DNA of 64,000 bases from Asterias amurensis (Eukaryota). The notes under the pieces are model-generated. The model was not told where the DNA came from. It searched no databases and saw only the letters and a list, made by a program, of their open reading frames with translations. This document shows positions 1 through 64,000 of the stretch, piece after piece. The position numbers and the translations under genes were made by a program. Each line of letters starts with the position of its first letter. Position 1 is the stretch's first letter. The stretch spans positions 27,235,339 to 27,299,338 of the forward strand of contig NC_092652.1 in NCBI RefSeq assembly GCF_032118995.1, in the 5' to 3' direction.

Positions 1-43
1 TTCTACACTTGATATTTTTGAACAGATGCAACGATATATTTAC

Positions 44-245
44 CTTAATATCAATAAGAAATCCCTCTAGTGGTCTGAATAAATTATGTATAGTCAGATG
101 AAAGTCAAGTTGTTGCATAACGAGTAACTCGTGACCTAATATAAGCTCTGCTGCCCTCTCTTGGTCAGCGCTGAGATTTCCACAGAATTGCGTAATGGAG
201 ACATTGAATTCTTCTATCTTACAAGCAAGATACACACACGTCAAC
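44..245 (-). CDS. CCNH: cyclin H internal coding exon (cyclin box region)
   Basis: Minus-strand translation (K)LTCVYLACKIEEFNVSITQFCGNL..ELILGHELLVMQQLDFHLTIHNLFRPLEGFLIDIK matches human CCNH [58 protein letters not shown]. Acceptor is ctttacag|, donor is AAG|GTAAAT. Starts with 1 nt (phase) and ends in phase 0. Confidence 0.65.
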
Positions 246-660
246 CTGTAAAGAAAAAGTCACCAGTTTTAAAACTTCTTGATCAGGAAAATACATTTGA
301 TTAAGTATTTAACTTTTATTTCCACAGAACTCTGGAAGTACTGAGAATACACAGTGCTTACACCAGGTTAGAACAGAAAATAAGGTCAGGAAATCTGGTA
401 AAATTACCTCAAGGAAAAAATAACAAAAATTGGAATGGTTTAGGCAGTTAACCCTGAGCAAGTATTCAGTTGCGAATAATGTTTTTGAAGTAGGGGTTGA
501 AACATTAATATCGTAAGAAAATTTGTTATTGCTTAAAAGGTTGGTAATGAGTATTCTAATTATTTTTCATTTATTGTTATTATTCTAAGACCAATGAGGT
601 TAGAGCGGCGTCTTCTCCAGTAACAATCTTATAGTTCTAGGAGTAGGTCAGGGGTGGAAG

Positions 661-683
661 GGGGGGGGGGGGGTAACATCCTT
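661..683. repeat. homopolymer G23
   Basis: Direct reading. Other G10-G12 runs lie at 15893, 16066, 20468, 61190 and 61681. Confidence 0.9.
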
Positions 684-694
684 ACATAATAAAC

Positions 695-759
695 TTAGGA
701 TGATAATCCATCACTGTGTTGCGCAGGTAGAATCTCTTGAAATATGCACATGATGTACC
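695..759 (-). CDS. CCNH: cyclin H internal coding exon
   Basis: [21 protein letters not shown](K) matches human [22 protein letters not shown]. Acceptor ctttacag|GGT, donor AA|GTTTAT. The phase links exon 1198..1320 (phase 0) to exon 44..245 (1-nt start). Confidence 0.55.
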
Positions 760-1197
760 CTGTAAAGACAGCAAAACAAAATCACTTGTGAAATTTATGG
801 ATTTTAATGCTAGTTTGGCAAATCTTTAGCCCGTCGAGGGCGAGCTGTTCACCCTTGAAAATTAAGTAAAAGCAACTAAGTCACTGGAGTTTGTTTTTTT
901 TAAATCCAAGGTCCAATTTTATGACGTTTCTTACGCAGAAAATATTGCTAAACAATTTATGCTAAAGAAAGTGAACAGGAGACCAGTCACAAATCGTACA
1001 GAAAACGTGGTAGTTTGGCTCGTAACCTTATTCTAGTACCCAGCGATAAGTATAATTCTTTTGTTTTTAGCTACTTTTGCAAAAGGAAACTCTATTAGAA
1101 TATCTTAATTAAAGACAATGGAAAACTGTCAAGGGCATCAAGGGGCATAACCTCTGTGTACTTACTGGCCTTGGCATGGTATGTTCTTATTACTTAC

Positions 1198-1320
1198 CTT
1201 AACACTTGGTGGCATTGGGGGCTCAAATCTTCGGCAGAAATCTCGCAGTAGATGTTCATAATGACGACACAAAATGTATTCCTCATTTGCAGAAAGGAAA
1301 AAAGATCCTGGATCTTTCCT
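1198..1320 (-). CDS. CCNH: cyclin H internal coding exon
   Basis: RKDPGSFFLSANEEYILCRHYEHLLRDFCRRFEPPMPPSVK matches human (K)[42 protein letters not shown]. Acceptor ttttctttgacag|, donor AAG|GTAAGT. 123 nt, phase 0-0. Confidence 0.6.
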
Positions 1321-1839
1321 CTGTCAAAGAAAATCATTGAATGATTCATAAATACCTCGGACTGTTTCAAGTCTCTGATTGGTCAACACCCGATCACATG
1401 GGGATGTATTAACGGGCGGTATAAAGACCGGCTTTGGAAACTAGCGAGTAAATGGCCCCTAAACCTACATTGTGTACAACTAGTTTCACTTTGCACTGTG
1501 CGAGGTAATGACCTTGGTTGGTGGCTGGCACTGTTAACGGACCTCCTCACACTGTTATTCCCTAATTATTGCTTCTTACATTGTAAATACATTAATATAG
1601 GCCTAGGTGTCATTGGGATTTGATAATATTAATATTGCAACTACTAAGCCTGATTATCAATGTCATTATTTAAAGATTCATTAAACTATTTGTTAACTTA
1701 ACCATTTCCTTCCTCCATACCATGATTTAACTAAAACTTTCTATCTATCTATCTTCCAATTGAGTACATCCCTCCAGTTCCATAGGAGTAATTTTTTTTT
1801 TTTTTCTAAATGTTTATAATAGACCTTGCACATGACGTC

Positions 1840-1975
1840 ATTTCAGTACGGCGCCCTCGCCTTGAGAGAGGTCAAAAGGAGGTTGTTCATTGGCCAATCT
1901 ATGTGCGTTTTGATTGTTTCGTCACCGTTTGACCTCAAAGATGGCGGCTGGATGACGTCAATGCATAAGGTCTAT
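1840..1975. promoter_or_regulatory. GC-rich island with two TGACGTCA (CRE) palindromes, a CCAAT box and flanking ~25-bp inverted repeats; candidate (bidirectional) promoter
   Basis: Seen directly: catgacgtca at ~1842 and gatgacgtca at ~1953; attggccaatc at ~1888; aaagATGGCGGC Kozak-like motif at ~1929. The inverted flanks are aatagaccttgcacatgacgtca and tgacgtcaatgcataaggtctatt. The island sits in AT-rich context about 500 bp upstream (on the minus strand) of the most 5' CCNH exon found. Confidence 0.3.
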
Positions 1976-3039
1976 TATTATTATATATAATATAATCTTT
2001 ACATTACTTTAGTTGCAATGATCGCGAACCTCTGGCCACTGACCAGTTTAATACTATAGGTACCAGCTGGGTTAGGAATGATCATCTCAACTACAAACTA
2101 CTTGGGAAAGTAGGCCCTACCATACATAGGCCATTTCTACCTCCATGCTGAGCTAGTATTTTTTAAACAAACCTTTGCTGAGATAAGATGATGTCGTTCT
2201 TGGAATCGAGTATTGCATTCTTGTCTGAGAATTTCTACATCCTTTTCGCTGCTGAATGTCCAGCATCTCTTCTGAGTGCTGCTCTGAAACATCACAAAGC
2301 TGAGGCTAACAGAATGATACTCATGAAAAAATATATCATTTATTGTGAGACCGTCTGCAACTTTTCAAGTTCAAAATGAAAGGCAAATGAACTAACTTAT
2401 CTCACATTCAACAAAACCATGTTTTGATTTTGATTTAGTACAGCAAAACCATATAAAGTATGGTTACATTTCCTTTATTATTACTTTTCTTCATTCATGA
2501 GTAAAGGGTACCTGACTATTTTTTTCTCGACCTAGAGAGGGCGCAAACACGGACGTTTGGTAGTTTAATGTTCCCTTTTCTGAAGAATGTTTTTGTGGGG
2601 TACCACAAGAACAAAGAAACCCTTGGGTTGCATTGTTTCATTGTTAAAGTGGCCATCGTAGGGGTGGGTCAGGGACTGTTTAAACAACTTAGTTATCAAG
2701 TTAAACTTTAGCTTACCTAATTATGTGGGCCCAATCACTTTATTGTGGTTAGGGTTTCAAAAAGTGAAAGTGAACAACAGGTCTTTTTGTAAATTCATTC
2801 CCACACCAAACATTGTTTGAAATAAACACACCACAGACCCAACCTGTGAACACTTTATCAAAAGATCTACTTTTTTATTTAAAACTTTTTCTAAAAGAAG
2901 TTTTTTTTACTCTGAGCTTTTTTGCGCACATTATACAAACTTTCAATAATGTTCGAAAATAGTTATTGGTCTTTCTCGTCTTCGACAGTCCCTTGTTATG
3001 AGCTACATATACACATATGAGCTACATATAACAAATGAG

Positions 3040-3430
3040 ATTTCACTATTTTTTCAATTGAAAATAAATTGCATATTCTCTTTAAAGCCATTATACATTT
3101 TCAGTAAACAGTATTGTCCAAGTCGCACACTTCGTGTATCACAACTTATACATAAAATAACAAACCTGTGAAAATTTAGGCTCAATCGGTTATCGGAGTC
3201 GGGAGAAAATACTGGGAAAACCCACTCTTGTTTCCGCGCGTTTCGCCGTGTCATGACATGTGTTTCAAATAAATCTGTAATTCTCGCTAACGAGAATTGA
3301 TATTGTTTGAATGTTTTCTCAAAAAGTAAAGCATTTCATGGAACAATATTTCAAGAGAAGTCTTTCACCACTACCTTCTGTAAACCCTGTAAATTATTTG
3401 TAAATCTGTGAATTTTTTTTGTTTTTCTGT
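3040..3430 (-). repeat. copy (reverse orientation) of the 380-bp repeat at 36050..36430
   Basis: Reverse-complement identity by eye. Confidence 0.65.
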
Positions 3431-5031
3431 ACCGAATATGTGTATAATGGCTTTAATGCACTTTCTAACGATAATCAGAGAGATATAAGATTTAAAATTT
3501 AAATAAAACAATCTTCAAAACTCAAAATCACACTGTAAGAAATGGATCTAACTTTCTTATATAATTTTATTTAAAATATATCTTAATGCTACAAAGTTTT
3601 AATAAACTGAAACAAAAGTCTGACCATCCCTATAAATTCTATGAAAAAAAAATGAAAAAAATCAATTGATCCAGTACCGATGTTAAAGAAAATCTTTATT
3701 GAAATTATTAAAGTTTTGAAGGTTGCATGTCTGAAGACGAAGATCAGTCATCCCTCAGACCTTCAGATCTTGGTCTTCCAGGGCTGGACTACAAAAATGT
3801 TTAACAGACTTCTCTCAATACATTAGAACTTTAGGTTTGAATTGAGTATTTTTTCTCAAGAGTTATACAAAATAAGACACAACCATTCAAAATCTTAAAG
3901 CTGCATATAGGCACTACCTGGATTTTTCAAAGCAGTGAAAATGCAAATGTTTTCATAATTATTTTAACCACCTCAAAACACCAGACCATCCCACAAACAT
4001 TTCCTGCATATAGTTACATGATAATTATTAAAACAAAATATTGCAAATATATATCTCAAACTGTCCTACTTACAATATATCTATACATTTCTAACATTGT
4101 TAAGTTCACATCTGATGTCTTTTTTATAATAAAACAAACATAAATAAATTCACAAATCTCCCACTCTTATTATTGGCTTCTACATACAGACGTCTTATCT
4201 AATTACCTGACTGATAATCACACTCAAACATAGTCATAACTATTATCATTATATTTTACCACAATCCTCTTGTAGATTTAGTAATCTTATAAATTTTGTT
4301 TAAAAAAAACTTTCAAGCCAAAAATAATTATATTTACAAACCAACTCCTTCTGAAAGCCTCAATATAAATTCTTAACTCTCTGTATGAAACACCATTGTT
4401 GAAGGGATGTTGAACAGTCACTTAAAATTGATGAACGAAAACACAATGTCTCGTTGTTATGGATACAAGCCTTTATATTTTGAGAAATAATCACTTAATA
4501 TTCAAATCAACCAAAAACTATTACTTACCGGTAATATTATTTCCAAACGAAATAGATTTCTTTTCTACATGAAAAGGTATGTCAGTTTGAAGTTATAAGA
4601 GTAGTTTAAGAAATGTTTGCAAGAAATAAAATGGTGAGAATGAATTTGCATATACTTTCTCTTCAGAAATTGCTATTTTAGTAACGTGCACAACTGAAGT
4701 AAAACTGACAAGGATTGTTATTTTCCAGTGGTGTACACTAAAGTATATAACACAATCACGGAAGCTATTCAAACTGGGCTTAATTTCATGGCTCTACTCC
4801 CCATAACCCCCTAATCAGCGCTTACAAAAGAAGAAATACTCAGTGCAGACATTTTTGCTAGTGGGCATGTTCAAATCACAATGCAAAACATTGTTTTCAT
4901 ACACAGCTAGTGCAGTAATTTGGTGCTTACACTATAAGCGGACAAAAGTGACTGTAAGCGCAGTAGTCCAATGTAAGCAGAGCCATGAATTTAGCCCTGG
5001 TGTCGTCACAATCCCTTAACTCTCACACTTA

Positions 5032-5172
5032 CTAATTTCCGCTTGAACTTTTGCTGCACCATTCCAAGAAGTAAACATTACCAAGTTTGTCTCCACAGAT
5101 AAATTCACTGCATTCTGGGATTGGTGAGGTCGTTACCGTAGTAATAGGCGCTTGGCAATAGAACTGACCCAC
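5032..5172 (-). CDS. TEP1: TEP1 terminal coding exon including the stop codon
   Basis: [46 protein letters not shown] vs human C-terminus ..LQLAVGDVQGNVYFLNWE*. Stop TAG at 5032..5034. Confidence 0.7.
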   Translation of the reverse strand: MGQFYCQAPITTVTTSPIPECSEFICGDKLGNVYFLEWCSKSSSGN

Positions 5173-8100
5173 CTAAAGATAAATGAAGATAAAGAACTTA
5201 AATTGTAAAATAATAAATAATAATTACTACAATTACAATACTTGTAAAGTGCATTTAAAAATTTGCAAATTTTAAGATCATTGATTATTGAAAATTAAAC
5301 ATTACCTGTTTCAAGTTCTTACGAGACCACAACTTGAGGGCGCTATCTTCTGATGCAGTGCAGATGACATCGTCACAGACAGCTAGGTCATTCACTCCAT
5401 CTGTGTGAACCTAGAAATAAATAAGAAAATAGCGTTAATGTTACAACAGCTTACCAACCAAAGCACTGATGGTTTAAATGCTAAAATCTTGTTTTGACGT
5501 TTCGGCCCGAGCAGAGTTTTTCTAGAAAGTTTTTCGGAAATCAAGAGACTTCTCATTTCTGAAACAAACTATCCTGCTTTTGAACTACTACTTAGGCGAA
5601 AGGTGGAAAGTCGGCCAGGACTACTATCTATATGACCTACCTTTTTCTTTGATATAACTTCTTGCGTCGTGACGTCACACACTGCCAAGTATCCCATGGA
5701 GTCTACTGTTAAAACTGCTTTCTTCATTCCCTTACCGGCGTCGCCTAAACCAAGCCGCTTACCACTGCGTAACTCTACTCCAGCGCAGGCTGATACCCAG
5801 CAAGGAGGCTGGTAACCAACAACCTTCTCCTCTGGGTTCATGATGATGAATCGTGAGGCAGGGAACAACTCCTAAAACAAAATGATTAATAACATTATAA
5901 ATTGCAACTTGTGAAACTTAGGGCCTTGTCACATGAGGCACTTTACAGGCAACAAGTTCCAAGCAATCTCCAAAAAGAAAAGATTTTTTTGTCTTTCAGC
6001 ATGTTTTAACAATCACAAATTAGTTTGTCTTTATACATAAATGAGGTAATCATATTGGCTTACTGATAACCTTGAACTTTGACCCTTGCACCCAGTGTTT
6101 TAGATATCCCAGAGGATGTTCTTACCAAGTTTCTGAAGTGTTGTATCTCTCCTGCTGCAGTAGTTGCTACCATGGTGTTATCTCTTAGAATCTTCACATC
6201 TAAGATCCAATCAGGGGAGTCCTTCTCATCTCTAGACAAAAATAAGAAAAATCACAAAAGAGTTTGTTTTCACAATCTTCCCATCGATGGAATTTAGAAA
6301 ACTCACACAAGGGGATTTAAACACTAAGCTGGCAACAGAAAATCTCTCTCATACAAACATTGGTTTAATGTCTATGATTATGACTTGCACCAATCTAGAA
6401 ATTATGATTCAGTAACTAGACGACAATACTTATAAATATATTTTTGGGTTGCAGAATACAAACAAGTACTTCACACAACTGTGCAGTCTTTCCAGTGAAC
6501 AAAATGGCCGGTACACAAAAGCATCAACAATGTTAACAGTTTAAAGGCACTGGACACTATTGGTAATTACTCAAAATAATTGTTTGCATTCAAACTAACT
6601 TGGCAACGAGCAATGGAGAACTTTTGATAGTATAAAACATTGAAAACATTGACACAGCTCCCTCTGAAGTAACGTAGTTTTTAAGAAAGAGGTAATTTCT
6701 GACTCAAATATTAAAAGACTTTAGACCTGAAGCCTTTTTTAGGCATCTGAAAGCAGAAAAATTTGTGCAACAAGGTTTTTTTCTTTCTTCCATTATTCTC
6801 TTGCAACGTTTGTGACCAATTGATAAGTCGAAATGTTCACAGGTTTATTATTTGATGCATTATGTTGGGATACACCAAGTGAGGATACTGGTCTTTGACA
6901 ACTACCAAACATGTCCGATGTCTTTAAGAATGAAGAGGTTTTGTAATACCTTTTGTAGATTGCTCGTAGTTTGCCGGAGTCACACTTGAATGAGCATACC
7001 ATGGCTGCCCAGTGACCTGTATAAAGGTTATCCCTCAAAGGGTCATAGGTCATACATGTGATTGGGCTCTTCTCATAACCTTCAGTCTGCATACTTTTCC
7101 TCTGTCTGTAAAAAGTAGTATTTTTCCCGAAGATTAGAAATGATGTTAAATTACTCAAGTTCAGTGTTCTCAGAACTGGGCCCAGTTTCATGGGTCGGCT
7201 TACTGTCAAATTCTGTATTTGCAATCACTATTCTTCGCTTACAGGGCAAGCGCCAATTTCTGCGCTAGATGTGTAAGCGAAGTTTCGTAGAACATGCACA
7301 CACACAAGCAATAATTCCCTGCTAACCTGTGAACTTTGCTTGATGTAAACTCAGAATTCCCTGCTTACATAATCATTGATTCTTTGATACGGTAAGCATT
7401 GATTCTTTGCTTCCAGTAAGCAGGGATTTCTGAGCTTATGGTAAGCGTTGATTCTTCGCTTGCGGTAAGCATTGATTCCCTGCTTACATGAGAATTGATT
7501 CTTTGCTTTCAGTAAGCACTGATTCTTTGCTTACGGTAAGCATTGATTCTTTGCTTACAATAAGCATTGATTCTTTGCTTATGGTAAGCATTGAATCTTT
7601 GCTTACGGTAAGCATTGATTCTTTGCTTATGGTAAGCATTGATTCTTTGCTTATGGTAAGCATTGAATCTTTGCTTACGGTAAGCATTGATTCTTTGCTT
7701 ATGGTAAGCATTGATTCTTTGCTTATGGTAAGCATTGAATCTTTGCTTACGGTAAGCATTGATTCTTTGCTTATGGTAAGCATTGAATCTTTGCTTACGG
7801 TAAGCATTGATTCTTTGCTTATGGTAAGCATTGATTCTTTGCTTACGGTAAGCATTGATTCTTTGCTTACGGTAAGCATTGATTCTTTGCTTACGGTAAG
7901 CAGAGCCATGAAATTGGGCTCAGGAAAGAGAGGAGAAAAGAGAAGAAAACTGAAAGAGTTATTGATCTTCAGAAATAAAACTCACTGTACTCTCCACGCA
8001 GTCATGGGTGGGGTTGGGGCGTCAATATCCCACACGGTGACAATACCATTGTCAGACCCCAAAGCAAACCGGGTGTCACTCAAGAAGCATACAGCATTGA

Positions 8101-11100
8101 TGGCCTTATCCATTAACTGATGGCAAAAACCAGAAATATAGATAAGAAACTTCAATCTCAATTAAATAGTTAATAGCCTGATGTTTCAACCCTAGCAGTA
8201 TTCTAGCCTTTGAGAAACACTCTGCTTGGTTCGATATGTCAGGCCATTACTTTTTGCATTTATACCTTTTGGTTGGTAAGCAGATTGCAAAAGCTGTTTC
8301 TATTTTCTCAGAAGTTGCATGAGCTACACAAACAGGCACTGTGCACAGTGTTTAAAACACAGGATTCTTTTAATACAACACAAAATGTACAGAAATACAA
8401 TGTTCTTCTTATGGACAAGTGATGATTAAACAAACTTAGTCACGTTTAATTTGCCATTATTTTGCAGAATTTTAAAATCAATTGAAAATAGGGTGCACGA
8501 CTTTGTGGGTGTGTTTTTCTTTTTAGGTTACCTTGTTTGAGAAGACAACCTTTGGTAGAGTCAGTGAGGTAGACTTCTTCTCAGGCATCTTCCAGACCAT
8601 TACTTCACCATTCCTTCAAAAATAAAATACAAGAAGTTATACAAAAGTGCTGAAAATTTTAACATAAAACTTATATAAGCTAACGTCATTCACGTCTAAA
8701 GGTTAGAGAAAACTATGGATGACTACTTTAAAAGTCTGAAACTGGGATCCAGATCTTACGAGTATCATCAGGCTGGTAAAATATCAACTTATCAAATGAA
8801 TTTTCTACAAAACACAGCCAATACTCACGTAAATTGTTTTTACTTTTCGACTAGTATCACTAGTGATCATCAGAACGAGGCACCAGTCCCACCAGTTTCC
8901 TGCTACAGCTACTTGATGGTGGTTAGGCCAATTGTGGCAGTAGTAAATGGCACCACCAACCGACTGGTTGTGCCTCGTTCTGAGGATGACTATTGATTAT
9001 ACTAGTTGAAACGTAAACGAAATTTACGTAAGTAATGGCTGTGTTTTGTAGAAAATTTGATTGATAAGTAGATCTTACGAGGTACATTGAAATGATAGCG
9101 TTCCAACCTTTTGACAACCCCTTTGATATAGATTTCAAGGAGCTTTTGGGAATTCTAATAAGATTAAGCAATATCCTCAGAGCTAGAGAGGTAGATCAAA
9201 GAGCTATACTTTTTTGTTTTGAGAAAAATATAACATTTTATACCAGGAAGACTTTAAAAAGTCTGAGTTTCAGATAAAAGTCTGAAATTTCTCATCCCTG
9301 AACTAAACACGCTCCGTTTTGCAGGCTTGGAATTTCATCTTTGAAAGGGCAAGGCCATTTTTATTTTGCAAAGGGCACTTCCGTTGGACAATCTTAAAGG
9401 AACACGTTGCCTTGGATCGGACGAGTTGGTCTATAAAAAGCGTTTTTTAACCCTTTTTATAAAATGCATATGGTTGGAAAGATGTTTTAAAAGTAGAATA
9501 CAATGATCCACACAAGTTTGCCTCGAAATTGCGTGGTTTTCCTTTTACTGTGCGAACTTACACGGTAGGCCATTTATGGGAGTCAAAAATTTGACTCCCA
9601 TAAATGGCCGACCGTGTTAGTCGACGAGGTAAAAGGAACACCGTGCAATTTCGAGGCATGTTTGTGTGGGTTATTTTATTCTACTTTTACAACGTCTTTC
9701 TACCTATATGCATTTTATAAAAAAACAGTTACAAATACTTTTGAAAGACCAAATCGATCGATCCAAGGCAACATGTTCCTTTAAAGTCTATGGGAACTTT
9801 TGAAGGGGCACCAAGGCCAAGACCAGGGGCAACAGGGGCTATGCCTCCTTGGCCTTTGTGTAATTCGAGGCATGATCTTGTAGACCAGGTCCCAATTTCA
9901 TAAAGCCTGGTAGCACAAATACTTGCTAAGCACAAAACAACACTTGCTTAGCAAAAACAGCTTAACAGCCAGAACACCATTATCTATGCTGTTACTGGTA
10001 CCCTTGTCATTTCTTGCTCAGCCAAGAAACTTGCTTCAACAGAACCTTCTACTTTACATCTTTATGAAATTGAGCCCTGATATTGACTTGTTTGCTTACC
10101 TGCTCGCAGAGATGGCGTACGTTGCTTTAAGGGAATACGCAGCACATGTAACCTCACCATTATGACGAGCAGAAAGGACCTGAGCCTCCAACTATTAACA
10201 CAAATCAAATACAATCAGTAAGATTTTCTTGTCAACAAATTTGGCTGTTGTGATCTAACCAGTCATTGAACAAGATCTAGACAGTTGGGTTGGTGTAGTG
10301 GTATCTTTCCTAGCCTTCCAAATCTAGGACCCGCGTTCAAATCCCACCAGAGGCACTCCATGCATTAGGTTTCAGTGCCTGCCTAACTGCGTGGGTTTTC
10401 AATGCAATAAATCTCTGGGGTTTTCTCCCCACTCAAAACTTCCTCGTCTTCTCTCCACGAGGTTCTTGACTAGTATAGAGATTAAGTTCAGAATTAATAA
10501 ATAAATAAATAAAAGTACTGGGTCCAATTTATTACATTATAATGTAATAATATATTATTATAAATAAGTCTGGGTTTGCTCATAACTTGTTCAGTGACTA
10601 GCCAGCAAAACCAATTAACTTTAAATTAAATGGGATACTTTTCATCCCTGAGCTAGTCACCCAGACCACTTGGAGACTGAAATCTAACTGGCATTTGGCC
10701 AGCAGTCCGCTGTTAAGAGAGAGCACTGTAAGCACAACAAAATAATGCTTACCAGAATATGTTACCAGCCAAAATACCTTGGCACATGTATCATCTGTGA
10801 CTGGCATCCCGCGAAGCAGGAAATCATTAAGCAATAATTTCTGCTTAAGCAGCTCTTTGAAAATTATGCACTGAATAGAATGGAAGAATCAAGTCTTACC
10901 TTCGGAGTCCAGAACTTCATTGTTTTATCATGTGACCCTGTGATCACATGACCTTTGCTTGATACAGCTACGGCCACAACGCTATCGGAGTGTCCACTCA
11001 TAGATGACATCTCATTGCCCTAAAAAAGGAAAATGGAGAAAAATATGCAATTACTGCCATTTTAAGAAGACAATCTATTGTTCTGTAACAAATCTGAAAA

Positions 11101-26100: not shown

Positions 26101-29100
26101 CTCTGTTATCCCTTATTTCTGGCTCTATAAAGATTAAAATACAGGGGAGACAATTATGTGTCGGGCGACTTGCATAAACTATATTTTTTTAATTTTAAAA
26201 ACATGTATCTACTTTGGGTATTGTATCGAACAATTTTTTTAAATGAATGCACCATAAAAAATATTAGAATAAGATAAAATGTAACTTACTTCATAAATGT
26301 GTCATCACGCATGTAGAAAAACGCTTTGCCGACACAGCTCAAAGGATCACACAGCGCTGCATGCTGCATCTCCAGCTCAGTGATAGAGCGCCCTCTGGGG
26401 TATTCTTTAAGCCAATCAAACTCCTCAGTGTCTGGTGCTGTGTAGGTGCTCGGGCAGTAACCGTAGCGATCACCCAACATTCCAATGAAGTAGTCACAGC
26501 GAGAGACTTCAGTCAGACAAATCTCAATGGATCTTGGGAGTCCAAAATGAATTTGTTAATGATTTTTATTAATTGATTGGTTTATTTCACAAATAAAAGC
26601 TTCACAGCCTTAAGGAGGCTGAGTTGAGTTTTATTTTTACATCTTTAAAAAAAGTTAAAAATATAAATGTTAAAATGTACAACAATAAGACCATTTTATA
26701 GTTGTTTTCAAACCAAAATACTTGGATATAACAATATTTTGACAACAACGACAGCAACTCAGACATGGACAACAATGACATTAACAGATCAAAGTCTGTC
26801 TTGCCATTAACTTTACGAGTGATTACCAAATGAACACCTTCCCTTTAAATTGCTAAAATACCACATTTTTTGAAGGGAAGATGATTTGAATTTTTTCACG
26901 ATTTAGCCGAGTACGGAATTACACAAGAGACATCTTCTACATCATCTTACATTAAGATCTACAGATACTGTCCTAGAATGCACACCTGTTTTGTCTCGTC
27001 TCTTCTTCAGTTACGCCCCATCTTAGATCAACCTCATAGATGTTGAGAAATAGTTTCTTAGCTCTAGCACGCAGCTCTGGGAACACATATCGGGTCAAGA
27101 GGTCACGCTCTCCGTGCATGTCACGGAAGGTGGATGAGATGAAAACCCTGGCTGTTCTCCATCTGGAAGAAAGGTCAAAGATCAAAGGTCAAAAAAATAT
27201 AAATTACAGTGAAGATGATATAGGGCCAGGAGTAAGGGCTAAAAGAGTTTCTTCAAACCACCCTTGTTCAGGTTTTCTGTATTCAAGGCACTTTACACAT
27301 TAGGTAATTGCCAAGTATTCTCACTTGGTGTATCCCAAAATGAGCAATAACAAATCTGGACACAACTGGTCATCGAAGTTACAAGACAATAATGAAAGAA
27401 AAAAACACCGTTGTTACACAAATTATGTTTCCTTTTAGATGGCTGAGGTAGGCTTCATGCCTGAAGTTTGTGGCAGATTAAAATACTTTAGTGAGAAATT
27501 ATATCTTTCTCAAAAACTATGCTACTTCAGAGGAAGTCATTTCTCATAATGTTTTGTATTATCAACAGCTCTGTTTCTTGTTTCCAAGTAAGCTTTTATG
27601 CAAATATAAATTTTGAGTAATTACCAAACTAAGTTGTCCAGTGCCTTTAATTAAGTTAATTATGAATTAAGTAAATAAGATTATAGATTGATAATAGCGA
27701 CAAAGTTCATGAATAAAATACAAATGAACAACATTTTTTGCAATGCTTCTGACCTATGTAGTGGTGCAGCAAGGGGTAAGGGCTTCTCAGGAGCTCCTGA
27801 AGACTGTTTAGTGCATCCCACCGCTGCAACCTAAAAAAGATAATCCAATCCAAATAACATTTTTTTTAATATGAAATTAAGATTAATCAGGACAGGATTT
27901 GATCACATAACCACTAACCTATCATTTAAGTACTCTACCTTAAACTTCAAGTATGAAGACTTCAAAGCAAATTTAACATTTGCTTTGAAATGAATAAACC
28001 ATTTGCAAGTTAGATTTGAATAATTTCTGGTACAATGACTTGCTAAGTATTAATGTACCGCTTACATTTAGACAGTTGCTATGTCAAATGGTTTGGATTG
28101 CCAGACTTTCGAGTCGCTGTGCGGTTTTAAGTGCTGTTTTATTATTATAAATATTACTAAGGTCCTACCTGAAGCTCTCTGAGACCATACGCCTTATCAA
28201 TATTCTCAACATGATTCAACTGCCCACTGTCACCTCTTTCTGCTATGAATCTTAAGATGTTATCACTGTAACCCATCATTAAGATGTCATTAGGATGAGT
28301 GCTTTTCTTCTCACTGTAAGAAGGAAAAGGAGTATACTGTTATCAATTTCTAAGTCCAGCATTCTCCAGAAGATGGTCAGACTAACCGAAACATGAAGCA
28401 GAAACAGCTCTTCTCCGAGCTACAACCACTACTCACAAAAGAGATTTTTACATAGTGTCACCAAATTTTTACTTACTTATACATTTCTGGTAATGAATTA
28501 AGAGATGCCTCAAAATTTAACCTAGTCACTGTAGCTTACAATGCTGAGGAATCCTGTGAACAAGGGTGCTTTCTATGTGAACCAGAAACACCAGGGTTAA
28601 TCCCTACTTCTCCAGGATACGTGTTCTGGGTACAAGAATCCTAGTACACAGGATTTATGGCTTAATGTCCCATCTAATGGACAAAGCAATTATGGTAAGG
28701 TATCTTTGAAGAACACAAGCATTGTGACCGGCCAGGTCGGTATTCCAACCCACACTCTGTGAATAACAGAACTTGAACACTGTGCAATGTGCATTAGACC
28801 ATTCAGTCTCCAGTTGTTCTGGCGATCATAGTCGGTTTTCATAAATCATCTTTATAAAATTCCTTGCGATTTTACAAAGAGAAATAAACAGATTCTAGTA
28901 TTTATAAGTTATGCTCGGTGTTTTCCGAGTCCAGCGGGAATAACTTACATGCACAATATTGGGATGGGATTGGTTACGGTTTTGGCATAATAACATCAGT
29001 GTATAAGTCCTACGTGACGACTAACATTCTTACCTTCTATAATGGTATTTATCAAAATCCAAGCGCACAAACAGAAGGTTTGGATTAACAACCTGTCTGT

Positions 29101-32100
29101 ACTTGACGACAAAACTCTCCAGTTCTTCCCATCCTGTCCCCTCCTCGGTGTAATCTTGTCCTAGGATGATTAAGTTATCGATGTGGACGCGATCCCGGAG
29201 AGCATCGTAGAGAGATGTCATGCTCAGTTTGCTCGGTGGAGCAGTATAGTAGTTGACGTCATCCCCATCTACAGCCTGAAGTTTTTATAAAATGCATGAA
29301 TCTCAAAATTTACTCACATGGAATTTATTTCTAAAATTTTCAATCTCAAACAATACTTTAAACTGTTCAATATGTTCACAAATTTTGCAGGTTTAAAGCA
29401 ATAGAAAACAATACCTATGCAAGGTGGGTAGAGTGATAGTCATTGTCGTCCATTATCATGCAGCGATTAAGGTAACTTTTAGAGAAAAGAAAATTGTGTT
29501 TTTTTCTTTTTTTTCTTTTTTATCTAGCTTTGTTTTTGTACACAGAGCTTAGAGGCTGTTTTGCGGCAATACTGCCCTTGATAAGTTCCTTTATTTATAA
29601 CTACACAATTCTGAAAGTAGCACAGAAACACCAACTCTTCTTTGATTTACCTGAGCATATGCCACAACACTCTTGATATTATCTAAGATGGTACCCTTCT
29701 CCAGTTCAATGACCCTCTGGTTATTGACCCCATAAGCAGTCAGTAGACAATCCTCGCAGGAATGCTTACACATCAATCCTAGAAGGATGGCCATTTCTCT
29801 CAACTGTAAATAAACAAACAAAATCAAATATTCTCTTTACAAACAGGAAGTGAAGAAAATCTCACTTTAATCAAAGTGTCTGTAATGCGCTGTGCACGAT
29901 GCGTAATCCAAAATCCTATAAAAAACCTGCAAAATGAAGAAAAAATGCCAAGCAATTTACATAACTTTTAGGGATAATGAAGTAAGCACAATGGATACAT
30001 GGGATTGTGTGTTGCTTGGTGTGTACATGTACTGTCATGTTTACGCGTTGCCATAACGCACTGCCAGTGCATATATATTGCCATGCATTGTAAAAATGCT
30101 GTTAAAGATATAATGGGCATCTGAACTGCACAAGTGTCTTCTAAACTTCTCAATGCAGAGTAAAGGCCATGTCAGAATCAGTGACTGTGGCTTGATCGTC
30201 ACGTGAACAGGCAGTGAAGCTTATAGTCCCCATAGCAACAGTTGCAGCCATAGCCACAGTCGCCAAACATACTGAGAATTTGACTCAATCAAGATTTGTT
30301 GGTGGTCAATATTGGACACACTTTGAAAAGAAGTCAGAGTTTACAAACCTTTTCACAGTAAGATGAGCCAGTCCAGCCAAAGGTGTCCATCTTGGGTCCA
30401 ACATCACAGTAGATATAAGTCTTCCCACGGATTGGCTTGACATTGTGACGTGTGGAGATCTTTACTGCTGTATCCAAGGCTTTGCGATACCGAGACAGCA
30501 ACTCTTGTGTATATTTGATTTCCCTAAAAAAGGAATCCATTTCAATCTGTTAGTATTTGGTTTGCGGTAACACCATGTGTTTATCTACTTGCCAGGTAGA
30601 GTTTGTTCTTTAGCGAACTATCTTGCTATATATTCTACTACCACAGAGTAGATTGTTCTAAAAAGAACCGTCTTGCTATTTAACTACTACCTGGGTGGAA
30701 GTAGAAAATCGGCTGAGGTTATTAATACTGACAGTGTCTCATTAGCTTGGAGCTTGTGTGGCTCAAATTAAGTGAGAAGGGACACTAAGTTTCAAATTAG
30801 GCAGCTATGGTTTTTCAGAACGCAGTACGCCTTCGGCTAAGAGCACTGCATGAACACTTATTCACAGCTACAGATGTCTTGATCAGCCGTTTTAAACCTG
30901 ACTAAACAGTCATGTGACCTCCTTTTAACCAATAGGACTTCTTAATCAAACTGTGGTATATCAGTTATCGGACATAGTTTGTAAATTCTCAACTGAGTTT
31001 CATGTTAGTAATCGATTAACCTTATATCAATGATGCATACCAAAGCAGCATACCTTAAAGAGCCAAAAACATTTGCCGTACTTACTTTGGCTTTCCTACT
31101 TTTCGCTTTCCTTGTCCTGCACTTTGGCGTCCACCCCTTCCTCGACCACGACCTCGACCACGCCCTTGCTGGCCACCACGGCCACGCCCTCTACCAACAT
31201 TCACACTTGGCTCTGCCGGAGTTTCAACTTTGCACAAACAAAGAAAACATCATTCATGATAATTTGGTTTTGTCAGTCCTTTCATATTGATGGATATGCA
31301 GCAGTTTATTAGACAGATGATGAAAACAATAGTAGGCATTTATCAGGCACTTTTCAACATTGTATCAAAGAGCCTCACACTATTAATACAGCCTGTTCAT
31401 GCAGCACCAGTAGCTAAATTGAGGTTGATAATTATTCACATCAAATCTGTACCCTCACGTGCACTATGATATCCTAGGTGATGAGAAGCAATACTAGTCA
31501 AGTGTTTTGCCCCAGAACACATGTGTCTTTTTGATCAGGATTTTAACCCACACTCTGATAACTCAGCCTTTAGAACCTGATTTTCCAGACCACTCCACCA
31601 AGATGAGCAATGATATCCAATAATTCTGGCCAACTACATGTATCTCAACCAATGCACAATTTTAGAAAGATACATGGAAAACAGTTTCAAACAGTGATGC
31701 TATATAGACACTCAAGTAATCAACACTTACTTCCTTCGGATTGCTTCAGATTTAGTTCCATAGTGTCCAGTACGTCGTATGCTGAGAAGAAGCGTAATGG
31801 AAACTGCTTGCTGTTAATCACCGTTCGCTCATCGGTAAGTTTACGGATAATCCATGCCTGGTACTTGGGCCCGACACCGGCCACCGTCATGTTACGCAAG
31901 TTTCTCAGCATGGCCATAAACGGAAGCTTCTTATGATCTGTAATTTATAAGTTCAGAAAGATCCCAACAATAAGAATAATAATAATGGACATTTGTAAAG
32001 CGCCATATCAGTTAGATAGAAATACACTCCTGAAAAAGAACTTTGCTAATAATGGTACTTTAAGGAACTGGACCCTATTGGTAATTACTCAAAATAATTG

Positions 32101-35100
32101 TTAGCATACAAAATTACTTGGTAACGAGCAATGGAGAGCTGTTGATAGTATAAAACATTGTGAGAAACTGCTCCCTCTGAAGTAACATAGTTTTTGAGAA
32201 CGAAGTAATTTCTCACTCAAATAATTAAAGACCTCGGCTGAAGCCTTTTATTATGCATCCAAAGCACACAAAGTAATGCAACAAGGGCGTTCTTCTTTCA
32301 TTATTCTCTTGCAACTGCGATGTCCAGTTGAGCTCAAACTTTCACAGGTTTGTTATTTTATGCATGTTGGGATACACCAAGTGAGAATAATTTTCTTTGA
32401 CAATTACCAAAGTGGATGTTGAATGGAACAAAACAAACAAAAGGAATTCTTAAGAGTTTAAATAAACTTGTCTGACCTATAAGTTGCTCCCAAGTAGTGG
32501 CTTTGTTTCCTGTTAAAGATATCTGTGTTTCCCAGGTCTCTGGTGTTGGTAGTCTCATTCTCTTGCCAGCACGGTCTGGGTCCCAAGTACCTGGGAGGCG
32601 TGTCTTGTAGAAAGACTCCAGATCTTCTGGGTACCTGGTTATTACCAAAGAAAGAGGGTCAAAACACATCCCACAAAAAAACACCAACAAAACCCACAAA
32701 AAACAGACATATAATGTGATTTGAGGCATTGCATGGTGTATGTTTAAAACTATCAAGCGCCAGTGTTTTTCAGCGGAGAAAGACAGTAAATTGTCAAAAT
32801 TGTCATGCGCTTTTGATTACTTTTGTGTGAAGGGTGTTGGAATGTAAATCAGAAATTATTTACAAATCATTATAATTATCTAAGAAAGTTTCCTTAAGGT
32901 AAACCTAAATCTGACTTATTGAAGAAGTAAATGAAGAAGGGAATCTAACTTTTTGCCAATGAGGCCCATGACACTCTCTACTGGTTCCATGATGTGTAGT
33001 TTTCTAATGAGCTGCTTAAGAGTGTAATGATCACATAGATCGACATCATCATCGCTATCAGCATGGATGTCATCTTCAGCTTCTTCCTTCTTAGCTCCAC
33101 CCGTCTCATCCTCACTCCCTCCTTCCTCACCATCCCCGTCTCCGTCTGCCTCCTCATCATTCTCCTGTTGTGGTTTCTTCTTTTTGATGTATTTCTTCTT
33201 AGATGCCTTCTTTTTTGTCTTGTTGTATTTGCCTGTGAGATGAGATTTAGGGAAGTAGGATTTTAAAACTTTGCATTTTGCAAGTATAACTAGAGAGGTT
33301 TGCAAGAACACTATGTTAAAATCTCTTTTTAGTATAGGTTCTGAAAGAAACGGTGGTTAACTATCGACTCAACATTTCAATCAGTATGCTCTGATCGTCT
33401 TCAGGAGAATGCTGAGTAACATTTTGAAGTGCACTGTTTTTGTTTTATAACCACAACTGATCAGCAGGATCAGCAAAATCTGGGGGTCAAATATTCAGCC
33501 CCCTTTCCTTCCTGATAAACGGCATCCCCATGTTTTCTTAGTAACAAACATAGATCATATTTGAATTTGGTTTGACACAGATGTACCAAACTTGGACCAA
33601 GCTTTCTTGGATTCTATTCTCTTACCCAACTGATAAGTATCAAAGTCAGGAAACTTCGCAACCATCACTTTACGAAGAGCAGAAGGTAGCGATTTATAGC
33701 TCAGGTTTTTGTCGTGGAATGTCTGCGGAGAAAAGAAAGTACAAAATCTTTTAATACCAATATGAAAAACTGTTCTAATTGTGTTGCACCTTCAGAGTTT
33801 TTAGAGAAGCATCGGCTAAAAACACCCTCTCGCTCAGCTGACTGACTGATGCAAGGAAATTTGCCACTGAAAGCACCCCATGAGGTAAAAAAATATGGTC
33901 AAATCAAACTTACAAGATACAAGTCAGCTACAGATGCCCAATCAGATGGGAGAACGATGGACTTCTGGAAGTATTTCTTCATGTAAGGTCGACATTCACG
34001 ATGATTGGCAGCCAGGGCCAGCAGAAAGTTGGCAGCAGTTCGGATGTTTAATTCACGTCGAGTATACAAAGCAACCTACGAAGGGGAAATATGGAAGAAA
34101 TAAGGGTTAATTTAGGATGAAGAAATGAACAAATATGATTTGGTTTCTCTCTCTCTTTAGCAACTTTAGGGTGGTCGGGTTGGCTTCTTCTTATCATGTC
34201 CACACACACTAGATATTGTGTTTCAGCCAGAACTGGACACAGCTCCTAGCAAAATCGTACTCTGCAAGGTCCTCAATTTTGCATTCTTGCTCCAGTAGGG
34301 GCCATCTCAGGAGGTGCTCCATAGTTTGTGGCTCTGTCTCACATATACAGGTTGGCGTAGAAGTGTCTTTTCTCATCTTCCACCTCTAGGACCCCTGTGC
34401 AAATCCTGCAGGGGGCATTATGTGGATTGGGTTTTCATTCCCTACCATCTCACTGCATGTTTTCCTCCTACGTACATCTAAAACTAACACTTCCGTCTTT
34501 GTCATCTCCAGAGTTCTTGGCTAATAGGTGATTAAGTTCACTTTTCTAAAAGTCCCTGGCTTCACAACCAGAATTAATAACTAATGTTATGCCTCATAGT
34601 TTTCAGTTCTTCTACAGTAAAGATAAGTATTTCTTCTAATGAATATTATCTCTTGAAGTTTTAGTAAACCCTTTGAACCAACCTTAAGGATGAATTCAGG
34701 ATCTGATAGGATGACTGGGTTGGCTTCTTTAATCAGAGCTGTTCTTGTTGCATCCTTTCTTGATTCAAGATGAGGACTGTGAATTAATGCCGAGCTGATC
34801 ATGTTTATAAAGGATCTCTAATCGATGAGAAGGAAAGGAAGAAACAACTTATTTACTTCATTGAATCATTAGAATAAAAGTGGAAAATGTTCAAATAATG
34901 TTTTTTTTTCATTTCAATCTAAAAAAGAGTTGGGCCTACACGCAGAACAAAATGCTTTAGGCCTAGGCCTATATATTTGAATGAAATAACATTCAAATAC
35001 ATTTTCTTTTTTAAGTTTGAAAATGTGAAATGAAAAAAAGGAATGGCGAAATTGTAAAAGATCTAGCCTTGTTTTAATATTAGATTTGGAAGGGGTGGTT

Positions 35101-37617
35101 TATGAACTTTTTATGACAATAATAATAATAATAATATCGAAGTCTTATATAGCGCACGTATCCACCAAACAAGGTGCTCAAGGCGCTGAGTATATATACA
35201 AACTTTCAGAAAGATAGGTTATTGCAGTGATGAATTCTGAGACCCAATTATTTAGCACCTTATAAGGGTTTACAAGGCGCTACGGCGCATTAAGCAGCCA
35301 CAACCAGGAACACCGGGGCGAACCCCTTCTCTTTTCGATAAGTGCACTGGGTTCTTTTACATGCGTTACACAACACATGGGACCAACGGCTTTACGTCCC
35401 TTCCGAAGGACGAAGCAATGGTTAAGTGTCTTGCTCAAGGACACAGTGTCACGGCTGGGGATGACATCAGGGACACAGTTCACTAACTTGAAAAAAATGT
35501 TGCTTAGCAAATGTTGTATTATACACTTTCAGGAGACACTTTTTGGGAGCCAGAGTTACAATATATCCCTTGGCATTTTGGCTGGTAGTTTGTCTTTCGC
35601 CTGCTTAGCAAATTTGAAGCTCTTTTCAAAGATTCCGCTTTGGCTGTGGCTTAGGTTGTGTCTGGCTATGGCTTAGGTTGTGTCTGGCTATGGCTTAGGT
35701 TGCGTGTGGCTATGGCTTAGGTTGTGTCTGGCTATGGCTTAGGTTGTGTCTGGCTATGGCTTAGGCTGTGTCTGGCTATGGCTTAGGTTGTGTCTGACTG
35801 TTTATATATGTACCAAACATTTCAAAGTAACTGAAGGAGCATAATATAAGCCTTTTAGCTGAACAGGCCCAATTTCATAAAGTCTGTGCGCATTAAAATT
35901 TGCTAAGCACAGACAAATTTTGCTTAACAAAAAACTGGTTACCAGCCGAAATTCCATAGAGTTTACATAAATGCAACTGGTGCCCCACTCATTTTATGCT
36001 TAGCAAAGAAAGTTGCCAAGTAGTATTTTTCGCTTAAAGCCATTGGACCCTTTCGGTACAGGAAAAAAAAAAAAAGTTCACAGATTTACAAATAATTTAC
36101 AGGGTTTACAGAAGGTAATGGTGAAAGACTTCTCTTGAAATATTAGTCCATGAAATGCTTTACTTTTTGAGAAAACGGTAAAACAATATAAATTCTCGTT
36201 AACGAGAATTACGGATTTGTTATAAACACATGTCATGACACGGCGAAACGCGCGAAAACAGGAGTGGGTTTTCCCGTTATTTTCTCCCGACTCCGATGTC
36301 CGATTGAGCCTAAATTTCCACAGGATTGTTATTTTATATATAAGTTGTGATACACGAAGTGTGGGACTTGGACAATAGTGTTTACCGAAAGTGTATAATG
36401 GCTTTAAACGAAATAGGACCATGTTGGTTTGGTTTGAACAAGATAAGGTGATTATTACACCATACATTGTAATCAAGTGTGTTGTAATGCATGCATCCAT
36501 GGTGAATCATCAAGCGCAAGGCCAGGCTAGTCTGTCACCCTGGACATCATAGCCTGGCATTACATGAATTATAGCCTGGCTACATATGAATTATAGCCTG
36601 GCTATCATACTAATGAATCAATGGCTGATGTAAGAGGTTGACACACAGCTCAAACTAGTGTACAATAAATGAATCATGGAGCAGAGCTTCTTGACAAATT
36701 ATTGTAGTTACTTCGATCGGGAGTAAAAATTAAAATTGTGAATGTTAAGATTTGTATTGGCAAAATTTATTAAATAAAAATGAACAAAAGTTTGGCTGAT
36801 CAACATAATATAAAAAGAAAAGTAACATTAGAGTTTTCAGCATGATCAATCCTGCTTATCAAATTTAAACAAGTGAAATAAAACAAAAGTGAACAAGTTT
36901 TCTCTGAAGATTTACCTTCTTTGAGTTGATATCTTCTGATGAAATCATCAACGACAACAATTCAGGATTTACAGTTTCAAATGAAGTCTCGTCATCCTGT
37001 CCCCAAAACTGATCATCTCTCTCTTTGACATCAAAATGAAAATCATAATCAGGAATTTCAAAGTTCCCCACTGTCTCATCAATAAGAACCTGTCTGTTCT
37101 CTGCAACAGCCTTCTTAGGGAGGTGAGAGGGTTGCTGAAACCCAGCTGGCTTGACTTGTCTTTGCTGGGAAGGCTTTATCAAGGTGTTAGTAACTGTAGG
37201 TTTCTTTAAGGAGCTAGAGCCAAGACTGGTCGACTGGTTGATGAGAGTAGACTTTGTGGAGAGGGTCGTTTTGTAAGAGCCTCCTTGAAGACTGCTGGTT
37301 TTAGACGTGCTGAGCAAAGAGGATGTGAGAGGTGTCAACTTGGATCCAAGAAGGAGTCGATTACTCTGAAGGCTGAGAGATTCTTGCTTCAGATTTAGCG
37401 AAACTGGCTTGAAGCTTGAGTAAGACCCTGTCGCATTCTTATCCTTGGAAGGGGCATTCCTTGATCCAATCTGAGTAGATTTACTGCTCACTGACTGTAG
37501 GAGAGGATTAACTAATGAAGAAGAGAGCCGAGGGCCTGAGGTGAGGCTACCAATGCAGCTCTGTCTTGATGACGTCAGAAGAGGGTTGTCTAAACGTGAC
37601 TTGAGTTCAGTCTTCAT
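5032..37617 (-). CDS. TEP1: TEP1 (telomerase-associated / vault protein 1) orthologue, whole-gene span with about 47 coding exons. Domain order: N-terminal low-complexity region, TROVE, vWA-like, DUF4062, NACHT, WD40 array
   Basis: Multiple exons give strong collinear matches to human TEP1. Examples: [31 protein letters not shown] vs [26 protein letters not shown]; DUF4062, [34 protein letters not shown] vs [34 protein letters not shown]; NACHT P-loop, [15 protein letters not shown] vs SLVTGQSGQGKTAFL; C-terminus, [15 protein letters not shown] vs LAVGDVQGNVYFLNWE*. Splice phases are consistent across all exon junctions except E8/E9. Confidence 0.85.
5306..5410 (-). CDS. TEP1: TEP1 exon 46 (WD40)
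   Basis: [35 protein letters not shown] vs human VTALHVLPELLVTASKDRDVKLWERPSMQ. Acceptor tttctag|, donor CAG|GTAATG. Confidence 0.7.
5641..5871 (-). CDS. TEP1: TEP1 exon 45 (WD40)
   Basis: [77 protein letters not shown]. Acceptor ttttag|, donor AAG|GTAGGT. Confidence 0.6.
6540..6920. mobile_element. copy of the about 380-bp MITE/SINE-like repeat family (see 32040..32420)
   Basis: Sequence identity by eye across most of its length to 32040..32420. Confidence 0.6.
7230..7905. repeat. 24-bp satellite-like tandem array, about 27 units (consensus ggtaagcattgattctttgcttac), in a TEP1 intron
   Basis: Direct reading. Perfect 24-bp periodicity creates spurious long ORFs on both strands (7484..7909 minus, 7488..8120 plus). 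Confidence 0.9.
7991..8116 (-). CDS. TEP1: TEP1 exon 44 (WD40)
   Basis: [42 protein letters not shown]. Acceptor ccatcag|, donor AGA|GTACAG. Anchored to the stop codon of the plus-strand ORF at 8118..8120. Confidence 0.55.
8532..8613 (-). CDS. TEP1: TEP1 exon 43
   Basis: (R)[27 protein letters not shown]. Acceptor tttttgaag|, donor AAG|GTAACC. Confidence 0.5.
9395..9785. repeat. long imperfect palindrome / foldback element with about 190-bp arms and a perfect 42-bp palindromic core at about 9567..9608
   Basis: Core ggccatttatgggagtcaaaaatttgactcccataaatggcc. The outer arms are reverse complements, for example aaaggaacacgttgccttggatcg and cgatccaaggcaacatgttccttt. Confidence 0.8.
10100..10191 (-). 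CDS. TEP1: TEP1 exon 42 (WD40)
   Basis: [30 protein letters not shown]. Acceptor ttaatag|, donor AG|GTAAGC. The phase links exon 41 (phase 0) to exon 43 (1-nt start). Confidence 0.5.
10270..10510 (+). mobile_element. tRNA-derived SINE (tRNA-like head gggttggtgtagtggtatc..ggacccgcgttcaaatccc, A-rich tail)
   Basis: tRNA-like A/B-box head. The body ..tctctggggttttctcccc..gattaagttcagaattaataaataaataaa.. is shared with copies at 16540..16760 and 34330..34590. Confidence 0.6.
10900..11019 (-). CDS. TEP1: TEP1 exon 41 (WD40)
   Basis: [40 protein letters not shown]. Acceptor ttttttag|, donor AAG|GTAAGA. Confidence 0.6.
11326..11513 (-). CDS. TEP1: TEP1 exon 40
   Basis: (D)[62 protein letters not shown]. 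Acceptor ttgtacag|, donor CAG|GTAAAT. Confidence 0.55.
11860..11998 (-). CDS. TEP1: TEP1 exon 39 (WD40)
   Basis: [46 protein letters not shown](G). Compare human SSDGSVGLWDPESGQRLGQFLGHQSAVSAV.. and GTLKVWDHQGVELTSIPAHSGPISHC. Acceptor aaacag|, donor G|GTAGAA. Confidence 0.65.
12500..12607 (-). CDS. TEP1: TEP1 exon 38 (WD40)
   Basis: [36 protein letters not shown]. Donor AGT|GTGAGT. Confidence 0.6.
13387..13515 (-). CDS. TEP1: TEP1 exon 37 (WD40)
   Basis: [43 protein letters not shown]. Acceptor ccatag|, donor TTG|GTAAGA. Confidence 0.55.
13933..14035 (-). CDS. TEP1: TEP1 exon 36 (WD40)
   Basis: (S)[34 protein letters not shown]. Acceptor cttccag|, donor ATG|GTAAAC. Confidence 0.55.
14253..14419 (-). 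CDS. TEP1: TEP1 exon 35 (WD40)
   Basis: [55 protein letters not shown]. Acceptor ttattccag|, donor AAAAG|GTAAAT. Confidence 0.6.
14759..15022 (-). CDS. TEP1: TEP1 exon 34 (WD40)
   Basis: [88 protein letters not shown] vs human VQVWSGSLGRPRGHLGSLSLSPALSVALSPDGDRVAVGYRADGIRIYKI... Donor GAG|GTTAGT. Confidence 0.7.
15638..15736 (-). CDS. TEP1: TEP1 exon 33 (WD40)
   Basis: [33 protein letters not shown]. Acceptor ctgcgcag|, donor AAG|GTATGG. Confidence 0.6.
15880..16190. repeat. about 80-bp tandem repeat, 3 to 4 copies, each headed by a G7-G11 run
   Basis: Unit (g)n cagattggtagctgtattggtcattccttacacagctagcgcagtcattcggggcttgcaaattcagtcgtgaatgt repeated at about 15895, 15975 and 16075. A related fragment lies at 4880..4990. 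Confidence 0.8.
16321..16440 (-). CDS. TEP1: TEP1 exon 32 (WD40)
   Basis: [40 protein letters not shown]. Acceptor ttcag|, donor CAG|GTATGT. Phase 0-0. Confidence 0.6.
16540..16760 (+). mobile_element. SINE copy (same family as 10270..10510), partially 5'-truncated
   Basis: Shared body ..attctctggggttttcttccc..ctggcttcacaatcagaataaataaatgaaa. Confidence 0.5.
16793..17012 (-). CDS. TEP1: TEP1 exon 31 (WD40)
   Basis: ..[63 protein letters not shown] vs ..[46 protein letters not shown]. Confidence 0.75.
17150..17258 (-). CDS. TEP1: TEP1 exon 30 (WD40); 5' boundary approximate
   Basis: (A)[35 protein letters not shown](R). Donor AG|GTACAT. Confidence 0.45.
17733..17802 (-). CDS. TEP1: TEP1 exon 29 (WD40)
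   Basis: [23 protein letters not shown](G). Acceptor cgtag|, donor G|GTAAGA. Phase links to exon 30. Confidence 0.45.
18207..18302 (-). CDS. TEP1: TEP1 exon 28 (WD40)
   Basis: [32 protein letters not shown] vs AVAFSTNGQRAAVGTANGTVYLLDLRTWQ. Acceptor ttccag|, donor AAG|GTGGGT. Additional small exon(s) may lie between 18302 and 18901. Confidence 0.55.
18901..19122 (-). CDS. TEP1: TEP1 exon 27
   Basis: [45 protein letters not shown].. vs ..FLRQQASILSQYPRLLPQQAANQPLDSPLCHQ. Acceptor tatttacag|, donor CAG|GTTGGT. Confidence 0.6.
19398..19455. repeat. 15-bp microsatellite-like tandem repeat (cataataatattgat x4)
   Basis: Direct reading. Confidence 0.8.
19501..19781 (-). CDS. TEP1: TEP1 exon 26 (3' end ambiguous between 19507 and 19501)
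   Basis: (G)[67 protein letters not shown].. vs ..EALGDLPYHLLQSGNRGLLSKFLTNLHVVAAHLELGLVSRLLEAHALYASS. The LPYHL motif is conserved. Confidence 0.6.
20034..20146 (-). CDS. TEP1: TEP1 exon 25
   Basis: (S)[38 protein letters not shown] vs ..RTAAKRCYGKRPGLEDTAHILIAAQ. Acceptor tctacag|, donor G|GTAAGG. Confidence 0.55.
21101..21371 (-). CDS. TEP1: TEP1 exon 24
   Basis: (E)[89 protein letters not shown]. Phase-consistent with exons 23 and 25. Donor AG|GTGAGA. Confidence 0.55.
21592..21724 (-). CDS. TEP1: TEP1 exon 23
   Basis: [45 protein letters not shown] vs VSERLRTLPATVPLLLQHILSTLEKEHGPDVLPQALTALEV. Confidence 0.65.
22260..22352 (-). CDS. TEP1: TEP1 exon 22
   Basis: [31 protein letters not shown] vs MRLLLVKRESGRPLYLRLVTDHLRLFTLYEQ. 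Donor CAA|GTATGT. Confidence 0.75.
22693..22869 (-). CDS. TEP1: TEP1 exon 21
   Basis: [59 protein letters not shown] vs CVHLVLSVSSDAGLGETLEQSQGAHVLALGPLEASARARLVREELALYGKRLEESPFNNQ. Confidence 0.75.
23090..23230 (-). mobile_element. short interspersed repeat with tRNA-like end (gatttgaacccacgacctttgcaatt); second copy at 24410..24640
   Basis: ccatgtgtgttagcactatatactc..gatttgaacccacgaccttt.. occurs at both loci, both in TEP1 introns. Confidence 0.5.
23250..23400 (-). CDS. TEP1: TEP1 exon 20 (NACHT Walker B region)
   Basis: (N)[50 protein letters not shown] vs SLVWELQQRLLPKSAESLHPGQTQVLIIDGADRLVDQNGQLISDWIPKKLPR. Confidence 0.65.
23642..23817 (-). CDS. TEP1: TEP1 exon 19 (NACHT)
   Basis: [58 protein letters not shown] vs SLVSALQAPDGAKVAPLVFFHFSGARPDQGLALTLLRRLCTYLRGQLKEP. 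Confidence 0.65.
24162..24344 (-). CDS. TEP1: TEP1 exon 18 (NACHT Walker A / P-loop)
   Basis: [61 protein letters not shown]. The GKSGCGKT motif is the Walker A P-loop. Donor ATG|GTTAGT. Confidence 0.75.
24410..24640 (-). mobile_element. second copy of the interspersed repeat seen at 23090..23230
   Basis: ccccacaccgatgtgtgttagcactgtatactc..ggattcagacccacgacctttaccattc..ccccgatgcaaatttaacacc. Confidence 0.5.
25026..25146 (-). CDS. TEP1: TEP1 exon 17
   Basis: (G)[40 protein letters not shown] vs [38 protein letters not shown]. Confidence 0.7.
25590..25715. repeat. 42-bp tandem triplication; each unit carries a consensus splice donor (reverse complement GG|GTAAGTTCC) at the 3' end of TEP1 exon 16
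   Basis: Units ggaacttacccatcaa[a/t][g/a][a/t]acttctagtccactgcctttaag at about 25592, 25634 and 25676. The copy at the highest coordinate supplies the exon 16 donor. Confidence 0.8.
25677..25790 (-). CDS. TEP1: TEP1 exon 16 (3' end lies inside a 42-bp tandem repeat)
   Basis: (K)[38 protein letters not shown] vs [36 protein letters not shown]. Donor GG|GTAAGT is present in each repeat unit. Confidence 0.55.
26290..26532 (-). CDS. TEP1: TEP1 exon 15 (DUF4062 C-terminal part)
   Basis: [70 protein letters not shown] vs [69 protein letters not shown]. Confidence 0.75.
26986..27162 (-). CDS. TEP1: TEP1 exon 14 (DUF4062 N-terminal part)
   Basis: (R)[58 protein letters not shown](R) vs [59 protein letters not shown]. 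Confidence 0.8.
27754..27830 (-). CDS. TEP1: TEP1 exon 13
   Basis: [25 protein letters not shown] vs IPPPPGKTGVQSLRPLEEDTPSPLAPVSQQGW. Acceptor ttttttag|, donor AG|GTCAGA. Confidence 0.55.
28169..28313 (-). CDS. TEP1: TEP1 exon 12
   Basis: (S)[48 protein letters not shown] vs STDLNPNDVTLSGCTDAILKFIAEHGASHLLEHVGQMDKIFKI. Acceptor cttacag|, donor CAG|GTAGGA. Confidence 0.65.
28540..28810 (-). mobile_element. tRNA-derived SINE, reverse orientation (..ggtattccaacccacactctgtgaataac..)
   Basis: The reverse complement shows a tRNA-like head. Related reverse-orientation fragments lie at 19290..19390 (ggtattcaaacccacactctgctgattag), 31480..31590 and 48640..48800. Confidence 0.45.
29034..29275 (-). 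CDS. TEP1: TEP1 exon 11
   Basis: [80 protein letters not shown]. This corresponds to human ..VPVDRVILLGQSMDDGM... Donor AG|GTAAGA. Confidence 0.65.
29651..29803 (-). CDS. TEP1: TEP1 exon 10
   Basis: [51 protein letters not shown] vs ALLLIGMMITRAEQVDVVLCGGDTLKTAVLKAEEGILKTAIKLQAQVQ. Acceptor tatttacag|, donor CAG|GTAAAT. Confidence 0.7.
30349..30546 (-). CDS. TEP1: TEP1 exon 9 (vWA-like part of TROVE module); 5' boundary uncertain
   Basis: [47 protein letters not shown] vs KYDGEMLNRYRQALETAVNLSVKHSLPLLPGRTVLVYLTDANAD. Donor GAAAAG|GTTTGT. The phase mismatch with exon 8 implies an undetected small exon between 30550 and 31085. Confidence 0.5.
31086..31227 (-). CDS. TEP1: TEP1 exon 8 candidate (Arg-Gly-rich insert)
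   Basis: Phase-compatible with exon 7 (2-nt start). Encodes [47 protein letters not shown]. Acceptor ..gtgcaaag|, donor AAA|GTAAGT. No human counterpart for the RGG run, so confidence is lower. Confidence 0.4.
31731..31937 (-). CDS. TEP1: TEP1 exon 7 (TROVE)
   Basis: (D)[68 protein letters not shown] vs human [65 protein letters not shown]. Confidence 0.75.
32040..32420. mobile_element. about 380-bp MITE/SINE-like interspersed repeat (tttaaaggcactggacactattggtaattactcaaaataatt...cacttggtgtatcccaacat). Other copies: 6540..6920, 24770..24990, 25230..25350, 27290..27660, 41640..42020, 22900..23050
   Basis: Copies in both orientations share blocks (ggtaattactcaaaa, agcaatggagagctgttgatagtataaaacattgtgagaaa, ctcacttggtgt.tcccaa). 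Repeat-derived ORFs [13 protein letters not shown] / [14 protein letters not shown] recur at 6793..7224 and 32358..32756. Confidence 0.6.
32477..32634 (-). CDS. TEP1: TEP1 exon 6 (TROVE)
   Basis: (K)[52 protein letters not shown] vs YPSNLQLFSRSRLPGPWDSSRAGKRMKLSRPETWERELSLRGNKASVWEELI. Confidence 0.75.
32950..33232 (-). CDS. TEP1: TEP1 exon 5 (basic/acidic low-complexity, then [13 protein letters not shown]..)
   Basis: (G)[34 protein letters not shown] vs KYNPRKHRAKRH..RFTLKKLVQRLHIHKPAQHVQALLGYR. Coordinates anchored to the ORF track. Confidence 0.65.
33626..33722 (-). CDS. TEP1: TEP1 exon 4
   Basis: [33 protein letters not shown] vs KNKLVPLPACLRTAMTDKFAQFDEYQLAK. Acceptor ccgcag|, donor G|GTAAGA. 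Confidence 0.65.
33914..34075 (-). CDS. TEP1: TEP1 exon 3
   Basis: [54 protein letters not shown] vs ASLYARQQLNVRNVANNILAIAAFLPACRPHLRRYFCAIVQLPSDWIQVAELYQ. Acceptor cgtag|, donor CTT|GTAAGT. Confidence 0.7.
34330..34590 (+). mobile_element. SINE copy (same family as 10270..10510)
   Basis: ..ctaggacccctgtgcaaatcctgcagggg..ggctaataggtgattaagttcac..ctggcttcacaaccagaattaataactaatg. Confidence 0.5.
34683..34817 (-). CDS. TEP1: TEP1 exon 2
   Basis: ..[14 protein letters not shown] vs human ..ELALLEPEFILK. Acceptor cgattag|AGA, donor AAG|GTTGGT. Confidence 0.55.
35100..35520. repeat. interspersed repeat family (aataataataat..gtcttatatagcgcacgtat..caaggcgctgagt..caaactttcagaaagataggttattgcag); related copies at 22400..22570, 21900..22060 and 19130..19215
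   Basis: Shared blocks visible by eye. Confidence 0.5.
35640..35805. repeat. 22-bp tandem repeat, about 8 units (ggcttaggttgtgtctggctat)
   Basis: Direct reading. Confidence 0.85.
36050..36430 (+). repeat. about 380-bp interspersed repeat with internal palindrome ctcgttaacgagaat; other copies at 3040..3430 (minus) and 46150..46520 (plus)
   Basis: Shared: aaagttcacagatttacaaataa.ttacagggtttac.gaag..atggtga.agacttc.cttgaaatatta..ccatgaa...ctcg.ta.cgagaat..aacacatgtcatgaca.ggcgaaa.g.gc..aaaca.g.g...ttttcc.gttattttctcccgactccgatg.ccgattg. Repeat-derived ORFs at 3054..3254 and 36078..36500. Confidence 0.7.
36916..37617 (-). CDS. TEP1: TEP1 exon 1 (start codon; S/T/L-rich low-complexity N-terminus)
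   Basis: ORF-track ATG at 37617; donor AAG|GTAAAT after ..SSEDINSKK. 234 codons. No vertebrate-type 30-aa N-terminal repeats are present. Confidence 0.6.
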
Positions 37618-39049
37618 GATGTCTTAGTTCCTGAATGATCAATAATATACAATTAATAACATAAAAACGCATATCCTGCCATCACTTTTTCATTTGTTAT
37701 GACATAAATAAGTATCTAATTTACTCAAATATATTGGTAAAAATGAGTGATAAGTGGTGGCAGGATACGGTTATCTTTCCCTTAACTCTAGTCTTGTCAT
37801 TTTTTTTTTACAGCACAAGTCGCCGCTACTTGGCTATGTTACGTACGTGCAGACCCTCAGCCTCATGCTGTAAGCTTCTAGTTAAAATGTTATTTTTTTC
37901 AAAGATTTACTTAAATTTATAAGTAACTTATTGCTGTGCTGGATCTGTTCAGTGAAACTTGCGGCACCAGTCATCAAATGGGTTGAAATTGTAATGTAAG
38001 AAAAATTAAGCCATTTGATCCATAATATAAAAGTATATCAATAACTTCTCATCAAAGTTCAATCTCATCATCTTTGATGTTGATTAAAAACAGATTAATA
38101 AAAAACCTTCTTACCAAAGATCTTTACTCTTACATCATCTTTACATCATCTTGTATATCATTAACATCTCTCTTACCCTCAACTCAATTAGGACTCACTT
38201 GACTGTGAAGAAGAAGAAGTACACAACTTCCCACAACCTACTAGCTACGCTACGCCCCTCTCTCTCTTTGATTTTGAGGCTGGTACGTTTTGGTAGTGGT
38301 GGTGTCCGTTTTTATTAGGCTGACCATTGATGTCATAGATGTTTTTCAACGTAGTTCAGAACATTCTAGTTTATCACCCCGATCTCAGCACCATACTTGG
38401 ACGATACAAACTGCTAACTTCTAATTTCTTCTTACTATTTATTGCAAACTATTGCACCATCACTTCCTTGGTTGCCCACATACCCCTGGAACCAAAACAC
38501 ACAATTCCTACACTAGGAAATTCTATCGCACAAACAGCTATTTTAATGCGCAATAAATCACGGCGACAGAGCTTCCTAGTCAGGCTTGTTAAGATACGAC
38601 GACTGTTGCAAAACTATTTATATTTTGTTATTTGTGTTCGTATTATGATTCAGTACAAAATAAAGATAAAAAAGACCAATGTGACCAGCCGCAATGTGAC
38701 TTATTTTTCTTAATAGTTTATTTCAATGTGTTTTTGAATTTATTAATTGAACAAAAAAACTCTTTTGCAAATAAAACCCCTACTATTTTCATGCAACAGC
38801 CGTCAATAAAATTTAAAGTCTAAACTCCAAACGTAAAGTGGTAGTTTTAGGTTCACCTCGGTATAGGTACCAAACTACTCTTGTCTTTACACAAAACTTG
38901 GTCTAAAAGAAAACTACACGCACAAAACAACAAAGCTGAAAGCAAATTTGCAAAGGTAAGCTATTTTCAACTTTTAATGAGAGAAAATTCAGGCATATTT
39001 CTATTGTGCAATCTTGTGAAAGAATTCTCCTTAATGTTGTTATACAATA

Positions 39050-39700
39050 CAACACAAGTAATATAGGAGGTCCTGTTTTCAAGAAGGTGTCCCTAAAAAT
39101 AAAAATCGTGGCAAATCTTTTACCTCTCGTCTCTGTAGTGCGCGAGTGGGGCTATGCGCGATGTAAACGGGTCAGTCCCTCCGATCCTACGTTCCTATAG
39201 AGTAGATACCAAAAAGTTGGTTTTATTTGCTAAGCAAAGAGTCTCCTCTCCCTCGACCAAAACTTAGAAACACGTAAGGCTCCACTGGTTATTTACACTT
39301 GTATTGTAAATGCAAAAAGTTTGGTATTTTAGGCATTTCTATCGTAGTAGGAGGTCCTGTTTTGGTGTCCCTAAAATCGTGGCAAATCTTTTACCTCTCT
39401 GTGCACGATGTAAACAGTCCCGAGAAACATTGGATAACTTTCCGTATGGCGCCACCACCTTTTCACTCATTTTTACAAAAAGGGATATATCAATCAGGTA
39501 AATTAGATACTATATTATTTTATTTCGAATGAAAAAGTGGTGGCGCCATACGGAAACTTTTCCGAAACATTTTTTGGGGTTTTATTTGCCAAGCAAAGAG
39601 TCTCCTCTTTGACCAAAACTTAGAAACACATAAGGCTCCACTGGTTATTTGCACTTGTAAATGCAAAAAGTTTGGTGTTTTAGGAATTTCTACAACTACA
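39050..39700. repeat. about 300-bp segment duplicated in tandem, each copy containing a foldback core, between TEP1 and RAMAC
   Basis: ggaggtcctgtttt..gtccctaaaa..cgtggcaaatcttttacctct.. and ..gctaagcaaagagtctcctct..ccaaaacttagaaacac[g/a]taaggctccactggttatttacacttgta..aatgcaaaaagtttggt[a/g]ttttagg are repeated at about 39060 and 39340, and at about 39225 and 39590. Confidence 0.6.
39433..39562. mobile_element. foldback MITE-like element with terminal inverted repeats ccgtatggcgccaccac(c)tttt; a second copy lies at 59806..59933
   Basis: 39433 ccgtatggcgccaccaccttttcactcatttttacaaaaaggg...gaatgaaaaagtggtggcgccatacgg. The same TIRs and core occur at 59806..59933 in a DCLK intron. Confidence 0.7.
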
Positions 39701-40221
39701 AGGTACAAAAATATGTCACAATAAGGTTTATCGCGATTCAGAAACGCAATGCATTGTGGGAAGGAATATGGGGCGGTTTCTATGCAGTTTCTACGACTCG
39801 CGCATGCAACACCTATACCTTTGTGGGTTCAACAGCGCCCTCACTTGATATTTTGCTGTTCGCGATAAAACTTATGTTGAGGCCATATTAAAAAAATATA
39901 TATATATATGAAATTGGGCCCTGGGACATAATATATTTACAAAAGAGGATCGACAATAGGTGAACTTCCTGGCCGGTTAGTGTAGGTTCTCAAAACCAAT
40001 GGGAGCTGTTATGTTGCCAAAAAGTACAAACAAAAGAGCTAACAGTAGGATTTGAGGTTTCAGATTGAAGGTGTTGGCGCACATGCTTTGGTGTGTGAAT
40101 GTGAACCATACATTTTTGTTGTCACCTTTTTTATTCGGAAAACAACAACAAATAGTGGTTTGTTTTAGTGACTCTGTCTTGTTTTTGACGAAATTGGTGA
40201 CATATTTATTCAAATTGGGCA

Positions 40222-40436
40222 TTACCTTAATTAAAATGGAAATAACATTTCATTGTCCTTCTTTCAGGTCATAACGCTGGAGTCTTATGTTTTAGATATC
40301 AGATCAAAGTAATGCATCCCACCATGGATTCTGCAGGGGTTAATTAAAATGGAAATAACATTTCATTGTCCTTCTTTCAGGTCATAACGCTGGAGTCTTA
40401 TGTTTTAGATATCAGATCAAAGTAATGCATCCCACC
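40222..40436 (+). repeat. tandem duplication (2 x about 105 bp) of the RAMAC exon-1 acceptor/start region, creating an upstream ATG and a 7-codon uORF
   Basis: ttaattaaaatggaaataacatttcattgtccttctttcag|gtcataacgctggagtcttatgttttagatatcagatcaaagtaatgcatcccaccatggattctgcagggg occurs twice. Copy 1 reads ATGGATTCTGCAGGGGTTAATTAA (MDSAGVN*). Confidence 0.8.
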
Positions 40437-40660
40437 ATGGATTCTGCAGGGGACAAAACACCTACAGATGTTAGCACAGAAAAAGTATCTGCTGAAAACC
40501 CAACAAGTTCAGATATAGTCCAAAACTATCAGGAGATGTTTTCATCTAGGTACAGTGACGAAGATACATTCTACGAACCCTATAAAAACAAAGGAATGGA
40601 CCCCCCACCCATCATGGAAAACTACTTCATCAGACAACAAAAGAGAAGCTGGAATGACAG
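40437..40660 (+). CDS. RAMAC: RAMAC (RNMT-activating mini protein, FAM103A1-like) exon 1
   Basis: Kozak caccATGG. MDSAGDKTPTDVSTEKVSAENPTSSDIVQNYQEMFSSRYSDEDTFYEPYKNKGMDPPPIMENYFIRQQKRSWND matches the RAMAC N-terminal RNMT-activation motif [32 protein letters not shown]. Donor AG|GTTTGT. Confidence 0.6.
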
Positions 40661-41022
40661 GTTTGTTGTTAACTAAGAGAGGTTTGCTGTAGCAGTGTGT
40701 GAACATCTCTTTGTAATTAGTGTTACTGAAAAGAACCAGTGGTTAACAACTGCTCAAAAGAGATATTAGTGGTGTTACAGCTATTCACATAATCTTAACC
40801 ATGTATCCTTGAATCAAGCAAAGGTTGCATTATTAATTTCTTTGGATGAAGTAACTTTCCCAATGTTGTGTATTCAGAACACTGATGACCAAAGTCTAAA
40901 TGCAATTTTGTGCAGTTTTTATAAGAATTGAGTTTTGTATTAAATTTGTGAACAACTCAAAGCATTAAGGATATTAAAGATTAATTAAGTGTATTTATAA
41001 TTATTCTCTTTTGTTGCCATAG

Positions 41023-41377
41023 TTACCGGGATCAAAGAAATAACCAAGACAGAGGTTACGGTCCTTCAAAGAGGCCACATTACGATCATGGAGGTCAACA
41101 TGGAGGTCATCATGGAGGTCACCATCGTGAGAGGGACAGTGGATGGGGTCAACAGGGTCGTTATCAACAATGGGGTCATTCTTCTCATAATCAAGACTGG
41201 AGACAGCGAGATAGACAAGGTCAAGGGTCACAACCCCAAAGAGGTCAACGAGACAGATACTCTGATGGTCGCCATGATAGATGGTCTAATGAGAGACCGA
41301 ATGAAAGACAGCAAGACACTCAGCATCGGTCACAAGGCCGTAACTCCAGTCACAAAACACATGATGAATGGACTTGA
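41023..41377 (+). CDS. RAMAC: RAMAC exon 2 (Arg/Gly/Gln/His-rich RNA-binding tail), ending in a stop codon
   Basis: Acceptor ttgttgccatag|. Encodes (S)YRDQRNNQDRGYGPSKRPHYDHGGQHGGHHGGHHRERDSGWGQQGRYQQWGHSSHNQDWRQRDRQGQGSQPQRGQRDRYSDGRHDRWSNERPNERQQDTQHRSQGRNSSHKTHDEWT*. Composition matches the RAMAC C-terminal RNA-binding domain. Confidence 0.55.
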
Positions 41378-41639
41378 TTTCAGATTAATAGTCCAGCTGC
41401 TTAAGCACAAAAAGTTACTAAGCATAAAGTAATTATGCTTACTAGGATAAGATTACCAGCCAAAATACCATTTTGCATGTTCCATTTATGACTGGTATAC
41501 TATCATTTCTGCTTAGCAGAACATTGTTAACAATATTTTCTGCTTAAAGACACTGGCCACCTTTGGTTATTGTCAAAGATCAGTCTGCTTAGCAGAACAT
41601 TATAAAGCAATATTTCCTGCTTAAAGACACAGGACACCT

Positions 41640-42020
41640 TTGGTAATTTTCGAAGATCTGTTTTCTCACTTGGTGTATCTCAACATTATATATGCACAAA
41701 CTAACAAACCTGTAAAAATTTGTGAACTCAATTGGTCGTGGGAGTTGTGAGATAACAATGGAAGAATAACACCCTTGTCACACTAAGTTGTGTGCTTTCA
41801 TATGTTCGATTTCGAGACCTCAAATTCTAAACTTGAGGTCTCAAAATCAAGTTCAAATATTCAAGTGGAAAATGACTTCTTACTTGAAAACTACGTTACT
41901 TCAGAGGGAGCCGTTCCTCACAAAGTTGTATACTATCAACAGCTCCCCATTACTTTGTTACCAAGCAAGTGTTTGCGCTAACAATTATTTTGAGTAATTA
42001 CCAATAGTGTCCAGTGCCTT
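41640..42020. mobile_element. copy of the about 380-bp MITE/SINE-like repeat family, opposite orientation
   Basis: ..ctcacttggtgtatctcaacat.. ...ccaatagtgtccagtgcctttaag. Confidence 0.55.
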
Positions 42021-42945
42021 TAAGTAGCTCTATGAAATTGGATCCAGGAATAAACCATTTGGTTTCAGGGGAGGCTGTGTCCAGCTCAATGGCTATGGCT
42101 GTGGCTGTTGCTAAAGCGATGCTGCTGTAGCCACACCCAAAGCTGTTAATTTGGACACGGCCTAAAGTTAGATTTGAATGATGCCTTACTTTGTCTCATG
42201 TGATGCTCAATTTGAATTTCTCAGACTATTGCTATGTCGCATTGTTAGCTGTAAGCTTTCGTAACCTGTGGAACACCCCACAAATTCACACTTAGTAGTT
42301 AATAACTATTTGTATTCAAATATTTTCATTTTTGTATCATCTATTTTAGTATCAGCTCAAACAAACGGGGAAAAAACTTCAGTTGTCTGGCAAATTTCGT
42401 AATGCCTGTTCAGCTGTTTAAATGCTTCACACCCGAGCCCTTGTTTGCAAATCCCTGGGGCCTTTGTTTACAAATCCCCGAAGCATTTTGTCATTGCATT
42501 TGTTTGGGGTGCTTTAAAGTCTAATGATGGATAATGATGTAGCAATGTTTAGTCTGACGAATTCAACTGTAGCATATACCAGTGAACAGACAAGTCATTG
42601 CACCAGGCGTTATTAAAATATAACTTGCAAATGGCTAATAACATGAAGTATTATCACACTGAATCGGTGTCATACAGGTAGTCTGAAAGCAACACAAAGA
42701 ACGTTTTTTTTTTTTTTTCTTTTTTGGAGAGGGTGGGGTTACAAAGGATTTTTTGTTGAATACTGTAGTGAAAGTATACTTTTTCCATGTGAGTGTTCTT
42801 AATTTTAAATACCAAAAAAATCAACCACAAGGGAAACTGATTTGGTAAAATTATTAATTTTTGGGGGTTGAACAAAGAGAAATTTACTAGAGGGAATTGA
42901 ACCGTCGACCTCTGGACAACTGTATTGGTGTGATGGTTTCAGTCT

Positions 42946-43082
42946 TCCGCCGTGTTCAGTTTTTCGGGACTCAATACAGCATAACAATTGACTACTTTCG
43001 CTTGCTGTGTGCAGGCGTCGCATGACGTACTGTTACCGTATTTGGTCATTCCGAAAACTGAACACAACGGAAAGTTGAAACC
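42946..43082. repeat. hairpin-forming inverted repeat (about 35-bp arms, about 65-bp spacer)
   Basis: ggtttcagtcttccgccgtgttcagtttttcggga ... tccgaaaactgaacacaacggaaagttgaaacc. Confidence 0.6.
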
Positions 43083-45459
43083 GCCACACCCGCACACTAT
43101 TGGCTAAGCTATCTAGCCCTTTGTTGGTGACCTCCCTACTTTTGACAATATCTTTGTTCTGGTGTGCCAGTCAGAAGCCATAATGACTGTTAACTGCATT
43201 GTAGCACGGGATCACACCCAAGTGGTAAGGGGATCACCATATAAACTTTAATTGGGAAACTGAACGGGTAAATTGAGAATGATTAAGGGTTGAACTAAGA
43301 CAAGTTTGTGGTCTCCCTAGTTGTTCAATATCTTTATTCTGTTTGTGTTTTATTATTTGCCAGTTTTGGTATAACAAAATAATGAAACGAAATGGATGTG
43401 AAAAGATTTTAAAATTATGTTGATATTGATTTCATGAAACATATTTGGATAATAAAAGTCTGTAAGAAAGCAAAAAATCTTGTTGAGATTTTCATTTTTA
43501 ATAAGTTCAGAAATAACTGTAACTAGTAAACTTTCTGGTACAACCATGTGCAAATCTCCTTTGAGAGGAATAATGGCTTTGAAAAGTGTAGTGCTGTTTC
43601 AACATTTCCAAACAGTATATTCTGCTCATTGATTGACTCATGGTTGTCTCTGCAAGTTAGCTAGTTATAGGTTCTTCTTATTTTCTACAACATGCAACGC
43701 TTCAAACACAACTTAGTTGATTGTTATTAGAAATAGTATAATAAACTGCCATTTTATAAATTTGCAGTTTGGCCATACAAAGTATAAGAAAAATAGCCAT
43801 TTATTTGCATATATTTATAACAAAAAATATCAACCTAGTTGTGACGATTGTAACCATTACACCTATAGACAACCCATATAAGTGCTGACCAATTCACGGT
43901 AATAATTTACGGTAAAAGTTATTCTCAACAAAAAATAAAAATAAGTGGAGGAGTGTTTCATGAAAACTGGCAGCAAGTCAGATAGAGAAAAAAAACATTG
44001 GGTGTTTTTCTGAGATACTTTGTAAACACTCCAAAAAAGGAACCAAAAAGAATTTTTCTTTTTTTTCAACATAGAGCAAGGAAGTTGCTCTATGGTTTCA
44101 ACTAACTGTTTTTTATAATTTATTTTTTTATATTTTTTATTATTGAATATTAATATTAGCATTTAGCAATATATTGATTGTTAGTGTGGTGCTGACTAAC
44201 TTGATACTGCTAATTTTGCTACTGCGCCCTCTCTTGACGTTTTTTTCAGACCTGGTGTGGCAGGAGATGCATGCCGGAGATTCTCAGTGTACCCCAATTT
44301 GTATACAAATTCTAGCCCTCATCCAAAAGAGAAGCATCAAATTCCGTCTTTTTTTAGACATTGGTCACTGTTTCTCCTCCAATGAGCAGGGTGACGGGGT
44401 GGGACAGTGGTTGTGTTTTGCTTATTAAGGAATATAGGGGGAGGGGCGGGGGTGCTTTTACGAGTCTTTGGAAATCTTCTTTCCCCTGGCGCATTCATTC
44501 ATTAATTTATCAATTTATATTTAAAATCCAATGCAAAGCGCGTAATTACGGGGCCCGGGGAAATTTGATATTACAGAAATGTTTTAAAGCAGTCGAAAAA
44601 GGTAATCTACATAATTATTATGTTTTCTTCCAAAAAGTGGAACACGAGACCGATCCGCTATTTTGCAGCGTTCAAAGAATACATATTAAAAAACAACAAA
44701 ATGTTTCATATGAAGAGTTTGTTGAAAAAAACTATCATTGAAGACTTGAAAAAAAAATGTTTTCTCTTTTTTTTACGTGGAAAGGGCCGTTTTGTTTTAT
44801 ATTTTAAAATGTTTAAATAGTTGTAATGTAAATGCACAACCGTTATTCACGCAACCGGCCAAAAATAATATTGATCTGTTGTGCTTGTCCGCTAATTGTA
44901 TAGTTTTAAAATTGTGACAAATTATAAATATAATTGTGCCGTTTAGGCCTACAACACAATTTGTTTTGTAAAGGTATAAGTTTTTTTTTATCGATTAAGA
45001 TTGTTAATTACACCTTAGTATGGAATTTTCATTTTCATATTCCTATAATGTAGGTGTATAAACTCACTGGATATCGTGTAGCTTCACTAAACCCTTTACT
45101 AATAATACAGTTGCATTCATCGGCGGCTTGCGAACAAAGCCGATTGCAAATTGGAGCATGAACGCAAAAATAACCGAGCTCTTTTTATATTATAACTTGT
45201 TAGGGATTAAAATACTTGACAAGTTATGTAGAACTCGTTTTTACAAAAAAAAATCAAGAAAACCCCATTTTTTCAAAGTTTTTCACGACCGAACTGTGAT
45301 GGATAAATCACGCTTGAATAAACAGAAGATAGATGATCACATAAGCCCCACGAAATCCTCAGCTATTATTGTTTACACCATCCAGCACAGTAACTTGGTA
45401 ACAACTAACCACGGCCGCAAAACCAATGACGTCATTAATTGATTGACAGATTTATCTAG

Positions 45460-45918
45460 TCAGGCTCCGTGTTCATCCCAGGCGCGAGTAATAGCATATT
45501 TAGTGGATACCAGACTGCTTGTAATCGCGACGGAAATTTTCATGGCTACACAATTTAGTGCTGAGCCTTTCCTTGCGCGAAGTGTTCTTAAATTATTAAT
45601 GACAGTCAAATTTAGAAATAATGTGACGAGAAGTTCGATAAAAATGTGACATTTGCCGCAATAAAACATTGAGGTATGTATGATTTTATTTGTAGAATTG
45701 TAAGTGATTATAAATGGGAGGAGTGTTGATGAAAAGAGTCCGAGCATGGAGGTATTTCTACCTCCGACATGTCCGAGGTCCGAACGAACAAGCCAACCCG
45801 TGGACGTTGTTCTTTCGCCGTCTCCACGGGCCAACAATGCCCACGAACTGGCATCAACTTCAAGTTGCTTGCTCACTTTCTGCTGACAAAGGCTGTAGTT
45901 CATAAGTTCGTTTTCCAT
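45460..45918 (-). CDS. hypothetical 152-aa ORF with no recognisable homology; probably non-coding (lies in a GC-rich island upstream of DCLK)
   Basis: ORF-track entry with an ATG in good Kozak context (tccATGG). No family resemblance. In the same GC-rich segment 45700..45900 all three reading frames are open. Confidence 0.15.
   Translation of the reverse strand: MENELMNYSLCQQKVSKQLEVDASSWALLARGDGERTTSTGWLVRSDLGHVGGRNTSMLGLFSSTLLPFIITYNSTNKIIHTSMFYCGKCHIFIELLVTLFLNLTVINNLRTLRARKGSALNCVAMKISVAITSSLVSTKYAITRAWDEHGA
45690..45910. promoter_or_regulatory. GC-rich island about 0.9 kb upstream of the DCLK start codon; candidate TSS or 5'-UTR exon
   Basis: Local GC content is well above the AT-rich flanks. 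There are overlapping ORFs in several frames. The position is consistent with a DCLK promoter. Confidence 0.25.
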
Positions 45919-46149
45919 GGAGATTACTTCCTGTGGCCATAACTTAACAATATCAAATTTCTGTATTTAGTTTATAATAAATACTTTTACGATGAAATTT
46001 CAACGCTGAAAATAAAATATGTATAAAATAAATTGGGCTATATAATAGGCCTACATACAATACAAACAATAATAAATAAATAAAATAATACATTTTTTTT
46101 TAACTTACTTTTTAAATTGCTATTTTTTAAAAATCAGTAATTACTTTAA

Positions 46150-46520
46150 AAAAGAAAGATTTAAAGCCATTGGACACTTTCTGAACAGAACAAAAATTAA
46201 AAGTTCACAGATTTACAAATAACTTTAAAGGGTTTACGGAAGTTATGGTGACAGACTTCCCTTGAAATATTATTCCATGAATTAGAACAATTGTAAATTC
46301 TCGATATCGAGAATACCAGATTTATTTTAAACACATGTCATGACATGGCGAAATGTGCAGAAACAAGGGTTTTCCTGTTATTTTCTCCCGACTCCGATGA
46401 ACGATTGCGATTGAACCTAAACTTTCTCTGGTTTGTTTATTTATATATAAGTTTTGACAAACAAAGTGTGGGCCTTTGGACAATACTGTTTACCAATGTT
46501 GCTTGTTTGTGCGATTGCTT
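46150..46520 (+). repeat. copy of the 380-bp repeat at 36050..36430, about 250 bp upstream of the DCLK start codon
   Basis: Palindrome variant ctcgatatcgagaat. Otherwise collinear. Confidence 0.65.
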
Positions 46521-46772
46521 TAAATTGTTTGATCTTCGTTTATTAAAACAAAATCTAATTGATGTGATTTTTTTTTTAATGGAAGTAATTATTAAGAGTA
46601 GTGGATAAGTGTTAGCGTGTTAGTGGAGTGTCTTCACATCAACAATGGCAACTTTTAAACTTTTGTTTGAAAAAATGTTTTTAAAATGAATTTTAATTTT
46701 TTTTTAAGTGTAGATAACACCGAATTGCAACCAAAATGACACCCCAACACTGGGAGAGGATGTTATTAAATT

Positions 46773-47301
46773 ATGGGACGCGTTCGTAAGAACTCAGCAA
46801 GACGTATGAACACCAACGCCAACGACACCCTTCTTGCCTACCCCTTCAACAACTCAGATGTCCCCCCAGCCCCAGCAGCAAGAGCTCGCAAGAAACTTGT
46901 TCAAGCTCAAGAGGACAACACCATGCTGGTGGCTAGTCGCAATTCGGATGTCAGTGTCTCGCAACAGCATAAAGACATCACAGAGGAACAATATCAAGAC
47001 TTGCGCAGACCGAGGCAGCTTCTCTTCTACAGGAATGGCGACCGTTACTTCCGGGGGAAACGGTTACGGATAACTCCAAATCGATTCCAGACGTTTGAAA
47101 CCCTCTTGAGTGAGTTAACGAAACACATGTCCCTCCCTTATGGAGTGAGAAAGATTTATCAACCAGACACTGGTGTATCAATCACGGATATCGAGAACTT
47201 GAAAGACGGAGAATCGTACGTTTGTGCATCCTTTGAGAAATTTAAGAAGATGAACTACGGTGCTAATAAGTCAACTCCTGGTTGGGCAACTGGTCATGCA
47301 A
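46773..47301 (+). CDS. DCLK: doublecortin-like kinase (DCLK) coding exon 1: start codon plus first doublecortin (DCX) domain
   Basis: [89 protein letters not shown] vs human DCLK1 [92 protein letters not shown]. Kozak aattATGG. Donor A|GTAAGT. Confidence 0.8.
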
Positions 47302-50300
47302 GTAAGTATTTTGTGATAATAAAGTAGATTTGAAGCTTTGGTTCATGGAACCGTATGAAGTGAGAAAAAATAGGAGATAATAAAATAGTTTCTTCTTGAA
47401 AGGAGTGGCAATTTTGGGAAAGGTGAGATAAGTATGCCATTTTAGCAGTTTTTGTTGAAAAAAATTGCAAAACTTGGTTTATGATTAACGCTTTGTTTAT
47501 CTTTGAAAGGAGAATGTGGGATTTTTTATTTATTTTATTTAGTAGGGTTGAAATCTTTTTTAGTGATAGATTGTCCAAGAGATGATTGTTTATAGGGCAA
47601 GTAAAAAAAAAATATTGACAAGATATTTGGTTAAAAAAATCAAGCCAACAACTTGAGCCTGGGCAAGCAGTTCCAAATATCAAATTTTGAGAAACTTTGT
47701 AGAAAACAGACTCACTGGTCACTTTGATTGTGGACTAAAAAAAATGAACACTTTTATGATGCAGTTATCAGCAACTATCCTGTTTACAATTAGGCACTAC
47801 GCATTGTGAGATCGACAGTCTTTTTCTTGCTACTCAATAATTCCCATGTTAAATTGATAATTTTACACCTAGTTATTGCTTTATTATGGCTTTTAAGTAA
47901 ATATAAAGAAAAAGTTTACAAAAGAAAAATGTATCACTGCTATTTACATGCCTAAATAATAGCCAAAGAAACTAACAGATTAACTGACCTTATTTTTCAA
48001 TTGGTCAGCTAAATAGAAAAAAAAATTGTGTCATTTAGTACACACCTTAGTCCTCCATAATCCCACATAATGAAGATGTCAACAAAACAAAAACAATTTG
48101 CTTATATCTTGGCCTATTCATTATGTTTTAAAAAGTGTTAATTATTAATTTGTTACAAGAAAAAAAGGCTGAGCTGTTAAAATGAATTCAGATACATACG
48201 AAACACTTGCTACAGACTGTTGTATATAAATGTGGACAATACCACATTCATAAAAAATGTTGCAAATGTTTACTTAAACATTTCTGAATGTAAACATTCT
48301 GGTGAGCAGTATGCTTCACATACAGATATTTTTTCATTGAGCTTCCCTCTCAAAACTGTCCTCAATGCCAGCAGATCTATTTTGATACCCTAGTGTCCAG
48401 AAACATATCAACCATGTTTGTTTTAGCTAATCCTGTTACTTATTGATTTTATCAACTTCTCCTGTTGCATGTCCTATCTAAGAACTGTTATCATAGGGAC
48501 AAATGAAAGATAAATTTGTTCATACTACATGCATTTCAAGGTGATCCCTCTGCTGCCGTTTCGCAGGTTGTATCGTAAACTTGGGTGGGATTCCTGGCTA
48601 TTTGCAGTACAGGTTGAACGGATTCTGATCGACTACATGTAGCTCCCCCAAACAAGGATATCGACAAATTAAGGAAACCGCCCCAACTAGAACAATTTGT
48701 AGAGTGCTAGCATGTTGACCTGGAGGTTGCAGGTTCAAGTTCTGCTCTAGTCCTTTTTCTTTGTTCAACCAACAAATTACCCAGTCCATTCCCCTTGTGG
48801 CTTTTACCTGATACATTTTAAACAATACTCCATGGGTAAATGCCTTGTATAATTGAAATAAATCACCTTGCTTGAGAACATCAACTGAAGCATTTGGACA
48901 CACTGGGTGCCATGTATGATTGAGTAAGTTGCTTTACAGATTGTATATTTAGGGAGTTTGTGTTGGCAACACCAAGCTGATTATGCCAAAGGTTAGCACC
49001 CATTCTTATTGAACTTTTGCTTACTTAAGGGCAACAGTTCAAACAAAACAACCCTCAGTATCTACACAAATGCTCCATACAGCAGTAGCTAGGCATTGGG
49101 TTATTTGTCAACCTTTTATTCTTTCACTGCAATACTATTTTACGGACTACCGCTAAAAGGGCTGTGATTTATTATCCAACAATCCTGGTTATTGATCAGA
49201 TTAATGAGATCTTCTTACTACATTCCTCATGTCTGGATGATTTATAAAGACCTGTGTGATTTTTGCACCTTACTTAGTATGGGTGGTTAAGTTTTGGGTT
49301 CAGGTTAGTTGTGTCATGGAGGTAGAAATAGAAATCTATTTCTACCTCCTTGGTTGTTTCAATGGTTTATTGTCCATGATGCACTAGGCAGTATGACTTT
49401 AATTTCTATGTACACAGTTGACAATTTAAACCTGTCAACACACCTTTTTTTCTGGAGAGCATAATTTTCCTGTGCTTACTGCGCAGCAAAGTTGCAACAG
49501 TTACACATCAATTAAATGTATTTTATTGATGTGAACTGATTGGAATAGACTTAAAGTTGGGTCATTGTTGTTTTTGTTAACATAATGGTTACATTTATCG
49601 GCAAAATTGTACAGAAAGTCACCTGTGAAAGTTCCAGATGAATACAGTGTTTTGGGGTTGAACCATGGAGGACCTCCATGGTTGAACAAAGAATACAGTC
49701 TATCTTGCTAAGAAAACAGTAAAAATCTTGCATGGTATTTTCACACAAACATTGAGTCTATCCACGTTTGGGCACATTACAGCGAGTACAATCTGCATCT
49801 CTGGTGGCGAATGCGAATGAACATCAAACCTCAGAAATTTGAGAAATGATTCAGGCATAACTAAGTAATTTATAAAATTTAAAGTTTTGGGTGACAAATT
49901 ATCCAAACCCTATAATACTTCCACAGGAATCCTTTATCAAGTAGTTTTTAAAAACTATCAACAGAGGCAGTACCTCTCACCATGATTTTAATAATCTTTG
50001 GACCAATCTATTGCCTTACTTTTAATTTTACATTTTAACTCTCTTCTACATGTAGGCCTATCTGGGCATGCTTTCCTAAAGTTGTTTGAAAGGAAAACAC
50101 TGCTTCCAAAATTTCTGCTCAGCCAAAAATTAGTACGAAACCATACACATTAAATGTATTTGGGCTGTTAACCTTATTCTGGTAAGCGTAAGGTTTTGTT
50201 CTTATTTGTTTGGGGTGCTTTTTCTGTCCCGTGAAAACATGCCACCAAAGACTCCTAGATCTCACCTGCTCCGTCCACCTGTCAGTAGTTCAGAATGACA

Positions 50301-53300
50301 CAAAGGAAACTATATACATACTTTTCAATTCAATATCTCTGCTGCAAAGAAATGTTGGTTTATGAATTTAAGCGGCACAAGGTTAAGAGGTTCTCAATCA
50401 AGTTACCTTGACAACAGAAACTAACGCTGAAAGAATGTTTGATGTATTCAGAGAATGAAGCAAATTAGGTCAACTTGCTAAACTTGGTCATTCTTCACAC
50501 AAAAAATCAAGCTAGCTACAAATATTGAGGCTTAGCGTTGTAATCACAAAGGCCCGTCATGCCCCTCTGCTTTGAATTTCAAGAGCCCCCATGGTTATTG
50601 CATTGTACTCCATGTTGCACTAGGATTCTTGTAACGCTTCCATGATATCTTTGCTGTTCTCAAACCAGTCAGGTTGGTTAGGTTTAGTCACATGTTCATA
50701 CAGCGGGATTTGATTGGATATTGCTGAGAGTATTTGTTAACCCTCGATGCTACTATGAAGAACCCCTCGGTGGCAATTAATTTATGTAATTAGTTCTTGA
50801 AAGTGGCGTGTGTTGCTAAGTATCCGATGATCATTGGGGCGCTGACTTGTCATTGTCTAACAGTTTCCCCCTCGTTGACTCTTTGTCTGTGAGATATCGA
50901 TTAAAAGCACTGCTGTGTCTTTTTTGAGACAAGTCATTCTCTCTTCTGTTGATTACGAGAGTTGACTCTCTTCATTATGCCTGGAGAGTTTGGTTGCCAT
51001 GGTGATTCAGATGAAGGGCCGTTATATTTCAAGAAATATATCTGGGGTAGGACCCAGAAGTGTTGTTGTCGTTGTACAGGTAAGGTTTGGGATGAGATGG
51101 AGACTAAACCAAGTCTTAAGACATTCGGAATGATCTGAGTTTATGTTAGAAGACATTGCCATTTTCTTGTTGTAGTCTTGTTTGGATACCTGGTTTTATA
51201 TGGACTAGCAGGATAATGTGCTTTGCACAGCATCCCGCTAGTCATAGATTGACTTAGATTTGAATCATCACCCCATTCTTTGAGTTTAGTTCAAAGACAA
51301 AATCCTTTCTTAAGATAATCCAATTGGGGATTGGCATTAGAAGACCCAACCATTTTTTTGTGAATTAGTCTTCTACTACAAGCATAGTATTAACCAGAGC
51401 GATGTCTGGGTGTCTTTTTGACACCCTGTTTTACTTGGATGCCCTGTTTATCATCTCTTTCCATGTTGTGTATTGTAAGTCAATAGTTTGGACAGTTTGT
51501 AAATTTCCATCAAATTTTGACACCTTTTTACCAAATCCTGGCTGAAACTTCTTCTACATGTATGAGGATACTTTCTGGTTTTGGAATTGATTTAGGCTTC
51601 AGGCTCTAATACATTGAATCTTCAAAGCATTTTTGAGTTAAGTAATTAGACACTTAAAACAAAATGTGTCAAATTTATCTCTTAAGTTGAAGATTATGAA
51701 TGATGAAATTTAATTCATGCCCTTTTCCTGCTGTCAGACTTTTCACTTTTTGTGAATATTCTTAGAGTCTAAAGATAACAGGAGGCATGATTGTTCACAG
51801 TAAGCAATGGAGGCACTTGACACCATATTGCCTTGGTGCCCCTTGTCAAAATGTACCAGCAGAGTTTTAGGTTGCCAATCGAGGTGCCCTTTGAAAACTG
51901 CCTTGGTACAAGAATCAAGTGTCCTGCTCGAAACAAATGACACGTAATATAAATTATATAAATCTGTTTCTCTTATTAGGCTTTGATTTAGAAAATCTTT
52001 ACAAACCAACAATCCTGCTCTTACGTGATTGATAGAATCTACTCATCAAAATTAATTGGAAAAATTGATGCAATGTCGGAGCTTCATGTCATTGAGTGAC
52101 TCAGCCAAAATTAAAAAAAGCTAAATTCATCACAAAAGACTATTCTTTGAGAAAGGATGCCCAAATTGTTACTTACAAACGTCATCATTAGTAACCATGG
52201 CAACCAGTCCACTGGCTAAACCATCTTGTTGATTTAATCAATGATTGCCATATAAACTTGATTGTGACATAAATGTAAATGCTGCTGCTGGAGTTTTCTA
52301 TTTGAAGTTATTATAGAAGCACAGATGCATTTTAGAATGTTATCTCTTTTTTTCTTATCATGTTAAGCCATCATACTCTCTGTGAAATTTAAACAGGACC
52401 CGAGGCCTGAGGCTTTTTAATATCAGGGCCTAATTTCATAGCACTGCTAAGCGGCCGATTTTGTGCTTACTATACGATTTCCATTTCATAGGGCTGCTAA
52501 CGGTAGGCACTGCTAACCTTCCCGGCATACTGCACAAAAATGAATGATGTAACAATGCAAATCCATGGTGAATGTGCTAGGGGATGGCTGCTTAATTTTC
52601 TTGCTAACTTGTGAAATATGCTTACACTGTTCAAGAAATGGTAACTGTTAAGAAGCGCGATGACATTGGGCCTAGGCCAGTGAACTTAAGACTGGCAAGG
52701 TTTGGTGGTCTTGTGGTTTTAAATTTAATTATACTACCCTACTGTTATGTGTAAATGTAGTAGCTTCCAACAACAAAATAATATATTTCTTATAGTCTGA
52801 CAAGTATCTTTCAATTCTGATGATAATCAAAATTTTACTTCTTGCCCATAGACAAATAAGATCAATCTTCCCTCAAAACAATTTATATATTAAACTGTCT
52901 GGAGTTTGGTTACATTTTGATTCTGGTCTGATTAAAAAAATCTGGTTCTGTAAATATTTGGAGCTACAAGCCCTGTGGTCTCAAGCCCTGATTCGTTGAT
53001 AAACTGAAGATAACCATTAAAAAGAAAATCACCACTTTTATTGCTATTTGAGCCCTTTTATGGCCATGGTTATGACAACATCTACAAAATTAATGTTCTG
53101 GATCGAATTAACGTCAGTGGAGCCCGAAAGACCATTAATGTCACTCAGTGCTTTTATCACTTGCAGTATTTACAGATGAATTCTTAACTTGCCACGTAGA
53201 CAAATACAAATCTGTAAGCACTTAAATGCAAACATATGGCACTTAATTAAATATGCAGCCTTTTTGTTCCGGAACAAAAGAGTTAGTTTTAATCTATTGT

Positions 53301-55087
53301 GTTGTGGATACATGTGTTGACAATCCTTCATTCTGATTAATGGATTTTAATTTATTTTGATTTTCATTCAAGTTTTAAAATGCAATTTTGAATTTTTTGA
53401 GAAAATTTGTAAAAATTGTTACTGTAGAACCAGTTCTTACTATACAATTTTATAGCTAATGAAGGAATGATATTATTTTTGTTAACATAGATTTTATTTG
53501 ACATAGATAAGAAACTGAAAGTGGCATGTAGGCAAAATGTGGATGCAATAAGTTAAAATATAGTGGTTCGGTTCTCCACATATTGTCCAAAATATTCTTC
53601 CTACACTGGTCCGATTGTTATGCCCTTAGGAAAAACCAGAATAATTGTGATTCAAAAATAAGTATATTAAAGCCTATAGCCTATACCACCTTAACATGTA
53701 GGTCGGCCCTTGTACTAAATAGAATGTTCTTACTCTTTTCAAAGAAAACAAATATTATGTTTGTTCTTTGTGAGATCAACCCTACATGTAGATGAATAAA
53801 ACCACCCAGTCCCCCTAATAGCCCCTAGTGAAAGCCGTACTTCTACAATAAATCAAGCAGTTTATTTCTTCTTCTTCTATTTGTGGTTTTCACAAACCCT
53901 ACATAAATTTTCACCAAAAATAGTATGACCTGATTTTAAATACACACATAAATACGCATATGCAACTGTCTACCAACCTGAATGCCAATGTATACAATCA
54001 CCCTAATCAATAACCAGATTATCTGTCTAGAATCCTCAACCCGCTGACCCTATACAGGGAATGCATTTATTGCCCAATCAATACAAATCCTATCGGTAGA
54101 AACAGCTCTTTAGAGATCACCATGTTTAGGGTCATTCCAAGAATAGAGATTTGAGTTATTATATAGGTCTGTAAACATGACTCAACGTCAAGTTGAATTC
54201 ATGAAACGTTACAATGGATTATATGAATACAAACTGTATATTAATATAGTAGCAGTGAATAGGTACACTATAGTATAGGTCTTGTCTCGTATCTAAAAGC
54301 CCCCATTCACCTTCATCAAGGCTCTTAAGATTCACCAGGTTGCTGGCGGCAATCCAGGTCAGGCAGGATCAAAAACGCTGGCAGTTGCTATGGGTGTTAC
54401 TAAGGGCAACCAATGCTTCAATGCATGTTGTCATGGTGATGTAGCCATAGCAGCTGATTCAGCCAGAGCCCAACTTACAATAAAACAACTCACTTGACTG
54501 AAGTCCCGTACCCCTAGCAATGATTATTAAACTTGCGAAGTTTACTAATATTTACATGTTTGTGGCTGTTGCTGATGAGGTTCCTTCAGAAATAATGACA
54601 AAATCAAAAGGATAACGACTAGTTGTTATTTCCATGAAATAGTCTAGGATAGCTCAGTGTTGCGCTTATCTTTCTTGTTTTGAAATAAAACAGAACATCA
54701 AAGTAAAAAGCAACAGTACTTAACACTCAAGTGTCAAAAAACAAACGCTTGTGTCACAGCTGCAGACCTGATGCTGTGTCTTGAAAGGGCAAAGGCATCA
54801 AGGCGATGTCACCCTGTTAACGGGCACACTCTATGAGGAAATTGTAAATTTCTATTGAAACAGTTCAAGGAGCACCAAGGTTATAACAAAGGGCAAAGTA
54901 GGAATCACCTGCAATGCCTCTGTCTGGAGTATTAGGCATGAAACTCCTGCTCATACTTTGAGGAGTTGTAAACCTGAATCTGAATTCTTTTTAAACCTGG
55001 ATCTGAATTCTTTAATTTTAAAATATCTTTCAATTCTTTTTGGTTTCATTTAATTTATCTGACTTCTTTTGATTTTATCTTCTACAG

Positions 55088-56754
55088 GTAAACACAGCCA
55101 GCTCCAGAGTGATCTGTACGGACATTTAAGCTACTCTTACCCAAGTACTGGCAAATATGCAGCTGCCTACGCAAGAAGCCCAGTAGGAGGTCCAGGACCT
55201 CTCAAGAAAGGAGGAAGTGGACCAGTGTCATTCTCTTTCTCTAGTGTCAGGAGACCTCCGCTATCTAACAGGGAGAGGGACCCAGTCTCAAAGTCTACTG
55301 GGGTGCTTTATTCTGATTACAGTTCATCCAAACCAAAACTCTGTAAGATTGCTAAGGCAGGAGCAAAACCTCCGCAAATAGTTTCTCTCTTATTGAACAA
55401 ACGTAGCGTTCAATCTTATGAGCAGCTTGTCCAAGACATCTCCGATGCATTTGGACTTCCTAAGTATAAGAATCATAGGATTAGGAAGCTGTTTACGATA
55501 AGTGGGAAAGAAGTTAAAGGTGTGGCTGATTTCTTCAGGAATCCTGATGATGCTTTCATTGCATCAACGTCTAAACATCCACTAACACGAGATGAAGTTG
55601 CTGAAGTCTATGCGGATAGCTTTCCTAATATGCCTTATACCAAGGGTAATAGGAGACGGACTAAGGGTAGAGAAAGTAAGACTGATAGCAGTCTTGAAGA
55701 CGATGAAAGAAGCGAGAGCTTGAGCATTGGTCCGCAGAAAAAATCAGAGAGAAAAATAAAAGTCATTGAAAAATCTCCAAGAGGGGATAAAGATGTTGAG
55801 GAGAAGAGTAAAGATGAGGTGGAGAGGGAGGAAGCAAACCTGAAGAAAGAGGAAGAATTAAGACGGAAAGAAAAAGAACTCAAGAAGCGAGAAGAAGATC
55901 TGGAAAAACAACTGGCAGCAGATAAGAAGACAAAGTCAGAGAAGGAACGTCTCAAGGCTATTGCTAAGAAAGAGGCAGAGCTCAAAGCTATAGAGGAATC
56001 ACTTAAGAAGAAAGAAGAGGAGGAACAAAAGAGAAAGGAGGAGGAGGATGCAAAGAAAAAACGTGAAGAAGAAGAAACAGAGAGAAGACGTGAAGAAGAG
56101 AAAAGGTTAGAAGAAGAGGATCGGAAGAGATTGTCCGAATTAGAAGATGAACTAGAATATGATGATAGAGCAGAACTGGAAGATGAAAAAGAATTATTTG
56201 GTAATAAAGATTCTTACTCTGACGACATTCCAAGTGATGAGATCAATTATGATAAACGAGAACTTGACATTCTTGATGATGATGACTCGTCAAACGACAA
56301 AGAGAACAAACCAAGTTTTTCTTCCGATCCTCGGGAGATCGTAAACAAGGACTCCATCCTCAAGCGGTACACCATCGGCCCCAAAATAGGAGACGGTAAT
56401 TTTGCCGATGTCCACGAGGCAACATTGAAAAACACAGATCAGGTTTTCGCGATGAAGATTGTTGACAAATCAAAACTGACAAGTAAAGAACATATGATTG
56501 AGAACGAGATTGGGATCATGAAGAATATCAAACATCCAAACATCGCGAAGCTCTTTGAGGAGCATGAGACAGAAGAAAACATCTACCTCGTGATGGAGTA
56601 CATCAAGGGAGGAGATCTGTTTGACGCCATTACAGAAAGTGTGAAGTTCACTGAAGCAGATGCAGCAATTATCATTAGCGATATGGCTAGCGCCCTCGCT
56701 TACCTTCATGGACTTAATATCGTGCATCGCGATCTGAAGCCAGAAAACTTACTG
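55088..56754 (+). CDS. DCLK: DCLK coding exon 2: second DCX domain, long Glu/Lys/Arg-rich linker, N-lobe of the protein kinase domain
   Basis: Acceptor tcttctacag|. KPKLCKIAKAGAKPPQIVSLLLNKRSVQSYEQLVQDISDAFGL..RKLFTISGKEVKGVADFFRNPDDAFIAS vs [70 protein letters not shown]. Kinase YTIGPKIGDGNFADVHEA..HPNIAKLFEE..YLVMEYIKGGDLFDAI..VHRDLKPENLL vs YKVGRTIGDGNFAVVKEC..HPNIVLLIEE..YLVMELVKGGDLFDAI..VHRDIKPENLL. Donor CTG|GTAAGT. Confidence 0.85.
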
Positions 56755-58903
56755 GTAAGTTGAAGGATAAACTGAAATGATTGTGAATATTCAAAAGTTG
56801 TTTCTGTAACAAGGAAGAAGAATAATCATAGTTTGTTAAGCATCCAAAAACCCATCCACACTTAATTTGTGTTTGAGATGGAGGCTAAAGCTAAACCATG
56901 CATGGCTGGAATGAACAGTGCATTCATAAAAATAATCGTTATTTGATTTAAGATTTTCATTGTAGTGTACTATAAACGTGTCAACGGTGATATGTGCAGG
57001 CCTTGAAATAACCCACTGCAGCCACAGCAATTGCAGTGGTGACCTTCGCAGTTCCAATACATGTAGAGTGCCGCTTACCAGAAGCAAATTGTGAAGTTCA
57101 AAGTTCAACGCCTGTATGTGTCATCTTGTTCAAGAGGCATGATTTGTGTTTTTTAAAACACTTCTACGACTTGGCGCTTAAATTCAACACTATACATCTA
57201 ATCCATGCGTTAATTTTGAGCGTTGAGTCGGAGATGGCAACCAATCTTGGAAGCAATCAAATCTGCCCCTTGCTTAACATGATGAAGCATATTACTGTGG
57301 GAGCTTTATTGACAACTTTACAATTTTAAATAAGGGCATCTCTATGAAATATTTTCATATTGTAAAGGAACGAAGGACATTTTGCAAGGGGTGGGGGTTA
57401 ATTAGAGGTTTTTACTTTGTGTGCCGTGAAAATGCATGAATTTAACAATTCCCCTTCATTCATCATATTTTATTTTCATATTAATATCTTGTCATTTCCT
57501 CTCTTCATTTCATCCCATTTTTTTCTTGATTCTTCTGCTTGGCTAGTTTGCCAATAGAAAGGTGAGTCCTCAAATTTAGTGTGAAAATCATCTTTGTGTT
57601 GCTTCAAATATTTTAACACATTTAAAAAATTTCACAAACATTAATGGGTACATTATAAAATTAATGGATTGAGAAAAGAAGAAAAGATTGAAGGAAACAG
57701 TTTTAGTTATCCACATAACTTGCAGGAAAAAAAGTATGGTATAAATGTATGTCACTGTGTGGCAGATGTATAAGAAGCCACTATTATTGTTATATTATTT
57801 ATCCCCCATCTGAAAAATTGTGTTGGGACAAGATATTTGAAATCCACAAGTAATTTTCAAGCATTGGTCCTTAATATCAGTAGAGCTTTAGTAATAACAT
57901 TCCCTGACTAATATTACATTCCTACATTCCTGTGATTGAATTGAAAAGCTTTAATTATTGATTCCAGCCAATCCAAATATTTCTAATAACGTTATCTGCA
58001 AGGTCAGTAAATCCATTGCAAACAGACATAGCTTCGCTATCCTTGACCAAGCGAATATATTCTGCCTGATCATTGGGCAACAGAAATACTGTTTACAAAA
58101 ATGGGAAATAAGCTGTAAGGAAGCACTCACTGAGTTTGATGTTTGTTTTGTTCACTGGTCACATGTGTTGTATAATGTCAGATACCCAACTGAACTTGCT
58201 CTCTGTTGAACAATATTGATGGATTGAAGAATTCATTTGAATGTTCATACACAATTTATTTTCATGGGTGATTTTGGTTTTCACTGCTTGTTCACGTTTG
58301 CCTTGCATTCAAATCACTACCAGTTTTCATTGCTGTTGCTTATTCCTAAATCTGTTCATTTTGCATCATCGCTAATAATTGTGAATTAATTCAGGTACAT
58401 TTATCAGTTTGTTTTCTTGTTACTAAAGTCTTTATAGAAATGCTACATATGTATATTTTGCCCTTAACTGATTATCTGACTTTCATCCTCAGTTGCAAAA
58501 TAACTGATCAATCCAAACGTTTCTGTGTCATAGAGTACATGTATCTATCCCACAATGAATTTTGTGTTTCTTACTGCACGCGTTTCTTAATCAATCAAGT
58601 AAATAAAAAGTACTCGATGTGCCAAAAGTGGCAGGTTTTTAAAAACTATTCCGACAAAATCTGTTTTTGAGCTGTGAATACACTGGTCTCATTTACACGC
58701 ATGACACTTTCAGTTGTTAACTTATGTCCTCTAATTTGTCTAATAATAGTGGGGGAAACCCTAGCTGTACAAAGTAAAGTGGTTGGCCATTTCCATTCTT
58801 TGTTTGCAGTTTAAAATGTGCAGGTCTGTCTCAATGAATGAGATAAAATTATAATATAGCTTGAGAATAGTGAAGGTTATGAGATTTGTTTCTTTGTTTC
58901 CAG

Positions 58904-59036
58904 ATCAGCAAATCATCTTCAGGAGATGTGACTCTAAAGCTAGCTGACTTTGGTCTGGCTATGGAGGTTAAATCACCCATCTTTACAGTCTGTGGAACTC
59001 CAACTTATGTGGCTCCGGAAATACTAGCAGAAACAG
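58904..59036 (+). CDS. DCLK: DCLK coding exon 3 (kinase DFG / activation segment)
   Basis: [45 protein letters not shown] vs [36 protein letters not shown]. Acceptor tttccag|, donor G|GTCAAT. Confidence 0.85.
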
Positions 59037-59412
59037 GTCAATATTTCACCTCCTTTTTCCCTCCTTAAAAGCGCAAAATTGTCTTAAAGATGTATAAAGT
59101 GACAATAATTTATGAATGTTTTTTTTTTGAGAAAGTATTGTTCCTGAAACGGAAAAGAAAGAGTTGTGAGATTTGTCTCGGAACTGGGCTGCTGTTTAAT
59201 CTAAATGGAGACTCGTCCTGTAGGTGCCATGGGTTACATGTATTTTGAGGCCTGCTTAGTGTTTATTAATTGCTTACTTTGTTTGATATTTCCTAGTACT
59301 TTATTTTAAAATTTTCATTAGTTTTCATTGTACCTTGTTCGTTGTTTTGATCGAGTAAATAAGAATAACACTAACTAGACTGAATGAGATTATTTTGATT
59401 TTGCCTTTCCAG

Positions 59413-59580
59413 GTTACGGCCTAGAGGTTGACATGTGGGCTACTGGTGTCATTTGTTACATCTTACTGTGTGGGTTTCCACCATTCAGAAGTTTAGATCG
59501 TGACCAAGAAGAGTTATTTGAAATCATCCAATCAGGAGAGTTTGTTTACCTCTCACCGTATTGGGATAATATCTCAGATA
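59413..59580 (+). CDS. DCLK: DCLK coding exon 4 (kinase C-lobe); gene continues beyond the window
   Basis: [55 protein letters not shown] vs [55 protein letters not shown]. Acceptor tttccag|, donor A|GTAAGT. Confidence 0.85.
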
Positions 59581-59805
59581 GTAAGTAACCAATCAAAATC
59601 TACCCTTCAAAGAATCACTGATTTGTCTGTTGTTTTGACTGATTTTTAGCTGTGTGTCTTTTTTGTGGATTTTTAATTGTACAGCACTTTGCGATCGACT
59701 ATGTTGTTTCTCTAGAATTTCAAGGGACTTTTAAAGACTCATTTGTTTGAATATTCTATTTTTATAAATGATTTGTTTAAAAATATGTATATTATTTCAT
59801 GTGGA

Positions 59806-59933
59806 AAAGTTTCCGTATGGTGCCACCACTTTTTCATTCGATATGAAATAATATAATATCTAATTTACCTCAAAGAGATATCCCTTTTTGTAAAAATGAA
59901 GGAAAAGTGGTGGCGCCATACGGAAAGTTATCC
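59806..59933. mobile_element. second copy of the foldback MITE-like element (TIR ccgtatggtgccaccac...gtggtggcgccatacgg) in a DCLK intron
   Basis: Direct comparison with 39433..39562. Confidence 0.7.
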
Positions 59934-60552
59934 TTTCATGTAATTATTTTATGTTATGTGTTGTGCAGAGAGGCTCCTGCGTTATGCGCTATCAAAACAT
60001 CTCCTATTATTAATAAAGCCTACAAATGAGTTTACAATTGGGATCCACACACACATTACATATAGTCAGATTCTTCTAAAATATTATAAGAACATTTAAA
60101 ACAAAAAAGACATTCCACATTTCTCTGTATATAGAATAGATCTTGCTATAGTTTGCCATTCCGTTTTGTCCAACTCTGGCGAAAGTTCCGTATCCTGCTT
60201 ATTCATTTGTTTTGAAATAAACTAGTATGCTTACAGGACGTATGAAATTGGGCCCGATGACAACCATCTTAAAAGTATTTGTAGCTGAAACTCAAATGTA
60301 TGGCAAATTGACTTAGGCTAACCTCTTTCTAATACAGACTAGAATCTAGGCAATAAAGGTATACAAAGTAACTTACTCTGATTCTGGGCAAGCCTAGTAG
60401 CATTTCCTTCCTCCATGGTACCATAGAGTAAGATGGTACATTGTAGCATGCAGTCCACTTATGTGACCCTTGGAATAAGTACGGGCATGAAACGGCAAGT
60501 CTGATCATATAGTAGCTCTTTAGTTTTATTGAGATCTGTAAACGGTGAATCT

Positions 60553-61113
60553 GTTGGGTGAAGACACGCAAAGACGTCAGTTAAGGTCTTCGGCCCAAAA
60601 CAGAATGCTCATACAAAATATACAATAATAATTACATAAACTAAACTTTAAAAGAATAAACAATGAAACGATAAAACAATACTCGCGGTTCGCGCCAAAA
60701 TTAAGGACGCGACCGCCATCTTGGATTTAAGGCAAATTAACGGTGAAATGCAATATAAACAGGTTATTTCCAATCCCAGAAGCAATGATAAAATAAACTA
60801 AAGGATCTCCAAAATGTTACATTCAGTAACACTGCTAAGATTATTAGGAAAGGCTCTAGAGGTAATAAATATATCTAAACACCGCAAATCAATAAATAGC
60901 TAGCGTGATGTTGCAAAAGCAACCAGATATCCACTAAAGTCAACAACATTCTATAAACAAATTGAGACTTGAGGATAGTGCTTATTACATACTATTTAAT
61001 CTAAGTAGTAATTAGGAAAACATTTAAATGCAAAATATAACAAGATCTTTACCTGTTGGGTGAAGACACGCAAAGACGTCAGTTAAGGTCTTCGGCCCAA
61101 AACAGAATGCTCT
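60553..61113. repeat. two 58-bp direct repeats (60553..60610 and 61057..61113) flanking about 446 bp immediately 3' of the Gypsy pol; possible LTR terminal / U5-like segments
   Basis: tgttgggtgaagacacgcaaagacgtcagttaaggtcttcggcccaaaacagaatgctc occurs twice in the same orientation. Read on the element strand each copy ends ..CCCAACA, the canonical LTR ..CA end. Intervening and downstream sequences are unrelated to each other. Confidence 0.3.
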
Positions 61114-61694
61114 TGAACCGGAAAGCAGCCCGCAGAGGGCGCTAGCCATGCAAGTAAAGCAAATGATTACGTAACATAAAAATAAACGTAGGGGGGGGGG
61201 TTGCATCGCACCCGTGACATTATTCCCCCTGGAGAAAAATGTCGTCCTCGGCATGCAACTAACATAACCTATGTTACATATTTACACAATGGAAATTTTA
61301 CAACTTATGAAAACAAAATGGTGGCAAATGTCTTCCATACCATCCAACCTTTAAACAAAACTCTGGTGTTCCAAGCATTTAGTTAGAACAACAAAAAGGT
61401 AAGTATTCTATAACTAAGGAGCAGAACACCAGTAATTTAAATACATCTCTAAATGGTTCCTTCAAAAAAGACTCTGTCTGTTTGGTAGACAAAACTTAAT
61501 GCAGAAGTTAATTACATTACAACTTCAATATCTTGACACATTGAAAGTAACAATTATAACGAAATGAACATAACTCAGAGAGATTTTTTGTTTCTTTCTC
61601 TCTATAACAGTATTATTTAAATAATACTTCGTTATCTTCATTGAGTTACAATCAATAATAATACAGTGTATATACAATTGGGGGGGGGGGGTTA

Positions 61695-64000
61695 TTAGAT
61701 GGAACTGTGTTCTTGCAGAAGGAGACGCAGACAAGCTTTTCTTCTTGTCTTAGCCATAGTAGGCTCTTTCCACTTGTCGAACAGTCGTCGTCCATTGCAT
61801 ATCTTTTCTTGGCGTGATGTATCTCGTGCTTGCAGTTGTTTGGTTTGACCTATGAAGTCATAGGTAAACCTTGTGGGCGGCTGTCTGTTTCTGATAGGTC
61901 TAGGGCTCGGTGGCGAAAGATATACCGTACTTTCAGTGTCGTTCGACTCATCTGTAACATCAATAGTTTGGGTTTCCAGTAACTCAGGGGTAAGTTGCGG
62001 TGGTGCGACAGGAGGGGAAACTTCAACGACATTGCTTGGCTCAAGATCTATGATTGGTGTGAGGACAGGAGGTGATAGTGACGGAGATAGTGAAGGAGAC
62101 ATTGACGAAGATTCAGTTTCTACTGGGATGAAGTCTATGTCTATCTCTTCGTCGCTAGTTTCACTATGATCCATGATAGTTGGAACTTTCTCACTCTCCT
62201 GATGTTCGTCTGACTCTAACTGGGTTTCCTGATGTGGTTCATCGGCTGTTGTGTTGTTCTCTTCTAGTGGGAGAAACATGCATGGAGTCAGCATGTTTCT
62301 GTGCACAGTTCTTTCTCTACCGTCACCGAGGGAGCGGAGGCTGTACACAGGTAGATCTTTGTGCTTTGAAATCACAATATAGGGCTGTGATTCCCATCTA
62401 TCGGCTAATTTGCATGTGCCAATGAGGTTCTTGTTTTGGATGAGGACTCTGTCACCTAGACGTAGAGGAGCGATGGAGGAACCTCTGTCATACAGGCGTT
62501 TCTGCTTCGACTGCGCTTGTTTGACGTAGTCGCTGGCCCTTGTGTATGATTTCTGTAGTCTTTCTCTCAGCTGCTCTACATAGTCCGCATAGTTTGAAGT
62601 AGACTCTCTCTGAGTGGAATTGAGTCCAAACATCAAGTCGACTGGTAGATTTGGGTGTCTACCAAACATCAGGTAGAACGGAGCATAACCGGTGGAGTCG
62701 TGACGTGTGGAGTTGTATGCGTGTGTCATTATTTCGACGTATTGCTTCCAGTCTTTCTTCTGATTTTCTTCTAATGTCCCAAGCATGTTAAGGAGCGTAT
62801 GGTTAAAACGCTCTGTGACGCCATTTCCTTGAGGGTGATACGGGGTAGTTCGGCTCTTTTTGATGCCACAGATCTTGCATAATTCTCGGATGAGGTGGCT
62901 TTCAAAGTTGCGACCCTGATCAGCGTGTAGTCGTACAGGAAATCCGTAGTGCTGTATTATCTTTTCCCAGAGTATCTTAGCAACTGTGCCTGCCTTCTGA
63001 TCGCGAGATGGAAACGCCTGGGCATACTTGGTGAAATGATCTGTGATTACCAAAATGTTTTCATAGCCACCTTTGCTTCTTTCCAGCTTGAGGTAATCGA
63101 TGCAGAGTAATTCCATAGGCTCAGTTGTGGTGATGCTGACCAAAGGTACACGCGTTTTTGTAGACGGAGTTTTTCTTAGGCAGCATCGCTTGCATTGTTC
63201 ACACCAAGTTTTGATGTCACTTGCCATCTTGGACCAAAAGAAGCGGGTTCTTGCGATGTCGAGCGTTCTTTCGTAGCCCAAGTGACCGAAATCATTGTGG
63301 AGTGATGTCATTACTGTGTGTCGAAATTGTTCAGGGAGAACAAGCTGTTCGGCTGTTGATCCGTCATGGGTCTTTCTGAGACGATAGAGTACGCCGTTTT
63401 TCATGTGAAGCTTTTCCCATTGTCTTAGGTACATGAGGCATCCGAGCTTTTCACAACTCCTCTCTGCTCTGGTTGGTTTTCTTCCTTTCTCTAGATAGTG
63501 TATGACTCTGGATATGTCCGTGTCACTTCTCTGAGCGGATATGATGTCTTTCTCTTGTAGTCTCGGCAACTCATTTGATGGGAGTGACGTGTGACTCTGT
63601 GTCATGACATCGCATCTTGCAATTGGAGGTTCGATGAAGGGAGTTGTTTCGGGTGGGTGACTGTTGCAGATAGCTTGCACGATGTGGGGAGGAATTGTGA
63701 TTGCATCCTTTTGGAATGACAAGAGACTTCTTGAAGTATCCGCTTGCGATTTGCGAGAGAGTGCATCAGCCGCTCCGTTGTTCTTTCCGGGCTTGTATTT
63801 AACAGTGAAATTGAACTGAGATAGTGCCGCAATCCATCTTTGGCCTGTCGCATCTAGTTTGGCAGATGTAGTGACATAAAGGAGAGGATTGTTGTCTGTC
63901 AGCACGGTACATTGGTTGCCCAGAAGATAGTCTCGTAGCTTGTCAGTAATCGCCCACTTCATGGCTAGGAATTCTAACTTATGTGCTGCGTAGCGAGATT
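61695..64000 (-). mobile_element. Ty3/Gypsy-type LTR retrotransposon pol (RNase H, integrase with HHCC zinc finger, DDE core), truncated by the window edge; inserted in a DCLK intron
   Basis: 755-aa minus-strand ORF. HHCC finger HNDFGHLGYERT..CEQCKRC. Integrase DDE core LLCIDYL..ILVITDHFTKYAQAFP..LHADQGRNFES..YHPQGNGVTERFNHTL. RT/RNase H-like N-terminal part. The ORF continues past 64000. Confidence 0.85.

Follow-up and report, generated by a model that had tools for sequence, protein, structure and literature searches.

Among the closest described systems is human TEP1, in which DUF4062 is a TIR-like NADase that requires E1008 and is active inside vault particles (bioRxiv 10.64898/2026.09.21.753143 and 10.64898/2026.05.01.722283; three 2026 preprints). 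NADase activity has also been shown for the zebrafish, sponge and Dictyostelium homologs, and 11 human TEP1 residues have been mutated or named in this work, most of them shown to be needed for activity (2026 preprints). The human proteins NWD1, NWD2, NPHP3 and TTC41 lack the N-terminal extension of TROVE and DUF5920 found in TEP1 (2026 bioRxiv preprint on the TEP1 NADase). Echinoderm TEP1 orthologs are annotated as a matter of routine, and the gene itself is of little novelty; a search of the literature found no paper on TEP1 with an RGG motif or on TEP1 in invertebrates.

A TEP1-like locus was analyzed in a stretch of 64,000 nucleotides from Asterias amurensis (GCF_032118995.1, NC_092652.1:27235339-27299338), the whole of which is termed the window. 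We put the probability that this locus is an intact, single-copy ortholog of TEP1 (telomerase protein component 1, vault protein p240) of an Asterias sea star at about 0.92. Translation of the minus strand from 37.6 down to 5.0 kb gave a long run of open segments with TEP1 motifs, starting with ..DPEFILK... Roughly joined, these segments matched TEP1 homologs with E values down to 1e-232, bearing Pfam TROVE, DUF5920 and DUF4062, and the C-terminal half, used as a second query, detected long TEP1-like NACHT-WD40 proteins. When 120 TEP1 homologs were searched against the window with tblastn, every significant match (E <= 1e-3) was to the minus strand, at 34.8 kb or below. The exon chain was derived with a dynamic-programming exon finder, whose splice-site and codon tables were trained on 31 confident exons, and was corrected by hand from the DNA at exons 1, 4, 6, 24, 36, 38 and 44; all splice junctions are to be read as predictions from sequence. 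The resulting coding region extends on the minus strand from an ATG at 37617 to a stop codon ending at 5032 and specifies a predicted product of 2,665 aa in a single reading frame, with no internal stops or frameshifts over the 8 kb of coding sequence. An earlier note on this DNA had given the same bounds to the base but had described the model as near-complete and as having 47 exons; the curated model is complete from ATG to stop and contains 48 coding exons, as follows.

Exon 1, 36916..37617, minus: aa 1-234; start codon, Ser/Thr/Leu-rich N-terminus, NPLL at aa 11 and 37, PDYDF, TROVE start; donor AAG/gtaaatct
Exon 2, 34683..34817, minus: aa 235-279; TROVE start (..DPEFILK); tblastn; phase 0 to 0; acceptor weak by PWM
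Exon 3, 33914..34075, minus: aa 280-333; TROVE; tblastn and exon finder
Exon 4, 33626..33722, minus: aa 334-365; TROVE; donor TGG/gtaagaga read from the DNA; junction YQLG/KYNK as in homologs
Exon 5, 32950..33232, minus: aa 366-459; Lys-rich then acidic insertion inside TROVE; codon log-odds 47
Exon 6, 32477..32634, minus: aa 460-512; TROVE; unusual donor TAG/gtcaga read from the DNA; EQLI/DHKKLPF as in homologs
Exon 7, 31731..31937, minus: aa 513-581; TROVE; ends in phase 1
Exon 8 (RG exon), 31086..31227, minus: aa 582-628; RG-repeat basic linker; phase 1 to 2
Exon 9, 30349..30523, minus: aa 629-687; end of TROVE profile, vWA-like start (..YRKALDTAV..); acceptor ttttttag/G needs 2 upstream nt
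Exon 10, 29651..29803, minus: aa 688-738; DUF5920/vWA-like; Pfam
Exon 11, 29034..29275, minus: aa 739-818; DUF5920/vWA-like; Pfam
Exon 12, 28169..28313, minus: aa 819-867; DUF5920 end; Pfam
Exon 13, 27754..27830, minus: aa 868-892; Pro-rich linker; weakest exon; donor TAG/gtcagaag; best phase 0 to 2 candidate; aligns with primate PSPLAPISQQGW
Exon 14, 26986..27162, minus: aa 893-951; DUF4062/TIR-like; F900, S903, R906, R912, R940-W941-G942
Exon 15, 26290..26532, minus: aa 952-1032; DUF4062; R952, C957, R974, catalytic Glu E1006
Exon 16, 25677..25790, minus: aa 1033-1070; extended TIR-like region
Exon 17, 25026..25146, minus: aa 1071-1111; end of TIR-like region
Exon 18, 24162..24344, minus: aa 1112-1172; NACHT; Walker A GKSGCGKT at 1162
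Exon 19, 23642..23817, minus: aa 1173-1230; NACHT; Pfam
Exon 20, 23250..23400, minus: aa 1231-1281; NACHT; Walker B LVIFLDGLD at 1253
Exon 21, 22693..22869, minus: aa 1282-1340; NACHT end; Pfam
Exon 22, 22260..22352, minus: aa 1341-1371; exon finder
Exon 23, 21592..21724, minus: aa 1372-1415; HTH_NWD1 winged helix; Pfam
Exon 24, 21101..21278, minus: aa 1416-1474; HTH_NWD1; shorter form gives CAREGLLEEEL; no homolog gap there
Exon 25, 20034..20146, minus: aa 1475-1512; exon finder
Exon 26, 19501..19781, minus: aa 1513-1606; APAF1-like helical domain; Pfam
Exon 27, 18901..19122, minus: aa 1607-1680; end of helical domain, WD40 start; Pfam
Exon 28, 18207..18302, minus: aa 1681-1712; WD40
Exon 29, 17733..17857, minus: aa 1713-1753; WD40
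Exon 30, 16793..17048, minus: aa 1754-1839; WD40
Exon 31, 16321..16440, minus: aa 1840-1879; WD40
Exon 32, 15638..15736, minus: aa 1880-1912; WD40
Exon 33, 14759..15022, minus: aa 1913-2000; WD40
Exon 34, 14253..14419, minus: aa 2001-2055; TEP1 second propeller
Exon 35, 13933..14035, minus: aa 2056-2090; TEP1 second propeller
Exon 36, 13387..13515, minus: aa 2091-2133; TEP1 second propeller (..CHKDWVT..); added by hand from tblastn of homologs P0121 and P0122; phase 0 to 0
Exon 37, 12500..12607, minus: aa 2134-2169; WD40
Exon 38, 11860..11998, minus: aa 2170-2215; WD40; acceptor ccaaacag/CAAGG; AFS/QGCVVS, compare AFSQGVVVS of P0122
Exon 39, 11326..11513, minus: aa 2216-2278; WD40
Exon 40, 10900..11019, minus: aa 2279-2318; WD40
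Exon 41, 10100..10191, minus: aa 2319-2348; WD40, poorly conserved; aligns with GHNGPVTFVQ of P0121
Exon 42, 8532..8613, minus: aa 2349-2376; WD40, poorly conserved
Exon 43, 7986..8116, minus: aa 2377-2419; WD40
Exon 44, 6950..7105, minus: aa 2420-2471; WD40; donor AAG/gtattaca picked by hand from the DNA
Exon 45, 6126..6231, minus: aa 2472-2507; exon finder and homolog alignment
Exon 46, 5641..5871, minus: aa 2508-2584; last 13-17 aa without counterpart in P0121 or P0122
Exon 47, 5306..5410, minus: aa 2585-2619; TEP1 C-terminal propeller
Exon 48, 5032..5172, minus: aa 2620-2665 and stop; TEP1 C-terminal propeller

All 47 introns of this model are of the GT-AG type and have phases that agree throughout, as had been claimed; they range from 133 to 2,098 bases (median, 453). 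The GC content of the exons is 0.47, compared to 0.37 elsewhere and ∼0.38 for the window overall. Splice scores or homology were weak for exon 13, for the gtcaga donor of exon 6, at the acceptor of exon 2 and in exons 41 to 46. Three alternatives were rejected during curation. A split of exon 1, proposed by the trained exon finder, was dropped on account of a donor score of −4.0 and of the open, in-frame sequence that it would skip. The acceptor of exon 24 was placed at 21278 rather than 21371, as the latter adds 31 aa found in no homolog. For exon 44, a donor after 7000 was discarded in favor of that at 6950, the only one of the two with which exon 45 is entered in phase 2. A 41-bp tandem triplication of the 3′ end of exon 16 and its donor (25587..25707) extends into the downstream intron and places two decoy donors there, and a 24-bp minisatellite is present in an intron.

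A Pfam profile search of the conceptual 2,665-aa protein detected the complete series of TROVE, vWA-like, DUF4062, NACHT and WD40 domains, in the order of human TEP1, that had been read from the DNA in the earlier note.

TROVE, residues 227-662: profile positions 13-442 of 442, E 4e-99
DUF5920 (vWA-like, PF19334), residues 691-861: E 1.4e-13; 51 bits, cut-off 27
DUF4062 (PF13271), residues 898-1010: E 2e-18
NACHT (PF05729), residues 1157-1325: E 1.7e-8
HTH_NWD1, residues 1372-1497: E 4.5e-7
APAF1_C helical, residues 1535-1644: E 8e-6
WD40, 11 matched stretches: E 2.3e-91
Beta-prop_TEP1_2nd (PF25047), best stretch 2004-2214: E 6.6e-77; 258 bits, cut-off 89
Beta-prop_TEP1_C (PF25048), residues 2586-2657: E 2.3e-59; 198 bits full-length, cut-off 32

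When the C-terminal 316 aa were scanned alone, PF25048 still scored 100 bits against its cut-off of 32. The features of the TEP1 family are thus present: TROVE, DUF5920 right after TROVE, DUF4062 directly upstream of NACHT, a helical domain and WD40 propellers. Alignment to long TEP1 homologs gave one collinear HSP each (P0121, residues 760-2661; P0122, residues 534-2657) with small gaps. These alignments and the collinear domain series, including the TEP1-specific propellers, bear out the assignment to TEP1. Representative proteins were searched for TEP1 homologs with the Solemya velum protein (P0004) as query. For the sea star protein, the closest full-length representatives were annotated as "telomerase protein component 1-like"; that of Lytechinus pictus was 46% identical over residues 7-2501 and that of Anneissia japonica 47% identical, compared to ∼32% for a mammalian TEP1 (Mustela). 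The sea star protein resembles human TEP1 in domain order, the TIR-like active site, Walker A and B, the C-terminal motif GD.LGNVYFL.W and the TEP1-specific propellers. It differs from human TEP1 in a TROVE domain that holds a Lys-rich and acidic insertion, in the linker behind the TROVE helical part, which is RG-rich where the mammalian linker is R/K-rich and helical-looking, and in an N-terminus that has two NPLL motifs and one LSLQSNRLL motif instead of the 30-aa TEP1_N repeats.

To compare residues, the sea star model was aligned to gorilla TEP1 and human numbering was applied. All 11 residues from the NADase studies were identical (sea star to human: F900 to F902, S903 to S905, R906 to R908, R912 to R914, R940 to R942, W941 to W943, G942 to G944, R952 to R954, C957 to C959, R974 to R976 and E1006 to E1008), and the Walker A and B motifs listed above were present in NACHT.

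The window is collinear with a locus of Asterias rubens (GCA_902459465.3, LR699094.1) at a DNA identity of 91 to 95%. The A. rubens locus carries a minus-strand gene call adjoining DCLK with TROVE, DUF5920, DUF4062, NACHT and WD40. The two genes share synteny (a 233-aa gene and DCLK lie beside each), strand relation and Pfam families, and the annotated A. rubens CDS begins at the ATG equivalent to 37617; they differ in the length of the product, which is 2,666 aa in A. rubens. This one-residue difference provides indirect support for the presence in that annotation of all the exons, including the 142-nt RG exon, as omission of 142 nt would break the frame. The gene described here is an ordinary and already known TEP1 ortholog, the equivalent of which has already been called in A. 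rubens.

Exon 1 comprises 234 codons in a single open frame that opens at the first ATG after a stop. The comparison of coding sequence with A. rubens covered this exon, within the first 752 bases of the locus. A total of 229 of 234 aa were identical, and 23 of 702 bases differed, of which 17 changes were synonymous and 6 non-synonymous. The pN/pS ratio of 0.107 argues that the low-complexity N-terminus is coding and under purifying selection. The Pfam TEP1_N profile did not match exon 1 at E <= 1. In control searches the profile detected 4 repeats in gorilla TEP1 (E 6e-82) but gave only E 0.042 for opossum, and it was likewise unmatched in the TEP1 proteins of urchin, amphioxus, bichir and stingray. 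The 30-aa repeats are a trait of eutherian TEP1 and not of the family as a whole, and, given their absence from these four proteins, their absence from exon 1 has no bearing on orthology.

The N-terminus of the sea star protein has Ser and Leu fractions of 0.23 and 0.16. Similar N-termini (S 0.11-0.29, L 0.15-0.19, with recurrent xLLx) were observed in bivalves, amphioxus, sea urchin, a rotifer and a nematode, and a Ser/Thr/Leu-rich N-terminus is the usual non-mammalian condition. When the exon 1 peptide was compared with other TEP1 N-termini by BLASTP, no match was significant (best E 0.33); the resemblance is one of motifs and composition only. NPLL occurs at residues 11 and 37, and the probability of at least two occurrences in shuffles of the same peptide was 1e-4. 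NP(L/I)L was present in 15 of 70 TEP1 N-termini examined, often within the first 25 residues, with carriers including Lytechinus, Branchiostoma, Styela, Elysia, a stingray, a bichir, a frog and an opossum. The motif lies between residues 1 and 45 of the sea star, urchin, amphioxus, stingray, bichir and opossum proteins; in the tunicate, the frog and a sea slug it is found deeper in the N-terminal region. The opossum protein has two N-terminal repeats (repeat 1, VLSLKNPILTQS; repeat 2, VLSLENRILAQP), the second of which matches TEP1_N weakly over profile positions 12 to 23 (E 0.042); the eutherian repeat is ILSLENRCLATL. Through the opossum repeats, these sequences suggest that the eutherian 30-aa TEP1_N repeat may have NP(L/I)L as its ancestral core. 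A further motif, PDYDF at residues 188 to 192, recurs as PDYDF in urchin, and corresponding motifs are present in bivalves, amphioxus and vertebrates (MPSYSL or MPSYDL).

The RG exon, of 142 nt (31227..31086), is bounded by the acceptor ctttgtttgtgcaaag/TTG, which follows a pyrimidine tract, and the donor AAA/gtaagtac. Its peptide has 8 RG dipeptides within 22 residues and two RGG triplets 11 residues apart. An RGG/RG motif requires three or more RG (or RGG) units with gaps of 0 to 4 residues. The classes of these motifs were reportedly defined by Thandapani and coworkers in 2013. In this comparison of sequences, the sea star linker has the tri-RG spacing and adjoins an RNA-binding module, as in RGG/RG proteins, but differs from them in lacking the strict spacing of di- or tri-RGG boxes.

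All TEP1 proteins examined have a basic linker of ∼45 to 90 aa between the TROVE helical and vWA-like parts; among 130 homologs the median length was 55 residues and the median K+R fraction was 0.22. RG runs of at least 6 residues were present in the linkers of 7 of these 130 homologs, including those of Branchiostoma belcheri, Solemya velum, Saccostrea cucullata, Macrostomum lignano and the amoebozoan Gocevia. The linker of Mizuhopecten yessoensis is also RG-rich, with shorter runs. The amphioxus and bivalve TEP1-like proteins (B. belcheri, S. velum, S. cucullata and M. yessoensis) combine an RG linker with a Ser/Leu-rich N-terminus containing xLLx or NPLL, and those of B. belcheri, S. velum and M. 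yessoensis are 42 to 52% identical to the sea star protein in the best BLASTP alignment of each. They belong to other phyla than the sea star, and in the bivalve linkers, but not in that of the sea star, the RG run is followed by a WW(L/I)(D/E)KKK motif. RG repeats were absent from the K/R-rich linkers of L. pictus and A. japonica, the nearest named relatives compared, and from the R/K-rich vertebrate linkers examined. Given its absence in the two former species, the RG form may, among echinoderms, be peculiar to the sea star line.

A decaying or non-functional copy of TEP1, or another DUF4062-NACHT-WD40 protein of the NWD1/NWD2 kind, could account for weak splice sites at exons 2, 6 and 13 and for the decoy donors set just past exon 16 by the 41-bp triplication. 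Such an origin is highly improbable for a coding sequence that is free of stops and frameshifts, has a low pN/pS in exon 1, retains the catalytic and P-loop residues, carries TROVE and DUF5920 before DUF4062 (the architecture of TEP1 and its orthologs) and scores above the cut-offs of the TEP1-specific propeller families. An intact TEP1 ortholog is the preferred reading of the locus. A further alternative concerns the RG exon. This exon is known from prediction, received no support in the tblastn search with 120 homologs, owing to its low complexity, and consists in part of a short 12-nt repeat; it could thus be a GC-rich simple repeat within an intron, open by chance, with the mRNA bridging exons 7 and 9 in another way. 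We consider this very unlikely. The 12-nt repeat makes up just 27 of 142 bases, and the exon is therefore no plain microsatellite. The phase is 1 at the end of exon 7 (31731) and 2 at the start of exon 9 (30523, behind ttttttag), and a direct join would shift the frame and lead to a stop within about 20 codons. At minimal thresholds, the 1.2-kb gap between them contained two candidate exons with fitting phases: the RG exon (acceptor 3.9, donor 5.3, codon 25.1; summed, ∼34) and a rival with scores of 2.5, 0.3 and 4.2 (summed, ∼7). The quality of the donor (AAA/gtaagt) and of the acceptor behind its pyrimidine tract, the 2,666-aa length of the A. rubens call compared to 2,665 aa with the RG exon, and the RG repeats at the same position in homologs also speak against an intronic repeat. 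The candidate exon of the earlier note (31086..31227), the coordinates of which, like those of exon 1, agreed to the base with the curated model, is thus upheld as coding. As skipping would shift the frame, the RG exon is predicted to be constitutive.

The same note had viewed the candidate RG exon as an insertion and had counted it, together with the low-complexity N-terminus, among lineage-specific features; a corresponding proposal is that both are innovations of the lineage, which would give sea star TEP1 a new property. The RG-free linkers of Lytechinus and Anneissia, the low frequency of RG runs among the 130 homologs and the failure of TEP1_N to match exon 1 are all in keeping with this proposal. 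Against it, RG repeats occur at the same linker position in amphioxus, three bivalves, a flatworm and an amoebozoan, a basic linker is present there in all homologs examined, and the Ser/Leu make-up and the xLLx and NPLL motifs of the N-terminus are common to many invertebrate and non-eutherian vertebrate TEP1 proteins. On balance, lineage innovation seems unlikely, although less so than either of the readings above. The contrast drawn with vertebrates holds insofar as exon 1 and the linker do differ from those of eutherian TEP1, and exon 1 is indeed a Ser/Thr/Leu-rich coding exon without a TEP1_N match; what does not hold is the lineage-specific status of either element. Comparison with other invertebrates, which had been proposed for the RG exon, found the repeat in amphioxus, the bivalves and the flatworm but not in the two echinoderms. 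The RG repeat is probably a local form of a generally basic TEP1 linker, neither an insertion nor unique to one lineage, and the RG form in scattered lineages would reflect either retention or repeated gain.

By analogy with the human protein, we infer that sea star TEP1 would be an active STAND-type sensor and effector enzyme. From the N-terminus, the predicted protein consists of a disordered-looking Ser/Thr/Leu-rich region, TROVE, the RG linker, the vWA-like domain, DUF4062, NACHT, winged-helix and APAF1-like helical domains and the WD40 propellers. TROVE and the basic RG linker, judging from other species, may hold a small RNA (vault RNA), NACHT would drive nucleotide-dependent oligomerization, and the TIR-like domain would hydrolyze NAD+. 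An Rfam scan of the window detected no vault RNA or other family, which is uninformative on RNA binding. A clean and complete invertebrate TEP1 that keeps all of the newly reported NADase residues supports the view of an old, animal-wide activity.

It is conceivable, though we regard it as a tentative proposal, that TEP1 carries two conserved and undescribed short elements: the N-terminal NP(L/I)L motif and the basic TROVE-to-vWA linker, with its RG form in several phyla. The linker was basic in every homolog examined and has repeatedly an RG form, which offers a small hypothesis for vault biology; NPLL marks TEP1 N-termini well beyond mammals and is likewise a small hypothesis rather than a discovery. 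Were they to serve in docking or in contacting RNA, they could throw light on the anchoring of TEP1 in the vault and on the coupling of RNA binding to the NADase.

Other features were observed in the remainder of the window. The neighboring DCLK exon, on the plus strand at 55063..56760, is 97% identical to DCLK1-like of A. rubens; its translation has 1 mismatch in 557 aa relative to A. amurensis (99.8%) and 15 relative to A. rubens. A RAMAC-like gene has a perfect 113-bp duplication at its start, and a Gypsy-type retrotransposon ORF is located at the edge of the window.

On the minus strand, three tandem copies of a 41-bp unit (97% match) span the junction of TEP1 exon 16 with its downstream intron (25587..25707). 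Each unit contains the last ∼30 bases of the exon plus the GTAAGT donor; hence, the same donor occurs at three positions (25676, 25635 and 25594). The frame is kept only by the donor at 25676, and read-through beyond this site encounters a TAA immediately. The triplication could be a genuine duplication that has created decoy splice sites, or else it could be an artefact of assembly.

Exon 1 encodes an NP(L/I)L motif twice, at aa 11 and aa 37. This motif was recurrent near the N termini of TEP1 proteins from sea star, urchin, amphioxus, tunicate, sea slug, stingray, bichir, frog and opossum (retrieved homologs P0267, P0001, P0263, P0279, P0280, P0306, P0339 and others). The opossum protein has two repeats, ..LSLKNPIL.. 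and ..LSLENRIL.., and comparison of these sequences suggests that the eutherian TEP1_N repeat may have evolved around an ancestral NP(L/I)L core.

The remaining genes and interspersed repeats are as follows.

Other features of the window
2..2364, minus strand: cyclin H-like gene (exons), recognised by eye only
3082..3456 and 36024..36407, also near 6900 and 32380: copies of short interspersed repeats in and around TEP1
40359..41374, plus strand: small gene, RAMAC/FAM103A1-like by eye
46773..59582, plus strand: doublecortin-like kinase gene with DCX domains and a kinase domain
61698..63998, minus strand: Gypsy/Ty3-type LTR retrotransposon ORF carrying RNase H and integrase motifs

One family of short interspersed repeats had two further matches in the A. 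rubens locus used for comparison (L001, 28366..28745 and 9365..9726). A second element, containing ..LGVSQH.. in translation, was located directly past TEP1 exon 6 and again directly past exon 44. A minisatellite with a 24-bp unit (22.6 copies, 87% match) was detected at 7362..7902, within the intron between exons 43 and 44; two minus-strand frames are open across this tract (SKESMLTV.. repeats), and it could be mistaken for coding sequence.

The small plus-strand gene is presumed to be RAMAC/FAM103A1-like from visual recognition of ..YSDEDTFYEPYKNKGMDPPPIMENYF.., followed by a Gly/His/Arg-rich tail. The splice acceptor and ATG region of its first coding exon are covered by a 113-bp tandem duplication whose 2.0 copies match at 100% (40227..40452, plus strand). 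The product annotated at the matching place in A. rubens is 233 aa long and gave no Pfam match.

The doublecortin-like kinase gene, whose largest exon is 55090..56760, exhibited 99.8% identity to A. amurensis XP_071787881 and 97% identity to A. rubens XP_033625176, which assigned the window to an Asterias sea star. The exons downstream of TEP1 and on the same strand are taken, from a reading by eye only of ..CVYLACKIEEFNVS..LDFHLTIHNLFRPLEGFLIDIK.., to be cyclin H-like. The Gypsy/Ty3-type ORF is unbroken over 767 aa and extends past the end of the window, and the GC content around it (0.46) was higher than the window mean.

What the first reader, a model, noticed from the sequence alone, without database searches (positions are those of the whole stretch)
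40222..41377. RAMAC (RNMT-activating mini protein) gene with a tandemly duplicated acceptor/start region that creates an upstream ATG and uORF
A compact two-exon gene encodes the conserved N-terminal RNMT-activation motif (QEMFSSRYSDEDTFYEPYKNK..PPPIMENY) followed by an R/G/Q/H-rich tail, which fits RAMAC/FAM103A1. The acceptor plus first 74 nt of the coding exon (including the Kozak ATG) is duplicated in tandem (40222..40327 and 40328..40436). The upstream copy contributes an out-of-context ATG and a 7-codon uORF (MDSAGVN*) and a second acceptor, which could give translational down-regulation or alternative 5' ends.
Basis: partly seen in the sequence, partly recalled or inferred. Interest (0 to 1): 0.5.

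Follow-up and report, generated by a model that had tools for sequence, protein, structure and literature searches.

The report
Starfish RAMAC gene with duplicated start
This is the starfish (Asterias amurensis) version of RAMAC, the small activator of the mRNA cap methyltransferase, and it carries a very young, perfect 113-base tandem duplication over the splice acceptor and start codon that leaves the protein unchanged and can at most add short upstream reading frames to the messenger's leader.

Summary
It covers 41 nt of intron (branch-point candidates, pyrimidine tract, AG) plus the first 72 nt of the coding exon.

The spliced product (40437-40660 + 41023-41377, 192 aa) is identical to RefSeq "uncharacterized protein" XP_071787889/90 of Asterias amurensis. 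RefSeq starts four codons earlier, at MHPT.

The gene belongs to the RAM/RAMAC family:
- The exon-2 product scores 36.3 bits on Pfam PF15320 (cut-off 25).
- The best outside hits are RAMACs of Patiria miniata, Diadema and vertebrates.
- All 12 hydrophobic RNMT-contact residues of human RAM are identical or conservatively replaced.

Six Asterias rubens sequences, P. miniata and another asteroid contig each hold one copy. The duplication is therefore lineage-specific and young.

The unit length is 3n+2, so the upstream copy cannot extend the protein. It is either intronic (downstream acceptor used) or a 113-nt leader insert carrying uORFs (MHPTMDSAGVN*/MDSAGVN*, MEITFHCPSFRS*, MF*). No RNA or read data were reachable, so acceptor usage and allele status are untested.

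Verdict: an ordinary small structural variant in a known gene family. Side point: echinoderm RAM contradicts published "vertebrate-only" statements.

The parts
38878..38955 (+). Putative non-coding first exon (3' part; its start/TSS is unknown), ending at the donor AAAG|GTAAGC (38955|38956)
   Evidence: This stretch is homologous to the first exon of A. rubens isoform X1 (L001 10528-10596), which is spliced to the same acceptor. The A. rubens ATG is TTG here, so the exon is non-coding in this species. CpG o/e is raised across 38200-39500. Its use in A. amurensis is inferred, not shown.
40227..40339 (+). Upstream copy of the 113-nt tandem duplication: 41 nt of intron (branch-point candidates TAAC at 40243 and TTCAT at 40249, pyrimidine tract, AG at 40266-40267) plus 72 nt of exon start
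   Evidence: TRF shows 100% identity. String equality was checked directly. A. rubens has no counterpart of a second copy.
40340..40452 (+). Downstream copy of the duplication, continuous with the rest of the coding exon. Its acceptor AG is at 40379-40380 and it holds the genuine start codons at 40425 and 40437
   Evidence: This is the only copy whose reading frame runs on into the RAM domain.
40312..40347 (+). uORF MHPTMDSAGVN*, with the nested MDSAGVN* from 40324 (context CCCACCATGG). The stop TAA is created at the duplication junction. It is present in mRNA only if the upstream acceptor is used
40349..40387 (+). Second potential uORF MEITFHCPSFRS* (context AAAATGG), made of former intron sequence of copy 2. 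It is present only in the long leader
40400..40408 (+). Native two-codon mini-uORF ATG TTT TAG in the ordinary 5' leader (weak context). It is duplicated at 40287-40295
   Evidence: The sequence is identical in A. rubens and absent in P. miniata.
40425..40660 (+). Coding part of exon 2 (start at 40425 as in RefSeq, or at 40437). It encodes the RAM RNMT-activation domain, and its donor is ACAG|GTTTGT
   Evidence: Pfam RAM scores 36.2-36.3 bits against a cut-off of 25. It matches PDB 5E8J_C. The spliced product is identical to XP_071787889/90.
40661..41022 (+). Intron 2 (GT...AG, phase 2)
   Evidence: The junction is confirmed by the RefSeq protein.
41023..41377 (+). Last coding exon. It encodes an R/Q/G/H/S/D/N-rich tail (these seven residues make up 80% of it; net charge +6) and the stop TGA at 41375-41377. 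It contains a 12-nt × 3.2 repeat at 41087-41125 (HGGQ/HGGH)
41378..42054 (+). Probable 3' UTR up to the first AATAAA (42049-42054). It includes a 77-nt × 2 repeat at 41508-41658
   Evidence: The AATAAA position is. The stretch is 92-97% identical to A. rubens up to about 41800. The repeat is also present in A. rubens. The UTR extent is inferred.

Best explanation
The locus is the Asterias amurensis orthologue of RAMAC (RAM/FAM103A1), the small activating subunit of the mRNA cap N7-methyltransferase RNMT.

Gene layout: at least one non-coding first exon (donor at 38955), exon 2 (acceptor, short leader, two in-frame ATGs at 40425 and 40437, RAM activation domain) and exon 3 (basic low-complexity tail).

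After the split from A. rubens, a 113-bp segment spanning the intron-1/exon-2 boundary was duplicated head to tail, with no microhomology at the junction. The downstream copy is continuous with the ORF and keeps the ancestral function.

The upstream copy is a complete, sequence-identical 3' splice site with the start codons attached. Because 113 = 3n+2, its ORF stops after 7 or 11 codons, at a TAA formed at the junction.

Two mRNAs are therefore possible, and both give the same protein:
- Exon 1 joined to 40381: the ancestral mRNA, with the upstream copy left in the intron.
- Exon 1 joined to 40268: a leader 113 nt longer, carrying a strong-context uORF. Translation of RAMAC would then need reinitiation about 77-89 nt downstream, and the mRNA could be exposed to nonsense-mediated decay.

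The most likely status is a recent, neutral to mildly deleterious structural variant, possibly polymorphic. It may lower RAMAC output from that allele but is not an evolved regulatory device.

Shown here: the duplication, its borders, its absence in relatives, the gene family, and the ORF consequences. Inferred: exon 1 usage in this species, which acceptor is used, the translational and NMD effects, and that the variant exists in the animal rather than only in the assembly.
For: Duplication: it is perfect, 113 × 2, and the only one of its kind in the window.

Species and gene model: the spliced product is identical to A. amurensis XP_071787889/90.

Family:
- PF15320 at 36.3 bits against a cut-off of 25 on the exon-2 product.
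- 5E8J_C RAM at E = 6.9e-4.
- Top library hits are RAMAC of P. miniata, Diadema, lizards, lungfish and fish, all PF15320.
- Of the 12 hydrophobic contact residues listed in PMC5137418, 7 are identical and 5 conservative.

Single copy in relatives: the A. rubens reference and five further A. rubens contigs that are 98.5-99.8% identical to it, plus P. miniata and another asteroid contig.

Timing: both copies share the A. amurensis-specific substitutions relative to A. rubens, so the duplication post-dates the split. Zero differences in 113 nt gives a 95% upper bound of 2.65% divergence, against about 7% between the two species at this locus.

The acceptor is genuine: two A. rubens isoforms join different first exons at exactly cag|GTCATAAC. 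The same layout, an acceptor 50-60 nt upstream of M-x-P-x-M-D, occurs in P. miniata and in L008.

Both acceptors carry their own branch-point candidates within the duplicated 41 nt.

The published A. amurensis assembly GCA_032118995.1 is HiFi/hifiasm-based (PMC10625585). A 226-bp artefact would be unusual in such data.
Against: No independent A. amurensis sequence or transcript could be reached:
- Exact-product look-ups found nothing.
- Metagenome scans for the junction and for a control sequence were both empty.

So neither the reality of the duplication in the animal nor the choice of acceptor is shown.

Perfect identity of the two copies is also what an assembly error would give. It is not established that the window comes from the HiFi assembly.

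The full-length protein falls just under the Pfam cut-off (23.4 against 25 bits), and RefSeq calls it 'uncharacterized'.

The tail lacks the C-terminal PY motif of human RAM. RAM is described as essential in mammalian cells (established knowledge), so a variant that strongly reduced it should not persist. This argues either for weak use of the upstream acceptor or for efficient reinitiation.
Confidence: 0.62

Rival explanations
1. The duplication is real but silent. Only the downstream (ancestral) acceptor at 40380|40381 is used, perhaps because exon definition with the donor at 40660 favours it. The upstream copy is then simply 113 extra bases of intron 1, and no uORF ever reaches the mRNA.
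For: The RefSeq product starts at MHPT and is unchanged. RAM is essential in mammals (established knowledge), so a silent outcome is the easiest to tolerate. The downstream copy alone retains the ancestral exon context.
Against: The upstream acceptor is identical over -41 to +72, including the branch-point candidates and the pyrimidine tract. It is also transcribed first. Nothing in the sequence disfavours it. RefSeq lists two transcripts with the same protein, which is compatible with two leaders, although alternative first exons would also explain that.
Confidence: 0.25
2. Assembly or consensus artefact. The animal has one copy, and the second 113 bp arose during assembly, polishing or haplotype merging.
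For: The copies are 100% identical with exactly 2.0 units. There is no independent A. amurensis sequence to confirm it. All eight related sequences have one copy.
Against: The published RefSeq-linked assembly is built from ~15-kb HiFi reads with hifiasm (PMC10625585). Such reads span a 226-bp repeat many times over. No other such duplication occurs in the 64-kb window. The clean junction inside unique sequence is typical of real small tandem duplications.
Confidence: 0.1
3. Evolved regulatory switch. The duplication is fixed in A. amurensis and selected. Regulated choice between two identical acceptors includes or skips a uORF-bearing leader. This tunes RAMAC translation, and so cap-methylation capacity, for instance between oocyte, embryo and adult tissues.
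For: The upstream ATG has optimal context and a junction-made stop. Two RefSeq transcripts encode one protein. RAM level is a known control point of cap methylation in mammalian differentiation (PMC4977272, listed).
Against: There is no conservation: the duplication is absent in A. rubens (six haplotypes), P. miniata and L008. Zero divergence between copies implies it is very recent. No expression data exist. The arrangement is what any random duplication across this boundary would give.
Confidence: 0.05
4. The gene is not a RAMAC homologue, and the N-terminal similarity is a chance match of a short motif in a low-complexity protein.
For: The full-length score is below the Pfam cut-off. RefSeq labels it 'uncharacterized'. 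The literature states that RAM is vertebrate-only (PMC5137418).
Against: The domain-only score is 36.3 bits, E = 8.5e-9. The library search gives E = 7e-15 to 4e-13 to named RAMACs. All hits tested carry PF15320. The contact residues are conserved. NCBI already names the P. miniata orthologue as RNMT activating subunit-like.
Confidence: 0.03

Closest known systems
Human RAMAC / RAM / FAM103A1 (RNMT-activating mini protein; Pfam PF15320; structure 5E8J chain C)
   Same: The N-terminal activation domain aligns over human residues 5-43. V8, F15, Y26, Y29, P37, P38 and I39 are identical. A7, F11, F19, V40 and W43 are conservatively replaced, by I, Y, Y, M and Y. The domain is followed by a basic, low-complexity tail rich in R/Q/G. 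It is a small protein whose activation domain sits on one exon.
   Different: The starfish protein is 192-196 aa against 118 aa (human length from memory). It has a 20-30-residue N-terminal extension and a His/Gly-rich tail that cannot be aligned with the human RNA-binding domain. It has no C-terminal PY-type nuclear import motif and ends in ...HDEWT, as the P. miniata protein does. Activity on RNMT is untested. The literature describes RAM and the RNMT lobe as vertebrate inventions (PMC5137418, PMC12599247).
Asterias rubens LOC117287798 (XP_033624208/9) and Patiria miniata 'RNA guanine-N7 methyltransferase activating subunit-like' (XP_038058299)
   Same: These are orthologues: 93% identity with A. 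rubens and 43-48% with P. miniata. Synteny with A. rubens is the same, with a TEP1-like TROVE/NACHT/WD40 gene upstream on the minus strand and a DCX-kinase gene downstream. Exon layout is the same, and the same acceptor lies just upstream of the tandem ATGs.
   Different: They carry one copy of the 113-bp segment. The 233-aa A. rubens models extend the ORF into alternative first exons whose ATGs are not conserved in A. amurensis: X1's ATG is TTG here, and X2's donor GT is AC here.
uORF-bearing leaders and competing tandem 3' splice sites (general mechanisms of translational and splicing control)
   Same: A strong-context upstream ATG with a short ORF ahead of the main start. Two competing acceptors give leaders of different length but the same protein.
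   Different: Known regulatory uORFs are usually conserved among related species. This one is created by a species-specific, undiverged duplication, and its presence in mRNA is unproven.

Membership tests
RAM / RAMAC (Pfam PF15320) | Match to the PF15320 profile above its gathering score | tested here: met
   The exon-2 product (74 or 78 aa) scores 36.3 / 36.2 bits against a cut-off of 25, E = 8.5e-9, over profile positions 1-36. The full-length protein scores only 23.4-23.6 bits, dragged down by the biased tail. The A. rubens exon products carry precomputed PF15320 hits.
RAM / RAMAC (Pfam PF15320) | Closest relatives outside the genus are recognised RAMAC proteins | tested here: met
   phmmer against 1.84 billion representatives: P. 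miniata RNMT activating subunit-like at E = 3.8e-13, lizard RAMAC at 6.9e-15, and lungfish, fish and Diadema. All ten tested hits are PF15320 above the cut-off. A profile search returns only PF15320 proteins.
RAM / RAMAC (Pfam PF15320) | RNMT-contacting hydrophobic residues of the activation domain (human A7, V8, F11, F15, F19, Y26, Y29, P37, P38, I39, V40, W43; PMC5137418) | tested here: met
   In the HMMER alignment to 5E8J_C, 7 of the 12 are identical and 5 conservative (I, Y, Y, M, Y).
RAM / RAMAC (Pfam PF15320) | Acidic segment (human residues 35-45) that docks in the basic groove of RNMT | tested here: inconclusive
   The starfish sequence DPPPIMENY has two acidic residues (D55, E61). 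The human sequence ESPPIVEEW has three. The PPI core is kept.
RAM / RAMAC (Pfam PF15320) | Central Arg-rich RNA-binding domain | tested here: inconclusive
   The 118-aa tail has 19 R, 18 Q, 17 G and 13 H, with net charge +6. It does not align with the human domain, and RNA binding cannot be tested.
RAM / RAMAC (Pfam PF15320) | [quoted passage not shown] | tested here: not met
   The only P-Y dipeptide lies inside the activation domain, at position 52 of the 196-aa form. The tail ends in ...HKTHDEWT. The asteroid orthologue P. miniata ends in the same ...EWT.
RAM / RAMAC (Pfam PF15320) | Binds and activates RNMT; the partner RNMT carries the 'lobe' | not testable with these tools
   This needs biochemistry. 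The starfish RNMT gene is not in the window and was not retrieved.
Regulatory uORF / alternative-acceptor leader | The uORF is present in mature mRNA (the upstream acceptor is used) | not testable with these tools
   No A. amurensis transcript or read data could be reached.
Regulatory uORF / alternative-acceptor leader | Upstream ATG in a context that captures scanning ribosomes | tested here: met
   The context CCCACCATGG is identical to that of the main start.
Regulatory uORF / alternative-acceptor leader | Conservation of the arrangement in related species | tested here: not met
   Single copy in six A. rubens sequences, P. miniata and L008.

The most novel reading that the evidence does not exclude
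The duplication is a fixed, A. amurensis-specific gain of a splicing-coupled translational switch. Choice between two identical acceptors decides whether a strong-context uORF (plus NMD exposure) precedes the RAMAC start, setting the level of the RNMT activator and so global cap methylation in particular tissues or stages. Alongside this, echinoderm RAM would show that the RAM-RNMT activation module predates vertebrates, contrary to current reviews.
Probability: 0.06. Interest if true: 0.5.

Novelty: new member of a known kind. Interest (0 to 1): 0.22.

Why it matters
The duplication is a textbook-type small structural variant. Its only practical importance is for annotation: which ATG and which acceptor to use, and why RefSeq lists two transcripts for one protein. 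It could also serve as a natural test case for competition between two identical 3' splice sites, and for uORF and NMD effects on an essential dosage-sensitive gene.

The gene identity has somewhat wider interest. Structural papers and a 2025 review (PMC5137418, PMC12599247) state that RAM, and the RNMT lobe it stabilises, are vertebrate innovations. Starfish and sea urchins nevertheless encode a clear PF15320 activation domain with the RNMT-contact residues preserved. Databases already hint at this, since NCBI names the Patiria protein accordingly, so it is not a discovery. It does make 'when did RNMT become RAM-dependent?' directly testable in echinoderms.

Tried and rejected
Look-ups of the RefSeq 196-aa product and of the two exon-2 read-through ORFs found no contigs, so no independent A. 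amurensis DNA or cDNA was obtained.
2. JGI metagenome contigs were scanned for the duplication junction and for a control sequence shared by both Asterias species. Both gave zero hits, so the negative result is uninformative.
3. The first word-indexed protein search found only the Asterias cluster. The full HMMER library search was needed to reach other RAMACs.
4. A literature search for RAMAC/FAM103A1 in echinoderms gave only false matches such as the author name 'Ramachandra'.
5. An Rfam scan of 37000-43000 found nothing in or near the duplication, only sub-threshold hairpin matches at 39430-39565.
6. I considered a productive N-terminal extension from the upstream copy and rejected it. 113 = 3n+2, and every candidate GT inside copy 1 (40282, 40289, 40309, 40339) is either a weak donor or leads to a stop.
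7. I considered that the A. rubens 233-aa N-terminal extensions are real coding sequence and rejected it for this species. The X1 ATG is TTG here, with frame-changing indels, and the X2 donor is lost.
8. Transposon-mediated origin (the TTAATTAA at the unit start resembles a piggyBac target) has no support. There are no terminal repeats or element sequence, and the unit is unique in the window.

Full report
**1. What is in the sequence**

Tandem Repeats Finder reports one array at 40227-40452: period 113, 2.0 copies, 100% matches, no indels. A direct comparison shows that 40227-40339 and 40340-40452 are the same 113-nt string. The bases flanking the array do not extend the repeat. The base before copy 1 is C where the unit ends in G, and the base after copy 2 is A where the unit starts with T. 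The junction therefore has no microhomology.

The 41-nt intronic part of the unit occurs exactly twice in the window, against none in 100 shuffles. No other perfect long-period duplication exists in the 64 kb.

Each unit holds:
- 41 nt of intron, with TAAC and TTCAT branch-point candidates, a pyrimidine tract and the AG.
- 72 nt of exon: a short leader with a two-codon ATG-TTT-TAG, two in-frame ATGs 12 nt apart (AAAGTAATGC and CCCACCATGG), and the codons up to GGG G.

**2. The gene**

Joining 40437-40660 to 41023-41377 gives a 192-aa product. The product with four more N-terminal residues (MHPT, ATG at 40425) is identical to RefSeq XP_071787889.1 and XP_071787890.1, 'uncharacterized protein [Asterias amurensis]'. 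This identifies the organism and confirms the coding splice junction.

The A. rubens orthologue (LOC117287798) is 93% identical.

Flanking genes are the same in both species. A TROVE/NACHT/WD40 (TEP1-like) gene lies upstream on the minus strand, and a doublecortin-kinase gene lies downstream on the plus strand.

**3. Family**

- The whole protein scores 23.4 bits on Pfam RAM (PF15320), just under the 25-bit cut-off. The exon-2 product alone scores 36.3 bits, E = 8.5e-9. The biased tail costs score, which probably explains the RefSeq label.
- The protein matches the crystallised activation domain of human RAM (5E8J chain C) at E = 6.9e-4.
- A filter-only HMMER search of 1.84 billion representative proteins with the 74-aa exon product gives, after Asterias itself, RAMAC proteins of a lizard (6.9e-15), Patiria miniata (3.8e-13; NCBI name 'RNA guanine-N7 methyltransferase activating subunit-like'), lungfish, fishes and the sea urchin Diadema. 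All ten hits tested pass PF15320.
- A profile of eleven activation domains recovers only PF15320 proteins.
- Varshney et al. (PMC5137418) list twelve hydrophobic RAM residues that contact RNMT. In the alignment, seven are identical in the starfish protein (V8, F15, Y26, Y29, P37, P38, I39). Five are conservative: A7→I, F11→Y, F19→Y, V40→M, W43→Y.
- The tail is R/Q/G/H-rich and basic, like the human RNA-binding region in composition only. There is no C-terminal PY motif.

I file the gene as a RAM-family member. Its activity on RNMT is inferred.

**4. Gene structure upstream**

Both A. rubens isoforms join different first exons (L001 10001-10069 and 10528-10596) to exactly the acceptor cag|GTCATAAC, so the acceptor inside the duplicated unit is genuine.

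In the window, the X1-type exon is recognisable at 38878-38955 with its donor AAAG|GTAAGC intact. Its ATG is TTG here and indels change the frame. The X2-type donor GT is AC. The long N-terminal extensions of the A. rubens models are thus not conserved, and the upstream exon is best read as non-coding.

P. miniata and an unidentified asteroid contig (L008) show the same arrangement. An acceptor lies 50-60 nt upstream of tandem starts M-H/Y-P-T/A-M-D. The first of the two ATGs is therefore probably the ancestral start.

**5. Comparative test of the duplication**

Both window copies align to one A. rubens segment, L001 12229-12339. Five further contigs from ENA metagenomes are 98.5-99.8% identical to the A. 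rubens reference, so they are A. rubens alleles. Each also has one copy. P. miniata and L008 have one copy.

Both window copies share the A. amurensis-specific substitutions, so the duplication post-dates the species split. Zero differences in 113 nt puts a 95% upper bound of 2.65% on copy divergence, against about 7% between the species at this locus.

**6. Consequences**

The unit length is 3n+2.

- If the downstream acceptor (40380|40381) is used, the mRNA is ancestral and the upstream copy is intronic.
- If the upstream acceptor (40267|40268) is used, the leader is 113 nt longer. It carries, in order, MF*, the 11/7-codon uORF in optimal context, MEITFHCPSFRS* (starting 1 nt after the previous stop) and MF* again. 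The main starts lie 77 and 89 nt after the uORF stop.

From established knowledge of scanning and reinitiation, such a leader would lower but not abolish translation. A uORF stop upstream of the exon 2/3 junction could also expose the mRNA to NMD.

The two acceptors are identical from -41 to +72, branch-point candidates included, so the sequence gives no reason to prefer either. Which one is used is not known. RefSeq has two transcripts for one protein. That is compatible with two leaders but equally with alternative first exons.

**7. Is it real?**

No independent A. amurensis data could be reached. The published assembly that RefSeq annotates (GCA_032118995.1) was built with hifiasm from ~15-kb HiFi reads (PMC10625585), where a 226-bp artefact would be unusual. 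I put about 0.1 on an artefact. The reads (SRR24902114) and RNA-seq (SRR24871501) would settle both open points.

**8. Comparison with what is known, and verdict**

The gene is an orthologue of a known family and is already in RefSeq. The duplication is a young, lineage-specific small tandem duplication across an intron/exon boundary, an ordinary class of variant. Its possible effect through a uORF leader is a known mechanism. Lack of conservation speaks against an evolved regulator.

The one point a specialist might find notable is incidental. RAM is described in the literature as vertebrate-only and co-evolved with the RNMT lobe (PMC5137418, PMC12599247). Asteroids and echinoids nevertheless clearly encode the activation domain.

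Overall interest is low: a new member of a known kind.

Noticed in passing
window 40425-40660, with P0007 (Patiria miniata), P0017/P0021 (Diadema) and P0001 (A. rubens): Echinoderms encode a clear RAM (PF15320) activation domain with the RNMT-contact residues preserved. Structural papers and a 2025 review state that RAM and the RNMT lobe are vertebrate-specific (PMC5137418, PMC12599247). NCBI's automatic name for the Patiria protein already reflects the homology.
   Followed up: partly
window 39425-39570 (intron 1): A ~135-nt near-perfect hairpin element: arms 39432-39468 and 39527-39563 are 89% complementary, with MFE -54 kcal/mol and z = -9.2. Several copies occur in both orientations in the A. 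rubens locus (L001 9388-9686 and 10998-11135). Its only Rfam matches are far sub-threshold hits to MITE-derived plant miRNA families. It is most likely a MITE-like dispersed repeat.
   Followed up: partly
window 41508-41658 (probable 3' UTR); L001 13489-13639: A 77-nt × 2 tandem repeat (88% matches), conserved in position in A. rubens. Related sequence occurs elsewhere in the A. rubens locus (L001 about 3827-4198), suggesting part of a dispersed repeat family sitting in the 3' UTR.
   Followed up: no
window 38339-38411 vs L001 10001-10069; window 38878-38955 vs L001 10528-10596: The N-terminal extensions of the two 233-aa A. rubens RefSeq isoforms are not conserved in A. amurensis: the ATG is TTG with indels in one, and the donor GT is AC in the other. 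They are probably longest-ORF artefacts of 5' UTR exons rather than real coding sequence.
   Followed up: partly
window 40425 vs L001 ~12312; L002/L003: The first of the two tandem start codons (MHPT/MLPT) is ATG in A. amurensis, P. miniata and two A. rubens metagenome alleles, but ACG in the A. rubens reference. The start codon is therefore polymorphic within A. rubens.
   Followed up: partly
window 32358-37617 (minus strand) and 46773-47327 (plus strand): The neighbouring genes are a TEP1-like gene (a TROVE domain exon at 32919-33311, with a likely first coding exon at 36865-37617) and a doublecortin-domain kinase (DCX domain exon at 46773-47327). The synteny matches A. rubens. The TEP1-like start and RAMAC exon 1 are about 1.3 kb apart in divergent orientation, with raised CpG o/e, possibly a shared promoter region.
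   Followed up: no
window 7362-7902, 15895-16093, 25587-25707, 35641-35796: Several minisatellites: 24 nt × 22.6, 86 nt × 2.3 starting with a G10 run, 41 nt × 3 and 22 nt × 7.1. The 22-nt array is shared with A. rubens (L001 7694-7764).
   Followed up: no
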